The notes: generated from the sequence alone by a model not told the origin. A DNA stretch of 64,000 bases from an uncultured virus (IMG/VR IMGVR_UViG_3300005678_000009) (IMGVR_UViG_3300005678_000009:1-64000); one strand, 5' to 3'; shown: positions 1 through 64,000, counted from the stretch's first letter. Made by a program: numbers and translations.

Positions 1-819
1 TTACCTGCAGGTCAAAGCATGACCTTATTTTCAGGTACTGTGTCAAACGCTTCTGACAACACTACCACATGGGATATTGCTTTAAAAGCCGGTACAAGCA
101 ATACTTATAAAATTTCTAAAAATGCAGGTACTTCACCGGCTTTTAGAACAGCAAGGGGAAGCTCTGCCGACGCCACAACTGAAATTACAATTACTAAGAA
201 TGCCAGTTTATTGACAATTGCTTCGACTGGTGGAACAGCCCTAAATCTTATTGTTGGTGGTGTCATTGTTGGAGATGAAATTAGATTAGGTAGTTTGTTT
301 AGCCCAGTAAATCGTGGAAAATACAAAATTCTTTCTCGAACAGCTACGAGTGTTACAATTGAAAATAATTCTGGACAAGCTGAAGGACCTATTACATTAG
401 GTGTTGGTTTTGCTGATCAATTAAGTATTTTTAGCGCAGCTGGTGTTCAGGTAGGCGACAAGGTTGACTTGGTAGCTGGGTTTAGCTCCGTCAGTTTTGG
501 TACTTATGAAATTACCGATGTTTCTCCTGATTATATTGAATTTTATAGCAGCGATGCCTTGCCGGTAGAGTCGGCTGTTTCAAACAACCCTGCAGCATTA
601 ATGGTATATCGAGATGCAAAGCAATTTGTTTATATCGAATCGAATAAAAAATTAGAAGTTAAGATTAACAACTCTGCAACTCCCAATACAATCGAACCAA
701 TGCAAGCAGGTAGTTCAAATGCTCCTGGAATGTTTATGTCAAGTTCTTCAATGAAGAGCTTGGAAATTACAAACTTGTCAATGGAAACTGCCAATATTTT
801 TTACGTGACGGCGGAATAG
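1..819 (+). CDS. Virion structural protein, probably 5'-truncated by the window edge
   Basis: Frame is open from base 1. Gly/Ser/Thr-rich beta-type protein with two 'G..F...N.G.Y.I' modules like those in the baseplate proteins. Lies directly upstream of the portal. Confidence 0.55.
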   Translation, partial: LPAGQSMTLFSGTVSNASDNTTTWDIALKAGTSNTYKISKNAGTSPAFRTARGSSADATTEITITKNASLLTIASTGGTALNLIVGGVIVGDEIRLGSLFSPVNRGKYKILSRTATSVTIENNSGQAEGPITLGVGFADQLSIFSAAGVQVGDKVDLVAGFSSVSFGTYEITDVSPDYIEFYSSDALPVESAVSNNPAALMVYRDAKQFVYIESNKKLEVKINNSATPNTIEPMQAGSSNAPGMFMSSSSMKSLEITNLSMETANIFYVTAE

Positions 820-827
820 GATAATCT

Positions 828-2624
828 ATGAGTGAAGATAAAAAGAAGATTATCATGGAAGCTGCTGGCTCCGCACAAGAACAGCAAGATCAATTTAATC
901 AAGCTATGGTTATGAATGCAAGTCGGGGTGATATTAATTCTGACATGATGAAATCCCTATTGCGCCATGCAACTGGTGCAGTAGGCAAAAAAGGTAAAAT
1001 CCCACGTTTAGCTTTTGCTGAAGACCCAACACTTCATGATAACTATGCAGGGTTGTACAAATTACGTCGAGGCTTATTACCTCCAAACGTTATTAAAAAC
1101 ATTCGTACTCAAAATTTCTTAATCGCCGGTATCCTTCGCGCTCGTGGTAATACACTATCAATGATGGGTCATATCCGCAAAGATCGATTTGACGTCGGTA
1201 TTGAAGTGGATATCAAACCAGAATTTAAAGATCATATCGAACCAGAACAAATGGTTAAAATTCAAGAGAGAATTGACCGTTTCGTTAAACTTCTTATCAA
1301 TTGCGGTCGAACAGACGGCTTAGATGAAGAAGATAAAATGACCCTTCCAGAATTTTTGGATTTGCAAACTAGAAATGGTTTGGCTTTTGGTTGGTTTGCT
1401 ACTGAAATCATCTACAAAGGTGACAATGACGACGAATTCCATAGATTCCGTCCAGTCGACGCTGGAACTATTTTTCACTCTGTTAAGAAAGGTGAGGCTG
1501 CAGAATCTGTACGCAGAAGTTCATTAAAAGCATTGCAGTATTTGACTGGTGTTGAAATCGATCAGTCAATGTTAGAAAAAGACGAATATGCATGGATTCA
1601 AGCTATCAATGGTATGCCAAAACAAGCGTTCACTTCTAAGGAAATGATTGTTTACAATCTTTATCCTTCATCTGACGTTGAACACAATGGCTATCCAGTT
1701 ACTCCACTAGATACTGCAATGACATCTGTGACAACACATATGTCGATTGAGATCTACAATAAATTATACTTCCAAAATGGTCGCGCTGCCAAGGGTATGC
1801 TTGTTATCAGTTCTGATGACATTGATCAAGCAGCGGTTGAGGACATTAAGCAACAATTCAATGCTTCTATCAACAATGTAAGTAATTCTTTTAGAACCCC
1901 TATTTTTGGTGTTGCTAAGGGTGATACTGTTGAATGGATGCAAACAACACCTAATAAAAAAGATGGTGAGTTTGAATTCTTATTTGATCAAACGACTCGC
2001 AATATTTTATCAGCATTCAACATGTCTCCTGATGAATTACCTGGTTTTTCACACTTGTCAAAAGGTACAAACCAACAAGGTTTATCAGAAGCTAATAACG
2101 AATTTAAGTTAATCGCTGCTCGCGATACTGGTATCCGTCCATTGTTACTTAAAATTCAAGATTTCTTGAATGAGAAATTATTCCCTCTTATTGATTCTGA
2201 GCTTTCACAACTTTGCAATATCGTATTGGCTGGTTTTGACGCAGAAACAAAAGAACAAGAGTCAAATCGTCTATTAAGAGATATGCCTATTCATTACGCT
2301 TATGATGAGGTAATGGAAGAGGTAGATAAAGAACAAGTTGGACAGCACATGATGGGAAATATCCCATTCAATGAGCACTATCGACAAGCTTTAGATGCTT
2401 ACTCAAGCGTCAATGACATCGTAGGTTTCTTTGCGGATTCACCCGCTGCAATTGTTGATCCAATGTTAAAATATAAACGTGATCAATTTTTCTTCCAATG
2501 GTTAGAAGTACTTTCTAATGCAAATCCAGAGGCTGCTGCAGCTTTCTTTGCGTCTAGAGACGATTCTTTAGACATTTTAAAAATGTACTTGGATGATTAT
2601 TTAACTGAAGAAGAATTAGGATAA
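828..2624 (+). CDS. Phage portal protein
   Basis: 598 aa with portal-type motifs 'FRPVDAGTI', 'NGYPVTPLD', 'YFQNGRAAKGML', 'ILSAFNMSPDEL', 'GIRPLL..IQDFLN'. Head-module context. Confidence 0.85.
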   Translation: MSEDKKKIIMEAAGSAQEQQDQFNQAMVMNASRGDINSDMMKSLLRHATGAVGKKGKIPRLAFAEDPTLHDNYAGLYKLRRGLLPPNVIKNIRTQNFLIAGILRARGNTLSMMGHIRKDRFDVGIEVDIKPEFKDHIEPEQMVKIQERIDRFVKLLINCGRTDGLDEEDKMTLPEFLDLQTRNGLAFGWFATEIIYKGDNDDEFHRFRPVDAGTIFHSVKKGEAAESVRRSSLKALQYLTGVEIDQSMLEKDEYAWIQAINGMPKQAFTSKEMIVYNLYPSSDVEHNGYPVTPLDTAMTSVTTHMSIEIYNKLYFQNGRAAKGMLVISSDDIDQAAVEDIKQQFNASINNVSNSFRTPIFGVAKGDTVEWMQTTPNKKDGEFEFLFDQTTRNILSAFNMSPDELPGFSHLSKGTNQQGLSEANNEFKLIAARDTGIRPLLLKIQDFLNEKLFPLIDSELSQLCNIVLAGFDAETKEQESNRLLRDMPIHYAYDEVMEEVDKEQVGQHMMGNIPFNEHYRQALDAYSSVNDIVGFFADSPAAIVDPMLKYKRDQFFFQWLEVLSNANPEAAAAFFASRDDSLDILKMYLDDYLTEEELG

Positions 2625-2636
2625 TAGGAGTTTAAA

Positions 2637-3251
2637 ATGGCTGCAGACTGGAAAATGAAGTACCAAGAAATTCGTGGAAAGCTTAAAGAAGCTACCGACG
2701 TCGCATGGCGTTTAGGCTATGAACGTGGCATGAAAGATGGAACTCAACAAGCGCAAATGCAACAAATGGCTCAGATGCAGCAACAACAAGCTGCAATGAT
2801 GGGTGGTGGGCAACCTGGACAACCCGGTGCTCCTGGACAAGACCCAATGGCTGGTGGTGACCCAATGGCACAAGGTGCAGCTGGTGGTATGCCTCCAGGT
2901 GCAGAAGAGGGTGGTGACGATGCACAAATGGGCATGGGTGCTCCCGATGAAGCTGGTGGGGAAGAAGCTGGTGGTGGTTCTGAACTAGACAACCATATCA
3001 ACGAACTTCAATCGTTGGTTTCTAAAGGACAAAAACCATCAGTTGTTGATATTCGTAAGGTAGTGGATAATTTGGCTGGAATTAGAAAACATCAAAAAGA
3101 TTCTTGGGCTAAAAAAGTCAATAAAATTGTACCTGCACAAAAGAAAGTGGTTGATTCGATTTTAAAGAAATGGGAAACAGAAAGTAAACGACCATCGTCT
3201 GAAATTGAAGCTATTATTAAAGAACATGGATTGAAGATTGACACAGAATAA
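2637..3251 (+). CDS. Hypothetical head-module protein with a Q/M/G/P low-complexity core
   Basis: SD (AAGGAG) upstream. Central QQAQMQQMAQMQQQQAAMMGGGQPGQPG and acidic Gly-rich tract between helical termini. Confidence 0.7.
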   Translation: MAADWKMKYQEIRGKLKEATDVAWRLGYERGMKDGTQQAQMQQMAQMQQQQAAMMGGGQPGQPGAPGQDPMAGGDPMAQGAAGGMPPGAEEGGDDAQMGMGAPDEAGGEEAGGGSELDNHINELQSLVSKGQKPSVVDIRKVVDNLAGIRKHQKDSWAKKVNKIVPAQKKVVDSILKKWETESKRPSSEIEAIIKEHGLKIDTE

Positions 3252-3753
3252 GACCTGCATTGTATGTCATTTAGATAAATCAACAGATTGTTTTCCAAAA
3301 AGAAAATATAAAAAATGTGTTGGTTTTAGAAATGAATGCAAGGCTTGTGTATCTGTTTTTCAAAAACAATATCGTTCAAAAAATAAAACACGAATTGCTG
3401 CTCAAAAAAAAGAATGGACTTTAAATCATTTAGATCAAAAAAGAGATAGTAATTACAATTGGTTTTTAAAAAACAAAGAAAAAGCCCAGCAAAGTGTTCG
3501 CAATCACAGAATTAACAATTTGCCTTATTATCGTTTTAAAAGAGCTGCTAGAAGAGCACAGATTGCAAACGCAACTCCAAAATGGGCAGATTTGGAAAAG
3601 ATCAAAGAGATTTATAAAAATTGCCCTGTTGGATATCATGTTGATCACATCATTCCATTAACTAACGATCTAGTGTGTGGCTTACATGTTCCTGATAATT
3701 TGCAATACTTACCAGCTTCAGAGAATTTGAAAAAGGGAAATAAAATTTTATGA
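3238..3753 (+). CDS. Free-standing HNH homing endonuclease
   Basis: N-terminal CxxC...CxxC, 'ATPKWAD', 'YHVDHIIPL...VCGLHVPDNLQYL...ENLKKGN'. Locally more AT-rich; overlaps both neighbours. Confidence 0.88.
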   Translation: MTQNKTCIVCHLDKSTDCFPKRKYKKCVGFRNECKACVSVFQKQYRSKNKTRIAAQKKEWTLNHLDQKRDSNYNWFLKNKEKAQQSVRNHRINNLPYYRFKRAARRAQIANATPKWADLEKIKEIYKNCPVGYHVDHIIPLTNDLVCGLHVPDNLQYLPASENLKKGNKIL

Positions 3754-4532
3754 GGGGATTGTCGTTAAAAGCTTTTGAGGCTATTGAGAGGATGATTAAG
3801 AATCGCTTTGATTCTATTTCTATGAAATTTCTAGGTATGGTTCCAAAACCCTCTAGAAGTAAGCAAATCACCTTCAGCACTTCAAACGAAGACAATATGA
3901 TTGGTTTGTTCTTAAAGGCATTGGGTAGTCAAAACCCTAATGAGCTAGAGGAACAAACCCTAAAGACTATGCTACGTGTAACCGGTGGTTATATGGATGG
4001 CTTGCGTGATCGTACAGCCGCTCGAATCATGCATGATATCGATAGTTATGTACAAACTCAAAGTCTTAAAAAAGAAGTGCCATCTTCCAAACAGATTGAA
4101 AAAATCATTAATAAAGAAATGTCAAAAGCTGGAAACAATTTAAAACTTATCGTGAATAGTGAATCAAACAAAGCTGCCAACACAGGCACAGCTTTACAGA
4201 TCTCTAAACTCGCTGAGCAAAAGGGTATTGACGACCCTACAGTTTTCTTTGTTGTGACCGTGGACGATGTGACAGGACCTGAAGAGTTCGTTCTTCACTT
4301 ACTGCCAGATCGAAAAACACCACGTGTTTGGAAGCTATCGGAACTGGGTGCTGAATACCATAAGGTAGGCGACCCAAATCCAAAACTACCTGGCTTACAT
4401 CCAAATTGTCGTTGCAAATTGACCTACCTTGCAAAAGGATGGGGTTTTAGTTCTGAGGGTAAGGTAAAATTTATCAGTTTGGAACATGATGAATTTGAAA
4501 ATCAACGAGAAAAGTACGGCAAACCGCGTTAA
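3750..4532 (+). CDS. Head morphogenesis protein (SPP1 gp7/Mu gpF-like)
   Basis: C-terminal 'PGLHPNCRC' signature; follows the portal. Confidence 0.72.
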   Translation: MRGLSLKAFEAIERMIKNRFDSISMKFLGMVPKPSRSKQITFSTSNEDNMIGLFLKALGSQNPNELEEQTLKTMLRVTGGYMDGLRDRTAARIMHDIDSYVQTQSLKKEVPSSKQIEKIINKEMSKAGNNLKLIVNSESNKAANTGTALQISKLAEQKGIDDPTVFFVVTVDDVTGPEEFVLHLLPDRKTPRVWKLSELGAEYHKVGDPNPKLPGLHPNCRCKLTYLAKGWGFSSEGKVKFISLEHDEFENQREKYGKPR

Positions 4533-4677
4533 TTATACGTATGTTTAAACATAATGCGTATAAAACGCATATGCATTCTTAATAAAATCAACTATTTACA
4601 GTCTTATACGTATTTATGCGCAAAAGCGTCTATGAATATTCATTTTATGCGTTTATTGTATTTTAATGATGCATTTT
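4533..4677. repeat. Non-coding cluster of nested palindromes and about 6-7 copies of a TATRCG-core motif (candidate origin or packaging site)
   Basis: TTATACG-TATGTTT|AAACATA-atg-CGTATAA at 4533-4563; TTATACGTAT at 4533 and 4604; TTATGCG at 4614 and 4645; ATGAATATTCAT palindrome. Confidence 0.6.
4586..4598 (+). promoter_or_regulatory. IHF-consensus binding site
   Basis: AATCAACTATTTA is an exact match to WATCAANNNNTTR and sits between the repeat blocks. Confidence 0.45.
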
Positions 4678-4688
4678 ATAGAATTATG

Positions 4689-4717
4689 TTGCTATAACTT
4701 GTATTGTTGTTTATACT
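4689..4717 (+). promoter_or_regulatory. Host sigma70-type promoter (early)
   Basis: TTGCTA-17 bp-TATACT, ending 6 nt before ATG 4724. Confidence 0.6.
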
Positions 4718-4723
4718 AAGAGC

Positions 4724-5773
4724 ATGAAAACAAATTATTCATATCAACAAAAAGCCGCTACAAAGATAATAGAAATGATGTTTAGTCACAAGCATGTTGC
4801 AACAGTTCTTGCTGCCTGTCCTGGTGCTGGCAAAACTACCATTTCACAAATGGTTATCAATAGTTATACCACCATGTCATCAAATGCTAAGGTAGTTGTT
4901 CTGACTGAAGGTCAAAACACTCTTAAAACTCAGTATCTTCAAGAATTAGAAAAATCCCACATCAAATTAAACTTCACTTTCGGTGACTTTACAACCGAAG
5001 CTCAAGTGCGTGTTGGTCTTCCCCAATCAATCAGTCAATTAAAAGGTGGATTTGACCTTTTAATCGTTGACGAAGCGCACCGTTTCTATAAAGCTGAAAT
5101 GGTTCAAGATATCATTAAAAAATATAACCCAAAACATATCTTTCTGATGACTGGCTCTCCCACTGATTTTAATGGTAAAGATGAATATGGTATTTATTAT
5201 ATCTCAGCGGAAGAATTACAAGAAATGGGTGTTTTCAGTGCTGTGAATATGGATGTGGTTAAAGTTGGTGATAAAAAATCTCCACGCACAACTACATCTC
5301 AAGCCTTGACCATGGCCAAATGGAAAGGTGACGATTTAAGCAAAATCATGATTGCCTGCCCTAATATTGAGTATGCTTTAGAGGTAAACGCTGTTTTAAA
5401 AATCTTTGGTTATGATACGGCACTTTCAACTTCTAAGAACGATCAAGACGATTCTGAAATTGCTCGTTTCACTTCAGGTAAAGCAAATGCTTTAATCGTT
5501 GTTGGTAAGGGCATCTTGGGCTTTAATGACCCAAATATCACAGCTTTGTTTGACTTTAAATCATCAGAAAATCTTGACAACTCATATCAATTGTTTGCAC
5601 GGGTCTTGCGCAAACACCCAAAAGGTGTGGTAAAAACGTACTATAGAATTGCAGATAAAGATTTTAATAAACAGGTATTGACTTTACACAAAATGCTTGC
5701 TCTAATGAAGAAAAACATATTTACCCAATATACGGGTAAAAATTTAAAACTGGAAATTTCCAGAGGAGGATAA
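4724..5773 (+). CDS. Superfamily 2 DEAH/ResIII-like helicase
   Basis: Q-motif YSYQ, Walker A CPGAGKT, LIVDEAH, motif III MTGSP, motif VI-like QLFARVLR. Confidence 0.82.
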   Translation: MKTNYSYQQKAATKIIEMMFSHKHVATVLAACPGAGKTTISQMVINSYTTMSSNAKVVVLTEGQNTLKTQYLQELEKSHIKLNFTFGDFTTEAQVRVGLPQSISQLKGGFDLLIVDEAHRFYKAEMVQDIIKKYNPKHIFLMTGSPTDFNGKDEYGIYYISAEELQEMGVFSAVNMDVVKVGDKKSPRTTTSQALTMAKWKGDDLSKIMIACPNIEYALEVNAVLKIFGYDTALSTSKNDQDDSEIARFTSGKANALIVVGKGILGFNDPNITALFDFKSSENLDNSYQLFARVLRKHPKGVVKTYYRIADKDFNKQVLTLHKMLALMKKNIFTQYTGKNLKLEISRGG

Positions 5774-5775
5774 GG

Positions 5776-6096
5776 ATGTTACGAGGTTTAATTAAAAAGA
5801 TTGTTGGTGAAGAACTGACCAAACAATCAGGAAAGGCAGACGATTCAGCTCGTTTGGTTGAACTTGAGTCAGAAAATGCAAAATTAAAGGAACAATTGGC
5901 TAATTCTGGAGCTACTAAGCGTTTGACTAGATTGAAAGAGCTTGCAGCTCAAATTCCAGATGGCGCTCAAGGAATGGGCATGATTGCAGTTATCGAAGAT
6001 GGAACTATTAAGAATATTACTTTAAAATCTAAAGCTGACCTTCTTGAAGTTGTATCACGTGCAGAAAAAGGTGAATTGGAAGTGTTTTCATCATGA
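5776..6096 (+). CDS. Hypothetical protein (coiled coil)
   Basis: SD GAGGAGG upstream; ATGA overlap with the next gene. Confidence 0.65.
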   Translation: MLRGLIKKIVGEELTKQSGKADDSARLVELESENAKLKEQLANSGATKRLTRLKELAAQIPDGAQGMGMIAVIEDGTIKNITLKSKADLLEVVSRAEKGELEVFSS

Positions 6097-7838
6097 TTTT
6101 TAACTACCTAACAAAAACATTTAAAGACGATTTTCGAAATGATCGCTTAACAATCGAAGGTATTGCTATGTTAGAAATGTCAAGCGAGCCGGTTTCTTTT
6201 GCAATGAGAGAAGATACCTCTCCAGAAGAAGCTTCAATTACGAAAATTGAAAATCCTATCCTTCTTTTTGAAAATGGAATTTTAAAGTTTTTTTCGGGTG
6301 GTGAAAGAATTAGATCTATTAGCAGCTTATTTTTCTTAATGAATGAATCTGAGGTTGCAGCTGCACAGCGCAACCTTTATCAGCGCGGTTATGAAAGTGC
6401 TGGAGAGGCAATTTCCAAAAAAGTTGTTTTAACAGATGTTGAAAAAAAGACACTTCAAAAAGCAATCGACGATCTTGCATTAGCAAATGGAATTAAACTC
6501 CCTGAAAATATGGGGTATTTCAACGATCGTTTGATTTTGTACATGTATCCTTTTATTCGCTCAATGGCCAACAGTGAAACAAATTTCCATAAAGTGTTGG
6601 AAGATTTAAAACATTTTACAGATGTTAACGAAGGTAAATATAAATTTCCGATGGAACTGTTAGACCATGACAATCTCAATGATGTTCTTAAGGGCTATTT
6701 AGGAACTGGTTCTAAGGAAATCACTAAGTTTATTGCAAATAGATTAGTTGTAAAAACAGACTTGGTTAAAAGTTTAAGTCCAGAGCTTCTTAAACTACTC
6801 ATTGGTAATAGCAGTAAAATCTTTGGTATCAGCACAGAGACAAAAATTTTAACTTCTTATGAAGATATCTTTTTTGAAGTCATTACCTATGTTAAATATG
6901 TCATGGATGTTTTTGATAATAATGTGGATTACACACAAAAATACCTAAATTCAAAAGAAAAACATGTATTTACGGAACCTACCTTAAAAATTATGCGTTT
7001 TTTAAACAGTCAATTTTCACCCCAAAAGCGCATGAAACTAATGACTGATTCCGAAGTGCTTGATTATCAATTACGGGACGTTGCTGATCAAATTAGCAAG
7101 TATGATACGGTTGATAAAATTCCTTATAAGTTAAGATTTGAATATCCAGAAGGACTTCGTGTTCCTAAAAACTGGAAAACTCTGAAAGAACTACACGACA
7201 AGGTTTCTGCTGATTTTAATATCATCAAGGCTGAAGACAACAACAAAACAATTCCTTATACAGCCGATGAATGGGCCATCCATGGCATGACCAAGGATAA
7301 CGTAGAACTTGTTTTACCAAGTGAAGGAAAAACCCTTGTGGCTTGGGGTGCAGATCAACAGCATTGTGTTGCTTCTTATGCAGACAAGGCAGCCAATAAA
7401 GAATGTATTATTATGGGCGTGAAGGTAAATGGAATTCACACTTATACAGTTGAACTTCGATTAACCTATAAAGAGGTTTTGGTAGCATCTAAACAAATGG
7501 TAGTTGATAAGCTTGAAGAACTACCTGGTTTGCAACCGCCTGAAAGAAAAAAACACTATTCATTTAATATTGTGCAGTTTTATGCCAAAAACAATAGACG
7601 CCCTGAAGATTTAGGCGATACCAAAACACGAGGTATTGTAAGAGAATTGCTGAGAGAGGCATTACAGATCGATGGTAATGCAGCTTTTGAGGAAGATGGT
7701 ACTTACTCTTATCGAATGGAATTTGTAGCTGGCAACCAAGAGAACGATGCTTTTGATGCTATGCGATATGAAAATATCGCAGTGGGCGATCTTGGAAATG
7801 CTCCAGTGGTCATTAACGATGTTGCCCTAGGTGAATAA
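6093..7838 (+). CDS. PcfJ-like domain protein
   Basis: 'PKNWKTLKELHDKV...LP....L..WG..QQHCVASY...TVEL...IVQF' is the PcfJ-like C-terminal pattern. Confidence 0.65.
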   Translation: MIFNYLTKTFKDDFRNDRLTIEGIAMLEMSSEPVSFAMREDTSPEEASITKIENPILLFENGILKFFSGGERIRSISSLFFLMNESEVAAAQRNLYQRGYESAGEAISKKVVLTDVEKKTLQKAIDDLALANGIKLPENMGYFNDRLILYMYPFIRSMANSETNFHKVLEDLKHFTDVNEGKYKFPMELLDHDNLNDVLKGYLGTGSKEITKFIANRLVVKTDLVKSLSPELLKLLIGNSSKIFGISTETKILTSYEDIFFEVITYVKYVMDVFDNNVDYTQKYLNSKEKHVFTEPTLKIMRFLNSQFSPQKRMKLMTDSEVLDYQLRDVADQISKYDTVDKIPYKLRFEYPEGLRVPKNWKTLKELHDKVSADFNIIKAEDNNKTIPYTADEWAIHGMTKDNVELVLPSEGKTLVAWGADQQHCVASYADKAANKECIIMGVKVNGIHTYTVELRLTYKEVLVASKQMVVDKLEELPGLQPPERKKHYSFNIVQFYAKNNRRPEDLGDTKTRGIVRELLREALQIDGNAAFEEDGTYSYRMEFVAGNQENDAFDAMRYENIAVGDLGNAPVVINDVALGE

Positions 7839-7839
7839 A

Positions 7840-8277
7840 CTAGGGCTTAAACCAACGTTTTCCTGATGCAGGTGGATAGATTTGAAAATGAACGCGAGCT
7901 TGGTCGTCTTTTTCTTCCATCCATAAGCCAATTTCTTCTAGCTTATCTTCGTTGTCGTGACACCACTGATCTAATTCACCTTTAGGGTCTGAAATATCAA
8001 CAGCAGCTCCCTTTAAATGGGCTGAACCCCAAGGAATGTCTGATTCCTTAAATTCTTTTTTTCTCTTAACCGCTAATTCTTTGTAGATTCTAATTTGATC
8101 TTCTTTAGAACGATAGCCTGAGGTTGGAGACATAGGCTTGTTGTATGCATATCGAACTTTATTAATCTTTTCCAAAAGCTCATCCAGATTCTTTTGATGA
8201 TCTTCTGGCATATTTTCACGCTTGTAATTTTTAAGCAATTCTTTTTCGGTGATTAGGTACGGTTTTTTTTCGTCCAT
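7840..8277 (-). CDS. Peptidase M15-family endolysin / cell-wall peptidase
   Basis: 'TSGYRS', 'SAHLKGAAVDI', 'VHFQ' zinc-peptidase motifs; SD AGGAGAGG. Confidence 0.8.
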   Translation of the reverse strand: MDEKKPYLITEKELLKNYKRENMPEDHQKNLDELLEKINKVRYAYNKPMSPTSGYRSKEDQIRIYKELAVKRKKEFKESDIPWGSAHLKGAAVDISDPKGELDQWCHDNEDKLEEIGLWMEEKDDQARVHFQIYPPASGKRWFKP

Positions 8278-8293
8278 GGCCTCTCCTATACAC

Positions 8294-8302
8294 TAAAGAT
8301 TG
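8294..8302 (-). promoter_or_regulatory. Candidate late promoter element CAATCTTTA upstream of the endolysin
   Basis: Same 9-mer precedes virion genes at 53251, 57470 and 57500 on the coding strand. Confidence 0.5.
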
Positions 8303-8309
8303 TATTTTT

Positions 8310-8320
8310 TGTGGTAATAT
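8310..8320 (+). promoter_or_regulatory. TGTGG-TAWWAT promoter motif
   Basis: TGTGGTAATAT ends 5 nt before ATG 8326; the motif recurs at least 10 times at gene starts. Confidence 0.7.
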
Positions 8321-8325
8321 AGGGT

Positions 8326-9813
8326 ATGGATGTAAAAGTAATCAGTCCAACCAAAGCCATTGTTACTAGAATTGACGAGGGTGAGGTTGTAGCCTTAACA
8401 AAAAAATTAACTTATACCAACACTAGTGTGGCTTTTCAATTGAATAAACACTATAAAAATCGATGGTTTAAGCAAAAAGATCCCATTGGATGGCAAGAAC
8501 TACATGATGCTTTACAACCAAAAGTGAAAAATTGCCTACTTGAGTACGAAAATGGCGAATATTGGCTTAGACCCGGCTCCATTCCTTCGGTTGGGGAGTA
8601 TGTTGACAAATATGAAAATCAAATCGAATATCCAGCACTTAAACCCTTAAAATGGGCTGTTAAGCCTGACTTTGAACCATACTCTTATCAAACCACTGCG
8701 GTTGAGCGTTTAATCAATATTAAGCATGGAAATATCAGCTTACCCACAGGATGTGGTAAAAGCTACATTCTGCTTTTATTGGCACAGCAAATGGGATTAG
8801 ATGTGGTTGTTGTAACCCCAAGTCAATCTATCTTTACGGAGCTTTTGGAAGAGTTTCAATTACGTCTGGGTGAAAATATGGTGGGTGGTTATGGTGATGG
8901 TTATAAGGATATTAAGAAAAAAATTACAATTGCTATTGGTAAGTCATTGACTATGTTAGAGCCTGATACACCAGCCTACAATTTCTTTAAAAACAAAAAA
9001 GTAATGCTGGTGGACGAATCTCACACTTTTGCAGCCGAGCAGCTTAATGATGTATGTCATGGTGTTTTAAAAGACACTCCTTATCGAATGTTTGTTTCTG
9101 CTACCCAAACTCGTAATGATGGGACTGAGAAACTTTTAAATGCCATTATTGGTAAGAATGTGTTGGATATGAGTTTAGAAGAGGCAATTTCTGATGGATA
9201 TTTGTGTCCATTAAATTTTACAGTCATCGAAACATTTTCCCCAGATACCAGAAAAATTGCAGATCCCACTAAATGTAAACGAGTTCATTTCTTATACAAT
9301 AGAAACATTGCTTCGATCGTTTCTAAAATTGCCAATGCGAATTGGACAATGAAGCAACACTCCACCCTTATCTTGGTGGAGGAACTTGAACAAATCGAAA
9401 TGTTAGCTTCCCTCCTAACCGTTCCCTTTACTTATGTTCATTCTGCTGATAAAAAGAAAGCTCAAGAGTTTAAACTTAATAAAGTGTCTTCAAAGGAAGA
9501 AGTTGCTAGGTTTAATAAGGGTGAGGTTAAAATTCTTATTGGAACTAAAGCTATTGCCACTGGAACCAATATCTACCCTACACATGCCACAATCAATTGG
9601 ATGGGTGGAGCTTCGGAGATTACTACAAAGCAAGGTGCAATGGGTAGATCTACGAGAAAACTAGAGATTTCAAAATTTAAACACTTACACCAACCTAAAC
9701 CATATACAATGGTGTACGATTTTAGAGTTAAGAATGTACCAGACCTTGACAAGTCATTGGCTAAACGATGTGGTTACTACAAAGAAGCTGGTGGTAAGCT
9801 TCATTATGTTTAA
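8326..9813 (+). CDS. UvsW/Rad25-like SF2 DNA helicase
   Basis: PYSYQ, LPTGCGKS, MLVDESH, SAT, TGTNI, QGAMGRSTR. Confidence 0.85.
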   Translation: MDVKVISPTKAIVTRIDEGEVVALTKKLTYTNTSVAFQLNKHYKNRWFKQKDPIGWQELHDALQPKVKNCLLEYENGEYWLRPGSIPSVGEYVDKYENQIEYPALKPLKWAVKPDFEPYSYQTTAVERLINIKHGNISLPTGCGKSYILLLLAQQMGLDVVVVTPSQSIFTELLEEFQLRLGENMVGGYGDGYKDIKKKITIAIGKSLTMLEPDTPAYNFFKNKKVMLVDESHTFAAEQLNDVCHGVLKDTPYRMFVSATQTRNDGTEKLLNAIIGKNVLDMSLEEAISDGYLCPLNFTVIETFSPDTRKIADPTKCKRVHFLYNRNIASIVSKIANANWTMKQHSTLILVEELEQIEMLASLLTVPFTYVHSADKKKAQEFKLNKVSSKEEVARFNKGEVKILIGTKAIATGTNIYPTHATINWMGGASEITTKQGAMGRSTRKLEISKFKHLHQPKPYTMVYDFRVKNVPDLDKSLAKRCGYYKEAGGKLHYV

Positions 9814-9815
9814 AG

Positions 9816-9826
9816 TGTGGTAATAT
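9816..9826 (+). promoter_or_regulatory. TGTGG-TAWWAT promoter motif upstream of the sigma gene
   Basis: TGTGGTAATAT ends 6 nt before ATG 9833; no SD. Confidence 0.7.
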
Positions 9827-9832
9827 ATATAC

Positions 9833-10906
9833 ATGAAAAAAAATCCTAACAATTTTACAGATAGAGAGTTCCAAGAGTTGGCAGCACTTGTCAATTCTAC
9901 TATTGTTAAAAATGATGGATTGGTTGGCAATCAAGAAGACCAGGTAGAGCTTGTGGTCGAATTGGAAAAGAAGTTCAAATATCATATCTCAAAATATCAG
10001 CAAACTGTTGAAATCTATAGAAAATTTATCAAAAAATTTAATAATGATGACGATGAAGAACAGCAGCAAGAAAATTCGGAGCTAGAAAACATTTTAAGTG
10101 CCCAGCCGTATTTTCGTGAGAAGAATGAGGTTTTTAGTAAGATCTCTAAGGCTATTAAAGAAAACGACCCAGTTGCTTTAATGCAATATAACATTAACTT
10201 TCAAATGATTGATTTTATTGTTAAAAATTGGCGTGGAAATGTACCTGAGAGAGCCCGAAGATATTATGAAGATTTTTTGGATGCTAGACGCGTATTGATT
10301 GAAAACAATCTACCACTAGCGATCAATCGAGCAAAATTATTTTATCGCAAAACCCCCAAGTCACACCTAACTCTATTGGATTTGATTGATATTTGTACTT
10401 ACGGACTGATTGCCGGTATTGATAAATATGAAGGCGAATATACTAAGGTTTGGCGTTCCGTATGTATTGGTCGTATGGTTGGTTTTATGATTGAGGAGTA
10501 TTCCAAGACATTCTTGAGAATGTACCCTAGTGATAAGAAAATTCTCTATAGAGCTAACGCATTGAAATATAGATTAAAATTAGAAGATATTGGTGAGCTT
10601 ACAAAGGCCGTTAATGAATCTTTTAAACAAGACAAAGAAGAAGGCAAAAGCGCACCTAAATTACCCATTTCTGAATTACACATTAGAACATTAATGAATA
10701 GTTCTAGTTATGTATCTGCAGATCCTAGTGCAAATGAAGAAGAGGAAGAAAGTGCGTTGAGTGTTTATGATTTAGCGCACGACAATACAGAAAGTGCGGA
10801 AGACCGCTTGATTCATGACGATTTAATGGATAGAATCAAAGAAGGTTCTAAAATTTTGACAAACATTGAAAGAAAAATTATTAGACTAAAAGGAGTTAAT
10901 CTATGA
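9833..10906 (+). CDS. Phage sigma70-family RNA polymerase sigma factor lacking region 4.2
   Basis: Region 2: 'ARRVLIENNLPLAINRAKLF...LLDLIDICTYGLIAGIDKYE'. Ends at region 4.1-like 'LTNIERKIIRLKGVNL*'. Confidence 0.8.
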   Translation: MKKNPNNFTDREFQELAALVNSTIVKNDGLVGNQEDQVELVVELEKKFKYHISKYQQTVEIYRKFIKKFNNDDDEEQQQENSELENILSAQPYFREKNEVFSKISKAIKENDPVALMQYNINFQMIDFIVKNWRGNVPERARRYYEDFLDARRVLIENNLPLAINRAKLFYRKTPKSHLTLLDLIDICTYGLIAGIDKYEGEYTKVWRSVCIGRMVGFMIEEYSKTFLRMYPSDKKILYRANALKYRLKLEDIGELTKAVNESFKQDKEEGKSAPKLPISELHIRTLMNSSSYVSADPSANEEEEESALSVYDLAHDNTESAEDRLIHDDLMDRIKEGSKILTNIERKIIRLKGVNL

Positions 10907-11208
10907 TCACTGTAAACGGAAAGCTAATGTTAGAGCCTTATAAAGGGAGTGGGAAAATTGAGGCAAGTAATAAAAATGCTGGCTACGCTACCATTAAGCA
11001 AAAAGACACGTTAGTTGGATTAAAAGCTTTAGCTGATGGTCGTGTAAATATTGGTAAGGATACTATCGACGTGAAGAAGGGACAAACTGTGTATTTTCCA
11101 GAAGATGTTCTTGCAACTTTCGAATGGTCTAAAAAAACACTTCATTTAGAAGGCAATGAGCAACGTTTTATTCTTGCAGATGCTGTTCATGCTGTAGCGG
11201 TAGTATGA
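10903..11208 (+). CDS. GroES-like co-chaperonin
   Basis: About 100 aa with the GroES strand pattern 'VNGKLMLEP...ALADG...DVKKGQTVYF...AVAVV'. Confidence 0.55.
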   Translation: MITVNGKLMLEPYKGSGKIEASNKNAGYATIKQKDTLVGLKALADGRVNIGKDTIDVKKGQTVYFPEDVLATFEWSKKTLHLEGNEQRFILADAVHAVAVV

Positions 11209-11663
11209 TTAAACAAAAGCATTTGGATAGTTATTATAAACAAGCCTTGGCGATTGCAGAACAATCTCCAGACGAACAGACGAAAGTCGCTTCGTTACTT
11301 ATCCATTCCGAAACCAGAGCGGTTCTTGGAAATGGATTTAATGGTTTTGTTCGTGGTGCTCCAGATGCTAAACTGCCCAAGACTCGCCCTGAAAAGTACG
11401 ACTACATTGTTCATGCTGAAACCAACATGATTTACAATTCAGCTAGACATGGGGTAAGCACAGACAAATGCTTTGTATTTTGTACCCTTTCCCCTTGTGT
11501 TAATTGTTGTCGTGCGATGTACCAGGCTGGTATTAAGGTGGTTTATTTTAAAGAAAAATACAGAGATTTTGATAAACAAACTGAAATGTTAGATTTGAAT
11601 TTGACACTTGAATCTGTTTATAATTGTGAGTATTATAAGCTGACTATTTCGCCAAAGGAATAA
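11205..11663 (+). CDS. dCMP deaminase (ComEB-like)
   Basis: 'GFNGF', 'VHAETN', 'SPCVNC' zinc motifs. Confidence 0.88.
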   Translation: MIKQKHLDSYYKQALAIAEQSPDEQTKVASLLIHSETRAVLGNGFNGFVRGAPDAKLPKTRPEKYDYIVHAETNMIYNSARHGVSTDKCFVFCTLSPCVNCCRAMYQAGIKVVYFKEKYRDFDKQTEMLDLNLTLESVYNCEYYKLTISPKE

Positions 11664-11664
11664 T

Positions 11665-12630
11665 ATGCGAATTTTAAGGGTGGGAGACCCCCACGTCACT
11701 GTAAGAAATTTAGAAGACTCTGAAAAACTAATGGCTTTTATTTTGAAAAAAGCTGAAGAATTTAATGTACACAAGATCGAATTTCTTGGCGATCTAATGC
11801 ACACTCACGCTGTTATTCGTGTTGAAGTCCTTGATTTTTGGCAAAGACACTTCAAAAAACTTTCTCAGGGATACTTTGTTATTGCTCTGGTGGGAAATCA
11901 CGACCAACCTGGTAGTAAAGAAAAAGAACAGTTGATGAATGCTTTAAATGCATTTAAGGGTATTGAAGACGTTACAATTGTCAGCAAACCAGTGGTAATT
12001 GATAATATTGGTTATATTCCATACCACAGCGATGAGGGTGAATTTCTTAAAGCTGCTTCTGATCTACACTACAATGGCGCTGTAAAAACATTGGTTGCTC
12101 ATCAAAATTTTACCGTACCTTTGTACTCAGATATGTTCAACCCAGAACTGGTGCCTCAAGAACACATCATTACTGGCCACATTCACGAACAAAAGCAAAT
12201 GGGAAAGGTTTTTCAGGTTGGAACTCCTAAGTGGGATACCCTAACAGATGCAAATGAATCTAAAGGAGTTTGGATTTATGACCATAATGAAGACGGTTCT
12301 GTAAAAGCCAAGCAATTTATTTCTACCAAAGAAGTGGTTACTGTAATTGAAAAACATACCATTAAAGAAGGCGACCCAGAACCAGAATTAATCCCAGGTG
12401 CCAAGAATTATGTAGAGCTGGTTGGTTCCACCGCTTGGATTAATGAAATGAAAAAGAAATATAAGGGTTTGGCTTCTATTAAAGCCAGACCTTCTGATCG
12501 TAAGACATCCAGTGCGAATAAAGAAAAAGCACAGTCTGTTTATGAATTTCTTAATTCTGCTTTTCAGCCGATTGATGGTGTAAAAAAGCAAGATATTGAA
12601 CAATATTTAAAAGAGGTGATTCGTGTCTGA
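11665..12630 (+). CDS. SbcD/Mre11-like metallophosphoesterase nuclease
   Basis: GDPH, LGDL, VGNHD, AHQ, TGHIH motifs; an SbcC-like gene lies nearby. Confidence 0.8.
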   Translation: MRILRVGDPHVTVRNLEDSEKLMAFILKKAEEFNVHKIEFLGDLMHTHAVIRVEVLDFWQRHFKKLSQGYFVIALVGNHDQPGSKEKEQLMNALNAFKGIEDVTIVSKPVVIDNIGYIPYHSDEGEFLKAASDLHYNGAVKTLVAHQNFTVPLYSDMFNPELVPQEHIITGHIHEQKQMGKVFQVGTPKWDTLTDANESKGVWIYDHNEDGSVKAKQFISTKEVVTVIEKHTIKEGDPEPELIPGAKNYVELVGSTAWINEMKKKYKGLASIKARPSDRKTSSANKEKAQSVYEFLNSAFQPIDGVKKQDIEQYLKEVIRV

Positions 12631-12985
12631 AGAAGTAAAAAAAGAAGAGCAGTCTATTGTAGATGAACATAGAAAAATGGTAATTATGACTGGCAATCTT
12701 TCTGATTTTCAACTTGAAAACCTTAAAAATTGGGCTTTTTTGATCTTTGACAAAGAAGTGCTGGTAAACGCCAAAATTACTTATGATTTTACCAAGCTTG
12801 TTGCAGAAGAAGAATCTTTATCGCCCGGTGCAGTTCAGTATGATTTTTATTTTAAACCAGGAACCAAGTTAAATCGAGCTGACGTTAAAAAAAGAATAGA
12901 ACACCTGAGAATGTGGGTAAAATTTATGTTTTGGAAAGAAACTGAAGTTAGAATTCTCAAAGAAGGTAAAAAGTGGCAGATTTAA
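12623..12985 (+). CDS. Hypothetical protein
   Basis: SD GAGGTG, GTG start, overlaps both neighbours. Confidence 0.6.
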   Translation: MSEEVKKEEQSIVDEHRKMVIMTGNLSDFQLENLKNWAFLIFDKEVLVNAKITYDFTKLVAEEESLSPGAVQYDFYFKPGTKLNRADVKKRIEHLRMWVKFMFWKETEVRILKEGKKWQI

Positions 12986-13620
12986 TTCTACCTGATTTAC
13001 CTCAAGACATGACCAAGGAAGAAAAAGAAGCCGTTCAGGAATTTATCAACAACGGTTGTCCTGGTATTGTTCGTGTGCAAGATGGCGATATTTTTAAGTT
13101 TTTTCAACTCTACATGTCTGGAAAAACATACGCTGAAATTGCAACTATCACAAAAGCTCCTAAGGATTTGATCATGTATCTAGCCTATCGCTCTAGATGG
13201 ATGGAGCATCGTTTTAAACACTATGAAAACATCTCCTTAAACATTCTAGATAAGATTAAGCAGGTAAAGCTTGATAGTGCCAATAACCTGGTGACAATTG
13301 TAAAAGCTCTTGGTCAATATTGTGAGATGAAATACAATAGCTTTCTATCTACTAAAAACCAAGAAGTAATCGAAAAAATTGACAGTAAGATTGTAACCCA
13401 ATACTTCAAAGCAATTGAATTGTTGGATAAGGTATTAAGTGAAGAGCCTGGTGATGAAGAAACCAAGCCAAAAGGACCGCTGGTGAATGTCAATGTTGGT
13501 TTAGGTGCTTCGGCAACTATTAAACAAACAGACGCCAAAACTCTAGAAATTACCGATGAAACAGCCGGTGATCTGGTAAAAGCCCTTGCTAGTATGAAAA
13601 AACAAGCAGAGCGTCGCTAA
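12973..13620 (+). CDS. HTH protein, possibly terminase small subunit
   Basis: 'LYMSGKTYAEIATIT' HTH, helical middle, C-terminal 'VNVNVG' beta strand as in many TerS proteins. Confidence 0.4.
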   Translation: MADLILPDLPQDMTKEEKEAVQEFINNGCPGIVRVQDGDIFKFFQLYMSGKTYAEIATITKAPKDLIMYLAYRSRWMEHRFKHYENISLNILDKIKQVKLDSANNLVTIVKALGQYCEMKYNSFLSTKNQEVIEKIDSKIVTQYFKAIELLDKVLSEEPGDEETKPKGPLVNVNVGLGASATIKQTDAKTLEITDETAGDLVKALASMKKQAERR

Positions 13621-13623
13621 TTT

Positions 13624-13634
13624 TGTGGTATTAT
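13624..13634 (+). promoter_or_regulatory. TGTGG-TAWWAT promoter motif
   Basis: TGTGGTATTAT in the intergenic gap. Confidence 0.7.
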
Positions 13635-13664
13635 ACATATAAGCCCATTGAGGCAGAGGTGAAA

Positions 13665-14684
13665 ATGAAAAACGTTATCGCAATTATGCTGAGTTTACTC
13701 ATGGTGAGTACCCTGGCATTGGCGTCAGCCCAAAATGAGGCCGACAAGAAAAAAGAAGCTGCTGGGAAGCCAGCGTCCGAACAACCCATTATCTTGACAA
13801 AAGATAATACCATCACGCTTAATAATGCGTTTTATGGTGATACCGTGGCTAATTTAGCTAAAGAAGCTAAAGAGTTAGATTCTAGAACAGAATCAACAGA
13901 TCCAATCTATTTAGTTCTAAATAGTCCAGGTGGTTCCATTGATGCAGGTTTAGAGTTGATTGAAATTTTATCAAGTCTTAAACGACCGGTTAAAACAATC
14001 AGTATTTTTTCAGCTAGTATGGGTTTTCAAACCGTACAAGGTCTAGGAGAACGCTTGGTTGTAAGAGATGGTACTCTTATGTCACATAAAGCTCGCGGCG
14101 GATTCTATGGTGAATTCCCAGGGCAACTTGATAGTCGATATAGCTATTATTTAAAGCGTGTAAATCGAATGAATGAGCAAGCGGTTGCTCGTACAAACGG
14201 TAAACACACAATGAAGAGCTATGCAGATTTAATCGAAAATGAATTTTGGTGCGATGGTAAAGATTGTGTTGCAGAAGGATTTGCGGATAGAGTAGTAACA
14301 GCTCAATGTGATAAGTCTTTATCTGGAACTAAAACCGTTAGTGAAGCTAAATTTATTTACATGGGTCATGTTATTGAATTTACTTCTGATTATGACTTAT
14401 GCCCGGTAAATACAAACTATCTAGCTTGGCATATTTTGATTGATGGTGAGCCATTATTCAAAGATAACACGAAAAAAGATGATAAGAAAGCACAAGATAC
14501 AACGGCTGGGTCTTCAGGCCCTAGTATGTGGTCTTCATATTTCGGTGGATATGGATCTTCGTATTCTTCATCTTCAGAAGAAAAGAAACCAGCTTTAACT
14601 GCAGAGCAATTGTTTGAAATCCAACAAAAAGCTAAAAAACAACAGGAAGATAAGCAAAATCGACAAGTAATTAAAGGTTACTAA
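13665..14684 (+). CDS. ClpP-fold (S14) serine protease with an N-terminal signal peptide
   Basis: Likely start MKNVIAIMLSLLMVSTLALA behind SD GAGGTG. 'IYLVLNSPGGS', 'SASMG' (Ser), 'LMSHK' (His), 'GFADRV'. Confidence 0.75.
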   Translation: MKNVIAIMLSLLMVSTLALASAQNEADKKKEAAGKPASEQPIILTKDNTITLNNAFYGDTVANLAKEAKELDSRTESTDPIYLVLNSPGGSIDAGLELIEILSSLKRPVKTISIFSASMGFQTVQGLGERLVVRDGTLMSHKARGGFYGEFPGQLDSRYSYYLKRVNRMNEQAVARTNGKHTMKSYADLIENEFWCDGKDCVAEGFADRVVTAQCDKSLSGTKTVSEAKFIYMGHVIEFTSDYDLCPVNTNYLAWHILIDGEPLFKDNTKKDDKKAQDTTAGSSGPSMWSSYFGGYGSSYSSSSEEKKPALTAEQLFEIQQKAKKQQEDKQNRQVIKGY

Positions 14685-14710
14685 TCAATACTTTAAAAAA
14701 TATTTTTCAA

Positions 14711-14735
14711 AAGGCTCCGCAAGGGGCCTTTTTTT
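14711..14735 (+). terminator. Rho-independent terminator fused to a TATGG-TATGAT promoter
   Basis: AAGGCTCC-GCAA-GGGGCCTT followed by a T-run, then TATGGTATGAT (14735-14745). Confidence 0.8.
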
Positions 14736-14761
14736 ATGGTATGATGCTTCAGAGGTGAATT

Positions 14762-15013
14762 ATGCCAATGATTAAATTTCAGTGCAACAATCCAGATTGT
14801 GAGAACCATATCACTAAACTTTTTACTGATGTTAAATCAATCCCACCATTTCTAAATTGCGGAGAGTGTGGTACTGGTAAACTAGAAAGACAATTAGGTG
14901 CTCCAAGCTCTAAGTCTACCCAAATCTTGGACGATGGTTTGCAGACAAAAAGATTAGAGATTATGAACGACGTTGTTGAAAAAGAACGTGAACGCCTACA
15001 AACAGAGGAATAA
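14762..15013 (+). CDS. FmdB-like zinc-ribbon protein
   Basis: 'MPMIKFQC...C...CGECG...LERQL'. Confidence 0.65.
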   Translation: MPMIKFQCNNPDCENHITKLFTDVKSIPPFLNCGECGTGKLERQLGAPSSKSTQILDDGLQTKRLEIMNDVVEKERERLQTEE

Positions 15014-17011
15014 ATGATTCAATTATTAGCCCTTCGTTTTGGACAAATTAGATCTTTTGTGGATGATCAAGAAATTGTATTTGCCAATCGTGAAAAGCTC
15101 ATTCAGATTGATGGTAAAAATCTAAATACCGGTGGGTCATCTGGTTCTGGTAAAAGTACAGTGTTGATGGTATTGGATTATCTTTTGGGATTAAACGATG
15201 TTCCAGCAACATTGTTGCAATCTCGTCTTACTAAAAGTGGGATGTGGGCTGAGGGTGATTTTGTTATTGATGGGCAACCTGTGACGATCTCTCGTAGTAA
15301 AAAAGATGGTCTTTCAATCACTATGGGTGATAATAAGGTTTCTGGAAATTCAGATCAAGCTGAAGAAAAATTACAAGAATTAATCGGTCTTCCGATGCCC
15401 ATTTTTAAGAAAATGATTCATAAGCGTCAAAAAGAAGGTGGGTTTTTTCTTGGCCTGGGCGCTTCTAAAACCTACAAATTTCTTGTTTCTGTATTAGGTT
15501 TGGAAAAACATATTACTGATATCGATGCCATTGTCGCTGATATTAAAAGATGGGACGAAGAGGCCACAGCCGCACAACGGACTTTAGATTTAGATCGCAG
15601 TTCTTTATTAGATCTAGAAAGAATTTTGTCAGAAAAACAAAAACCAGTTCAAAACTATTCCGATGAGCAAATTGAGCAAATGAACAAGGACGTTCAGGGT
15701 CTTCAGATTACCCTTCGTGCTCTAAAAATGCAAGTAAAAGAGGATGTGGCTGAGGTGCCAGTTGTTGTGGACAAAACTATCGACGCTACAGAATTGAATC
15801 AAAAAATTTCAGCTTTGGTACCACGACGAAATGAATTGAATGGGTTTATTAAAGATTTAGAGAATGTTAAGGTTAACCTGCAAGCTGAAATCAATAAAAT
15901 TCCTTTTTATCTTGCTGATGCTCAAAAGGCTGGAAAAAGAATTTCTGATCTTAGGGCTGAAATGGCCCATATAGAACAATCACAATGTCCTAAATGTATG
16001 CAAAACTGGGTCGGTGACTCCGCAAAAGCTTCTATTGAATCTATTAAGGGTGAAATTGATCAAAAAATTAGCGAAGCTCTTGCCTTAAAAAGTAAGATTG
16101 ACACAAAGCCTGATCTAGAAAGTAAACTTTTGACTGTCATTAATGAAATTGCTACGCATAATCAAGAACTTATCCAATTACAGGAACAACGTGCCGGTTA
16201 TGATGCAACTAAATATGCCATGATGGAAGCTGTTGGTAGTGAAAATGCGATTGCTAGACAGAAATATAACGAAAAAATCAAAACTATTGAAGTGAATTCT
16301 CAAAAAAACATCGATGCAATCAACCAGAAGCTCAAGGATGCTGAAATTGCCTTAAATGGTGAAGAAATCAAGCGTAACAGCTATTTGATCGCCATGAGGT
16401 CTTATGAGAAGGATGTAGAGGCTTTACAAGGCTCAATTACCAGAAAACAAAACGAGATTCAAAACTCAACCACCAAATTAAACGATTTGGGTAAAAAGCT
16501 GGTAGTGGCCAAAGAATCTCAAAGATTAATCAAGGCTTATGTTTTACAGACCTTCCAAGATACATTAGATGCTATCGGAGAAACAGCGACTAATATTTTG
16601 TCAGCCATTCCAAATATGAACACCTCAACGATCTATTTTGAGAATTGCAAGGAAACCAAAACTGGCTCAATTAAAGACGAAATTACCGCCATTATCAATA
16701 TAGACGGTAATAATGACATTCCCATCAATTCCCTATCGGGTGGTGAGAAGACAGCTGTCGATTTAGCAGTCGATTTAGCAGTTATCGATGTCATTGAACA
16801 AAAAGTAGCGAAGGGTGCCAATTTCTTTTTTATGGACGAACCTTTTGATGGTTTGGACTCTGTATGTAAGGAAAATTGCTTAGAAATCTTAAAACAAGTG
16901 GATACTAACAAAAAAATTATTATGGTAGATCATAGTTCTGAGTTGAAAGAAATGGTCTCGGATGTTATTCTGGTTGTAAAAAATGGTGAATCAAGCTCAA
17001 TTGCGAGCTAG
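15014..17011 (+). CDS. SbcC/Rad50-like ABC ATPase
   Basis: Walker A GSGKST, coiled coils with CPKC zinc hook, signature LSGGE, Walker B/D-loop FFMDEPFDGLD. Confidence 0.88.
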   Translation: MIQLLALRFGQIRSFVDDQEIVFANREKLIQIDGKNLNTGGSSGSGKSTVLMVLDYLLGLNDVPATLLQSRLTKSGMWAEGDFVIDGQPVTISRSKKDGLSITMGDNKVSGNSDQAEEKLQELIGLPMPIFKKMIHKRQKEGGFFLGLGASKTYKFLVSVLGLEKHITDIDAIVADIKRWDEEATAAQRTLDLDRSSLLDLERILSEKQKPVQNYSDEQIEQMNKDVQGLQITLRALKMQVKEDVAEVPVVVDKTIDATELNQKISALVPRRNELNGFIKDLENVKVNLQAEINKIPFYLADAQKAGKRISDLRAEMAHIEQSQCPKCMQNWVGDSAKASIESIKGEIDQKISEALALKSKIDTKPDLESKLLTVINEIATHNQELIQLQEQRAGYDATKYAMMEAVGSENAIARQKYNEKIKTIEVNSQKNIDAINQKLKDAEIALNGEEIKRNSYLIAMRSYEKDVEALQGSITRKQNEIQNSTTKLNDLGKKLVVAKESQRLIKAYVLQTFQDTLDAIGETATNILSAIPNMNTSTIYFENCKETKTGSIKDEITAIINIDGNNDIPINSLSGGEKTAVDLAVDLAVIDVIEQKVAKGANFFFMDEPFDGLDSVCKENCLEILKQVDTNKKIIMVDHSSELKEMVSDVILVVKNGESSSIAS

Positions 17012-17014
17012 ATT

Positions 17015-17025
17015 TGTGGTATTAT
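17015..17025 (+). promoter_or_regulatory. TGTGG-TAWWAT promoter motif
   Basis: TGTGGTATTAT followed by SD AAGGAG. Confidence 0.7.
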
Positions 17026-17041
17026 TACTAAGGAGAGACAA

Positions 17042-17383
17042 ATGAGCATTAACGATAGACTTGAAGCAGATATGATTGAGTTTTTTGAAAATATCGAAAA
17101 ACAACTACCTGAAGCACGAAAGAAAACACTGAAATTGTTGATTGATAAATATGCTCATTTACTGTCAACACCAGTTATGCTTGATAAGCATGATTACGAG
17201 CTAATTAGGGATTCAGCACAAAGATTCTTCGTGAATTCTGCCTTTCCTAAGTATTTGGGTGAAAAGAAGCGTATGGTTGATTCATACGAAGCAAATGTAC
17301 TTTCTATTATTGAAGGTACAATTACAGTTTTAAATAGTAAGGATTGTTTTAAAAAACTTCCTAAATTTGATTACAGAGATTAG
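17042..17383 (+). CDS. Hypothetical protein
   Basis: Promoter and SD upstream. Confidence 0.65.
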   Translation: MSINDRLEADMIEFFENIEKQLPEARKKTLKLLIDKYAHLLSTPVMLDKHDYELIRDSAQRFFVNSAFPKYLGEKKRMVDSYEANVLSIIEGTITVLNSKDCFKKLPKFDYRD

Positions 17384-17384
17384 T

Positions 17385-17636
17385 ATGGTTGTGGTATTAT
17401 TACTAGGTGAGAACGATGAGTATCTTGGTTATAAAGAGTTTAAATACTCCCACCAAGCCGAGTTGTTTATTGGCCAATTACACAATTTAATGCTTGCTAA
17501 TATTGAAAAAACACTGCCTTTGAAGGAACGTCTTCAGTTAGCACCTGAATATTTTCCCTTTGCTGGTAGATTACAAAATGTAGAATTAATACAACTTTCC
17601 AAAACGGAGGGAGAGAACAATGAGCGAAGTGGATAA
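17385..17636 (+). CDS. Hypothetical protein (start uncertain)
   Basis: Fills the gap between neighbours; ATG at 17385 lies just upstream of a promoter motif. Confidence 0.45.
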   Translation: MVVVLLLGENDEYLGYKEFKYSHQAELFIGQLHNLMLANIEKTLPLKERLQLAPEYFPFAGRLQNVELIQLSKTEGENNERSG

Positions 17637-17931
17637 AGAAGAAGTACTAAAAACAAAAGTACGCAATGAATTTCCTGAATTTATTGAAAGCGTAGACAAT
17701 TTACCTGTAGAAAAATTGAATGAAAATTTACTACGATATGCTGTTTATCGCGAAGAAACAGAGATGGCTAAATCAACCGACAAGGGTTTAATTAAAGCCA
17801 AAAACGATGTTAAAGAATATCAAGCTCCTTATAATGAAACACTAAAGGCCCTTAAGCTTAAAATGGCTTACCTGCACCTTTTAATTGTTGAGAAAAAAGG
17901 CGGCAGTGATGAGAAGGCTAAAGCCGAATAA
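17620..17931 (+). CDS. Hypothetical helical protein
   Basis: SD GGAGGG upstream. Confidence 0.65.
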   Translation: MSEVDKEEVLKTKVRNEFPEFIESVDNLPVEKLNENLLRYAVYREETEMAKSTDKGLIKAKNDVKEYQAPYNETLKALKLKMAYLHLLIVEKKGGSDEKAKAE

Positions 17932-18499
17932 GTCAGCCTACGATGCCAATGGACGTTGGGTAGAGGAGCGTGGACAAATTAAAGGTGCGATTCGTCGTGT
18001 CTTTAGGTTGTCCCCTCAAATGCAAGAAGTCCTTAAAGCTGCTAGGGTTGAACTTCCACCTAAAACAAAAAAAGACGGCGAACCTGGCAAAAAAAATCAG
18101 GTTCGTTACACTTGTGCTATTTGTCAAAAGCTATACCAGCAGGCAAATGTACAGGTTGATCATATTGACCCCGTAGTTCCATTGTGGAAAGCCGAGTCTA
18201 CTATGACATATGATGAGATTGTTAGACGTGTATTTTGTCACATCAGCAATCTCCAAGTGATTTGCTCAACCCCCATGAAGAAAAATAATGGTGAACCGAG
18301 CTGTCACAAAATAAAAACGGATAGAGAGAATTTCATCCGTGATGAATTGAAAAAAGTTATGAATATTCTTGATCATACTGGTGAAGAGATTGACGAGTTG
18401 ATCAAAAATGCTTCAGCTAAATATGATGTGTATTTTGCTGAAAAAGAAGAAAAAAGGAAAGCTAAGCTTGCGAGAAAAAAACGACTCCAAAATCTCTAA
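17909..18499 (+). CDS. HNH-type nuclease
   Basis: 'YTCAICQK...VQVDHIDPVVP...NLQVIC...CHKIKT'. Confidence 0.75.
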   Translation: MRRLKPNKSAYDANGRWVEERGQIKGAIRRVFRLSPQMQEVLKAARVELPPKTKKDGEPGKKNQVRYTCAICQKLYQQANVQVDHIDPVVPLWKAESTMTYDEIVRRVFCHISNLQVICSTPMKKNNGEPSCHKIKTDRENFIRDELKKVMNILDHTGEEIDELIKNASAKYDVYFAEKEEKRKAKLARKKRLQNL

Positions 18500-19292
18500 C
18501 GGACAGGAAATCGCCAACCAAATCAATGCGATGCGAGCTGAATATGAGCTTCGCTCTGAGGATGTGGTTAACGAAGAAATGTCTTTTTTGGACAGGTTGA
18601 ATAGACTTGTTCAATTGATTTTGGATGATGATTCTGCAAGCATCTATCCTGCTCTAAACCAAGATTCCCTAAAAGAATGGAAAAAAGGAAGATTTAAACG
18701 ATGGCTTAAAAAGACCATCACTTCTAATTATAAAAATACATTCTATTTTGCTTTCTTGGTGTCTATTACAGCATTTCTAGTGAGTGAAGCTGTTACGTTC
18801 TATGCTGATGGACAAACACCTGATACAAAAACATATATTAAAGCTATTCTTACAGAAGTAGCTTTTATTTTTTTAAGTGGCTATAAAACCGAAGGCTGGA
18901 AAAATAAAGTCTGGGTCAATACCCTTAGAGCTGGTGTGTTTTCATTAATGCTATTTGTAATTTCTTCACAAACATTGTTATCTGGAACTAAGTTTCAAGG
19001 TAACACAACTGCAGTTACTGAACAGGTTAAGTTCCTGGAAGAGCAAATTGCAGAAAAACAAAAAACCATCCAATTTTATCTTGATAAAGGATGGGGAAAC
19101 AGTGTGCGTAAGCAAACCGAAGAAAAAAACAAACTTGTCGAAAAACTTTTGGAACTTAAAGAACAACAAGCTCAGGGCTCCAACGAAGCTGTGTCTAACC
19201 AGGTTATGTATCGTAGCTATGGCCAGGCATTCTTTCGAATTATCCTATTGTTTATTTCAGTGTTAATTACGCGCCGTATTTTCATTTTCTAG
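18468..19292 (+). CDS. Membrane protein with several TM segments and a coiled coil (start uncertain)
   Basis: Hydrophobic stretches FYFAFLVSITAFLV, AILTEVAFIFL, GVFSLMLFVIS, IILLFISVLI flank a coiled coil. Confidence 0.6.
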   Translation: MREKNDSKISNGQEIANQINAMRAEYELRSEDVVNEEMSFLDRLNRLVQLILDDDSASIYPALNQDSLKEWKKGRFKRWLKKTITSNYKNTFYFAFLVSITAFLVSEAVTFYADGQTPDTKTYIKAILTEVAFIFLSGYKTEGWKNKVWVNTLRAGVFSLMLFVISSQTLLSGTKFQGNTTAVTEQVKFLEEQIAEKQKTIQFYLDKGWGNSVRKQTEEKNKLVEKLLELKEQQAQGSNEAVSNQVMYRSYGQAFFRIILLFISVLITRRIFIF

Positions 19293-19302
19293 AGGAGTTT
19301 CA

Positions 19303-20286
19303 ATGAGTTTACTGGTACCTCGTGCCACTTACGCTCCCTTTGAGTATGAACAAGCATACAAATTTTGGGAGCTTCAACAACAAAGCCACTGGCTACATAC
19401 AGAAATAGCCATGGCGTCAGACATCAATGACTGGAAGATGGTTTTAACAGATGCCGAGCGCAATGTTATTGGTCACATCCTCAAGGGTTTTACCCAATCA
19501 GAAGTGTTTATTCAAGAATATTGGTCACAAATGATCGCCAAATGGTTTAAAAAGCCCGAAATTCAAATGATGTCAGCGGCTTTTGCGAGTATGGAGTCTG
19601 TACACGCCGTATCCTATGCATATTTGAATCAATCCCTGGGCCTAGAGGATTTCTCTGCATTCTTGCATGAACCTACAGCCAAAGCCAAAATTGATCGTTT
19701 AATCGAAACTAAAGGTAAAACAAAGGAAGAAATTGCCAGATCTATTGCTATCTTCTCTGGATTCAACGAGGGTGTAAACCTATTCAGCTCCTTTGCGGTT
19801 TTATTGAACTTCAGTCGCTTCAACAAAATGAAGGGCTTAGGTCAAATCATTGCCTTTAGTATTAAGGATGAATCCTTACACTCAGAAGCTGGATGTTGGC
19901 TTTTTAGGACTCTTATTAAGGAATTTCCAGCTATTTGGACGGATGAGCTTAAAAAAGACATTTATGACGCAGCTCGTTTAACTGTGCAATTAGAAGACGA
20001 ATTTATCGACAAAGCGTTTGAACTCGGCCCTATCGAAGGATTAGACCCTGTTGATCTTAAAGCTTTTATTAGACATAGAGCTAATACCAAGCTAACAGAC
20101 TTGGATTTAAAGATTAATTGGAAAAATATCGACAAAGACTCACTTACACGCATGGAATGGTTTGATGTAATGAGTGCCGGTGTAAACCATTCAGACTTCT
20201 TTGCTTCTAGGGTTTCTGATTACTCTAAAGGTACAATTGATTTTTCTAAAATTTGGGATGAAGAAAATGACACTACAAGAACTTAA
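19303..20286 (+). CDS. nrdB: Ribonucleotide reductase class I beta subunit
   Basis: Di-metal motifs 'ESVHAVSY', 'EGVNLFSSF', 'DESLH'; C-terminal 'DFFASRVSDYSK'. Confidence 0.93.
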   Translation: MSLLVPRATYAPFEYEQAYKFWELQQQSHWLHTEIAMASDINDWKMVLTDAERNVIGHILKGFTQSEVFIQEYWSQMIAKWFKKPEIQMMSAAFASMESVHAVSYAYLNQSLGLEDFSAFLHEPTAKAKIDRLIETKGKTKEEIARSIAIFSGFNEGVNLFSSFAVLLNFSRFNKMKGLGQIIAFSIKDESLHSEAGCWLFRTLIKEFPAIWTDELKKDIYDAARLTVQLEDEFIDKAFELGPIEGLDPVDLKAFIRHRANTKLTDLDLKINWKNIDKDSLTRMEWFDVMSAGVNHSDFFASRVSDYSKGTIDFSKIWDEENDTTRT

Positions 20287-21961
20287 AGATATTAAGGCAG
20301 CTCCAGAATGGATGACAGAAGAAGGTTACAAAACACTTAGCGGTGGATATCTTCTTCCAAACGAAACCCCATTGGAAATGTACACTAGGGTAGCCAATGC
20401 TGCTGGGAGTTATTATGAAGAAAGTTCAAAATGGTCTAAGAAGTTTTTTAACGCGATGTGGAAAAACTGGCTCTGTCCTGCTTCGCCGGTATTGTCAAAT
20501 ATGGGAACAAGTCGCGGTTTACCCATCTCTTGCAATTCAATTCACGTGGGTGATTCTGTCGATTCTATATTCGGCAAATCTCATGAGCTTGCAATGCTTT
20601 CAAAAAATGGTGCAGGTGTTGGTATCTATCTCGGTGATATACGTGGTCGTGGCACTGCCATTCGTGGCAATGGTCGTTCAGAAGGCATTATTCCGTGGGC
20701 AAAAGTCTACGACACCACCACGGTAAGTGTTTCGCAAGGCTCTACTCGTCGAGGTGCCTCAGCTGTTTATCTACCTGCAGATCACTCAGACATTGAAGAG
20801 TTTATTAATATGCGTCGTCCCACTGGTGATGTTAATCGTCGCTGTATGAACCTGAACCATGGTGTTTGTGTTACCAATGACTGGATGAATGCTTTACTTG
20901 CTGGTGATAAAAAGAAGCGCGAGTTATGGCAAGAAATCCTTAAGGCACGTGTGGAAACTGGTGAGCCATACCTTTTCTTCACAGATAATGTAAATGAACA
21001 AAACCCTGAGTGCTACAAAGGAAACAAACTAGATGTAAAAACATCTAATATTTGTACTGAGATTTTTCTTTATACTGACCCAGATCATAGCTTTGTATGT
21101 TGTTTGTCTTCACTTAATTTGGTGAAATGGGAAGAATGGAAAGATACTGATGTTGTTCAAACCTCAGTTCGTTTTCTTGATGCAGTGTTGGAAGAATACA
21201 TTGTTAAGTCAAAGATGGTGCCTGGTCTAGAAGCCTCTAGAAGAGCTGCCATTAAAGGTCGAGCCATTGGAATTGGTGTTCTTGGATGGCATACGCTATT
21301 ACAAAAGAATATGTTTCCGTTCGATAGTTTTGAAGCTATGATGCTTAATGCACAAGTCTTTAGAACCATTAGGACAAATGCCGAAAAAGAAACTGCAGCA
21401 TTGGCTATTGAAAAAGGCGAGCCAGAATGGTGTAGAGGTTATAATAGAAGAAACACCCATTTAATCGCTATTGCACCAACAGTAAGCAACAGTTTAATTA
21501 GCGGCGGACATTCTGCTGGTATTGAACCCATTCCTGCAGCTATTTATTCACAAAAGTCAGCAAAAGGAACTTTTATTCGCAGAAATCCTGTGTTTGAAGA
21601 TCTGTTAAAGTCAAAAGGCAAGGATACGCCGGAAATCTGGAAGTCTATTATTGAAAACAATAACTCTGTTAACCATTTAAAATTCTTAACAGATTTAGAA
21701 AAACAAGTGTTTATGAGTGCAATGGAAATCAATCAATTTGCTATCATTAAACAAGCTGCACAAAGACAAAAATGGATTGATCAAGGTCAATCTATCAATG
21801 TATTCTTTGGTGCCAATTCAGACCCCAAGTATATCCATGAAGTGCATATGGAAGCTTGGAAGACTGGCATTAAATCATTGTATTATTGCAGAAGTGAGGG
21901 TGTTATTCGTGGAGATCTTGCATCTCGTAGCAAAGAAGAGTGTGCGGCCTGCGAAGGTTGA
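20267..21961 (+). CDS. nrdA: Ribonucleotide reductase class I alpha subunit (short, no ATP cone)
   Basis: 'PASPVLSN', 'ISCN', 'SNICTEI', 'CCLSSLNL', 'APTVS', 'KSLYY', C-terminal 'CAACEG'. Overlaps the nrdB end. Confidence 0.93.
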   Translation: MTLQELKDIKAAPEWMTEEGYKTLSGGYLLPNETPLEMYTRVANAAGSYYEESSKWSKKFFNAMWKNWLCPASPVLSNMGTSRGLPISCNSIHVGDSVDSIFGKSHELAMLSKNGAGVGIYLGDIRGRGTAIRGNGRSEGIIPWAKVYDTTTVSVSQGSTRRGASAVYLPADHSDIEEFINMRRPTGDVNRRCMNLNHGVCVTNDWMNALLAGDKKKRELWQEILKARVETGEPYLFFTDNVNEQNPECYKGNKLDVKTSNICTEIFLYTDPDHSFVCCLSSLNLVKWEEWKDTDVVQTSVRFLDAVLEEYIVKSKMVPGLEASRRAAIKGRAIGIGVLGWHTLLQKNMFPFDSFEAMMLNAQVFRTIRTNAEKETAALAIEKGEPEWCRGYNRRNTHLIAIAPTVSNSLISGGHSAGIEPIPAAIYSQKSAKGTFIRRNPVFEDLLKSKGKDTPEIWKSIIENNNSVNHLKFLTDLEKQVFMSAMEINQFAIIKQAAQRQKWIDQGQSINVFFGANSDPKYIHEVHMEAWKTGIKSLYYCRSEGVIRGDLASRSKEECAACEG

Positions 21962-21967
21962 TATTTT

Positions 21968-21978
21968 TGTGGTATAAT
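21968..21978 (+). promoter_or_regulatory. TGTGG-TATAAT promoter motif
   Basis: Intergenic TGTGGTATAAT. Confidence 0.72.
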
Positions 21979-21996
21979 AACACTTGAGAGGTAATT

Positions 21997-23025
21997 ATGG
22001 CAAATATGTGGGATAAAGAAGAATCGGTGTCAGAATACCAACTGATGGCCGAAGATGCGCAGCAAGCAGAAGAGCTTGCGGAGCAATACGCTTCTAGCCC
22101 AGGGTTGGTAGAGGCAAACGAAGAGGTTTTGGAAGAAATCTCCGATGAGGCTGCTTTTGAATTAACCAATACAGAATCTAATGTAATCTATAACGCTAGA
22201 TTACGATTAGAACAAGCCAAACTTTATGAATTACTCATTAATCACAATCTTTTTGAAGGAGTGGATGCAAGTCCACAGGCAATTAAAAATGTTCAAAACG
22301 AACTTAAATTTTACATTGTTAAAAGACTTGAGATTTTACTTGGTTTGCGTGAACCTACAGCTGCTAAAGTTAATACAGCACCTGCAGAATCACAGTTTAA
22401 TGATGTTGAAGTAGAGTTTTTAAAACAACTAGCTTATAAAGGCACTTTAGGTAAGTCAATTGGGCAACCGATTGTTGCAAATCCACAACAGGTCGTTAAG
22501 CCATTAACAAGTACTCCTAGCTCTGGTTTAAAGCCATTGGCTAAAATTAAAAAAACAGAACCCCCTACTGAGGTGAAACAAACAGTTGAACAACCACCAA
22601 CTAAGCCAGTTCAAAAGAAAGTTGTAGTTCAACCACAACAAAAAACACAAGCGGCACCGCCATCTCAGCCAAAACCACAACCCAAAAAAACTGTTAAGGT
22701 AAGACCTTCTGGACTTGGCAGGGATTTAACTCAAGATGAAATTATGGCCATTGCACAAGAAGATCTTAAAACAGCTTCTAACAAACCATTTCATGAAATG
22801 ACCCCTAAAGAGAAAGCGGAAAGAATTCGCCAAGCAAATGAAAGAAATGCTAGAAATAAGGCTCCAGTTGCTAAAATGCCAATGCCATCAGCAGCTGAAT
22901 TAGAAATGAAATATGCGACCCAGCAACAATCTGGTTCGATGTCAAAAAGTTCAACAGATCAATTTAATGTAGCGATTGCACAGGCTATCGCTGCCAAGAA
23001 AAATAGAGGAGATGACAATGAGTAA
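21997..23025 (+). CDS. Hypothetical protein with acidic N-terminus and P/Q/K-rich linker
   Basis: Promoter and SD GAGGT upstream; long ORF. Confidence 0.7.
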   Translation: MANMWDKEESVSEYQLMAEDAQQAEELAEQYASSPGLVEANEEVLEEISDEAAFELTNTESNVIYNARLRLEQAKLYELLINHNLFEGVDASPQAIKNVQNELKFYIVKRLEILLGLREPTAAKVNTAPAESQFNDVEVEFLKQLAYKGTLGKSIGQPIVANPQQVVKPLTSTPSSGLKPLAKIKKTEPPTEVKQTVEQPPTKPVQKKVVVQPQQKTQAAPPSQPKPQPKKTVKVRPSGLGRDLTQDEIMAIAQEDLKTASNKPFHEMTPKEKAERIRQANERNARNKAPVAKMPMPSAAELEMKYATQQQSGSMSKSSTDQFNVAIAQAIAAKKNRGDDNE

Positions 23026-23608
23026 CGAAGCTAAGCCAGCAGCCCAACCAGCAAAGTTGAATGCAGCTCAAAAGATCGAGGCCCTTGAAAACAAGGTGAT
23101 TAACCTGCAGGCTCAAATTAATGAGTTAGTTGCAATTCTCGAAGAAAAGGTGAACATTCTTGCCGATGAAATCGACAAAACACGTCAAATTGGAGTTGCG
23201 CTTAATAAGCGTTTAAACGCCTCAATTAAAGCTGCAGAAGATGGTGGTTTAAACACAGATTCTGTTAATAAAATCATTTTGGATGAAAACCAAAAAGAAC
23301 TTGCAGGTCGTATTAAATATCTATTAGATATGGGTGCATTGGTTGGTGACAACGAAGGTGAAGTTAGCGACAAATCTTTCTTGGTTGGAAGAACTGTTGA
23401 CGCACAAGGAAATGTCGTTAATCCACGAGTTCAGTTTGCAGTTGGTACTGTAGACCCAGAACTGAAAAAAGCTCTTATTGGTAAAAAACTGGGTGAAGTT
23501 GTAGGTTATAGTGAAGAAGAAGATCCATTCGAAATTACAGAGATCTATCAAATTGCTGACCCCAAGACTAAAAAAAATTATGAGGAAAATCAACAGCCTG
23601 CACAATAG
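23018..23608 (+). CDS. Coiled coil plus FKBP/GreA-CTD-like domain protein
   Basis: SD GAGGAG; C-terminal 'DAQGNVV...FAVG...LKKALIGKKLGEVV...FEITEIY'. Confidence 0.5.
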   Translation: MSNEAKPAAQPAKLNAAQKIEALENKVINLQAQINELVAILEEKVNILADEIDKTRQIGVALNKRLNASIKAAEDGGLNTDSVNKIILDENQKELAGRIKYLLDMGALVGDNEGEVSDKSFLVGRTVDAQGNVVNPRVQFAVGTVDPELKKALIGKKLGEVVGYSEEEDPFEITEIYQIADPKTKKNYEENQQPAQ

Positions 23609-23618
23609 GCTGTTTTTT
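23592..23618 (+). terminator. Rho-independent terminator
   Basis: AACAGCCT-gcacaat-AGGCTGTT followed by TTTT. Confidence 0.65.
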
Positions 23619-23634
23619 AAAGCGAGGCTATCAA

Positions 23635-24834
23635 ATGGTTGAAAAATGGTCTGATAATGAGATAGCTTACATTATCAACTTAAAAGATACGACAGATCTT
23701 ACTTGGGTAGAAATTACCGATAAGTATAATAAAAAGTTCAGAACTGATCGTAACTTTGAAAGCATTAAAAAGTGTTATCAGAGGTATGCAAATTATCTTG
23801 ACACTGCTGACATTCATGTCAAGACACTTAAGCAAATCCATCGAACTAAAAAGAACAGTGGATATACAGCGAAAGAAAATAAGTCTATTATTGAACAGTG
23901 GAATGAACGTGACGATTTAATCGAGACGATTCAAAACACTGTCAAGAAAATGTCACTTACAAAGTATAAAGTACCCAAGCAAGCTGCAAAGTCCAAAGCC
24001 AAAAAGAACATGACGTTAGAGTTGCTATTCTCTGACGTTCATTACGGCAAATACATTGACAATATTGATGGAAACTTCGTTGATATAAAAGTAATCCGTG
24101 AGCGCGTTCGCAAGATTTCCGATTCTGTGGTGAAAGAAATCATCCGTGAGGGAAAGTCTTTTAATGTCGAACGTGTTGTTCTTGCCTTAATTGGTGATAT
24201 TATTGAGAATGCAGACTTCCACGGACAAGAATCTGAAAAAGGCTGTGAATTCAGCACTTCACGTCAGGTTCAAGAAGCAATTAATTCTATGTTCTACGAC
24301 TTGATTTTGCCAATTGCAAACACAGGGATTAAGATTGACGTTCCTTGCGTAACTGGTAATCACGATCGTATTGGTCACAACAAAACTTACCAAAAACCAG
24401 GTGAGGATAATCTTACTTTTATTATTTACAGCACCCTAGAAATGCTTTGCAAAGCTTCTGGACTTACAAATGTTCATTTCCAAATTTCTAAGAGTTTGTA
24501 CACTGCCATTTCAATCTATGGAAACACAGTTGTTTATGAGCACGGAGACGAACTTAAGAATCTGAATCGAGATACTATGGCCAATCAAATGGCCAAGAGA
24601 CAGGTACAACTTGGTCGAGTAGTTCATTTCTTTCGAGTTGGTCACTGGCACGAGCCGGTTCAGTACGGACAAGGTCGAATGATGGTAAATGGTTCTGTAC
24701 CTGGCCAAGATGATTATGCTGATTCAAAAGCTTTTTGTTCTGAGGCAGTTCAAATTATGAACTACTATGTTGAAACTGAAAAGCGAAACACTTGTTTCTT
24801 CCGTAGTTTTCCAATTTACGTTCAAAAGAAATAA
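23635..24834 (+). CDS. Calcineurin-like metallophosphoesterase with an N-terminal Myb/HTH-like domain
   Basis: SDVHYG, IGDIIEN, GNHDR, EHGD, GHWH; N-terminal 'WSDNE...W.EI...YN..F...R'. Confidence 0.75.
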   Translation: MVEKWSDNEIAYIINLKDTTDLTWVEITDKYNKKFRTDRNFESIKKCYQRYANYLDTADIHVKTLKQIHRTKKNSGYTAKENKSIIEQWNERDDLIETIQNTVKKMSLTKYKVPKQAAKSKAKKNMTLELLFSDVHYGKYIDNIDGNFVDIKVIRERVRKISDSVVKEIIREGKSFNVERVVLALIGDIIENADFHGQESEKGCEFSTSRQVQEAINSMFYDLILPIANTGIKIDVPCVTGNHDRIGHNKTYQKPGEDNLTFIIYSTLEMLCKASGLTNVHFQISKSLYTAISIYGNTVVYEHGDELKNLNRDTMANQMAKRQVQLGRVVHFFRVGHWHEPVQYGQGRMMVNGSVPGQDDYADSKAFCSEAVQIMNYYVETEKRNTCFFRSFPIYVQKK

Positions 24835-24863
24835 CATTAAAAATAAAAATATTGTTTTTTAAG

Positions 24864-24886
24864 AGGCTCCGAAAGGAGCCTTTTTT
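24864..24886 (+). terminator. Rho-independent terminator fused to a TATGG-TAATAT promoter
   Basis: AGGCTCC-GAAA-GGAGCCT followed by a T-run, then TATGGTAATAT (24886-24896). Confidence 0.8.
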
Positions 24887-24916
24887 ATGGTAATATAACA
24901 ATATGAGAGGTGCAAC

Positions 24917-25261
24917 ATGGGTAGAAAAAAACATACCGAAAAACCTCACAATAATGAAGAAAAACTTGAAAAAGTGATTGTGCGATTAGAAAGAGATATT
25001 AATAAATTGAAATCTAGAAATAAATCTCTAGAAGAAGATTTAAAAGCCACAGCAGAATACTTGATGCAGATTTCCAGAGACAAAACTCTAGATTTTATTC
25101 AACAAGAAATTCAAGATAAAACAGAAGTTAAAACTGACAAAGTTTGTCCACGCTGTAGCTCCACAAACATGAGAAGGGTCAATCTGGGTGTTGTGACAAT
25201 CATCGCCTGTGGTGATTGTGAATATAGGAATAGAATTAATGAGTCAGGACAAAAAACTTAA
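24917..25261 (+). CDS. Coiled coil plus zinc-ribbon protein
   Basis: CPRC...CGDC at the C-terminus. Confidence 0.65.
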   Translation: MGRKKHTEKPHNNEEKLEKVIVRLERDINKLKSRNKSLEEDLKATAEYLMQISRDKTLDFIQQEIQDKTEVKTDKVCPRCSSTNMRRVNLGVVTIIACGDCEYRNRINESGQKT

Positions 25262-25628
25262 ACAGCTCAAGGATCATATCGTGGGACTTGTTATGAAATT
25301 GACGGTTATTGAAAGTGATCTAAAGGCTGTTGAAGGTGATTTGGTGTTTCTAGAGTCCATGAAACTCAATATGGAAGAAAACATTAAGATTCTAAAAAAA
25401 GATGGAATTGTAACGATTGCTGCTGAATATAAAAAGATTATGGCTGAAAAGGCCACGCTTGACAAAAACCTAACCTTTTACATTAACGTTAAAAATAAGT
25501 TATTAAGAGACCAGAGTAAGTACGAGAAGTTGAAAGATGACTCTATGAATGAGTTTGAGCGTTTAAGTAAAAATGAAGAAAATCAACAAGTTATAGTTCA
25601 GTTTGATCCATCTAAAAGGAAAAAATGA
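25239..25628 (+). CDS. Hypothetical coiled-coil protein
   Basis: ORF overlapping both neighbours. Confidence 0.6.
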   Translation: MSQDKKLKQLKDHIVGLVMKLTVIESDLKAVEGDLVFLESMKLNMEENIKILKKDGIVTIAAEYKKIMAEKATLDKNLTFYINVKNKLLRDQSKYEKLKDDSMNEFERLSKNEENQQVIVQFDPSKRKK

Positions 25629-25837
25629 AGGATAAGAAAGTTTTGAAAAAGAAAATCATGGAAGACCCCGATTTTATTTATTGTCCTCGACTTGGCAATT
25701 CCTTAACAAAATTGGTCAACAAACACCCCGATGGTATTGATGACGAAAGAATTGAAAAGGTGTTGTTGATGACAAAAAGTGAAATTGAAACAGTTTATCA
25801 ATCTGCTTTGGAAAAATTACGAGATTTTGTAAAATAA
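25625..25837 (+). CDS. Stand-alone sigma70 region-4.2-like HTH protein
   Basis: DDERIEKVLLMTKSEIETVYQSALEKLR aligns gap-free with E. coli sigma70 [28 protein letters not shown] (9/28 identical by hand). Confidence 0.6.
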   Translation: MKDKKVLKKKIMEDPDFIYCPRLGNSLTKLVNKHPDGIDDERIEKVLLMTKSEIETVYQSALEKLRDFVK

Positions 25838-25838
25838 T

Positions 25839-25849
25839 TGTGGTATAAT
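25839..25849 (+). promoter_or_regulatory. TGTGG-TATAAT promoter motif driving the exonuclease-dnaE genes
   Basis: Intergenic TGTGGTATAAT. Confidence 0.72.
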
Positions 25850-25860
25850 AGAGAGAGGTC

Positions 25861-26496
25861 GTGATGCATTATTTATGGTTTGACACAGAAACAGGTGGAA
25901 CTAATCCAAAAATCCACTCTTTATTAACTGCTTATTTTGCTTTGTGCGATAAAGACTTAAATGTTTTTGATGAGCTTTATTTGCAACTAAAACCTTCTGA
26001 TATCACTAAAATCAATGTGGTTCAAGAGGCTATGGATGTTAATAAAATCAATTTAGAAGAACACCTAAAAGACCCTGCAACTATTACTTATGAAGAGGGC
26101 AAGTTAAAACTTCAAGCATTTTTGAGCAGAAACAAAATTAAGGGTAAGCGAAGGTCTTTCATGCCAGCTGGACACAACGTAGCTTTTGATAAAGAAATGT
26201 TGTGGAATCAAATGATTTCCCAAGAAGAATTTGAAAAAGACGTGCATTATCGCACAATTGATACATCTTCTATCACAACGTTTTTAAAAGATGTTGGTAT
26301 TCTACCTGAGGATTTGGGCAACCTTTCTAGCTTGGTTGAGCACTATGGCGTACCTAAGCGTGAAGCTCATACTGCTAAAGATGACGTTCGAATGAATATT
26401 GATGTGTATCGCGCCATGAGAAAACAAATCCAAGCTAAAAAACAAGATATGATCGGTGGAACCACCAATTCACTTCTAGCAATCGTTGAGGGCTAA
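25861..26496 (+). CDS. DEDDh 3'-5' exonuclease (DnaQ/epsilon-like)
   Basis: 'FDTETGG', 'GHNVAFD', 'AHTAKDD'; TAATG-coupled to dnaE. Confidence 0.85.
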   Translation: MMHYLWFDTETGGTNPKIHSLLTAYFALCDKDLNVFDELYLQLKPSDITKINVVQEAMDVNKINLEEHLKDPATITYEEGKLKLQAFLSRNKIKGKRRSFMPAGHNVAFDKEMLWNQMISQEEFEKDVHYRTIDTSSITTFLKDVGILPEDLGNLSSLVEHYGVPKREAHTAKDDVRMNIDVYRAMRKQIQAKKQDMIGGTTNSLLAIVEG

Positions 26497-29400
26497 TGAA
26501 TCATATTTCCCCAGTTAATCATCCTGAAAGTTATCTTACCGGCTCTACTGTTGAGGCAATGATCGACCGTAGTAAAGAGCTGGGTTTGAATTACTTTCCA
26601 ATTACAGACCTAGGATATTTAACATCTGTACTTAAAGGCTATATCTACGGTGAAAAAGTCGGCGTGAAAGTTATCGCTGGCGTCGAGTTATTTTTTAAAG
26701 ACGACGATTGTGAAATTATCAAAAACACACCATCCGAACAAATTAAGTATTTTAAAATCGTCGTTCATGCTAAGGACCAAGATGCATATCAAAAAATCGT
26801 TAAAATGTGCTCAGACACAAAGCGAAAAAGACTTTGGGTCGCTGAGAACTCTTATGGACTATTTACCTGGAAAGACCTGGAAGAATTGGCTAAATCCAAC
26901 GTCACTGTCACAACTTCAAATGTGGAGTGTATGGTCTCTAAACATCTTTTGGTTGGTCGTGCTGACCTTGGTTTAAAATATTACGAAAAACTTCGCAATC
27001 TATTTGGAGCTGAAAACTTCTATCCTAGCATTGTACCTTACAAACAGGATAAATATTGGAGTACAGTTGTTAAGGTTCAGTTGGGAGAAAAAGAAGTATT
27101 TATCCCAGCTAACGATCGCATTGAAACAGACCAGTACGAAAAAGCTAAGGCTGTTGAATTAACTCGACGTGGTAATAAACATACAAAAGTTTTGGCTGTA
27201 TTTATCGATGGTGTTCGTTTTAAAGTTAAAGAAGAGAATCAACTTATCGGAAAAGCTAAGCTTTTGAACACTTATCAGGATATTCCTGGTGGTGATATTC
27301 AAACGAAAGCCAATCAGTTTGTTATGGCTCTTGCACATCGATATGGTGACCAAGATCGTTTGTTGATCAACAACAATTCTTATTACGCCACAAAGGAAGA
27401 TAAAGTCGTCCAAGATATGAAGCTTGGCGAGGAAAAGCGCATTTATCAATCTCAATTTATTGCCACTGTGGATGAGATTAAAGAATATCTCACTGGTGAA
27501 CTTGCATTGCCTGAGACTTCCATTCAGACTATGGTAAATAATTCTCATGCATGGGCTGGATTGTTCAAAGAATTCAAGCTTAAATATGACTATCGATTGC
27601 CCACCCCTGAAGGCGACCCGCTTGAATTATTGGAAAAACAAATCGCTAAGGTTGGTCGTATGCCTTGGGATGATGAACGATACGTTAAGCAATACAAAGA
27701 AGAGCTAGAATTATTAACTGGCAATGGAGTCATCAATCTTATTCCATACTTCTTACCCATTGTTGACGTTTACGATTATTATGAAAAAAATGGCTATTTG
27801 ACAGGTCCTGGTCGAGGTTCTGCAGGTGGTTTTTTAATTTCATATCTATTGGGGATTACTCACGTTGACCCTATTAAACTAGGATTGTCTTCACCACGTT
27901 TCTTAACTATGGACCGTGTTAAACAAGGCAATCTACCCGATATTGACTGTGACTTAGAGTCTCGCGTACCTTTGGTGGGTAAAGACGGCTCTTCTGGCTA
28001 TTTATTTGAAAAATATGGCGACAAAGCCGCTCAAGTCTCTACTAGAACCCTTTTGCGTATTAAATCAGCTATCTTGGATGCAAATCGATTCTTGAATAAG
28101 GGCGTTGTTGCTCAAGAAATCTCTGCTTTGGCCAAAAGTCTTCCTAATACCCCTCAAGGTGTGGATGATTACGAATATGTTCTAGGGTATGAGGATGACA
28201 AGGGCGAATATCACCCAGGATTATTTGATAAGAACGAAGATCTGCAAAAATACGCACAGGAACGTCCACAAGAGTGGGATATTGTTAAAAGGGCTCTATC
28301 ATTAGCCCGACAGAATTCACGCCATGCGTGCGCCTACCTTGTCGCAGATAGGCCAATTGAAGATATTATCCCTACCTTTGAAGTTGGTGGTGTGAAGCGT
28401 ATCACCCAACCCACAGCCAAAGAATGCGAATATGCAGGTCTGGTCAAATACGATTTCCTTGTGATTTCATCACTTAAAGATATCAACTTGTGTTTAAAAT
28501 ACATTAACCAGCATCATGGTGATAAAAACATGAAAACTGGTTATTTCATGCATAAGGGCAAAAACACCTATGTATGGGATTTACCACAGGATAAAGAAAT
28601 TTACGACATGCTTTCTAGTGGAAAAACAGAAACTGTATTCCAATTGAATTCGGCAGGTTCCACACCCACTGTCAAAAAAGTTAAACCAACCAATATCGTT
28701 GATTTGGCTACGATCACATCTTTAGAGCGTCCGGGTCCAAAAGACTTTAGAGACCCTAAAACCGGTCGAAACATGGTGGAAGAATTTATCGAACGTAAAA
28801 ATGGCAGATCTGTCTCTGACATTCCTATTTTACAAGAATTGATTCCTGAAACCTATGGTATTTTGGTTTTCCAAGAACAGATCACAAAGATTGCCAAAGA
28901 ACTTGGTCAAATGAACGTTGAGGATTCAGAGAACGTTCGTATCGGGATGGGTAAGAAGAAAAAGAAATTACTTGATAGTTTAGGGCCTGTATTTATTGAA
29001 GGTGCCTCGAAACGAACTGACCCAGAAACGGCTAAGAAAATCTGGTCTATGATGGAAACGTTCGCACGTTACGGATTTAATAAATCTCATGCCGTTGCAT
29101 ACGTTGTGGTTTCATATGCTTGTGCATTTTTTAAGTATTATTACCCCCTTGAATGGTGGGCAGCTGTGCTTTCCAATGCCGATCAAAAGGAAATTAACGA
29201 AGTATTCTACAAATACGTAAAAGACATGGTTCTTCCACCAGACGTTAATACTTCAAATGAAGAAATGACTGTGGATTACAATCTAGGTAAAATTCGTAAC
29301 AAACTATCCATGATTTCTGGTATTGGTACTGCTGCAGCTGAGAAAATCATCTCTAGACGTCCATACAGCGACATCACAGATTTTGTTCGCAAAAAAGCGT

Positions 29401-30149
29401 GTGGCTACAACATGACCAAAAAGTTAATTCACGTTGGTGCTTTGGATTCGTTATTTGACAAAAAAGAATCTTTAATTGGTAAGATCTCAAAATATGAAAG
29501 AGCGGTTAAGCTTGTTGAGCATGAGCAAAAAATCAAAGATTACGATGCTCGCATTGCTAAATTTCAAGCTGAGGGCGACCTTAAAGGAGTCCAAAGAACT
29601 GAGAATCTTAAGGCCAAGCTGATTGCTGCCGGACCTGCTGAAGAGCATTGTGATGATTTTTATGGTTCTTTAACCTATAAGAAAAAACTAGACTTTCTTG
29701 TTAAAAAATCTATCTTTCCTAGCATGACATTGGATTTACAAAGTGTTTTGGAAAAAGACTCTAAATTACCAATCACTACAGGTGGACACCATAGTACCAT
29801 TATGGATAAATGGGGTCGGGATACTATTTTAATCTCAGGTGAGCATTTACAACAGATTGATTCTACGTTTTTAACTAAAGATGCGAAGTTTTGTGTGCCT
29901 GGATATGTCTTAAAATGCGAAACCTTTAAATATGATGGCGGCAACAAAAAAGCTCTCAAAATGATCATTGACTCATCTGGATACATCTCAGAAAAAGTTT
30001 TATGGCCCGATTACAATACAGGCCAATTAATTTATCCACCAGATCTAACAGAAGGGTGTATTGCATATTTTGTGTATCAAAAGAAGGCAGATAAGCCGTA
30101 TACGAACATTTTTGAGATTATTGTGGAAGAACCTGCAATTACAGCTTGA
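26496..30149 (+). CDS. dnaE: DNA polymerase III alpha subunit (C family)
   Basis: 'GPGRGSAGG', 'PDIDCD', 'KYDFL', 'TYGILVFQEQ', 'YGFNKSHA'; degenerate PHP domain. Confidence 0.93.
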   Translation: MNHISPVNHPESYLTGSTVEAMIDRSKELGLNYFPITDLGYLTSVLKGYIYGEKVGVKVIAGVELFFKDDDCEIIKNTPSEQIKYFKIVVHAKDQDAYQKIVKMCSDTKRKRLWVAENSYGLFTWKDLEELAKSNVTVTTSNVECMVSKHLLVGRADLGLKYYEKLRNLFGAENFYPSIVPYKQDKYWSTVVKVQLGEKEVFIPANDRIETDQYEKAKAVELTRRGNKHTKVLAVFIDGVRFKVKEENQLIGKAKLLNTYQDIPGGDIQTKANQFVMALAHRYGDQDRLLINNNSYYATKEDKVVQDMKLGEEKRIYQSQFIATVDEIKEYLTGELALPETSIQTMVNNSHAWAGLFKEFKLKYDYRLPTPEGDPLELLEKQIAKVGRMPWDDERYVKQYKEELELLTGNGVINLIPYFLPIVDVYDYYEKNGYLTGPGRGSAGGFLISYLLGITHVDPIKLGLSSPRFLTMDRVKQGNLPDIDCDLESRVPLVGKDGSSGYLFEKYGDKAAQVSTRTLLRIKSAILDANRFLNKGVVAQEISALAKSLPNTPQGVDDYEYVLGYEDDKGEYHPGLFDKNEDLQKYAQERPQEWDIVKRALSLARQNSRHACAYLVADRPIEDIIPTFEVGGVKRITQPTAKECEYAGLVKYDFLVISSLKDINLCLKYINQHHGDKNMKTGYFMHKGKNTYVWDLPQDKEIYDMLSSGKTETVFQLNSAGSTPTVKKVKPTNIVDLATITSLERPGPKDFRDPKTGRNMVEEFIERKNGRSVSDIPILQELIPETYGILVFQEQITKIAKELGQMNVEDSENVRIGMGKKKKKLLDSLGPVFIEGASKRTDPETAKKIWSMMETFARYGFNKSHAVAYVVVSYACAFFKYYYPLEWWAAVLSNADQKEINEVFYKYVKDMVLPPDVNTSNEEMTVDYNLGKIRNKLSMISGIGTAAAEKIISRRPYSDITDFVRKKACGYNMTKKLIHVGALDSLFDKKESLIGKISKYERAVKLVEHEQKIKDYDARIAKFQAEGDLKGVQRTENLKAKLIAAGPAEEHCDDFYGSLTYKKKLDFLVKKSIFPSMTLDLQSVLEKDSKLPITTGGHHSTIMDKWGRDTILISGEHLQQIDSTFLTKDAKFCVPGYVLKCETFKYDGGNKKALKMIIDSSGYISEKVLWPDYNTGQLIYPPDLTEGCIAYFVYQKKADKPYTNIFEIIVEEPAITA

Positions 30150-30174
30150 CACTTTTTGTAATTTTTGTTATTCT
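30146..30174 (+). promoter_or_regulatory. Host sigma70-type promoter
   Basis: TTGACA-17 bp-TATTCT with extended TGn. Confidence 0.75.
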
Positions 30175-30193
30175 GTATTTGTTAGGAGGCATT

Positions 30194-30508
30194 ATGATGC
30201 TGACAGATTTAAACAAGTTCGATAAACAAAGATTTGACCTTTTGGTTTTTAAAATTAAAGCTACTAAGCAAAATTACGTTCAATTTATGAATGAAAATGA
30301 ACACTTACAAGGTTCTCGTTTTAACGATGACAACCGTATTGCTCGCATGATATTGGGTTATTTTTATGGTGAAGCTAAAATGGATTATGTAATAGCTAAC
30401 CAAAATTTCTTATTGACTGATTCTCAAGCTATTGAAACTTATATCAAAAAAGCAGTTTTGGAATCTGCTAGTGCAGATCACTGGTATACTAACGAGAAAG
30501 CTTGGTAA
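30194..30508 (+). CDS. Hypothetical protein
   Basis: SD AGGAGG before ATG 30194; the track start at 30146 is the -35 box. Confidence 0.65.
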   Translation: MMLTDLNKFDKQRFDLLVFKIKATKQNYVQFMNENEHLQGSRFNDDNRIARMILGYFYGEAKMDYVIANQNFLLTDSQAIETYIKKAVLESASADHWYTNEKAW

Positions 30509-30510
30509 TT

Positions 30511-31359
30511 ATGAAAATCATCGGGGTGGTTTTATCGATTTTTATATGTTTCATGACCGGGGTTTTTGTAATTTCAAAAAGAACTCCTCAGTCTGAACCT
30601 GAAATTAAAGTAGAATCTTCTTTGATGTTAAGAGCTGGCAAAAACACAATTAAAGTTGCAGTTATTGATACTGGTTTTGATTTTAAATCCAATTGGACAA
30701 AAGCAGGCTTTACACTCCCAAAAATCTGTGACGAAGGTCATCAGGACTTTACTGGCTACGGCACACAAGATGTTCATGGGCATGGCACACACATTGCTGG
30801 CTTAATCGGTAAGGACATCGATGATGTGGATTATTGTATTGTAGCTTTAAAATTCTATCACGATCACAATACTTTATTTTCAGAATCAAATTCGAAGCGT
30901 GCTATGAGAAAGGCAATTGAATTGGGTGTTGATGTGATTAATTATTCTGGTGGTGGAAATGACTTTGACGCCGATGAATGCAAACTAGTAAAATATGCTC
31001 TTGACAGTGGTATTCAGGTTGTAGCTGCTGCAGGCAATGAAAGATCCGATATTAACAAACATCCTTATTATCCAGCGATGTGTGATAAAAGAGTAATTAT
31101 TGTGCAAAACGTTGATATTAAAGGGAAAAGATTGCCTTCTTCTAATTATTCGTTAAATCGTAAGGGTGAGACTCATGTTTATTCAGAGTGTGGAGACAAA
31201 CGTCTATCTCTAGGCTTAAACAATGCCTTAGACCGAATGACCGGTAGCAGCCAATCAACAGCTGTTATGACCGGCAAGGTAGTTAGAAAAATCCAAAACA
31301 CTCGAAATTGGAAACAACATTATTTTAAAGCAATTCCTCAAAAAAACATGGAAGTGTGA
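30511..31359 (+). CDS. Subtilisin-like S8 serine protease with an N-terminal membrane anchor or signal
   Basis: 'VAVIDTG', 'HGHGTHIAG', 'AAAGNE', 'TGSSQSTA'; hydrophobic N-terminus. Confidence 0.85.
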   Translation: MKIIGVVLSIFICFMTGVFVISKRTPQSEPEIKVESSLMLRAGKNTIKVAVIDTGFDFKSNWTKAGFTLPKICDEGHQDFTGYGTQDVHGHGTHIAGLIGKDIDDVDYCIVALKFYHDHNTLFSESNSKRAMRKAIELGVDVINYSGGGNDFDADECKLVKYALDSGIQVVAAAGNERSDINKHPYYPAMCDKRVIIVQNVDIKGKRLPSSNYSLNRKGETHVYSECGDKRLSLGLNNALDRMTGSSQSTAVMTGKVVRKIQNTRNWKQHYFKAIPQKNMEV

Positions 31360-31364
31360 TTTTT

Positions 31365-31375
31365 TGTGGTATTAT
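31365..31375 (+). promoter_or_regulatory. TGTGG-TAWWAT promoter motif
   Basis: TGTGGTATTAT upstream of SD AAGGAG. Confidence 0.7.
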
Positions 31376-31403
31376 CACAAATGAAGATGAACAAGGAGCG
31401 TAC

Positions 31404-32174
31404 ATGAGTACTTTGAAAGAACTTGCCGAAAAGATCAAACAGCAAAAAGCGATTGCTGCTTCAGACCCAGGCAATGACCCACAAACGCGTAGGGTAAGAT
31501 TGGGAAATATTACCCAAGCCAAAGAACAGCTTAAAGATTTGCGATTATCTTATCGAAAATTGCTACTTAAAAGTGCAGCTTTTATTATTGTTACTGGAGA
31601 TCAAGCTGACAAGTTTGCTAAAACTGCCGAAGAGAAGTACGATTGCTTTGCTGTAAACGCAGAGGATTTTTACAACGAAATGATCGAAAAAGTACCTGAA
31701 GTACTTTACAAAGATAAAATTTCTTCTGGAAATCTCTTTGAGCATATCGGCAACGCATTGGAAGACAAGGCTCGCGATCTAGATATCGTGAGTTATCCAG
31801 CACTTATCTTTGAATCGAAATATAAAAAACAAATTAAAGATAAAAATGAACTTTTGTCATTGACAAAGTCGGCTATTAATGAGAAAGTAGGAAGTGAGAT
31901 TGTTGGAATCGACGCTATGGATAAGATTTCCGATAAAGTTTTGAATTCAGAGCTTTCAGGAAAGACCATTCCGGTAGTTCTTTACACCTCTGATACAGCA
32001 ACGGTAGAAGAGTTGTCAAAAGGCTTAAAGCGTTCTCTAACAAGAAACACACATATTATTGCAACTGGCGAAGTGGACGATAAAACTAAAAACATTTCAC
32101 TGGATGTAGTGGACAAAGTAACAACCAAGGCTGTTGAAAAAAGCCTTTTAAAAATTAGACAAAGTTTGGTATAA
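31404..32174 (+). CDS. Hypothetical protein, possibly a degenerate P-loop (NMP-kinase-like) fold
   Basis: SD AAGGAG; 'FIIVTGDQADKFAK' looks like a Walker A lacking the GxGK core. Confidence 0.5.
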   Translation: MSTLKELAEKIKQQKAIAASDPGNDPQTRRVRLGNITQAKEQLKDLRLSYRKLLLKSAAFIIVTGDQADKFAKTAEEKYDCFAVNAEDFYNEMIEKVPEVLYKDKISSGNLFEHIGNALEDKARDLDIVSYPALIFESKYKKQIKDKNELLSLTKSAINEKVGSEIVGIDAMDKISDKVLNSELSGKTIPVVLYTSDTATVEELSKGLKRSLTRNTHIIATGEVDDKTKNISLDVVDKVTTKAVEKSLLKIRQSLV

Positions 32175-32191
32175 CCAACAAGGAGAGAAAG

Positions 32192-33214
32192 ATGGAATTA
32201 GGTAAGGCGAAATACGGCTCAGGTAAGACCGTTTTTAAAATTCAGGACGGAGATAATGTTTATCGTATTCTTCCTCCTATGGGTAAACTTGCTAAACAAG
32301 GCAAGTGGTATGAGTACTATCGTGTTGAGTGGGGATACAAAAACTCCGCTGGCAAGAATCGTCCATTCCAAGACGTTCGTAAGGTAAACTATCAAAATAA
32401 AATGGTTGAGGTTGAATCAGATGCTCACCTTAGACGTGAAGCTTTAAAGGCTGAAAAAGACGCTCTTGTTAAAACTCTTCGTGCAAATCCACAAGATGCA
32501 GCTGCTTTGGCGCGTGCTAAAACAGTAACGGAAGAGCTTAAGCGTTACAATCTTGATGCTAAGTATTATCTTAATGCCATTGACCTTCAGGGTAAAATTG
32601 GATTGTTAAAGATCGGCTCTCGTGCTTTCAAGTTATTGAAAACTCAAATTGAAGATTTGCGCAAGACTGGAGTTGACCCACTTTCAATTGAAAATGGACG
32701 GTTTTTTAACTTTAATCGATCTAATCCAACCGGCAATTTTAACGATACAGCTTACCAAGTAACTGTATACCAAGAAAACGTGCAAATTAACGGTAAAACA
32801 TACAAAGAAGACAAGGTTCATGTGATTGATCAATCTATTATCGATCGTCTTTCTGATGAAGCCTATGAGCTTTCTGGTATGTATCCAGTGTTGACTGCAA
32901 TTCAAGTTTCTCAAATCGTTAAAGAAGGTGCAACAGCTGTTGACCGCCTTCTTGGTGCAGGTAACGAGACTGCTTCAGATGATGATGGTGGAGATGATGA
33001 AGAAACAACACAATCTACACCAGTAATTGCTAGTCAGCAAGTACCTACCCAAACAATGACTACGCAACCACCAGTTGTACAACAAGCAGTTGCACAAGCG
33101 GTACCTACAACAGAAACTCTAGTGGCCACTAAAACTGAGATTCCAGCTGCACCGCCTAAGGGTGAGGTTTCCGTAGATCAATTTTTAAAATCAATTGGAG
33201 CACTTAGCTCATGA
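32192..33214 (+). CDS. Single-stranded DNA-binding protein (gp32-like)
   Basis: 'G.N.YRILPP', 'KYYLNAID', 'DP....GR.FNF'; acidic/PQ tail; neighbours RecA. Confidence 0.7.
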   Translation: MELGKAKYGSGKTVFKIQDGDNVYRILPPMGKLAKQGKWYEYYRVEWGYKNSAGKNRPFQDVRKVNYQNKMVEVESDAHLRREALKAEKDALVKTLRANPQDAAALARAKTVTEELKRYNLDAKYYLNAIDLQGKIGLLKIGSRAFKLLKTQIEDLRKTGVDPLSIENGRFFNFNRSNPTGNFNDTAYQVTVYQENVQINGKTYKEDKVHVIDQSIIDRLSDEAYELSGMYPVLTAIQVSQIVKEGATAVDRLLGAGNETASDDDGGDDEETTQSTPVIASQQVPTQTMTTQPPVVQQAVAQAVPTTETLVATKTEIPAAPPKGEVSVDQFLKSIGALSS

Positions 33215-33717
33215 GTGATTCTAGCCTTCCTGTTAAATTACAAACTGTAGAGCTGGTAGTGCCAGCTTTTCAGGACCGTCAAGCAGTTACACTGTATTTC
33301 GGTAAAATTAAAGAAGGCGAAAGTCGTTTGGTTGAGTCTCAAATTGTTAATCCGTCCACATATTCAGAATTGTCATATGCTTTTAACGAAGGATATCGTG
33401 AAGCCAGAGCCAATATTAGATCTATTGGCTTTGAAATCGTACAAGCTGATAAAATGTATCGGAAGAAAAAATCCGAACTCATTCTCGACGAATATCCAGC
33501 GTTTTTAAAAACTGTGGATATGAAAGACAATGCAACTCTTAGAGAGGCATTTTTAGAAAAAAATCAAGAGTTGGAAAAAATTCAAGATCGTATCGATATG
33601 CTTAAGGCAATGCATCAATTGATGGAAGATAAGATTAAAGTTTTTGAAAACGCTTGCAAATACATGAAGGTTCAAATGGACCTAATTAAAGGTAGTTTTA
33701 ACTCAAACAAATATTAG
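33211..33717 (+). CDS. Helical protein, possibly a UvsY-like recombination mediator
   Basis: All-helical protein between SSB and RecA. Confidence 0.4.
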   Translation: MSDSSLPVKLQTVELVVPAFQDRQAVTLYFGKIKEGESRLVESQIVNPSTYSELSYAFNEGYREARANIRSIGFEIVQADKMYRKKKSELILDEYPAFLKTVDMKDNATLREAFLEKNQELEKIQDRIDMLKAMHQLMEDKIKVFENACKYMKVQMDLIKGSFNSNKY

Positions 33718-33724
33718 AGGGTTT

Positions 33725-33955
33725 ATGCAAATTTACGCTATTAAATTCAGAAACAAAGGTGAGAAGGTTTACACTTCTGCATTGTTCACAGCAAGAACAC
33801 ACCAATCTTTCTCTAAGAAACTAAAAAAGTTTCTAGGTACTGATAATGGAATGGAAGTAGATCGCAGAACCATTTCTTGGTCTGGCGGCTCTATTCCACT
33901 TGGCAGCACACAAAAACCTTTATTAATCTACACTGATTTAGACAGTGTAACATAG
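33725..33955 (+). CDS. Hypothetical protein
   Basis: SD GAGGG upstream. Confidence 0.55.
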   Translation: MQIYAIKFRNKGEKVYTSALFTARTHQSFSKKLKKFLGTDNGMEVDRRTISWSGGSIPLGSTQKPLLIYTDLDSVT

Positions 33956-33963
33956 GAGATGAT

Positions 33964-34191
33964 ATGAACGGTAAAAAAGCTAAAGAAATTCGTAGAATGG
34001 CAAAAGAAGCAGGACACTTTGACACAAAACCAGAGTATCGAGCTAAAATTACTAAGAAAATGGCATACTATATCAACGATAAAGGCGTGCCACAAGCTCA
34101 AGAAGTTCAACGCCAAACAATCATTAATGTTAACAAAATCATTTATCGTCGAATGAAACAAGCTTACAAAAACGGCGAATTAGCTGTTTAA
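33964..34191 (+). CDS. Small basic hypothetical protein
   Basis: SD AGGAG; MNGKKAKEIRR start. Confidence 0.65.
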   Translation: MNGKKAKEIRRMAKEAGHFDTKPEYRAKITKKMAYYINDKGVPQAQEVQRQTIINVNKIIYRRMKQAYKNGELAV

Positions 34192-34199
34192 GGTGATTT

Positions 34200-35249
34200 A
34201 TGAGTAAAAATAAATGGATGAAAGAATTGAATCGAATGGAAGGTGCGGTTGACCGTGAGTACAACCCATACCTTCTAGAAAATACAATTCAGACTGTTTC
34301 TCCAAGCTTAAATTGGACTTTCAGCAAGTCTGCTGGACTTTCTTTTATGGAATTCCTGCTTCTTTGGGGTCAACCTAAAGCTGGTAAGTCAATTGTGTCA
34401 GATGCCTTTGTATCAGCCCTTCACGCGAAGGATAAGGATGCAATGGCTATGAAGTTTGACACAGAAATGCGTGAAATGGGTCACAAAGAGCCTTTTTGGA
34501 ATATTGACGAAGAACGCTATCCAGTGTTTAATGCCAATGAACCACAATTGATTTTTGACCGTTTGACTAAGGATGTATTTCCTATGGTTGAGGAGGGTAT
34601 GCCTTTAAAATTAGTTATTATTGACTCCCTACAGGGTATTCAGGGTGTTAAGGCTGCAAATGCCGACTCAGTGACAGATCATCAAATGGGTGACCATGCC
34701 ATGACAATCCAAAAGGGTTTGATGGCTATCTCTCCATTCCTTCGACGTCACAAGATCGCTTTGATCGCAACAGCTCATGTCCGAGGCAACTTAGACGCTG
34801 GTATGTATGGACCTAAAGAGAAAATGGCCGGTGGATGGCACCAAAAGCATAGTTTTGAGTATTACATGAAGGTTTCACGTGACAATTCAGCTGATGGTAA
34901 AAAAGATGCTCTTGGAAATGCTTTAGAAACAGACACCAAAGATTTTAAAGACAAAGCAGAGAGAACGGGCCATAAAATCTATGTTGAGATGACAGAATCT
35001 TCTCGCGGAGTTGCTGGACGCTCTGGACAGTTCACATTCGACTACAATAAGGGTATTGTGAACACAGAAGAAGAAATCTTAAAACTTTCTGTTAATATGG
35101 GTTTTATTGAACGACCAAATAATGTGACTTACATCATGGGTGATAAAAACTTCAAGGGCAAGGAAGCCGTTTTAACTGAAATTCGCGATAATAAAGCTTT
35201 GCAAAAGAACCTTTTAGAAAGGATTTACGGCCAAGCCAAAGGTGAATAG
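34200..35249 (+). CDS. RecA/UvsX-like recombinase
   Basis: Walker A GQPKAGKS, 'FDTE', 'VIIDSL', 'AGG' motif. Confidence 0.85.
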   Translation: MSKNKWMKELNRMEGAVDREYNPYLLENTIQTVSPSLNWTFSKSAGLSFMEFLLLWGQPKAGKSIVSDAFVSALHAKDKDAMAMKFDTEMREMGHKEPFWNIDEERYPVFNANEPQLIFDRLTKDVFPMVEEGMPLKLVIIDSLQGIQGVKAANADSVTDHQMGDHAMTIQKGLMAISPFLRRHKIALIATAHVRGNLDAGMYGPKEKMAGGWHQKHSFEYYMKVSRDNSADGKKDALGNALETDTKDFKDKAERTGHKIYVEMTESSRGVAGRSGQFTFDYNKGIVNTEEEILKLSVNMGFIERPNNVTYIMGDKNFKGKEAVLTEIRDNKALQKNLLERIYGQAKGE

Positions 35250-35476
35250 TGAAAGAAGATCTGCAACAGGCCATTCGAGACCTATTCTTTATGATTCTGG
35301 TTGAAATGGTCTGCACACCCCTTGGATTGTATACATGGATTATTTTTGGTTTTCATTTAATCCATGTGGTAATTTTAGTAGCTTATGTGGCAGCCGTGGT
35401 ACGTTTATTCAGTGCTGCCAATATTATTGTTAAATATGTAAGACTTGTAAATAGCGAGAAAGACATGAGAAAATAA
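35249..35476 (+). CDS. Small membrane protein
   Basis: Two hydrophobic segments. Confidence 0.5.
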   Translation: MKEDLQQAIRDLFFMILVEMVCTPLGLYTWIIFGFHLIHVVILVAYVAAVVRLFSAANIIVKYVRLVNSEKDMRK

Positions 35477-35513
35477 CTTAGTTCTCAAAGTGAGATTGTG
35501 TTTAAATAATTAT

Positions 35514-35541
35514 TTGACTTCCGGTGAAGTTGTGTTATTCT
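35514..35541 (+). promoter_or_regulatory. Sigma70-type promoter overlapped by palindromes
   Basis: TTGACT-16 bp-TATTCT with TGn; palindromes at 35483-35495, 35504-35515 and 35517-35530. Confidence 0.6.
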
Positions 35542-35575
35542 ATTATCACAACAACAAATTACCTAGGAGGGTAAG

Positions 35576-36535
35576 ATGGCTCATGAAGTAGAACAAATGT
35601 TATTTGTAGGCGAAGCACCTTGGCACAAACTTGGTCGCAGATTTGAAATGCCACCTTCATTAGAAGAAGCTTTGGTTGCTGCTGGTCTTGACTGGAAAGT
35701 TACAACAGAACCTTTATTTTCAGCTGCTCAAGAAGAAGTTGACGCTCTTTTAACACGTCGCTCTTCAGATAATAGTATCCTTGGCGTTGTAGGTCCTAAT
35801 TACACTCCCCTACAAAACACAGAAGCTTTTGAATTTTTCCGTCCATTCCTTGATGAAAAAGCTGCTGCTATCGAAACAGCTGGTTCATTAAGACATGGAA
35901 AAAGAGTTTGGATTTTGGCTAAAATTAACCGTGACCCAATGGTTATTAAAGGAAATGACGTTGTTGATAAATACGTTCTTCTTTCAAATAGCCATGATGG
36001 TACACTAGCAGTTCGTGTAGGTTTCACACCTATCCGTGTTGTATGTAACAATACACTTTCTATGTCTTTGACTTCTAAAGCTTCTCAATTGATTCGTGTT
36101 AAACACACTAAAAATGTGGTTCAGAATCTTGAGAATATCCAAGAAATCATGAACATGGCTGATGCTGAGTTCCAAGCAACTGCTGAACAGTATCGTTTTT
36201 TAACTTCAAAAGAAATTAACCATAAAGATCTTGAGAAGTATGTTAAGATTGTATTCAACACCACTGCTAAGCTTGCTGAAGTCAATGGTGACCTGTCAAG
36301 TTTAAGCAACAAAAGAATCCTTGAGTCAGTTATCCCATTGTTCGAAAAAGGACGTGGAAATGACATGAAAGAGATTCGTGGTACTTACTGGGCAGCCTAT
36401 AACGCTGTTAATGAGTATCTTCAATACGAAAGAGGTGAAGAAAACTCTACTCGTATGGACAGTATGTGGTTTGGCGACAGTGCTGCCAAAAACAAGAAAG
36501 CATTAGACACAGCCCTAATCTTGGCGGCTGCTTAA
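35576..36535 (+). CDS. DUF932 / phage-plasmid-like protein
   Basis: 'MAHEVE...PWHKLG', 'AGLDWKV', 'Y.PLQN.EAF', 'ETAGSL..GKRVW', 'NSHDG', 'TPIRVVCNNTL'. Confidence 0.85.
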   Translation: MAHEVEQMLFVGEAPWHKLGRRFEMPPSLEEALVAAGLDWKVTTEPLFSAAQEEVDALLTRRSSDNSILGVVGPNYTPLQNTEAFEFFRPFLDEKAAAIETAGSLRHGKRVWILAKINRDPMVIKGNDVVDKYVLLSNSHDGTLAVRVGFTPIRVVCNNTLSMSLTSKASQLIRVKHTKNVVQNLENIQEIMNMADAEFQATAEQYRFLTSKEINHKDLEKYVKIVFNTTAKLAEVNGDLSSLSNKRILESVIPLFEKGRGNDMKEIRGTYWAAYNAVNEYLQYERGEENSTRMDSMWFGDSAAKNKKALDTALILAAA

Positions 36536-36547
36536 TTAACCCCCCAT

Positions 36548-36593
36548 GGGTCCGGCTACCCCCCCCTTAAAGCCGGACCCTCCTTTTTGGAGG
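36548..36593 (+). terminator. GC-rich hairpin with a C-rich loop (terminator-like) overlapping an SD-sequestering hairpin
   Basis: GGGTCCGGCT-acccccccctt aa-AGCCGGACCC, then TCCTTTTT; CCTCC-TTTTT-GGAGG. Confidence 0.6.
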
Positions 36594-36597
36594 ATTT

Positions 36598-36867
36598 ATG
36601 AAATGGCTTATTTTGACACTCTTATCTCTTCAAGCAAATGCCCAAGCTTCCATTCCCAAACAAAACGATCGCCTAATTAAATTTATTAAAACTGAGTGTG
36701 ATTTTCTCAATACGAGAATTTCATTTGACAAACGTATGGATTGTGTGACAGACTATCTTAACTGCGCTATTGTTGGTTCCGGTGATGTAGACCTGGACCA
36801 AATGTTAAGCAAAGAATGCTTGAAAGCAGCAGCTAAAAGGAGAGAAAATGCACAACTTCAAGACTAA
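36598..36867 (+). CDS. Small exported Cys-containing protein
   Basis: MKWLILTLLSLQANA signal-like N-terminus; 4 Cys. Confidence 0.6.
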   Translation: MKWLILTLLSLQANAQASIPKQNDRLIKFIKTECDFLNTRISFDKRMDCVTDYLNCAIVGSGDVDLDQMLSKECLKAAAKRRENAQLQD

Positions 36868-37165
36868 AGTAAACTTAGAACTTTACATAGAAAATCTTAA
36901 CAACTACGACCTTGTAACAAAAGAAGTAGAAGTTAATTGGAATTTGGAATTTGAAATGCGTGATTCTGGTGTTAAAAGCTTTATCATCACAGTTCCAGAA
37001 CAAAAAATCAACGTAGATATTAATGTTTGGGGTGAGCAAGAAGATGAACAAAAAACATTGACTTTCAAACTGGACAATGTTAAGATCGAAAAGAATGAAG
37101 GTCGTGAAATGATCATCCCCTCTTCTTTAGAGTTTTTTAAAGAGAAATGGACATTGGTGTTTTAA
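36848..37165 (+). CDS. Hypothetical protein
   Basis: SD AAGGAG upstream. Confidence 0.6.
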   Translation: MHNFKTKVNLELYIENLNNYDLVTKEVEVNWNLEFEMRDSGVKSFIITVPEQKINVDINVWGEQEDEQKTLTFKLDNVKIEKNEGREMIIPSSLEFFKEKWTLVF

Positions 37166-37524
37166 TGAGTGCTGATTTTGAAACCAAATACGCTGAAGTA
37201 ACCATCAACACTGACGACGCACACAGCGAATACAATGGCTATATCGCTGTCAGATTTAATCCAGATGGTGCCAAATATCAATTCTTTGCAGAAGCTTACT
37301 ATATTTCTATCTCTAACGATATTATTTCCTTGTTAAATCGAGAAGATATGAATGAATACCATCCACAAGTTAATTTTCCTAAAACATACAACTCACAAAA
37401 TGTTAGATTTGATGATTGGACTATCAGTGTTGAATTGGCTAGTATCAAAGATACCATCTTTGGCCCTGACATTGTTCAAATTGTTAAGAAATACGAAAAA
37501 GAATATGATGCAAAAGTAGGTTGA
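37165..37524 (+). CDS. Hypothetical protein
   Basis: TAATG coupling with the upstream gene. Confidence 0.6.
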   Translation: MSADFETKYAEVTINTDDAHSEYNGYIAVRFNPDGAKYQFFAEAYYISISNDIISLLNREDMNEYHPQVNFPKTYNSQNVRFDDWTISVELASIKDTIFGPDIVQIVKKYEKEYDAKVG

Positions 37525-38346
37525 ATGAAAAAAGGTGATTCTCTTGGCGACCGCATGAAAGAACAGTACGAAAACCGTACTCGTTACAATCTACCGCGTC
37601 GAACATATACAATTATTAGAGTTGACGGTAAGGCATTTCATACTTTCACGAAAGGTTTTGACAAGCCATTTGATAAAGATCTTATGGACGTCATGGATTT
37701 GGTTGCAAAGACACTTTGTGAAGAAATCCAAGGTGCAAGAATGGCTTATGTCCAGTCAGATGAAATCTCGATTTTATTAACCGACTTTGAAACCCCACAG
37801 ACGGAAGCTTGGTTCAATGGAAATCTTCAAAAAATGGTGTCTATCTCTGCAGCCATTGCAACGGCTAAATTCAATGACTGTATTGTTGATGAAGTAATGT
37901 TTAAAAAGAATGCTAAGTTTCACAAGCCAGATCTTGCCTTGTTTGACTCTCGTGTTTTCACTATTTCTGACCCTATCGAAGTGGAAAATTATTTTATTTG
38001 GCGTCAACAAGACGCTACTAGAAACAGCATCCAGATGGCAGCAAGGGCTTTGTACAGCCATAAACAATGTGACAACAAAAACACTTCCGAACTACAAGAA
38101 ATGTGTTTTCAAAAAGGTGTTAATTGGAATGATTACTCAGCTCGTGAAAAACGCGGTGGATGGGTAATTAAAAAATCAACTGGTGTTGTGGTCGATACAG
38201 ACCCACCAATTAAAGTTAGGGGATGGTTAGTGGAAGGATCACCCTTATTTACAGCAGAACGTAAACTTTTGAGGGCTCAAATCCCTCGAATTCTCACAGA
38301 GGAAGTGGAAAATGGCAAATCAGAAGACGAAAAAACCGAATTTTAA
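37525..38346 (+). CDS. Thg1-like tRNA(His) guanylyltransferase / 3'-5' polymerase
   Basis: 'IIRVDGKAFHTFT', 'KPFD', 'YVQSDEIS', 'FDSR', 'YFIWRQQDA.RN'. Confidence 0.9.
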   Translation: MKKGDSLGDRMKEQYENRTRYNLPRRTYTIIRVDGKAFHTFTKGFDKPFDKDLMDVMDLVAKTLCEEIQGARMAYVQSDEISILLTDFETPQTEAWFNGNLQKMVSISAAIATAKFNDCIVDEVMFKKNAKFHKPDLALFDSRVFTISDPIEVENYFIWRQQDATRNSIQMAARALYSHKQCDNKNTSELQEMCFQKGVNWNDYSAREKRGGWVIKKSTGVVVDTDPPIKVRGWLVEGSPLFTAERKLLRAQIPRILTEEVENGKSEDEKTEF

Positions 38347-39214
38347 GGATGATTTTGAACTCCTTTATCTAAGACATGAATACATGGATACCATCAACAA
38401 GGCTTCTAAGAAATTAGACCCCAGTATGGTTGCCAAATATGCTGGAATTGTAAACACAACAGCTAAAATTATGTATTCGAAGTTCAAACACAACTTTGTA
38501 CAAGTTGGTTTTGATGTCTATGACGTAATTGCAGTCACAAATCTATACATGCTTTATTACATGAGCTTATATAGCATGAAAAATAATCCAGAATTCATGG
38601 AAAGAATGCTTAGCAAACGAACCAAGGCTACCCCGGAAAGTGAAGTGGAGAGAATTGAGAGAAATCATTTAATTAGCTTCCTTAGACAGAGATTGCAACA
38701 ATTTTCTGTTGTTTGTAGTCGTAAGGCTCGAAATATCACCGTTGATAGCGAAAAACGTGCCTTTTTTGCAGCCACTGAAAATAGTCGCGATGTTGCCAAA
38801 GAGCTTGTATTTGAAAATCCTAAGAAGTATGACTATAGACGCCTAACCACCAAAGAATTCAAGGAAGCTAGGTTGCGTGCTCGTATGGCTCAAACTACGG
38901 AGTTAACTGACCAATATGGTTTTAAAATTATTAAAATGGAAAAAGCCAACCTTGGAATCAGCGAATATGACTATCAACTTTTAACTGAGGAAAACCAGGG
39001 TGAGTTTTATCTAACTCCTGAAAAAAGCCTGGAAAAACAAGAAGATGATGATCGATTTGAAAACATCAAATTTCAATTTAACAGTTTAAATCAGGATGAA
39101 AAGAGACAAGTTCTTTTAAATTTTATCCAAGACGCAGAAAGAGACAAGCATTTAAAGTCTGAAATTAAGCTTGCAAAACAGATTTTGGAACAAGATTGTG
39201 GTATTATGCTATAG
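38312..39214 (+). CDS. Hypothetical protein, possibly a second highly divergent sigma-like factor
   Basis: 'KYAGIVNTTAKIMY...GFDVYDVIAV' resembles region 2.1-2.2; 'FNSLNQDEKRQVL' resembles region 4.1. Confidence 0.4.
   Translation: MANQKTKKPNFKDDFELLYLRHEYMDTINKASKKLDPSMVAKYAGIVNTTAKIMYSKFKHNFVQVGFDVYDVIAVTNLYMLYYMSLYSMKNNPEFMERMLSKRTKATPESEVERIERNHLISFLRQRLQQFSVVCSRKARNITVDSEKRAFFAATENSRDVAKELVFENPKKYDYRRLTTKEFKEARLRARMAQTTELTDQYGFKIIKMEKANLGISEYDYQLLTEENQGEFYLTPEKSLEKQEDDDRFENIKFQFNSLNQDEKRQVLLNFIQDAERDKHLKSEIKLAKQILEQDCGIML
39197..39207 (+). promoter_or_regulatory. TGTGG-TAWWAT promoter motif
   Basis: TGTGGTATTAT ends 7 nt before ATG 39215. Confidence 0.7.
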
Positions 39215-39697
39215 ATGGACTACACTTCAATTCTTCAACAATTTAAGAAAGACAGGGTAAGGGCTGGAGAACACATGACCCTCAGTCTATTGCCGTTTTT
39301 ATTTCTTGAATTGGAGAAAGTCGGATTTACCCAGGAAAGTTTAAATACAGATTTTTACAAAAATGCTATTTCTATACTTTTTGAAGGCGAATCGGCAAGT
39401 GTACATTCGTATGTGTTGGAAGATATGTTTGCGTATGCAGAAAGACTTCCGATTAAAAAACAAGAAATCGAACAGAAAAAAGAAGAACCCAGGAAACAGC
39501 AACCAACAGCAACATTTACAGGGCAAATTATTACTACAGAACATTTAGTGAATAATATTCCAGACGAATCCGAAGAGGACGATGGTCTTTCTACTCCCAT
39601 TGAAGATGTTATTAATTTAAACCCTGAAGATTTTGCTGATTACGAAATGGATTGGGATTTTGCTGAATCTGTAGGACTGCAAAGGCCGAAAAAATGA
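39215..39697 (+). CDS. Hypothetical acidic protein upstream of the helicase
   Basis: ORF coupled by ATGA to the DnaB-like gene. Confidence 0.6.
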   Translation: MDYTSILQQFKKDRVRAGEHMTLSLLPFLFLELEKVGFTQESLNTDFYKNAISILFEGESASVHSYVLEDMFAYAERLPIKKQEIEQKKEEPRKQQPTATFTGQIITTEHLVNNIPDESEEDDGLSTPIEDVINLNPEDFADYEMDWDFAESVGLQRPKK

Positions 39698-40770
39698 GTA
39701 AACAGGACGTTTCACAGATCTTAGGACCTGAGGTAATCGCAGACCTCAATAAAAAGAAGTCAGAACTTGAAAAAGCTCGTATTGAAACGCAACACGAACA
39801 GCTTCAAGAGCAACGTAGAGAATTGGAAATGCTTTCGTCATTTGACTTAAGCAAAAATGACGCTGATTACATCACCGCTTTGGCCAAAAGTAGCACCGAT
39901 TATTTAATGAAGGCTAAAAAATCAAAGGTTTTTTTAAATAGCCACTTCAAGGGTAAGGTTCCACTATTTCCACGCAATCTTATCTTACTTGGTGCAGAAA
40001 CAGGAACTGGAAAGTCCACCATTTCTGCTAACTTAACATACAATGCCCTAATGCAGGGCCAAAAGGTCCTAGTTTTAACAAACGAAGAACATCCAGCCGA
40101 TGTTTACAATCGTATTTCAAGTTTAATTAAGGGCTGGTACTATGGTGATCACGAAAACTTTACCCCAGAGCAGATTGAGTTCTTTGAGCAGAATATCGAA
40201 CGTTTAAGTAAGAAACTCACTGTTGTTGGTGATAACTACCGTGGTATGACTAGCTGCACCACCTCTATCGAAGGAATTGAGTCTGTCTTAAACAACGCCT
40301 TGATTAAAAATGCTGAATTTGATCTTATTATCCTAGATTATTATCAAAATGTCGACAAATCTGTTAAAGTTCCAGGTATGGCTGATTGGCAGGTTCAGTA
40401 CAGATTGTGTAAATTTCTCGATCAATATAAAAACATGACAAATGCGGCTATTGTTGTCCTTGCACAGAAAAAAGAAGGCAATAAGGATAAAGAATTGCCT
40501 TTTAAAGAAGCTATTGAGGGTAGAAAGACAATTGTCAACGTTTCCACTTGTGCAATTAATGTCATCAAGGATGCGGAACTATCTCGCACGATTTTTGAAA
40601 TCAAAAAATCTAGATTTAACTCTTGCATTGGCGAGAAAATTTATGTAGGATTTTCTAAGGGTAAGTATGTTGAGTACACCGATGAATTTAAGAATGAAGC
40701 TATGATTAGAAAAGAAGAAAAGGCACGAAACGAGCGAATGGGTGGAATTAACCCAAAAAACGGAGGATAA
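39694..40770 (+). CDS. DnaB-like (SF4) replicative helicase
   Basis: Walker A GAETGTGKST, 'TNEE', 'IILDYYQ', 'VLAQ', 'KSRF'. Confidence 0.82.
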   Translation: MSKQDVSQILGPEVIADLNKKKSELEKARIETQHEQLQEQRRELEMLSSFDLSKNDADYITALAKSSTDYLMKAKKSKVFLNSHFKGKVPLFPRNLILLGAETGTGKSTISANLTYNALMQGQKVLVLTNEEHPADVYNRISSLIKGWYYGDHENFTPEQIEFFEQNIERLSKKLTVVGDNYRGMTSCTTSIEGIESVLNNALIKNAEFDLIILDYYQNVDKSVKVPGMADWQVQYRLCKFLDQYKNMTNAAIVVLAQKKEGNKDKELPFKEAIEGRKTIVNVSTCAINVIKDAELSRTIFEIKKSRFNSCIGEKIYVGFSKGKYVEYTDEFKNEAMIRKEEKARNERMGGINPKNGG

Positions 40771-40771
40771 G

Positions 40772-41128
40772 ATGATGTTTGTACAACCTAAACCTGGTTT
40801 TTTAAAGCTATTGGTATTAAAAACCATTACTTTGGTTCAAAAAACACTTTTAAAGCTTGATGATCAAGAAGATATGAGCTTAGGAGAATCGAAGACTACA
40901 AAGCTCTACTACAAACTAGCAAAAGTCCATTTTAAATTATATTTCGGAACAGATTTGGTTGAAGAAATCCTTAACAATACAGAAAATGCTCATTTGGCTA
41001 CAAAAAGACACAGTCGTCTTGTTGTGAGTGCTCTTTATAAAAATTCATCGAGTATGAGAAAAAAGATTATTCGCTCCGCTGCCAGAGGCTCATTTAGAAA
41101 GAATTTGATTTTAGAAACTCCACTATGA
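40772..41128 (+). CDS. Hypothetical protein
   Basis: SD GGAGG upstream. Confidence 0.55.
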   Translation: MMFVQPKPGFLKLLVLKTITLVQKTLLKLDDQEDMSLGESKTTKLYYKLAKVHFKLYFGTDLVEEILNNTENAHLATKRHSRLVVSALYKNSSSMRKKIIRSAARGSFRKNLILETPL

Positions 41129-42006
41129 AAGAATTAACGGCTAATTTTTTAAGCCTATTGTTTGAGCCTGGTGAAACGATCAGTGTCTCTCATAACAAAT
41201 ATGGCTACCATAGCATTAATCAAGAAGACCTTAATGGTCCATTTGTGCTTACGTCTCCTAATCCAGACATTAAGCCGGTGACAATTGAGGAAAGTGACAT
41301 TAATCTGATCTCGATTAATCCAGTCAATGGATTTAGACGAGATGAAAACGTCACGTCTTTTAGATCTTTTATGGTTGAAATTGATACTGGCACACTAGAA
41401 GAGCAGAAGAAATACATTGATGATTCAAAATTGCCACATTCAGCTTGTATTTTTTCTGGAAACAAATCTCTTCACTATGCCATTGTGTTAGATGAACCGC
41501 TTCCGTCAATTGCGATGTGGAGGTTTTACAACCAATGGATGCTAAATGTTTTAAAAGGAACTGACCAGCAGATCAAGAATCCAACTAGATCGATCCGTTT
41601 TCCTGGCAATAAGCGAAAAAACGGTAGACAATTGGTTCAAGCGTTGGTTTCGATGGGTGGAAGGGTATCACAAGCTGATTTCTTTAAATGGCTTGATAGC
41701 TTTCCAGATACAAAACCTGTCAAAAGAGAAGAGCGTATTATTTCAGGTGATTTAATCACCGGATTGCCGTTGTGGTCTAAGCTTCCTAAGGATGTTACCG
41801 AGCAATTGGAGCGAGGTGTTAGTGAAAGTAGGAATGCCACTTGGTTTTACATCGGCTGTAGATGTGCAGAGATAGGATTTGATTATAATTCAACTGTTGC
41901 TCACCTAGAACAGTATTTTCAAGACGAAAGAGATTTTGGTAGACGTGAATGGATTGGCTGTTTGAAGTCTGCTTACAAGAGAATTAATGGAGAGAACTAT
42001 GTCTAA
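41125..42006 (+). CDS. AEP/RepB-type DNA primase with a PriCT-like C-terminus
   Basis: 'FMVEID', 'SGNKSLH', 'RSIRFPG', 'SRNATWF'; next to the helicase. Confidence 0.75.
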   Translation: MKELTANFLSLLFEPGETISVSHNKYGYHSINQEDLNGPFVLTSPNPDIKPVTIEESDINLISINPVNGFRRDENVTSFRSFMVEIDTGTLEEQKKYIDDSKLPHSACIFSGNKSLHYAIVLDEPLPSIAMWRFYNQWMLNVLKGTDQQIKNPTRSIRFPGNKRKNGRQLVQALVSMGGRVSQADFFKWLDSFPDTKPVKREERIISGDLITGLPLWSKLPKDVTEQLERGVSESRNATWFYIGCRCAEIGFDYNSTVAHLEQYFQDERDFGRREWIGCLKSAYKRINGENYV

Positions 42007-42613
42007 AAGAATTAACAGAGATGACGTAGATAAGTTATACGATTACGACCTATACATCCCCTCACGGACAATTTACATGGGGTCCACTGAATCAAGCCTA
42101 GAATTTGGCGAATCAGGTGTTGAAACGACCATGGCCGAGAGAATCATCAAAGCCTTGTTGTTACTTGACCAGAAAAATGAACCAATTACCATCATTATGA
42201 ATAACCCCGGTGGTGACTGGTATCATGGTATGGCAATTTATGACGCTATTAAAGGCTGTCAATCTCATGTTACCATCAAGGTTTATGGTATGGCCATGAG
42301 TATGGGTGCTGTTATTCTTCAAGCTGCTGATAAACGTGTCATGGCTCCAAATGCGCGATTTATGGTCCATTACGGTTCTCAGGCTATGCGTGAGGTTCAT
42401 GCAAAAGTGTTTGAAAGTTGGGGAGAAGAAAGTAAAAAGCTTAATATTGAAATGGAAAATATCTTTTTAGCTAAAATTCGTGAAAAACACCCTGAATTCA
42501 AATTAGGTGCCTTGAAAAAGTATCTTGACTATGACACAATTTGGTCAGCTAAAGAGACCATCAATATGGGCTTGGCCGACGCCATCGTAGGAGAGGAAGA
42601 AGAACATGGATAA
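41999..42613 (+). CDS. clpP: ClpP-like protease proteolytic subunit (cytoplasmic)
   Basis: 'RTIYMG', 'NNPGGD', 'GMAMSMG', 'PNARFMVH', 'YDTIWSAKE...GLAD'. Confidence 0.85.
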   Translation: MSKRINRDDVDKLYDYDLYIPSRTIYMGSTESSLEFGESGVETTMAERIIKALLLLDQKNEPITIIMNNPGGDWYHGMAIYDAIKGCQSHVTIKVYGMAMSMGAVILQAADKRVMAPNARFMVHYGSQAMREVHAKVFESWGEESKKLNIEMENIFLAKIREKHPEFKLGALKKYLDYDTIWSAKETINMGLADAIVGEEEEHG

Positions 42614-43112
42614 TATTATGTTTACAATCTTTACAGTAGGGATTGTTTTGGGTATGTTGGTCAAATTCTTTCTTGGTGGACTTGAAAAAGCCATCCTCCA
42701 CGTTAAATTTATTCGAGAACAAAACAAAAAATTCAATGAATTACAGAAAAAAGTAGACGAAATGAAGGCTAGTGGTGATATGCACCAATGGATGACGATG
42801 GTGATTATGGGTCAAGAAGTGATGGTCTGTGAGAAAACCGGCTGGGCTCCTTCACTTAATGGTTTTCTTCCAATGCACATGATTGAGGCGTACAAAAAAG
42901 AATCAAATGCCGCCAAAGAATATGAACAATTTAGAAACGCTCGTATTCAATTGATCGCCAGTGAAAATCAAATGACTATTCCACAAGTTGAAAGACTAGT
43001 AGAGCAGGTTTTTTCAATCAAAAAAGATTTCACATTACAGCGCATTGAAAAACTCCAAAAAGAAATGGAAGACAAAGCATCGGCGGTGTTGAATGGACAA
43101 CAATCTAATTAA
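42606..43112 (+). CDS. Membrane-anchored hypothetical protein
   Basis: N-terminal TM segment, then coiled coil. Confidence 0.6.
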   Translation: MDNIMFTIFTVGIVLGMLVKFFLGGLEKAILHVKFIREQNKKFNELQKKVDEMKASGDMHQWMTMVIMGQEVMVCEKTGWAPSLNGFLPMHMIEAYKKESNAAKEYEQFRNARIQLIASENQMTIPQVERLVEQVFSIKKDFTLQRIEKLQKEMEDKASAVLNGQQSN

Positions 43113-43590
43113 ACTAACCCAAAATAAAACAGCCATTGTAGATTCTGTAGATTATGAAAAATTAAATCAATTTTCTTGGTCTGCTCATCAAGAAAATAAT
43201 ACTTATTATGCAGTTACTTCAATTTTACAAGAAAATGGAAAATATAAACAATTTCGTATGCATCGAATGATCTTAGGAATTAATAATTCAAAAATTAAAA
43301 TAGATCATAAAAATGGAAATGGATTGGACAATAGAAAAGAAAATTTAAGAATGGCCTCAACAGCAGAAAATGCAAGGAATTTAAATAAAAAGTCATCAAA
43401 TAATACGTCTGGATATAGAGGCGTCTCTTTTTCCAAGAGACACAAAAATAAACCTTGGATGGGACGTATTAAATTTAATGGAAAATTGATTCACCTGGGA
43501 TATTTTTTTACCGCAGAAGAAGCAGCAAAAGCTTTTGATAAAAAAGCAGTTGAATTATTTGGAGAATTTTGTGGCAGACTTAATTTTTAA
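43093..43590 (+). CDS. HNH-AP2 homing endonuclease
   Basis: 'RMHRMI', 'DHKNGNGLDNRKENLR', 'NTSGYRGV', 'HLGYF..AEEAAKAFD...FGEF'. Confidence 0.9.
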   Translation: MDNNLIKLTQNKTAIVDSVDYEKLNQFSWSAHQENNTYYAVTSILQENGKYKQFRMHRMILGINNSKIKIDHKNGNGLDNRKENLRMASTAENARNLNKKSSNNTSGYRGVSFSKRHKNKPWMGRIKFNGKLIHLGYFFTAEEAAKAFDKKAVELFGEFCGRLNF

Positions 43591-44560
43591 ATACGACTTT
43601 TCTTGGGGAAATCCTTATTTTTTATTGGATATTTTAAATAGTAGAATTTCTATTACAACACATAGTATTTTAGACATGGCTTATGGTCCATATGATGGAA
43701 ATCCAGATCTTATTAAAAATACCCATGATGTGATTTACCAAACAACCAACCAACGATATCAACATATATTAATTACAAATGGAGCTTCAGGGGCTTTAAA
43801 TTTAATTTTAAGAAGATTTAAAGCTAAAAATGGACAAAAGGTGTTTACCACACCATATGGATATCCTTCTTATGATAGTTTTATCAACAGAGCTGGATTG
43901 GAAAGGGTAAGAAATTTAAACGCAATGCCATTACATTTGACAACTGGAAATCATCTTTATATGCGACTTATTGATTCACCAGAAAATCCAACAGGAACTC
44001 AATATAATATTGGCGATGCAAATACAGATACATGGGATTCTGTGTATAACAATCAAATCTATACCAAAACACCATTTATAGTGCCAAATCATCGAGTTAT
44101 GGTTGGTTCTTATAGCAAGCTCTTAGGAATTGCCGGTGCTAGAATTGGCTTTATTGCTACAAACGATTTATTACTTTACGAAGATCTCAAAATTGAATCA
44201 AAGGCAGAGTATACTGGTGTTTCTAAACTTAGCCAAGAATTGATCGTAAGTATTCTGAAACAGATTGATTTAAATCAATTTATGAGAGATGGTTCGAACG
44301 ATCTTGCAGATAACAAATACGAATTTACCAAGTTAGAATACTTATTTGATGGACAACGTGTAAATGAAGTTGGGATGTTCTATTGTGCCAAGATTCATCC
44401 AAAGGCACGCGATTTGCTGGACAAATGTGGTGTTGGCTATGTAATGCTCGATGACGACACAATCCGTTTAAGTATGGGCCAAACAAAAAAGATTACACAA
44501 GAAGGTATTCAATACATTTTAAAAAAGGATAGGGTGCAAAATGAGAAGAAGACAAAATGA
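43571..44560 (+). CDS. PLP-dependent fold-type I aminotransferase (TAA1/alliinase-like motifs)
   Basis: GTG start behind SD GGAG; 'DFSWGNP', 'ITNGA', 'SPENPTG', 'WDSVY', 'SYSKLLGIAGARIGF', 'GVSKLSQ', 'IRLSM'. Confidence 0.8.
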   Translation: MADLIFKYDFSWGNPYFLLDILNSRISITTHSILDMAYGPYDGNPDLIKNTHDVIYQTTNQRYQHILITNGASGALNLILRRFKAKNGQKVFTTPYGYPSYDSFINRAGLERVRNLNAMPLHLTTGNHLYMRLIDSPENPTGTQYNIGDANTDTWDSVYNNQIYTKTPFIVPNHRVMVGSYSKLLGIAGARIGFIATNDLLLYEDLKIESKAEYTGVSKLSQELIVSILKQIDLNQFMRDGSNDLADNKYEFTKLEYLFDGQRVNEVGMFYCAKIHPKARDLLDKCGVGYVMLDDDTIRLSMGQTKKITQEGIQYILKKDRVQNEKKTK

Positions 44561-44738
44561 AGAGGAAGATGAATCGGTAGCTACAGGAACTGATCTTGAA
44601 CAGATGATTGCCATGCTTGAAAAGGCTGAGGTTGATTACGAAAAGACAGATTCGGACGATGAAATTCTATTAATTGTTGGTGACAGTGATACAATGATGT
44701 ATTTTAACGAAGATGGCGATCTTCAAAGGGTGCAATAG
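44541..44738 (+). CDS. Small acidic hypothetical protein
   Basis: ORF between the aminotransferase and thyX. Confidence 0.55.
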   Translation: MRRRQNEEEDESVATGTDLEQMIAMLEKAEVDYEKTDSDDEILLIVGDSDTMMYFNEDGDLQRVQ

Positions 44739-45391
44739 TGGTTAAATTAGTTGCAATCACCAAAGGTGTTGGCGATCTCGATGGAATGATGGCTGAAGAA
44801 ATCATTTCTTACATTGCCCGTGTTTCTAATCCAGCCAATCAGATGAATACAGAAACAGCACCCAAACTACTAAAATATCTGTCTAAGAATAAGCATTGGT
44901 CACCGTTTGAACATATCTCTTTTACATTAGAGATTGAAACGTCACGGGCTATTGCAGCTCAAATCCTTAGACATAGATCGTTTGTATTCCAGGAGTTCTC
45001 ACAGCGTTATGCGACCGCTACAGAGTTTGTTAAATACGAAGCTCGTAGACAGGATTTAAAGAACCGTCAGAACAGTATCAATGATATGAGTGAAGAAGAC
45101 CGTCAATGGTTTGCAGACGCTCAAGATGAGGTCATTGCAGGTAGTAATGCGTTTTATCAAGAAGCTTTAAAAAGAGGTATTGCAAAGGAACAAGCACGTT
45201 TTCTCCTTCCTTTGTCCACTAAAACTCGTATTTACATGACAGGAAATGTAAGATCTTGGCTTCACTATATCGAATTGCGTTCGGCCAATGGGACTCAGAA
45301 AGAGCATATGGACATTGCTCAAGCTGCTAAGGAAGTCTTTTTGAAAGAATTTCCGTCGACCGCAGCTGCTATGGAATGGAAAAGTACATAG
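44738..45391 (+). CDS. thyX: FAD-dependent thymidylate synthase
   Basis: 'HWSPFEH', 'RHRSFVFQEFSQRY', 'EQARFLLP', 'N.RSW.H...R'. Confidence 0.93.
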   Translation: MVKLVAITKGVGDLDGMMAEEIISYIARVSNPANQMNTETAPKLLKYLSKNKHWSPFEHISFTLEIETSRAIAAQILRHRSFVFQEFSQRYATATEFVKYEARRQDLKNRQNSINDMSEEDRQWFADAQDEVIAGSNAFYQEALKRGIAKEQARFLLPLSTKTRIYMTGNVRSWLHYIELRSANGTQKEHMDIAQAAKEVFLKEFPSTAAAMEWKST

Positions 45392-45441
45392 TACACTATT
45401 CACTATATACAGCTATTCATTTTAAAGTGAATACCAAAAAC

Positions 45442-45466
45442 AAAGGGAGCTTTTCGCTCCCTTTTT
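45442..45466. terminator. Bidirectional terminator between convergent modules
   Basis: AAAGGGAGC-TTTTC-GCTCCCTTT with flanking A- and T-runs. Confidence 0.85.
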
Positions 45467-45469
45467 AGT

Positions 45470-45646
45470 TTAACCATTATAGAGATTTTCATCCCATTCT
45501 TGAAGAATATTATCTTCGCTTTCACTAAGCCATTTTTGATATTCAACCCAATCTCTATTTTGCGGATCGTTTGGGATAAACGCCTTATCTGACAACCTGA
45601 TAACAGTTTTAATTTCTTGTTCAGACGATTGTGTTTTCATATACAT
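45470..45646 (-). CDS. Small tail-fibre-associated protein (58 aa, below the ORF-track cut-off)
   Basis: SD AAGGAG; MYMKTQ...AFIPNDPQNRDWVEYQKWL. The 'IP.DP.N.D..EY..W' pattern is typical of short proteins following fibre genes. Confidence 0.7.
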   Translation of the reverse strand: MYMKTQSSEQEIKTVIRLSDKAFIPNDPQNRDWVEYQKWLSESEDNILQEWDENLYNG

Positions 45647-45657
45647 AATAAATCTCC

Positions 45658-46248
45658 TTACAATTCAGCGTCAGCTGTCCAATTTGCTGTATTTTGAAAA
45701 TCAATTGCAGACCCTGCTCCAGACCATTGCCACAATACATGGTGATCATTTGACCCGATGGCCGCAAATCCTCCGACATTAGTCTGGCCAGTATTGTTCA
45801 ATGTGACAGATGATGGGTTAGCTCTTTTTCTTACTGAAAATATACTATGACAAAATGAATTTCTACCGACTGTGTCAATATTTTGAAACCTGAAGGTTTG
45901 AGCGCCAGCTTCATAATATCTTTGACAAGCAGCTAATTCACCTTCAACATATTGACGAATAGTAGTAATATCTCCAGCGGCAATAGAAGTATCAGGAGTT
46001 GTCAAATTTAAACGCAAACTGTATTTAAATAAGTAACCTGCTTGAGCAAGTGTAGGTACATCAGTATCTTGAGTTAAATTATGAACCATAGCTCCAACTT
46101 TTGAATATTGATATCTATCCATAGCATATTGAGTATTTACTATACTATTAAAGGTAGTACCTCGCTGAGCAATAACCATATCACCATTAATAAGATAGTT
46201 TTTAATGTTTGATTCTTTTGGAATGTTAATTCCTCTAATTTGTGGCAT
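45658..46248 (-). CDS. Tail fibre tip protein, internally deleted paralog of 47054-48118
   Basis: Shares 'N.IINGDM.IAQRG', 'QDTDVPT.AQAGYLFK.SLRLNLTTPDTSIAAG', 'EL.ACQRYYE' and 'W.A.AEL' with the paralog. Confidence 0.7.
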   Translation of the reverse strand: MPQIRGINIPKESNIKNYLINGDMVIAQRGTTFNSIVNTQYAMDRYQYSKVGAMVHNLTQDTDVPTLAQAGYLFKYSLRLNLTTPDTSIAAGDITTIRQYVEGELAACQRYYEAGAQTFRFQNIDTVGRNSFCHSIFSVRKRANPSSVTLNNTGQTNVGGFAAIGSNDHHVLWQWSGAGSAIDFQNTANWTADAEL

Positions 46249-46259
46249 CTTAATTCTCC

Positions 46260-47039
46260 TTATTGATAATATTCCGTTATTTCAATATAACCATTACTGC
46301 CAAAACCGCCAGCTCCGCCACTGCCAACGCCTTGACCAAGAGCTGATCCGGAGCCGCCAGAACCAAAACCTGTTCCATTTTGACCGCCATTGGTAACCAT
46401 ACGTTGTTGTCCACCTGCACCTAGAACAGATGATCCTCCAGCGCCGCTTAAAGAAACTGCATTTGTACCTTGGTAAATTGCAGCTTGTCCAGGTTGACCA
46501 GTAATGTTAATATCTCCTCCAGATGCTGTTCCGCCAGCTCCGCCACCACCGCCAAAAGTATCGGCGTTTGCTGCAGCACCATTGGTTCCACCGGAACCGC
46601 CGACAGCAGATATAGTGCCAAATGTAGAGCTTCCACCAGAACCACCTGTACTATTTATTGCTCCAGCGCCTCCAGAACCAACTGCATATGGATAAGTAAG
46701 TGCTGGAGCATATATGATTTTTTGAGAAAAACCACCAGCTCCGCCACCACCGCCAGCAGATGTTTGTCCTGCACCAGTAGCTTGTGATCCGCCACCACCG
46801 CCACCAGCTCCAATAACTTTAACTACAATATATTTTACACCAACAGGAGTATTGTACGTACCTGAGCCAGATGTAAACCTCTGAACGGTTGGTAAGGTAA
46901 AATTAGTTTTGGTGTCTGTAATTGCTCCATCTTGTATATTCTGAGTCTGTACCGTATTTAGACCAATAGTTGTGACTTCGTTACCAGGCGTAGGAATCTT
47001 TGCAATTAAACGTTTATTAATTTGTGTTGATTTACTCAT
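46260..47039 (-). CDS. Glycine-rich tail/virion protein
   Basis: 'FTSGSGTY.TP.GV..I.V..IGAGGGGG' glycine-rich domain. Confidence 0.75.
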   Translation of the reverse strand: MSKSTQINKRLIAKIPTPGNEVTTIGLNTVQTQNIQDGAITDTKTNFTLPTVQRFTSGSGTYNTPVGVKYIVVKVIGAGGGGGGSQATGAGQTSAGGGGGAGGFSQKIIYAPALTYPYAVGSGGAGAINSTGGSGGSSTFGTISAVGGSGGTNGAAANADTFGGGGGAGGTASGGDINITGQPGQAAIYQGTNAVSLSGAGGSSVLGAGGQQRMVTNGGQNGTGFGSGGSGSALGQGVGSGGAGGFGSNGYIEITEYYQ

Positions 47040-47053
47040 ATTTTATCCTTAAA

Positions 47054-48118
47054 TTATAATTCTGCTTCAGCGACCCAATGAACTTTACAAGTAGCTCCAC
47101 CTGCTGTAGAGTTACTTTGGCCGCCCAAAGCAAAGCCTGTCTGTCCAGGGTTAGCCGTAGTAGAAGACCAGTCTCCAGGTGTTCCGCCTATAGACCTAAT
47201 CTGGTTATTTGCCGCATTAGGATTTAACATAGTAACCGTTGGAGTAGCTCTTTTAGTTGCCTTAAATGTCACCGGGGCTACTTCTTGAGAAGTACTCGGA
47301 GATAAATTTGGAAATGAGTGAGCGCCAGTTAATATTCCAGAGTTAGTTACAGGAACATCGGTAATGTTAAAACTTTTTTCATAATATCTTTGACAAGCTA
47401 CCAATTCTTCATCAATCGACGCACCAAATGTCTTGAAAGCTTGAGCGGCGTTACCTTCGTTTAACATAACACCGGTAATTCTAAAATCAGTAGCTCCAGT
47501 ATTAGTTCCATTTACTTGATTAGAAGTAGCACTAAAGTCGCCAGTTTGCCAAGAACCAGCTGTTGTTTGAAAAGTAGAACCACACGCTATAGTCCATGAA
47601 ACTCTAAGACCTACTCCATTAGTGTAGTTCCAAGTTCCAGCAGTAGGAGATGCACTAACAGTTATTGTTTTATATTCCCAAGTATTAGCACTATTTATAG
47701 TATATTCTGCAACATATGAACGATCAGCTCCCGAATTAGAAAAAGCTACACAATAAGTACCAGTTAGAGTTGCTTTTACCCAAAAAGAAAAAGTAAAACT
47801 TTTTTGAGCTAAATTAATAAAATTATATCCCTCAATGTAATGTCTCATTATACAAAATTCACCTGCTGCTATAGAAGTATCAGGAGTTGTTAAGTTTAGT
47901 CTTAAGCTATTCTTAAATAAATAACCTGCTTGGGCAAAAGTAGGAACATCTGTATCTTGTGATATCGTATGTACCATAGCGCCATTCTTTAAATATTGAT
48001 TTCTATCAAGAGTGTACTGACCATTAGTTGGTGCTACAAAACTAGGTCCTCTTTGAGCGATTTGCATATCACCATTAATAATTAAATTTTGTTTTGGTTT
48101 TGAACTAATAATTCCCAT
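47054..48118 (-). CDS. Tail fibre / receptor-binding protein with a carbohydrate-binding-like domain
   Basis: 'NLIINGDMQIAQRG...FTFSFWVKAT...ITGVMLNEG...ELVACQRYYEKS...WVAEAEL'. Confidence 0.72.
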   Translation of the reverse strand: MGIISSKPKQNLIINGDMQIAQRGPSFVAPTNGQYTLDRNQYLKNGAMVHTISQDTDVPTFAQAGYLFKNSLRLNLTTPDTSIAAGEFCIMRHYIEGYNFINLAQKSFTFSFWVKATLTGTYCVAFSNSGADRSYVAEYTINSANTWEYKTITVSASPTAGTWNYTNGVGLRVSWTIACGSTFQTTAGSWQTGDFSATSNQVNGTNTGATDFRITGVMLNEGNAAQAFKTFGASIDEELVACQRYYEKSFNITDVPVTNSGILTGAHSFPNLSPSTSQEVAPVTFKATKRATPTVTMLNPNAANNQIRSIGGTPGDWSSTTANPGQTGFALGGQSNSTAGGATCKVHWVAEAEL

Positions 48119-48120
48119 AA

Positions 48121-50256
48121 TTACTCCGTAATAATCTCAAACACATTGTCTAGGTTTGCAGGGTCATTGGAAAATGAACCTGTCATGTAACAATCTGTCA
48201 TGAAGCATTTATTTGCTCCACTATTAAAGGTTACGTTTCCAGATACTTTTAACCACTTGATAATAGAACCCAAAGCACCTGAGGCAACAGTTAAGTTACC
48301 ACTAAGTACTGAACCTGGCCCTTTTCCAGAGATCATCAGTCTCTTACTTAAAGTTGTATTTCCAGAAAGAGTCACGTTATTTAACACTAAAATATTACTT
48401 CCAACCACAACTGCATCATGAGCTGCCTGTAAACTAGAATGCGTTGCTGTTCCAGCTGTGACTTGAGCTGCACTTCCCACAATCGCATCGTACAAACCAA
48501 TAAGTTTATTAGATTGTGTGAAAGAAGCATCGTAAACACCAAACTGTTTGATAATCATAATATCAACAGTTGCTACAGATAGGTCTGTACTGAATAGAAT
48601 TCTTCTATACAACCCATTTGAATCTGTGGTCACTGTATAACTTAATTGTGAACTTGGATTTACACCACTAGAAATAAATTTTGGTACATCTTGTCCATTT
48701 ACTGTTACCTTTACCTGAGCACCAACACCGCCTGGGTCAACACTAGGATTGACATCAAAATTTAAGTCAAATCGTGTAAAACCACCAGAAGTAGAAATGG
48801 TTCCGTTATAGGTAGTTGTCGAATTATCACTAGTTCCATAGGCAGAAGCTAACACCCCACCATTAATAGCCTCGGCTTCTTGGTAAAAGTTAGCTGTATA
48901 ATCTAAAAGATTTGCACCTGCGGTTACAGAGCCATTCCCAGGATTGCAGAAAAATACTAAAAATAAACGTTCGTCATCAGTATTAGCTGTAATTGGAAAG
49001 TGAGATAAAGAACTTGGAGCTGCTGGTCTTACCAACAAGTTTCCATTAACAGCAGATCCTTGATTCCAAAATGTTGTTAATGGGAAATCGGTATCAGCTT
49101 GTAAGCCTTCATTACATGCACTCATTACAATTCGAGCTGTTTGTGTAAAATCACCAACATCATCGTTAGCTGCTAAACTATCCATGTAATCAATCAAAAC
49201 TTGATTGACATTTTCATTTGGATAAAAATCTCTAGGTCTAGTTAATTCAGTTACAGAACCATAATTCACTAGATCTTGAATCCAAACAGCTTGAGAAATC
49301 ATCAAAGTGTTGCCGTTTGCAGCATCTCCACCAGAAAAAGCTGCATCCAAAACAAAATCTGTTTGAGAGTTAACCGTGCCGATTCTTCTCCATTGTCCAA
49401 TTCGAGCGCCATTGGTCATATAAACAATGTCACCAACCTGAACTGTAAAGCTAGGAGCTGAATTGATTGTTAATGCAGTACCAGAAGAGGTGTTAACTGT
49501 TTTTGACTTATCACAAAGTAATCTATAAAGTTTTTTACCAGCATCGTAGGTTGCTTTTGTGTATGTTGAATAAACAGTGTCGTCTGCACTACCCTGAATT
49601 GCCGAAAATGAATCGTTGATAAGCATTTTGTAGCCAGGAGCTACTTCTAAAACACCAGAACCTGAACCAGAACCACCAGCACCAGTGCCAACATACTGAT
49701 AGATTTTAGTTTGAGGGATAACCTGAACAACACCAGCGATAGTTTGTAGAGTGATGAATCCAATTGGAATTACACTGTCAGGAGCAGCTGTTACTGTGGC
49801 ATTGGCCTCAGTAGCATTTGAGGTACCAAAGATAAGATTTAAGTTATTGTTTGCATCTAAATAAACAAGTGCTTTAATGTATTCATTCGCACCCATTGAA
49901 AAAGTAGCATTGTTCCCTGGAGATACCGTTACAGTTCCTGGAGAAGCTGGAAAAGTGATTGTTCCACCAGCAAAATTAGGTGTATTAGCACCAATTGTTG
50001 GGAGAGCTTTAGAAAATGAGCTTTCTGAGTTAGTTAAAAGACCAGCACCTACGTTCACAATAAGTGAAGCAGGGGAATTTGCAGTTAAACGTAAAAGCGG
50101 TGTTAACTCAGCGTTAATACTTGCCAGTAAATTGTCTAATTCACTTTGATTGGCTGGTTTAGCATCTGATGTGCCAGCATAACCAGTAGCACTTGCAATT
50201 TGTTGCAAATACTGTCTAATCGTGACTTGTCTGGCATCTGTGATTGTGCGAGCCAT
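48121..50256 (-). CDS. Tail/baseplate-associated structural protein
   Basis: 711 aa, G/S/T/N-rich, C-terminal beta-helix-like segment; tail-module context. Confidence 0.65.
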   Translation of the reverse strand: MARTITDARQVTIRQYLQQIASATGYAGTSDAKPANQSELDNLLASINAELTPLLRLTANSPASLIVNVGAGLLTNSESSFSKALPTIGANTPNFAGGTITFPASPGTVTVSPGNNATFSMGANEYIKALVYLDANNNLNLIFGTSNATEANATVTAAPDSVIPIGFITLQTIAGVVQVIPQTKIYQYVGTGAGGSGSGSGVLEVAPGYKMLINDSFSAIQGSADDTVYSTYTKATYDAGKKLYRLLCDKSKTVNTSSGTALTINSAPSFTVQVGDIVYMTNGARIGQWRRIGTVNSQTDFVLDAAFSGGDAANGNTLMISQAVWIQDLVNYGSVTELTRPRDFYPNENVNQVLIDYMDSLAANDDVGDFTQTARIVMSACNEGLQADTDFPLTTFWNQGSAVNGNLLVRPAAPSSLSHFPITANTDDERLFLVFFCNPGNGSVTAGANLLDYTANFYQEAEAINGGVLASAYGTSDNSTTTYNGTISTSGGFTRFDLNFDVNPSVDPGGVGAQVKVTVNGQDVPKFISSGVNPSSQLSYTVTTDSNGLYRRILFSTDLSVATVDIMIIKQFGVYDASFTQSNKLIGLYDAIVGSAAQVTAGTATHSSLQAAHDAVVVGSNILVLNNVTLSGNTTLSKRLMISGKGPGSVLSGNLTVASGALGSIIKWLKVSGNVTFNSGANKCFMTDCYMTGSFSNDPANLDNVFEIITE

Positions 50257-50864
50257 TACTCACTTCCTTTAGAAAGATTCTCTTGTGCCCATAAAGGCTG
50301 TAAATTACTATAATGACAAGATTGAAAAATAGATTCCTCTTTTGTCAAATCAAACTTAGCTAATGGGATGATGTGATCTATATGCCACCCTGTCAATCCC
50401 CAATTTTCCCAAGTCATGCCTGGTTGAAATTTTGATTCTAAATGAATCTTTAAATTGGCAATAGAACAACCTAAATACTTTTCAGTATTTAACTTCTTTC
50501 CCCTTCCCTTTAAAGCCATGTATAATCTCGATCTCATATTTTCTTTTATTTTAAATTCAACATCACTTTTCATCTTGTTTCTTTTCCATTCAAGTTTATT
50601 AGCTTTGTTGTTTTTGTACCATTCTTTGTAGCGATTTCTATCTTTTTCCCTATTGTTTTGAAACCATAGGTTGTTTTTGATTGAAATTGCCTCTTTGTTG
50701 TTTAAATAGTATGCTTTTTGATATTCAACAATCCTCTCTTTGTTTAAAGATTGGTATTGTTTCTTACATTCCTTACACACACTATCTATCCCTAACATAC
50801 CCTTTTTATGCTTATGAAATTGATCATTTTCTTTATCAATTTCACACTTACTACACTTTTTCAC
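50256..50864 (-). CDS. Free-standing HNH homing endonuclease
   Basis: N-terminal CSKC...CKEC; 'LGCS', 'GMTWENWG', 'WHIDHIIPL', 'HYSNLQPLWA.ENLSKG'. Confidence 0.88.
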   Translation of the reverse strand: MKKCSKCEIDKENDQFHKHKKGMLGIDSVCKECKKQYQSLNKERIVEYQKAYYLNNKEAISIKNNLWFQNNREKDRNRYKEWYKNNKANKLEWKRNKMKSDVEFKIKENMRSRLYMALKGRGKKLNTEKYLGCSIANLKIHLESKFQPGMTWENWGLTGWHIDHIIPLAKFDLTKEESIFQSCHYSNLQPLWAQENLSKGSE

Positions 50865-51181
50865 GGCGCACGATCAATTCTAAATCGTAAAAAATCACCA
50901 GCTACCAACTGAAAAGTAAATTGCACTTGAGTTGAAGAAGCGTAGGTGTAGTCCAAAACTGGACGTAAACGATCTAAACCTAAATAAATTTCCAGTTCTG
51001 GACCAGTGTAGGTTTGTCCACTGGGTAGAGTTACAGAAGAACCTGCGTTGATAGGACCGTTAATTTGACCTGCTCCTGCGCCTGCAGAAACAACCTCTAA
51101 TTGCTGGTCGTAGATAGTTGGGGATGCACTTTCGTCTACCATTCTTGGTATACCAGCTACTAATGCTAATTTTCTAGCCAT
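50861..51181 (-). CDS. Small virion structural protein
   Basis: 'L.....L....DY....T.V.F.F.L..GD' beta module also seen in 54615-57395. Confidence 0.6.
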   Translation of the reverse strand: MARKLALVAGIPRMVDESASPTIYDQQLEVVSAGAGAGQINGPINAGSSVTLPSGQTYTGPELEIYLGLDRLRPVLDYTYASSTQVQFTFQLVAGDFLRFRIDRAP

Positions 51182-51200
51182 TTAATCCCTCAACTACCTT

Positions 51201-51211
51201 ATTATACCACA
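51201..51211 (-). promoter_or_regulatory. TGTGG-TATAAT promoter motif inside the tail module
   Basis: Reverse complement of ATTATACCACA, upstream of the gene starting at 51181. Confidence 0.68.
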
Positions 51212-51213
51212 AA

Positions 51214-53223
51214 TTAAGCGATACCGTTCAGTTGCATAGCCTGAACCATAATTTTTCCTGTCTCTTGTACCATACCAATTCTTACAGAAGCGCGGTTAGA
51301 AAGATCAGGGTATGAAACTTGAGATACTGCATCCCATGCTCCAGAAGCTACCAAGTGTACTGGTTCGCCAACTTCACCAGCAGCAAAAGCCGTATCGTTA
51401 GCAAGTAATGAGATTTCACCCATCATAATAACTGTGATGTTCTGTCCTGCAGATACAGCACCTGTAGGCTGAACCAATCCAATTACATAGAAATTGTTTA
51501 CAGACGAAGCATCGTAGTCAGCTTTATAAACTCGACCAGCTGTTTCACCAGTTCTAGCCATACGAACTGCAAATGTAGTGTCAGCAGCGAATGATTCGCC
51601 AGCTACCATTACCTTACGGATGCTTGGAGCGTGTTGAACAGCAGCAGCTGAACCAGAACCACCTGTGATGGTTAATTGGTCATACGCACCTGATTTAATT
51701 CTTAATGCATTTGAATTGCGCTCGATAGAAGAATCGTCAACTTCAACTTGGATTTTTGATCCACCGCCACCAGTGATTGCACCAGTAGAAGAGAATGAAG
51801 TAGAAACAATTTTGTTTTCATCAACTGAATTCGCAGCCAATTTAGCTAATGTAACACCAAGATCTTTAATTCTTAATGCATTTGAGCTGATTTCGATAGT
51901 TGAGTTATCAACTTGAACAGCTGTACCAGCAGCACCAGCAAGTAAAGCACCTGCAGGGTCAAATTTGATTGCAAGTTCATTAGAACCTGTAAATCTTAAT
52001 GAAGGATTTGAAGCCTCAAGTTTAATTCTTAACTGACCAGCTACGTTACCAGGATTTGTTGATTCTAAACCAGATACAGTTGCCAAATCGACAGAGAAAG
52101 TCGAACCGGCAAAAGTGATCATGTCACCGCCGATTAAACCAGCGATTGGATTGAAATATGAGAAATTAATTGGGTCTGTACCAATAGCAGATACAACACC
52201 ATACTGAACAAATACTTGTCCAGCTTGCGAACCTTCGCGGATCGCAACCCACGCACCATTTACCTCATCAATAGGAGATAAAGAATCCATGTCTGTTGCA
52301 CGTGACCACGCACCAGCAGCAGCTACGTAAATACCATTTTCTTCAGGAGCTGATTGGTTTTTAACCAAAACTCTATCGCCAGCAATGATTGAAACGCCAT
52401 CGATAGTTTGAGCACCGCTTAAAGCGATGTTTGCTGTTGTTGCAGCACGAGCAGGAGCTTTAGGAGTAAGACCATTTAAACGAGCTTGCAAATAAGACAA
52501 TGACACTGCGTCTTGAGCAGCAACTGGGTCAGCTAAATTTGTAAGCTTAAAACCACCCATTGATTGATCTGCAGCAAAAGCATTAACACCAGAAATTAAA
52601 ATCGCTTGTTCATAACGAACTGAATCACCAGATGAAGAACCAGCCGCCAAACCTGTAAGCTTAAAACCACCCATAGGTTGGTTTGCTGTAAAAGATCGTG
52701 AACCATCACGAAGAATTGAGTTGTTTACATCAGCTAAATCCACATTGGCGTCAGCCATTGTGATTGTGCGAGTAGTAGCTGCAGAAATGTTAGCTAATTG
52801 AAACTTTAAAAGTTTAGAATTATCCAAATTGTCATAAAGCTCAAAAATACTGTCATCAAATGAAGTACCACCAGCAGCAGCTAAAGCCGCATCGATACCT
52901 TCTAAGTGATCTTGTACTACCTGAGAAGCTGCAGAGTAATTAACAGGAGTGTTATTAACACCAATTCTATCAGCACCTGAAGTACCGCCAGTAGAACCTA
53001 ATTCAGTCTCTGTAAAATAACGACCGTCATGTGTATGATAACTTGAATCAACATCAGAACCGTTCTGTAAAGATACCAAACGATCTAAAATCGCCTTGGT
53101 TAACTCTGTATTTGAAACACCACCGCCAACTTTAATAGACGTGGTGACTAATGTATTTGAAGCAATGTCCACATTTCGTGTGGTACCTTGAATCAACCTT
53201 GCTAAAACTGAAATATCAGCCAT
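51214..53223 (-). CDS. Tail fibre-like structural protein
   Basis: 'HTHDGRYFTETE', two 'MGGFKLT.LA' repeats, 'RAATTANIALSGAQTIDGV...GDRVLVKNQ...NGIY', two 'SNALRIK' repeats. Confidence 0.75.
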   Translation of the reverse strand: MADISVLARLIQGTTRNVDIASNTLVTTSIKVGGGVSNTELTKAILDRLVSLQNGSDVDSSYHTHDGRYFTETELGSTGGTSGADRIGVNNTPVNYSAASQVVQDHLEGIDAALAAAGGTSFDDSIFELYDNLDNSKLLKFQLANISAATTRTITMADANVDLADVNNSILRDGSRSFTANQPMGGFKLTGLAAGSSSGDSVRYEQAILISGVNAFAADQSMGGFKLTNLADPVAAQDAVSLSYLQARLNGLTPKAPARAATTANIALSGAQTIDGVSIIAGDRVLVKNQSAPEENGIYVAAAGAWSRATDMDSLSPIDEVNGAWVAIREGSQAGQVFVQYGVVSAIGTDPINFSYFNPIAGLIGGDMITFAGSTFSVDLATVSGLESTNPGNVAGQLRIKLEASNPSLRFTGSNELAIKFDPAGALLAGAAGTAVQVDNSTIEISSNALRIKDLGVTLAKLAANSVDENKIVSTSFSSTGAITGGGGSKIQVEVDDSSIERNSNALRIKSGAYDQLTITGGSGSAAAVQHAPSIRKVMVAGESFAADTTFAVRMARTGETAGRVYKADYDASSVNNFYVIGLVQPTGAVSAGQNITVIMMGEISLLANDTAFAAGEVGEPVHLVASGAWDAVSQVSYPDLSNRASVRIGMVQETGKIMVQAMQLNGIA

Positions 53224-53241
53224 TTAATAACTCCTAATTGC

Positions 53242-53526
53242 TTACGTTGTTAAAGATTGCTCTTTAACGGCTTTTTTGGACTTTCGTCCACGTTTTGGTT
53301 TTTCTTTAATGTTTTCAATAACTTGTTCTTTATTTTCTTGTAAAGGAACAATTTTATAATGAATTTGTGTTTGCATACCATAAATATTCAGAATTTCATT
53401 ACATTTTAGGTTTGCTTCATCCATGATTTTAGCCATTTCTTGCCCAATTTGAGCACTAATAGCCTCAGCTTGTTGCATAGACATCTTGTTTAGATCGACT
53501 TTTCGCTCACGTTTACTGTGGTGCAT
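53242..53526 (-). CDS. Hypothetical protein
   Basis: SD GGAG; carries a CAATCTTTA motif at 53251-53259. Confidence 0.6.
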   Translation of the reverse strand: MHHSKRERKVDLNKMSMQQAEAISAQIGQEMAKIMDEANLKCNEILNIYGMQTQIHYKIVPLQENKEQVIENIKEKPKRGRKSKKAVKEQSLTT

Positions 53527-53533
53527 AAAACTC

Positions 53534-53965
53534 CTATAATTGGCCTACTACGCCAATGTTTAAAACTAAGTCCTTGTTTGCAGGAACATCGGCATTCTTG
53601 CCAATGCTTCCGATCATAATAATCCAATCCCCAGATACAAAACCATCAACCCCAATACTTGGTTTAGTAGTGGTTAAACCACCTGTTTTACTAACAAAAA
53701 CTGGGTCACCAAAGCTGCCAGTGATTGTGATGTTGGTTAGTCGACCACTTGTAAATACCGGCCCTAATGACAAATTGGCAATTGCAGTCCCTGTAACCGC
53801 ATTGACTGCAAAAGCATGAGATTCATCAGAAACATCAATAAAATCGATATCGCCTGTACTTGTAGACCTTACAGGTGTAGCCTTGGCCATCAAAGAACCA
53901 GAGACATTTTGTCTTTGGTCCGAAATACCAACCGCAGTGATAGTATCGTATGGTCTGTAAGTCAC
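53534..53965 (-). CDS. Virion structural protein (decoration/fibre-like beta domain)
   Basis: Resembles the C-terminal domain of 51214-53223 ('G.PV....G.L...'). Confidence 0.55.
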   Translation of the reverse strand: MTYRPYDTITAVGISDQRQNVSGSLMAKATPVRSTSTGDIDFIDVSDESHAFAVNAVTGTAIANLSLGPVFTSGRLTNITITGSFGDPVFVSKTGGLTTTKPSIGVDGFVSGDWIIMIGSIGKNADVPANKDLVLNIGVVGQL

Positions 53966-54612
53966 AAAACTTCCTTAAATTTAAAAATATAGCCCTTATG
54001 AGTCTTTATTTTTCCAAGTAGACAAGAATTCACGCTCTTATCTTTTAAATTCAATTCTTCTGCACACAATCTTTGATTTTTATAAACACCAATATATTTA
54101 GTTTCCAATATTATAAAATTTTTAGACCTGCAATTACCAATTGACTTAATTATCCTAAATACCTCAAAAGATTTTGACCCATGTCCATTAGAAATATTAT
54201 TTCTTCTTTTAAGATTATGTTTTTTATTTTTTAATGATTTTGAAATATTGGCTTTCCATTCATTTGTGAGATTGTATTTTTTTCTACTATCTTTCATTTT
54301 CTCAATAGTGTGTTTTGAATGCCTAATTCCTTTAAAACCAGACTCACCACCAGCAGAAACGTTATATCCAAATTTTTTATCTTGCAATTGCCATTTGTCA
54401 ATTAGTTTTTTCTCCATATGTAAACATGTGTCTTTGCTTGCATTTTTAATTAAATATTTAAATGTGCAATTATTCCATCCATGTTTCTTAATGGCCCTTC
54501 CTACCACAGTATGCTTGTGGCCTTTAGAATGATATTGTTTTCTTTGACCATCGTTTGACTCAACACCAACGTATTTTTTATTATTAGGAAAAACAATGCA
54601 ATATAAATTCAT
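53962..54612 (-). CDS. GIY-YIG homing endonuclease with NUMOD-type DNA-binding repeats
   Basis: 'LYCIVFPNNKKYVG', 'RAIKKHG', 'E...I', 'GYN...GG', 'RHSKHT..KM', 'KTHKGYIFK'; AT-rich. Confidence 0.82.
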   Translation of the reverse strand: MNLYCIVFPNNKKYVGVESNDGQRKQYHSKGHKHTVVGRAIKKHGWNNCTFKYLIKNASKDTCLHMEKKLIDKWQLQDKKFGYNVSAGGESGFKGIRHSKHTIEKMKDSRKKYNLTNEWKANISKSLKNKKHNLKRRNNISNGHGSKSFEVFRIIKSIGNCRSKNFIILETKYIGVYKNQRLCAEELNLKDKSVNSCLLGKIKTHKGYIFKFKEVL

Positions 54613-54614
54613 AA

Positions 54615-57395
54615 TTAATATATAAACCAATTACCAGCAACAGCTGCAACAGTGATAGATTCGTATTGAGTGGTAATCGCTTTTGGAGCCGCATCAATGT
54701 CAACACCATCTAATGTTTGACCAAATACAGATTTTAAGAAGAATGTGTTACCAGCGTCAATTTTCTTTAAATAAAAAATCTTACCCTCAGAAGATGTAGC
54801 GTCTGGAAGAGTGATTGTTACGTTTGAACCAGCATTCAAGACATTAACAATGTCGTTTGCATCTGTAATAGAAACTGATGAGCTAGTTGTTAAGACATTT
54901 GCAGCAGAAACACCAGCATTGGCATTGATTGTAATACTATCGGTGTCTTGAGAAATACTAACGTTTGTTCCAGCCTTGATTCTGCGGAATTGTAATTGCG
55001 TTCCAACTGTTTGTTTGAAAACATCAGCATCCTCAGCAGCACCTAAATTTACACCAGATGCAGAGCCTGAACCTGAACCACCACCATTAGCAGCAAATTT
55101 ACGGAATTCAAGTACATCATCAATCTCTAATTGAAATGTAAATTGCACTTCAGAAGATGGATCACCAGAAGTTCCAACTTCAGTATAATCTTTTCCAACA
55201 ACAAGTGTAATACCACCAAGAGAAATGATTAGATCAGATCTTCCAACGATATAAGTTTCTTGCACATCAGAAATTCGACTATTTAATGGAATAAGTACGT
55301 TTGTACCAGCGGTTACTGGACCTGTCATTTCATTATCGTCAGCTGGAGCACCAGAAACGATAGTGATAATTTCAGAATATGGATCAATATCTAAAGAATC
55401 TTGTACACTACCAACAGCTTCATCTAAACGCTTAATTGATTTTGTTAGATTTTCTTCATCAACAATAACACGATTAAATGAACCAATACCTTCTTGAGTT
55501 GTGTTAATTGAAAAACCAACACCCATATCCACATCAGCAGCATTTGTAGATACGCCAAGTTGTGAATTGTTAACAGCAACGGTACCGTTTAAGTTATCAG
55601 TGATGTCAAATTCAGAATACCCAGCTAAAACAGCCGCATATTTAGCAGCCACTTGTAGATTTGTATCTGTACTTAACAAAGCAACTTCAATTTCTTCCAA
55701 ACCACCTGGATATGGATTTCCACCAGCGCCGTCAATATTAGCCCATACATAAAACTTTCTAACATCTAAAGCAGAGTTAATTGTCCAGTATTGGCCAGAT
55801 GTTAAAGCAGAAGCTGCAGGGAACGTGACTGTTCTTTCTTCAGCCAATCCAGTTACCAAAGCATTGGTATAGTCAGGTTTACTAGAAACTTCAGTTGGAG
55901 CACCGATATATTCAAGTGTCTCTAATGAAGCTCCATCAGAAATTTCTCGGTCTTCACCTTGTTGTAACTCACCACCAGATGAACCGCGAATGTAAGCGCG
56001 AGCTGTTGAACCACCGTTATCATTACGCAATAAAATCCAATATGTATCTTCGTTAAAAGGCACATCTTTACGATCGGCGATTTGCAAATGACGATTTGTT
56101 GTTGGAACTGCTACAACTTGATAGAATCCATAAGCATATTTCGCTTGAACCCCACCGGAGCCGGTAGAAGTTTCAAGGAAGTTTTCGCTCAATGTAACTT
56201 GAGAGGCTGTATCAACTGACAATACTTTATAATATTTAGTATCGTCTTCAGATCCGACTTTGATAAAGTCTCCAGCTAAGATATCATTGGTCCAAGAAAC
56301 TGCACCAACAGATGTAACAACCGCAGAACCTTGTGTAAAAATCAAATTTGGAATGACGTCGACGCCACGAACAAGGTTTAGGTATGCTACTTCATTGTCG
56401 GCCAATGTTACATTGGTACCGGCTGCGTAGGCTTCTAATTTATAACTTAAACGTGAACCAATGTAGTCAAAGAAAATATCACTTGACCAATTGATTTGAC
56501 CAGCTGTTGCTAATGCATGTGTCCACTTACCACTTCCAGTCATTTGGAGTTGTGACAAGTCACCGCGCAATTTAATAATTGAACCACCAGAATTGTCTGA
56601 ATACCAATAAGTTGTACCCTTGATTTCAAGGATAGCGGACATTACTGCATCAGCCCATTCTTTAAATTGCTGAATCTGCTTATCTCCACCCTTAAAAGGC
56701 GATACAGCAGATGAAGATTTCCAGAAGTTTTCTGTTCTTCCTTCAGTGTCATGGTCCCATGGATATTTGTAGAAAGGGTTTGGTGTGTTTGGTCCACCAG
56801 TTCCAAGTCTGAATAACATTGGACGTCGATCTTCAACACTAAGAACATTATTTGAAGAGTCGGTCTCAACGATAGAGATTGGAAGTACGTTCGCAGCCCA
56901 GATAGAAGATGTAACTACGATACGATAGTTTAAGGTTTCAGCCAAAGGTACAGTTTTAGAGATTTCATTTTTGTTTGTTGGATTCCACAAGAATACTTGA
57001 GCTGAAGTTGAATTATCAACAGCTCGATTAAATTCGATACCGATATAATTCAATGCGCTTGGTGTGAATGAACCCTGAACATTTGGATTTGTAGTTGAGT
57101 TGATTGTTTGATTGGCCTCACCAGAAGGCACCATAAAGAAAGTTCCAGCTTGTGAAGACTTTCCATGCATAAGGGCGCTATTTTCAACGATCATTTGAAG
57201 GCTGGATGCAGAAGAGCCAATTGCACCGACCATATTTAGGGTAAAACCACGAATAATATAAGAAGCATCTTCACCGATAGCAAACGATGCTAAAAGTTCA
57301 TCAAAGTCATTACGTACAGCTGATTCAATCGAACGTAAATGAGGAACGTCCACACGTTGTTGATTAAGCCAGTTTTGCGATCTTCTAACTGCCAT
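54615..57395 (-). CDS. Large baseplate/tail structural protein
   Basis: 926 aa; N-terminal 'N....QRVD' pattern seen in baseplate-proximal proteins; beta-rich C-terminus. Confidence 0.65.
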   Translation of the reverse strand: MAVRRSQNWLNQQRVDVPHLRSIESAVRNDFDELLASFAIGEDASYIIRGFTLNMVGAIGSSASSLQMIVENSALMHGKSSQAGTFFMVPSGEANQTINSTTNPNVQGSFTPSALNYIGIEFNRAVDNSTSAQVFLWNPTNKNEISKTVPLAETLNYRIVVTSSIWAANVLPISIVETDSSNNVLSVEDRRPMLFRLGTGGPNTPNPFYKYPWDHDTEGRTENFWKSSSAVSPFKGGDKQIQQFKEWADAVMSAILEIKGTTYWYSDNSGGSIIKLRGDLSQLQMTGSGKWTHALATAGQINWSSDIFFDYIGSRLSYKLEAYAAGTNVTLADNEVAYLNLVRGVDVIPNLIFTQGSAVVTSVGAVSWTNDILAGDFIKVGSEDDTKYYKVLSVDTASQVTLSENFLETSTGSGGVQAKYAYGFYQVVAVPTTNRHLQIADRKDVPFNEDTYWILLRNDNGGSTARAYIRGSSGGELQQGEDREISDGASLETLEYIGAPTEVSSKPDYTNALVTGLAEERTVTFPAASALTSGQYWTINSALDVRKFYVWANIDGAGGNPYPGGLEEIEVALLSTDTNLQVAAKYAAVLAGYSEFDITDNLNGTVAVNNSQLGVSTNAADVDMGVGFSINTTQEGIGSFNRVIVDEENLTKSIKRLDEAVGSVQDSLDIDPYSEIITIVSGAPADDNEMTGPVTAGTNVLIPLNSRISDVQETYIVGRSDLIISLGGITLVVGKDYTEVGTSGDPSSEVQFTFQLEIDDVLEFRKFAANGGGSGSGSASGVNLGAAEDADVFKQTVGTQLQFRRIKAGTNVSISQDTDSITINANAGVSAANVLTTSSSVSITDANDIVNVLNAGSNVTITLPDATSSEGKIFYLKKIDAGNTFFLKSVFGQTLDGVDIDAAPKAITTQYESITVAAVAGNWFIY

Positions 57396-57463
57396 TTTTA
57401 TTTCCTTCGACTCACCGTTTTAAGTCCATTTAATTCGATTTGAGATAAATAAACATAGGGAGG

Positions 57464-57509
57464 ATACCTTAAAGATTGTCATTAAGTACTAGTTATACCT
57501 AAAGATTGT
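57464..57509 (-). promoter_or_regulatory. Tandem candidate late promoters (two CAATCTTTA copies 30 bp apart)
   Basis: + strand ATACCTTAAAGATTGT and ATACCTAAAGATTGT, upstream of the gene starting at 57395. Confidence 0.55.
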
Positions 57510-57517
57510 AGTTTTTC

Positions 57518-57546
57518 TTGTGTTTTCGAGTTTTTTATGTTAAGAT
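57518..57546 (+). promoter_or_regulatory. Sigma70-type promoter for the two antisense ORFs
   Basis: TTGTGT-17 bp-TAAGAT with TGn. Confidence 0.55.
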
Positions 57547-57585
57547 GAGATAAAAGTTTAAAAAACTTAATAAAATGAGGTATTT

Positions 57586-57813
57586 ATGACAGTTGGAGAG
57601 TTAAAAAAGAAATTAGCTGATGTTCCAGACAATACTGTAGTTATGTTGACAACAGCTTGGTATACAACAACCGTACCCGGATACGAAAAAATTGTTAGAC
57701 CACCAAGAAAAGCTAAAAAAAGACTCGTTAAGCCATACAACAGTAATTTTGTTGCTCAATCACGACCCAAAAAAGACCAGGAAGCAACTATCGCCTTCGT
57801 TATTGAGGATTAA
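57586..57813 (+). CDS. Hypothetical protein
   Basis: SD GAGGT; 'MTVGELKKKL..VPDN..V' is a common small-phage-protein start. Confidence 0.65.
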   Translation: MTVGELKKKLADVPDNTVVMLTTAWYTTTVPGYEKIVRPPRKAKKRLVKPYNSNFVAQSRPKKDQEATIAFVIED

Positions 57814-58131
57814 ATGAGCAAAATCATCATTGACCCAACTGATTATCTCGAAGAAGACGATGGATGGCTATTATTAGCCAGAAGAACTTTCAACGATCGA
57901 ACCTTATTGTGTTGGTACAACGGATTGACTGAAGAGTATAACATTGCCCTATTTCATCTATTAGAAAGACCAAACTTGTTAAGTCAAAGAGCTAAAGAAA
58001 GTCGATGGGGATGGATGACCCATTTTGTACAAAATCTAAATCAACTTGAGGCAACCGAAGTTGCCAATCTATATATGAAAGATTTAGAAAACGACAATAT
58101 TTGGTGGGAAAAAGGTCCGTCTACCCACTAA
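57814..58131 (+). CDS. Hypothetical protein
   Basis: SD GAGG; abuts the previous ORF. Confidence 0.6.
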   Translation: MSKIIIDPTDYLEEDDGWLLLARRTFNDRTLLCWYNGLTEEYNIALFHLLERPNLLSQRAKESRWGWMTHFVQNLNQLEATEVANLYMKDLENDNIWWEKGPSTH

Positions 58132-58549
58132 TATCTAGTGGATTGTATGGAATAATACCCTTAAATTGGAAAGATACAGAAACAACGCCTTTAGCAACAA
58201 TTGTTGTTGATTCGCTTGTGACTTTCATTTGTGGCAAGAAAAAAAGATCAGAGTCTGACTTCCTATCTTTCAATCTCAACGAAACATATGGAGCATGTAA
58301 GATTTCTGTGATTTTGGTTCTTAAATCATAAGCTTGAAGTCCACCAACCATTTTAATCTGCATACCCGTAACAGTTCCTTGAACTGTCACTCGACCTGGA
58401 GCAATTTCTTGGGCAAATTGAGAATCGATCCCAAAAATTTCTTGTTCACCATAATCAATTGCATATCGAATGCTTGTTACTTCAGCATACAATTTACCAC
58501 CGACATACATTTTTACTTCTGCACCTTTTAAAACTACTGATTGACTCAT
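58121..58549 (-). CDS. Tail tube-like / baseplate hub protein
   Basis: 'GAEVKMYVGG...EIFGID...EIAPG...VQGT' tube-fold pattern. Confidence 0.55.
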   Translation of the reverse strand: MSQSVVLKGAEVKMYVGGKLYAEVTSIRYAIDYGEQEIFGIDSQFAQEIAPGRVTVQGTVTGMQIKMVGGLQAYDLRTKITEILHAPYVSLRLKDRKSDSDLFFLPQMKVTSESTTIVAKGVVSVSFQFKGIIPYNPLDISG

Positions 58550-60165
58550 ACAGGATCACTACCCCAAATATCATATTTTTCTGAGTTGACCTCGTCACCC
58601 CATTTACCAAGACCGATGTCCTCAGGATATAAGATTGTAATAACAACATTAATCCCCGTTGCAGCGACCAAATTAATTAATTCTTCCGCATAAATACGCC
58701 CAGAAACGATATCTGTGATGTAAAAAGGAAAATCTGTACCATCTTTATCAGGCTCAAAAGCATAACCCTGTGACACAAGTGAAATATTTGTTCCAGACGG
58801 ATGAATGTTTTCAAATCTATACGATGGGTCAACAACAATAGTTCCAGCAGATGGTCTAGCGATATATGGAACCGGTCCTTCTTCATTGGATGTACCAAAA
58901 GCAAAGATCAACTCACCTGGTGTATCTGGAATATCAGAAGCATTATCAACTTGAATAATCATTGATGAATTTGAATTGATTTCTTGAAGGGTATTACACT
59001 CTTCTCCACCAATTAAATAACCCTTAGAGGTATCAAAGGCATAGGGACCTTCGTTACCCTCACCAGATGGACCTGAATCGTGCAAATGAGCTGAACCTGG
59101 TCTATCACGACGAACAACCTTAGTTGTGGCAGGAATAAAGATCTCAAGCAATCGAGATTCTGTTTGATAAAGAGTTGCGTAGTTCTTTTTGCTAACAATT
59201 GTACTTCGAACTGGATTGAAAAATAACATTCCCTCGATAGTACCCTGAAGTGTAGTTTGGGCCACGCCGTTTGGATTTTCAAATTCAAAATAAGCTTGGT
59301 TTACAAGACCACCTTGAACTTTTGTTACTGTAAATGTACCACGATTATTAATATTAAAAGCAGTACCATAAATATTGACATAGTCATTTTTCTTAACCTT
59401 ACCAATTGAAGGGTCTGGTCCACCGGTCCAAGTAGCTCTAACAGAACCACCAGCAATCAAAGAAAGTGTCCATTGTGTAGCAGGTTGTCCAGAAGTAGGT
59501 CTAATAGAATCAAATTTCAATTTATTTTGTGCCTTACCACCGGTTACACGAACTGAAGATGCAGGTCCATCAGTTTCAGAGATAATCTGAACATAACCAC
59601 CAACCCCATCGTCTTTTGCGACAGCAGCACCCGTTCTACCCAAACGTCTGATTTCTTTTGTAATTGCATCTGCCACTTCTTGAGCGGTTGCAGCTGCAAT
59701 GGAAGAAAATTGTGCAGTTTTAAAAGTAACTTCAACATCTTCTTGATCATCATACTGAATTGTTAAAGTGTCGCCGTCTTGTAAAGCATAAGGCTCTAGT
59801 GCAGCGGAAACGACAGTTGCGCGTGTAAACTCTTCACCGTAAATAATACGGAGGATATTCATCATTAAATCACGAACTTGTTTACGATTGGAAACTTCAA
59901 TACCAATTTCACGAAAAACTTCGTCTGAAAGACCAACGTTATCAGGGCGTGTGATATCCCTATCAGCCATACGCTGATCCAGATAACGACCTTGAGCCTT
60001 AACAATGTAAAGCTGGTCATTGACAGCTTCTACGTTATTAACTAAATGAGCGCCGCCTGTAGAAAGAGCATCCAAAACAGCATTTGTGTTTTTACCCTGT
60101 ATACTAGGATTAAGATATGCCCTTAATCTCGCTTTGGCTGCGGCTCTGTCATCAGCTTCACTCAT
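58546..60165 (-). CDS. Baseplate wedge protein (gpI/gp7-like)
   Basis: 'AQGRYLD.......I.RP...LSDEVFR' N-terminus; C-terminal 'AATGINV'; follows the J-like gene. Confidence 0.6.
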   Translation of the reverse strand: MSEADDRAAAKARLRAYLNPSIQGKNTNAVLDALSTGGAHLVNNVEAVNDQLYIVKAQGRYLDQRMADRDITRPDNVGLSDEVFREIGIEVSNRKQVRDLMMNILRIIYGEEFTRATVVSAALEPYALQDGDTLTIQYDDQEDVEVTFKTAQFSSIAAATAQEVADAITKEIRRLGRTGAAVAKDDGVGGYVQIISETDGPASSVRVTGGKAQNKLKFDSIRPTSGQPATQWTLSLIAGGSVRATWTGGPDPSIGKVKKNDYVNIYGTAFNINNRGTFTVTKVQGGLVNQAYFEFENPNGVAQTTLQGTIEGMLFFNPVRSTIVSKKNYATLYQTESRLLEIFIPATTKVVRRDRPGSAHLHDSGPSGEGNEGPYAFDTSKGYLIGGEECNTLQEINSNSSMIIQVDNASDIPDTPGELIFAFGTSNEEGPVPYIARPSAGTIVVDPSYRFENIHPSGTNISLVSQGYAFEPDKDGTDFPFYITDIVSGRIYAEELINLVAATGINVVITILYPEDIGLGKWGDEVNSEKYDIWGSDPV

Positions 60166-60168
60166 TGA

Positions 60169-63100
60169 TTACTCCACTTTACTTACTTGAATATCATTTA
60201 CGATATCAAGAACAAAAGGTTTCTCCGCTGGATTGACCACAATAATATCATTTAATGGGTCATAAGTAGGAGAACTAATAGAAATTGCAATAGTTCCAGG
60301 GATGCTGTTTACAGTTGAAATAATATCAGAAATAGCGATTGACTCACCGATTCCAGTTGAGTTGATCAATGCTGCAATGTTATTTCTAACTTGCTCTGTG
60401 ATACGACTAAAAGGTATACCTGTTTGTACACGCACGTTGATGGAAACAGTAATTCTTCGAACCAATGGTGGTTTGATAAAGATTTCAGCACCAGCAGCTG
60501 CAACACCAGGATAAGTTACATTATCTCGTGGGTCACCGTAGACAATCTTATTTGACTGAGCAATCAATCCAATGTGATGCTTGTAAGAGTCAAAACCAGA
60601 AATTGTAGTTTCAGAGAAACCCAACTTACCTTGAGAAGTCAACAATGTACTTGCAGCTTCATTGATTTTTACATACTCTTCGTTAGAATCAAATAATAAC
60701 AACACTCTGTTTGTGTTTGCCGGGTCAACGGCTTTACTAAATACTTTTTTGTATCCAGAATAAGGAATTCCCTCTTCAACATAGACTTGAACAAATAAGT
60801 TATTTAATTGAACAGAAGATTGAGCTGTTAAAATACCACTTACAATTGCTTTAGTTTTAGAAAGAACTTCAACAATATTGTGAGTTCCAAGATTACCTGC
60901 ATTTAATACATTACCAGAGATAACGAATGTGTCACCAGCTCTTGTGTTTTCATATGGACTGTAAACCATTGACGGAATATGAGCCTCTAATACATTACCA
61001 CCAATACCACTTACAGTGATGTTAGACTGAGCAACTGCTTTAGCATTTGCTACTTTAATATAATTAGAACCAACCTCAGTGATCATAAAATCACCCTGAT
61101 TGTTAGCAGCGAAAGCCGTTCCCACTGTTAAAATATCACCCATTTTAGCATTTGAAAGTGTTGGTGTGGTACCAGTACCATCATAAGTGATGACCATATC
61201 ACCACTTACTGTAACATCAAACTGTGTAGTGTTATCAAAACCTAATGATCTTAAATTAGAAGCAACTACAACTCGCTCTTCAACTGCAAATTCATTTTCA
61301 ATATAGATACTATTTTCATATCTACGAATAACTCTGAACATACCTTGATTTAGATTGCTAAATGGAGCACCAATTTCTAAAGTATCACCTTCTTTAATTT
61401 CTGTAGTGATTGTGATTGCGCCTGCAGCGATAGAAGTTGCGCCTGCACTCAATCCATCTGGATTATCAACTGCGATCGTTAAACCATCGTCAGAAACACC
61501 AACAACAACAAAATTACCGTTGTTTTCAGCATCTGCAAAGCCAGAGATTGTAGCGATATCACCAGGCTGAACTTCAGAGAAGTTTCTAGAGCCAGAAGTT
61601 CTAGTATATTCTGTATACTGTGTGTCAGAATTGAAAGTAACCGACATGTTTCCACCACCAGCATCGTTAAACTCTACTGATTTTTGGAATACTGGACTTC
61701 CACCAGTTACATTATCCCAAGAGATATTAACGAGAGAGCCGTGTTTTTCAACGTGGAAAGCGCGTGAGCGATCGCGGAACATATTTCTAGGCTGACCGAA
61801 ATAACGATCAGCAACCTCTCTGTTTGCAAGAGAAATAGAAGAAACGTTAGCTGTAGGGTCATTTGGCACAATAGTCACTTGAGTAGTGAAACTAATTCCT
61901 GTAGATTTTTGTTGTAAGTTAGAAGCTTGTACCTTTAACCATTGTCCAACAGCCAAACCTGCAGAAGCAGCTTTTGAAATACTAGATTGCATCAAATCTG
62001 TGTTTGGAATCAAACTAGATGTTCCAAGAACTTGGGCTTGAGATACATTACCACGTCCACCAGACATTTTAACAGAACCAGAAGAACCTAAAATTTGAGT
62101 TGCAAGTTGTAAAATCTCTCCTCTATCAACAACTGAAACCTCACCAAGAGTAGTGAAACCAGTCACAGCCAATACTGATAAGAATTCAGATAATTGCTCG
62201 ATAGTTGTAGGAATAAGTCTTAATTCTTCGCCATTGTTAAATGCATAAGCCGCGATAGAATTAGTGTCGTAACTTGGCAAGTCAAGTGTCTTTTTCAGAA
62301 CAAATTGAGGATTCGGAGCAGAATTTCCCAGTGTAGAAGATGAAATCCAATTCATACCATCTAGCATATAGATAGCATCTGCATCGGAAGCAAAATCATT
62401 GTCTTCCCAAGTTGAATGGTCGATGACACCAGCACCTGTGGTTCCATTGTCATTAACAATTTCAGCTGTAATCCAATTAATTAAGTTTGCGGTAACGTAA
62501 TCAACAACTTCTTGAGCTGTTGTATCATCGTTTTCATACATACTAATTGTGTTTGTAGTCAGAGTAGCAATGTTATTTTCCGCTAGAGCTGCACCATTTG
62601 GTCTACGAACTGTAAATGATGTAGAAGTAGCAAAAGATACTCTAAAAGTACCTTGATTTGCAGCACTAAACTCACCATTGCCATTAATAGTTACATAATG
62701 GCCAGGAGCAAGAGTTGGCATGGTTGGGTTTGTACCATTTCCATTCCAAGTATAAGAAACTTCATCCACACCTGCAACAGGAGTGTTAGGGGTAACCGTC
62801 ACATCCCATTCTGTAGTTCCATCGATCGTATTAACAACTGGAGCACCAGATTTTAAACCAATTTTAACATTGACATCTTCACCAACCAAAACGGAGTGTG
62901 AAATATCTTGATTTGCAGCTGTTGGATATACATATCCTACGCGATATTTTTCACCACCAACACCCCAGATAGCAGATCTATAAAGAATAGCATCTTCATC
63001 TGTCATAGACTGAGGGTCCAAAACATTTTTAGCTTTCATCATTGCTTTGTAATTTTTGAAGCTGAAAGATGAGCCAAAGAATTGTGAGAATTGGGTAGTA

Positions 63101-64000
63101 GCGCCTGCATCTACGTCATAAGCACGAAATTGATTCGCATTAATTGACATGGTTGAATTCGTTACAGCCTTGCGATATAAATTAATTGGGAAAGTCTTCT
63201 CAGAGGCATTGCCATCAAGAACCACGATCATGTTGTCGTCAAAGTCAAAATCAAGTGGACTTAAAACAACATAACGATCGTTTTGTCGAACACGACGGAT
63301 GGTTTTAGTTTCGTCGATATCGATGGTGATTCCTGTTAAAGCATCAATTTGTACTGTTTGATCAACACCCTGATTGTCTTTGATATAAGAACCAGAAGTT
63401 AAATAAGGATGTTTCATGCAAATCAACATATTAGGGTCAACACCCAATACTGCCAAATCAATTGCAGATTCAAGATCTGGAATCATTGAATTTGGTGGGT
63501 CAGCTTGTCTGTTACCAGAAAAATACGAATGAATGAACAATGGAAATCTAGTAGAATTTTGATCATTTTTAAAGAAACCAAAGTGTGAAAAACTAGATGT
63601 AGCGTAGTCACCCAATGTAAAATTTAAATTCTTAGCCGCATCATTAAAAGTAAATAGCAAGATACTACCGTCAGTATTTTTATTATTTGAAGTAATCTTG
63701 ATAATCTCGTCATTTTCCGTAGATGCCGTTGCACCAGGAATTTGAGATGTTAAATTAGCCGCAACTGTATTGATATTGTAAGAACCAGCTGCAATCTGTA
63801 CTTTTAATGGAGGAATTGCAGTTCTAAGAAATGCCAAACCTTCGAAAAATGTTACAGGAGCTTGTACTGAAGCACCAGCAAATTCTGTAGGGGTAACTTT
63901 TAATTCAAAGTAATCGTTAGTTAAAGATTGAGTTCCAACCGCATTAACACGACCTTCAAGTCTGTTGCCAGGCAATAGATCGTCAGACCAAACAACCACA
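60169..64000 (-). CDS. Very large baseplate J/gp6-like protein, 5' part outside the window
   Basis: C-terminal 'YPGVAAAG.EI....P....ITVSINVRV...VRNNIAALIN..GIGESI..SDII..V..IPG'; frame is open to the window end. Confidence 0.7.
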   Translation of the reverse strand, partial: VVVWSDDLLPGNRLEGRVNAVGTQSLTNDYFELKVTPTEFAGASVQAPVTFFEGLAFLRTAIPPLKVQIAAGSYNINTVAANLTSQIPGATASTENDEIIKITSNNKNTDGSILLFTFNDAAKNLNFTLGDYATSSFSHFGFFKNDQNSTRFPLFIHSYFSGNRQADPPNSMIPDLESAIDLAVLGVDPNMLICMKHPYLTSGSYIKDNQGVDQTVQIDALTGITIDIDETKTIRRVRQNDRYVVLSPLDFDFDDNMIVVLDGNASEKTFPINLYRKAVTNSTMSINANQFRAYDVDAGATTQFSQFFGSSFSFKNYKAMMKAKNVLDPQSMTDEDAILYRSAIWGVGGEKYRVGYVYPTAANQDISHSVLVGEDVNVKIGLKSGAPVVNTIDGTTEWDVTVTPNTPVAGVDEVSYTWNGNGTNPTMPTLAPGHYVTINGNGEFSAANQGTFRVSFATSTSFTVRRPNGAALAENNIATLTTNTISMYENDDTTAQEVVDYVTANLINWITAEIVNDNGTTGAGVIDHSTWEDNDFASDADAIYMLDGMNWISSSTLGNSAPNPQFVLKKTLDLPSYDTNSIAAYAFNNGEELRLIPTTIEQLSEFLSVLAVTGFTTLGEVSVVDRGEILQLATQILGSSGSVKMSGGRGNVSQAQVLGTSSLIPNTDLMQSSISKAASAGLAVGQWLKVQASNLQQKSTGISFTTQVTIVPNDPTANVSSISLANREVADRYFGQPRNMFRDRSRAFHVEKHGSLVNISWDNVTGGSPVFQKSVEFNDAGGGNMSVTFNSDTQYTEYTRTSGSRNFSEVQPGDIATISGFADAENNGNFVVVGVSDDGLTIAVDNPDGLSAGATSIAAGAITITTEIKEGDTLEIGAPFSNLNQGMFRVIRRYENSIYIENEFAVEERVVVASNLRSLGFDNTTQFDVTVSGDMVITYDGTGTTPTLSNAKMGDILTVGTAFAANNQGDFMITEVGSNYIKVANAKAVAQSNITVSGIGGNVLEAHIPSMVYSPYENTRAGDTFVISGNVLNAGNLGTHNIVEVLSKTKAIVSGILTAQSSVQLNNLFVQVYVEEGIPYSGYKKVFSKAVDPANTNRVLLLFDSNEEYVKINEAASTLLTSQGKLGFSETTISGFDSYKHHIGLIAQSNKIVYGDPRDNVTYPGVAAAGAEIFIKPPLVRRITVSINVRVQTGIPFSRITEQVRNNIAALINSTGIGESIAISDIISTVNSIPGTIAISISSPTYDPLNDIIVVNPAEKPFVLDIVNDIQVSKVE

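Follow-up and report, generated by a model that had tools for sequence, protein, structure and literature searches.

A large uncultured relative of Myxococcus phage Mx1 encodes a diverged sigma70-family factor that, judged by its homologues, ends after the putative region 4.1 helix as a trait of its whole family, and, 14.7 kb away on the same strand and in a separate operon, a 70-aa protein (hereafter the mini-protein) whose C-terminal half weakly resembles sigma region 4.2. The two may constitute a two-piece sigma factor, and a partnership in trans is plausible. Both genes were found where the original prediction had placed them on the + strand of the window (the whole 64,000-nt stretch of DNA that was analysed): the sigma gene at 9833..10906 (357 aa, C-terminal end LTNIERKIIRLKGVNL followed by the stop codon) and the mini-gene at 25625..25837 (70 aa).

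Architecture and C-terminal end of the phage sigma factor

By profile comparisons and its AF2 model, the 357-aa protein is a sigma70-family factor comprising a 1.2-like region, regions 2 and 3, a linker of acidic character and, from domain 4, probably the two opening helices (region 4.1). The 'clear region 2' of the original prediction was invisible to Pfam, which returned zero Sigma70 matches for this protein, Sigma70_r2 included (E ≤ 1), but was recovered by three other comparisons. In a search of the PDB with the sigma family profile, 47 of 48 matches were sigma factors, aligned on region 2 (best E = 2.5e-4); hhalign matched the family to RpoD 375–420 with 39% identity across 46 columns (E = 7.8e-4; rpoD from NC_000913.3 served as the RpoD reference); and each of the 50 listed Foldseek matches of the AF2 model (pLDDT 75) was a sigma chain or a scaffold derived from sigma (best E = 5.2e-4, probability 1.00), with TM-scores of ~0.3, low values that are expected because the protein is multi-domain.

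The last helices of the model span residues 322–339 and 344–352, and the stop codon follows five residues past the final one. Profiles of the C-terminal part aligned weakly with FliA 94–198 (E = 0.011 and E = 0.057), ending in the region 4.1 helix. The 16-residue tail had originally been matched to region 4.1 directly, and RpoD 551–566, within the region 4.1 helix, is indeed its best placement in RpoD; however, 3946 of 5000 shuffles reached its score, so that the placement by itself is at chance level and the region 4.1 assignment is drawn from the FliA profile alignments instead.

The helix-turn-helix (HTH) of region 4.2, the −35 reader, was absent from the 357-aa protein and from every homologue read. 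The stop falls at the same position in 28/28 aligned homologues (56–90% identity), in 23/23 viral loci (33–100% identity) and in Mx1, a phage in culture; the 240 homologues listed are all 307–381 aa long, and clustering the truncated family at 90% identity leaves more than 800 clusters. The gene 3′ of sigma starts on its stop codon (ATGA), and its product is GroES-like, with no HTH. That the truncation is an artefact, whether of sequencing or through a frameshift in an otherwise normal sigma gene, therefore deserves practically no credence: the conserved stop refutes it, the overlapping frame encodes a GroES-like protein rather than an HTH, none of the homologous sigmas compared carried an intact region 4.2, and we found no support for an artefactual reading of the stop. 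On the sequences compared, termination beyond the putative region 4.1 helix is a solid family trait, present by design, and the predicted lack of a region 4.2 HTH is borne out.

The mini-protein and its genomic setting

The mini-gene is conserved (481 clusters), and the layout of its product, as read from the ORF, the family profile and alignments, is an N-terminal helix, an invariant DFIYCPRLGNS motif, a short helix and then a sigma4.2/LuxR-type HTH-like part. Residues 39–66 align without gaps to E. coli RpoD 572–599 with 9/28 identities (BLOSUM62 score 33), a count that had been given correctly beforehand, and this is the best gapless placement of the stretch anywhere in RpoD; as 76 of 5000 shuffled 28-mers reached the score, the alignment is modestly above chance. 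When the mini family was compared with RpoD by hhalign, the same register was obtained (mini 44–67/RpoD 577–600) at a non-significant E of 0.13. Among the 30 nearest clusters in an atlas of protein-language-model features, 22 were ~69-aa viral 'Sigma-70 region 4' proteins (scores 0.93, 0.92). Pfam Sigma70_r4 was matched by 8 of 79 mini relatives, over profile positions ~15–50 of 50 only and always under the gathering cut-off (best 22.7 versus 24.1 bits), as compared with 14 of 79 for HTH_69; the 70-aa protein of the window itself had zero Pfam matches (E ≤ 10), and a six-frame Sigma70_r4 search of the complete genome likewise returned none (E ≤ 10).

Against the PDB, the mini family profile retrieved NarL (E = 0.0063), FliA 200–238 (E = 0.014), WhiG (E = 0.067) and other sigmas; the close-family profile had no sigma among its 7 matches, and the next profile one among 14 (E = 1.2). 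Fold searches with the mini model told us little: the best Foldseek match had E = 3.6, and the best VIA match, to a portal protein, Z = 3.3. The most conserved part of the protein, DFIYCPRLGNS, falls outside the sigma4.2-like stretch. The proposed likeness to sigma4.2 is thus consistent across the atlas, profiles and Pfam, but weak or sub-threshold in each. Stand-alone sigma4/LuxR HTH proteins (Sigma70_r4, GerE) are comparable in size and HTH pattern and are the nearest by language-model features; the mini-protein differs from them in scoring under the Pfam cut-offs, in its acidic recognition helix and in the DFIYCPRLGNS motif.

In that helix the family departs from a promoter reader. We take RpoD 584–586 and 588 to be the positions in contact with the −35 element, where basic or polar residues would be expected. 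Across the 79 mini relatives such residues do not prevail: acidic residues occupy the columns at RpoD 584, 585, 586 and 588 in 62, 68, 86 and 57% of them, respectively, and basic ones in 9, 6, 1 and 18%, in agreement with the original prediction that the −35-reading residues had been replaced. Since the 4.2-like protein is acidic here, it most likely reads no DNA.

The mini-gene would be the third gene of a putative operon. A GC-rich hairpin with a T-run (~24865–24886) lies directly 5′ of a promoter-like motif of the class 1 described below (24886..24896, + strand), which is the probable start of transcription for genes encoding proteins of 114, 139 and 70 aa. The first of these (24917..25261, +), identified by ORF reading, encodes a coiled-coil protein with a C-terminal CxxC-N17-CxxC zinc ribbon; its Pfam zinc-ribbon matches were weak and under cut-off (e.g. 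Zn_ribbon_TFIIB, E = 0.008), and homologues are present in only some relatives. The second (25209..25628, +), also read as an ORF, encodes a coiled-coil protein that is 139 aa long if translation begins at a GTG and 129 aa long if it begins at the ATG at 25239, with no family match in Pfam or PHROG; in Mx1 and the related loci read, the mini-ORF is likewise preceded by a coiled-coil ORF of ~124–143 aa. The stop of the 139-aa gene overlaps the mini start (ATGA), which suggests translational coupling of the mini-gene to the coiled-coil gene rather than to that of sigma. On the other side, a 23-nt gap containing another class-1 motif (25839..25849, +) separates the mini-gene from a DnaQ-like exonuclease gene (25861..26496; phrog_192, E = 1.6e-29), followed by that of PolIII alpha (26496..30149; phrog_405, E = 1.1e-169).

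This setting lends weight to a reading, possible in our estimation though well short of an even chance, in which sigma works alone and the mini-protein, small, helical and unrelated to it, belongs to the replication module, serving as a partner of the coiled-coil protein or as a theta-like accessory subunit of the exonuclease/PolIII alpha. In the related loci read, the mini-gene sits in the replication module, immediately 5′ of those for the exonuclease and PolIII alpha, and in Mx1 immediately 5′ of that for PolIII alpha; in P0289 (295 aa), a mini domain (residues 10–76) is naturally fused to a DnaQ-like exonuclease; the ATGA overlap ties the mini-gene to the coiled-coil gene; and the sub-threshold evidence, from sequence and fold alike, for a sigma4.2 origin points the same way. 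Nevertheless, three different methods point to the sigma4/LuxR HTH class for the mini-protein and not elsewhere, and the class-1 motif lies between the mini-gene and the exonuclease gene, which therefore need not be co-transcribed. Mx1 has no exonuclease gene at this locus, and the exonuclease fusion occurs in only 1 of 150 listed mini relatives (fusions to sigma, 0), where loss of a stop codon can join adjacent genes.

Promoter-like motifs without a −35 box

Two classes of promoter-like motif recur in the phage. Class 1, TRTGGTAWWAT, is of the extended −10 type, with 11 exact matches in the window versus 0.51 expected (0 of 100 shuffles reached 11) and 23 sites in the complete genome versus 1.08 expected; besides the two sites flanking the mini-gene operon, one at 9816..9826 (+) precedes the start codon of sigma by 6 nt. 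Class 2, CAATCTTTA, has 27 sites in the complete genome versus 4.56 expected. No −35 element was conserved upstream of the 23 aligned class-1 sites in the complete genome (G001), and none was found for either class, no upstream position exceeding 0.36 bits.

In the window, class-2 motifs on the − strand precede several genes of the same strand. The site at 8294..8302 lies 16 nt upstream of an endolysin-like gene (7840..8277; phrog_894, E = 1.9e-9) and is a candidate late promoter; another (53251..53259) lies upstream of a fibre/decoration-like gene of 669 aa (51214..53223), and two more within 57470..57508 (57470–57478 and 57500–57508) lie upstream of a gene of 926 aa (54615..57395). We infer that the phage sigma may read this motif.

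The lack of a −35 box in both classes also suits a sigma acting alone. According to PMC7948647 (citing Kumar et al. 1993), E. coli sigma70 without region 4.2 is inactive on −10/−35 promoters but still works, at a reduced level, on an extended −10 promoter, which would allow partial function without any partner; the same text has region 4.2 binding the beta flap tip helix. That E. coli protein ends at about the same place as the phage sigma, but is a laboratory construct, as opposed to a natural conserved family of more than 800 clusters.

A possible division of sigma domain 4 between two polypeptides

Distribution across relatives places both genes in one lineage. The mini-gene was found in 11 of 23 sigma-carrying records, including 4/4 of those at least 90% complete, and additionally in Mx1; all 12 sigma records without it are fragments, 8–38% complete. 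Eight of nine mini-carrying loci belong to records with the sigma gene, the ninth being a 7-kb fragment, and a canonical GerE-type 82-aa protein of the same phage was absent from 5/5 relatives. By this distribution the mini-gene is a core gene of the Mx1-like phage clade, the same clade as that of sigma; the anticipated co-occurrence thus held in every near-complete relative checked, as would also be expected within one clade of any two core genes, partners or otherwise.

On Aquifex FliA (1rp3), the two proteins align to complementary stretches, the phage sigma to residues 94–198 and the mini-protein to 202–236, both weakly (E = 0.057 and 0.76). Complex prediction for the sigma C-terminus with the mini-protein, as the original prediction had proposed, scored 0.43 against 0.00 for the best of three controls, with at least 93% of contacts in agreement between runs and a partner pLDDT of at least 70. 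Of 157 solved complexes, 116 reach the mark for a pass, as do 2 of 215 mismatched pairs; these counts are only approximate because our own alignments were fed to the prediction. However, 18 of the 157 solved complexes and both passing mismatched pairs reach it at ≤0.60, and a pass in the range of 0.43 will be false in most cases unless the pairing was likely beforehand; since the pair would be halves of a split domain, it might also pass through likeness to solved sigma4 structures. The predicted complex therefore lends weak support to the pairing, and to that extent speaks against a sigma working alone.

Phage inhibitors aimed at the beta flap or sigma4 are known, and the mini-protein might be one: a sigma4-like decoy that sits on the beta flap tip (or on host sigma) and silences −35-dependent host promoters, independently of the phage sigma. 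We regard this as unlikely. A sigma4.2-like HTH with an acidic, probably non-DNA-binding helix would suit such a role, as would a promoter-like site of class 1, probably early or middle, that apparently drives the mini-gene, and phage motifs that themselves need no −35 box; according to PMC7892883, T4 gp33 clamps the flap tip helix with acidic residues turned toward the beta-prime zinc-binding domain. Yet a decoy without a 4.1 helix would require its own means of gripping the flap, the weak predicted complex pairs the mini-protein with the phage sigma, and the mechanism overlaps with that of a two-piece sigma to a degree that makes them hard to separate in silico.

Phage T4 offers a close parallel by analogy. 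Its late transcription, as set out in the same paper (PMC7892883), uses gp55 (sigma region 2-like), the beta-flap binder gp33 and the gp45 clamp. Both phages would combine a sigma without the −35-reading domain with a separate small acidic helical protein, a possible flap-tip holder, and single-block promoters with the small-protein gene among replication genes. Neither of our ORFs gave a PHROG (E ≤ 0.1), Pfam or PDB match to gp55 or gp33, so that the parallel drawn originally holds by analogy only, not homology. The phage sigma here retains region 3 and the 4.1 helices, and the mini-protein looks sigma4.2-derived, unlike gp33, which is described there as 'not structurally related' to sigma region 4.

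Two-subunit sigmas include B. subtilis SigO-RsoA, Tn916 Sig7-Sig8 and SPO1 gp33/gp34; as described in PMC8103513 and bioRxiv 10.64898/2026.10.01.756105, the break lies between domains 2 and 4, and the subunits jointly recognise −10 and −35. With these the phage pair would share the spreading of sigma function over two polypeptides, here predicted from sequence. By comparison with those accounts, the break here would fall within domain 4, separating 4.1 from 4.2; 14.7 kb lies between the genes, and the 4.2-like piece, being acidic, probably reads no DNA.

Overall, the original prediction is partly supported, and we infer the binding of the mini-protein to sigma or polymerase, its role and the class of promoter read. 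As a tentative explanation, which we hold at somewhat less than even confidence, the truncated sigma would act with an acidic 4.2-like mini-protein that replaces sigma4.2 on the polymerase. The phage sigma would most likely steer host RNA polymerase to single-block phage promoters without a −35 box, while the mini-protein would occupy the place of sigma4.2 at the beta flap tip and the beta-prime zinc-binding domain and dock onto the 4.1 helices that sigma itself retains, so that domain 4 would be divided between two polypeptides.

The phage and its sigma factor

The window derives from a 71.8 kb virus record with an estimated completeness of 45%, and the same phage is carried by a complete 166,783-base record (G001), in which the window begins at base 88148. 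The genes present are those expected of a large tailed phage: portal, head protease, helicases, an SbcCD-like nuclease, and ribonucleotide reductase, followed in this listing by thymidylate synthase, primase/helicase, recombinase, PolIII alpha, and a DnaQ-like exonuclease, with tail fibres on the minus strand. The sole cultured relative found was Myxococcus phage Mx1 (169.6 kb), which has the helicase–sigma–phosphoesterase gene order in common with the window, and whose sigma, annotated as a 'putative RNA polymerase sigma factor' (CDS 2071–3078 of OR576727.2), shares 42% identity with the window sigma over residues 86–254; no phage record matched the region by megablast. The window also carries a tRNA-His guanylyltransferase (Thg1-like) gene (37525–38346 (+); phrog_4717, E 4.9e-84), head-maturation-protease similarity in two separate genes (13623–14684 and 41987–42613 (+); phrog_94, E 4.2e-17 and 3.2e-35), and HNH, endonuclease VII-like, and homing-endonuclease genes dispersed amid core genes (3238–3753, 17885–18499, and 43093–43590 (+); 50256–50864 and 53962–54630 (−)). 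An intergenic stretch at 36536–36597 is unusually G+C-rich, with C runs and an inverted repeat, in a genome that is otherwise 37% G+C.

The ORF at 9833–10906 (+), originally predicted to encode a sigma70-family protein that stops after region 4.1, is present in the window with the quoted sequence. The predicted identity failed the Pfam check (no Sigma70 match at E ≤ 1 for the 357-aa protein), but was borne out by three other comparisons. A profile of 28 family members gave 48 PDB matches at E ≤ 1, of which 47 were sigma factors aligned on region 2 (best E 2.5e-4); hhalign placed residues 151–200 on RpoD 375–420 (39% identity, E 7.8e-4); and all 50 rows listed by Foldseek for the AF2 model (pLDDT 75) were sigma chains or a sigma-derived scaffold. 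PHROGs added a weak match to one sigma family (E 0.0079). The protein is a sigma factor, too diverged for Pfam.

In the model, an acidic, disordered linker (residues 292–319) is followed by terminal helices at 322–339 and 344–352. The family profile reaches residue 198 of Aquifex FliA at most, inside the region 4.1 helix (E 0.011; C-terminal profile E 0.057), and the 16-residue tail alone showed no significant similarity to RpoD 4.1. Homologue searches returned 821 clusters or proteins at E ≤ 0.001, the best 120 of them 307–381 aa long, and a second search from the most distant loci found 468, the best 120 spanning 341–365 aa. The 375–381-aa homologues owe their extra length to a cysteine-rich insert ahead of region 2 and have no extension at the C-terminus. 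In some homologues (P0094, P0113, and P0119), 26 extra residues bearing two zinc-ribbon-like CxxC pairs follow the region 1.2-like part and precede region 2 (alignment columns ~160–190).

The C-terminus itself is constant: LKGV plus two residues ends 28/28 aligned proteins (the window protein and 27 listed homologues at 56–90% identity), LKGV plus 0–3 residues ends the sigma in 23/23 viral loci (33–100% identity), and the Mx1 sigma ends in the same motif. Because the stop is conserved across the family, a frameshift or sequencing error, which the original prediction had named as a way in which it could fail, is ruled out. No sigma with an intact region 4.2, and none fused to the 70-aa domain described below, was found among the 240 homologues listed (best of 821 and 468). 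The truncated sigma is almost certainly real and truncated by design.

Other sources of the missing part were also considered within the phage. The 101-aa ORF at 10903–11208 (+), whose start overlaps the sigma stop (ATGA), was rejected as GroES-like: 24 of its 30 Atlas matches fell in viral clusters with Cpn10 on 12–25% of members. In 17 of 23 related loci, this gene follows the sigma, and the same phage has a GroEL gene (G001 83866–85620, L051:3866–5620; phrog_5725, E 1.8e-92). A search of all six frames of G001 with Pfam Sigma70_r2 and Sigma70_r4 gave no matches at E ≤ 10, so that no other canonical sigma2 or sigma4 gene is detectable there with Pfam. Among the 149 of 161 small ORFs (45–170 aa) of G001 that were scanned, the sole strong helix-turn-helix belonged to an 82-aa stand-alone GerE/LuxR-type protein, encoded on the minus strand outside the window (G001 41606–41851, L049:1606–1851; Pfam E 4.7e-14); its absence from 5/5 relatives led us to reject it as a clade-wide sigma partner.

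A small protein weakly resembling sigma region 4.2

The original prediction paired this sigma with a 70-aa mini-protein encoded at 25625–25837 (+), an ORF likewise found in the window with its quoted sequence. The mini-protein is a real, conserved gene product, with 86 close homologues of 66–79 aa and, when a profile was run against 1.84 billion representatives, 481 clusters at E ≤ 0.001 (279 at E ≤ 1e-10), 146 of the best 150 of which are no longer than 113 aa. Its AF2 model (pLDDT 76) has helices at 3–13, 26–33, 40–47, and 51–69, and conservation among close relatives peaks at residues 16–26 (DFIYCPRLGNS), outside the stretch aligned with RpoD. Mx1 has a homologue, unannotated in the deposited OR576727.2, at ~157.4–157.7 kb on the minus strand (L026 4962–5204), of 80 aa from a TTG start or 76 aa from ATG.

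Using E. coli rpoD from NC_000913.3, we reproduced the claimed gapless alignment of mini-protein residues 39–66 with RpoD 572–599 (9/28 identical); no other position in RpoD gives a better placement, and 76 of 5000 shuffled peptides reach its score; hhalign of the family against RpoD chose the same register without significance (E 0.13). The wider claim of sigma4/helix-turn-helix similarity drew nothing from the fold searches (none above noise; Foldseek best E 3.6, VIA best Z 3.3 to a portal protein), from Pfam on the window's own protein (no match), or from two closer-family profiles run against PDB, with sigma factors making up 0/7 matches of one and 1/14 of the other, at E 1.2. Three broader comparisons nevertheless pointed towards it. 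In the Atlas search, 8 clusters without a family name were followed by ~69-aa viral clusters carrying Sigma70_r4 (22 of 30 matches), 17 in a set led by a score of 0.93 and 5 in a set led by 0.92. When 79 diverse relatives were combined in a profile, its leading PDB matches were the LuxR-type helix-turn-helix of NarL (E 0.0063), FliA residues 200–238 of 247 (E 0.014), WhiG (E 0.067), and other sigmas. Pfam assigned HTH_69 to 14, Sigma70_r4 to 8 (best E 6.8e-5), and GerE to 4 of the same 79 relatives, the Sigma70_r4 matches covering only profile positions ~15–50 of 50, i.e. the 4.2 half, and all falling under the cut-off (best 22.7 vs 24.1 bits). On FliA 1rp3 as reference chain, the sigma C-terminal profile covers residues 94–198 and the mini-protein profile 202–236, so aligned that the two appear complementary rather than redundant. 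The evidence for sigma4.2 likeness is weak but consistent, and we regard the mini-protein as probably a helix-turn-helix of the sigma4.2/LuxR class.

Of the 79 relatives, 62, 68, 86, and 57% have an acidic residue in the columns aligned with RpoD 584, 585, 586, and 588, respectively, which we take to be −35-contacting positions. The 'recognition' helix of the mini-protein is therefore unlikely to read DNA, and the proposal that it does not read the −35 element agrees with this acidity (57–86%).

Genomic context and a possible link to sigma

The mini-gene is the third and last of a unit that starts with a 114-aa coiled-coil/zinc-ribbon gene (24917–25261 (+)) and continues with a 139-aa coiled-coil gene (25209–25628 (+)), whose stop codon overlaps the mini start (ATGA). 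In the 114-aa protein, a coiled coil precedes a CxxC-N17-CxxC zinc ribbon with sub-threshold zinc-ribbon Pfam matches, an architecture resembling that of small RNA-polymerase-binding zinc-finger proteins; the protein gave no match to that family. The coupled coiled-coil protein (also L029–L036, and L026 4589–5017 in Mx1) has a short conserved tail of hydrophobic residues, F, and basic residues across the relatives read, possibly a peptide-docking motif.

The surroundings on the other side point to replication. Exonuclease and PolIII alpha genes lie directly downstream of the mini-gene in the related loci read, and in Mx1 the PolIII alpha gene directly follows the mini ORF. In one relative, P0289 (295 aa), the mini domain (residues 10–76) is naturally fused to the DnaQ-like exonuclease, which the next gene in the window encodes; among the best 150 of 481 relatives, three others have just low-complexity N-terminal extensions, and none is fused to a sigma. 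Given these surroundings, including the overlapping three-gene unit, and the P0289 fusion, the rival reading stands that the mini-protein is possibly a small protein of the replication module.

A link to sigma was sought in co-occurrence and in modelling. The mini profile was present in 11 of 23 sigma-carrying records searched, including 4/4 that are at least 90% complete and Mx1, and the 12 without a match are fragments (8–38% complete); conversely, the sigma was found in the records of 8 of 9 viral mini loci, the ninth being a 7-kb fragment. The expected co-occurrence thus proved complete wherever it could be judged (the four near-complete records and Mx1), and it is equally expected of two core genes in one clade. 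For the complex, the C-terminal 146 residues of the sigma and the mini-protein were both entered as alignments, giving scores of 0.41, 0.43, and 0.48 with at least 93% agreement in contacts and partner pLDDT of at least 70. The median of 0.43 compares with 0.00 for the best of three controls, but lies in a range shared with mismatched pairs: the mark was reached by 116/157 solved complexes and 2/215 mismatched pairs, passes at ≤0.60 comprised just 18/157 solved complexes and both of those mismatches, and these counts are only approximate because our own alignments were the input. Likeness to solved sigma4 structures may also account for the pass, as each of the two proteins would be half of a known domain. 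The modelling lends weak support to a sigma–mini-protein complex, and a functional partnership of the mini-protein with the sigma or polymerase is a tentative reading that we place slightly below an even chance.

Promoter-like motifs and a proposed transcription scheme

Two promoter-like motifs are enriched in this phage. Class 1, TRTGGTAWWAT, has the form of an extended −10 (TGTG-n-TATAAT type), with 11 sites in the window vs 0.51 expected, a number never reached in shuffles (8310, 9816, 13624, 17015, 17390, 21968, 24886, 25839, 31365, and 39197 (+); 51201–51211 (−)), all on the coding strand of their region. In G001, there are 23 sites vs 1.08 expected, 22 of them with a start codon 5–62 nt downstream, and beyond the T that adjoins the motif, every upstream position stays at or below 0.36 bits; class 1 therefore lacks a −35 element. 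The genes behind these sites include a helicase, the sigma (9816), the mini operon (24886), the exonuclease (25839), GroEL, and a thymidylate-kinase-like gene. Among relatives, class 1 was enriched in G005 (17 sites vs 2 in the control) and G012 (7 vs 0), not in G003 (4 vs 2) or G016 (1 vs 2), and was absent in Mx1. Several class-1 sites are preceded by a T-run, and at ~24865–24886 and ~14709–14745 a GC-rich, terminator-like hairpin with a T-run leads straight into the motif (a one-mismatch version at the 14.7 kb junction); from their sequence, we interpret these sites as terminator–promoter junctions between gene blocks.

Class 2, CAATCTTTA, has 27 sites in G001 vs 4.56 expected, with window matches on the minus strand at 8294–8302, 53251–53259, 57470–57478, and 57500–57508. 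By our reading of the listings, ~17 sites lie within ~45 nt of a start codon, and the genes behind these encode endolysin-like and fibre/decoration-like proteins, a baseplate protein of 1987 aa, another protein of 926 aa, and two homing endonucleases. At two places (window 8294–8320; G001 ~74096–74114), class 2 stands back to back with an opposite-strand class-1 motif. Some sites stand so close to the start codon that another −10 hexamer would not fit in between, so the 9-mer itself probably acts as the −10-like element. Class 2 is a candidate single-block late promoter. Both classes fit a sigma needing no −35 box. Class 1 would serve the early or middle period, possibly through the host primary sigma, and give rise to both the phage sigma and the mini-protein, and the phage sigma would in turn read class 2 as the late class.

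Split sigmas are established in SigO–RsoA, Tn916 Sig7–Sig8, SPO1 gp33/gp34, and T4 gp55/gp33 (PMC8103513; bioRxiv 10.64898/2026.10.01.756105). The described ones separate entire domains, whereas here the break would fall inside domain 4; the detached piece would also be acidic despite a sigma4.2 origin, and 14.7 kb separates its gene, located among replication genes, from the sigma gene. PMC7892883 describes gp33 of T4 as a protein that 'clamps onto' the flap tip helix like sigma region 4, yet is structurally unrelated to it, with acidic residues that face the beta-prime zinc-binding domain. E. coli sigma70 without region 4.2 is described in PMC7948647 as inactive on a −10/−35 promoter and of reduced activity on an extended −10 promoter, and region 4.2 as binding the flap tip helix and suppressing early pausing. 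A literature search, covering subscription journals only in small part, found no paper describing this sigma/mini-protein family and none linking Mx1 with a sigma factor, the Mx1 genome announcement naming sigma in its reference list only.

A scheme can be proposed in which sigma domain 4 would be naturally cut between helices 4.1 and 4.2, and the 4.2 piece turned into an acidic co-factor that would bind the flap and the zinc-binding domain without reading DNA. With the co-factor gene sitting in the replication module and co-translated with the coiled-coil protein, late transcription from the 9-bp class-2 promoters would be coupled to DNA replication. We consider this full scheme, from domain-4 split and flap/zinc-domain co-factor to replication-tied late transcription across hundreds of Mx1-like phages, unlikely as a whole.

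The idea is directly testable, since the family includes cultured Mx1 on a host that is harmless and genetically tractable, and the two −35-less motif classes offer concrete promoter candidates. With 821 sigma clusters and 481 mini-protein clusters, the family is also large. If true, the source of this T4-like logic would be sigma4 itself, not an unrelated protein, and hundreds of Mx1-like phages would have it in common; the family-wide break inside domain 4, with its acidic detached half, would then be a new phage route to losing −35 recognition while keeping the sigma4–polymerase contacts.
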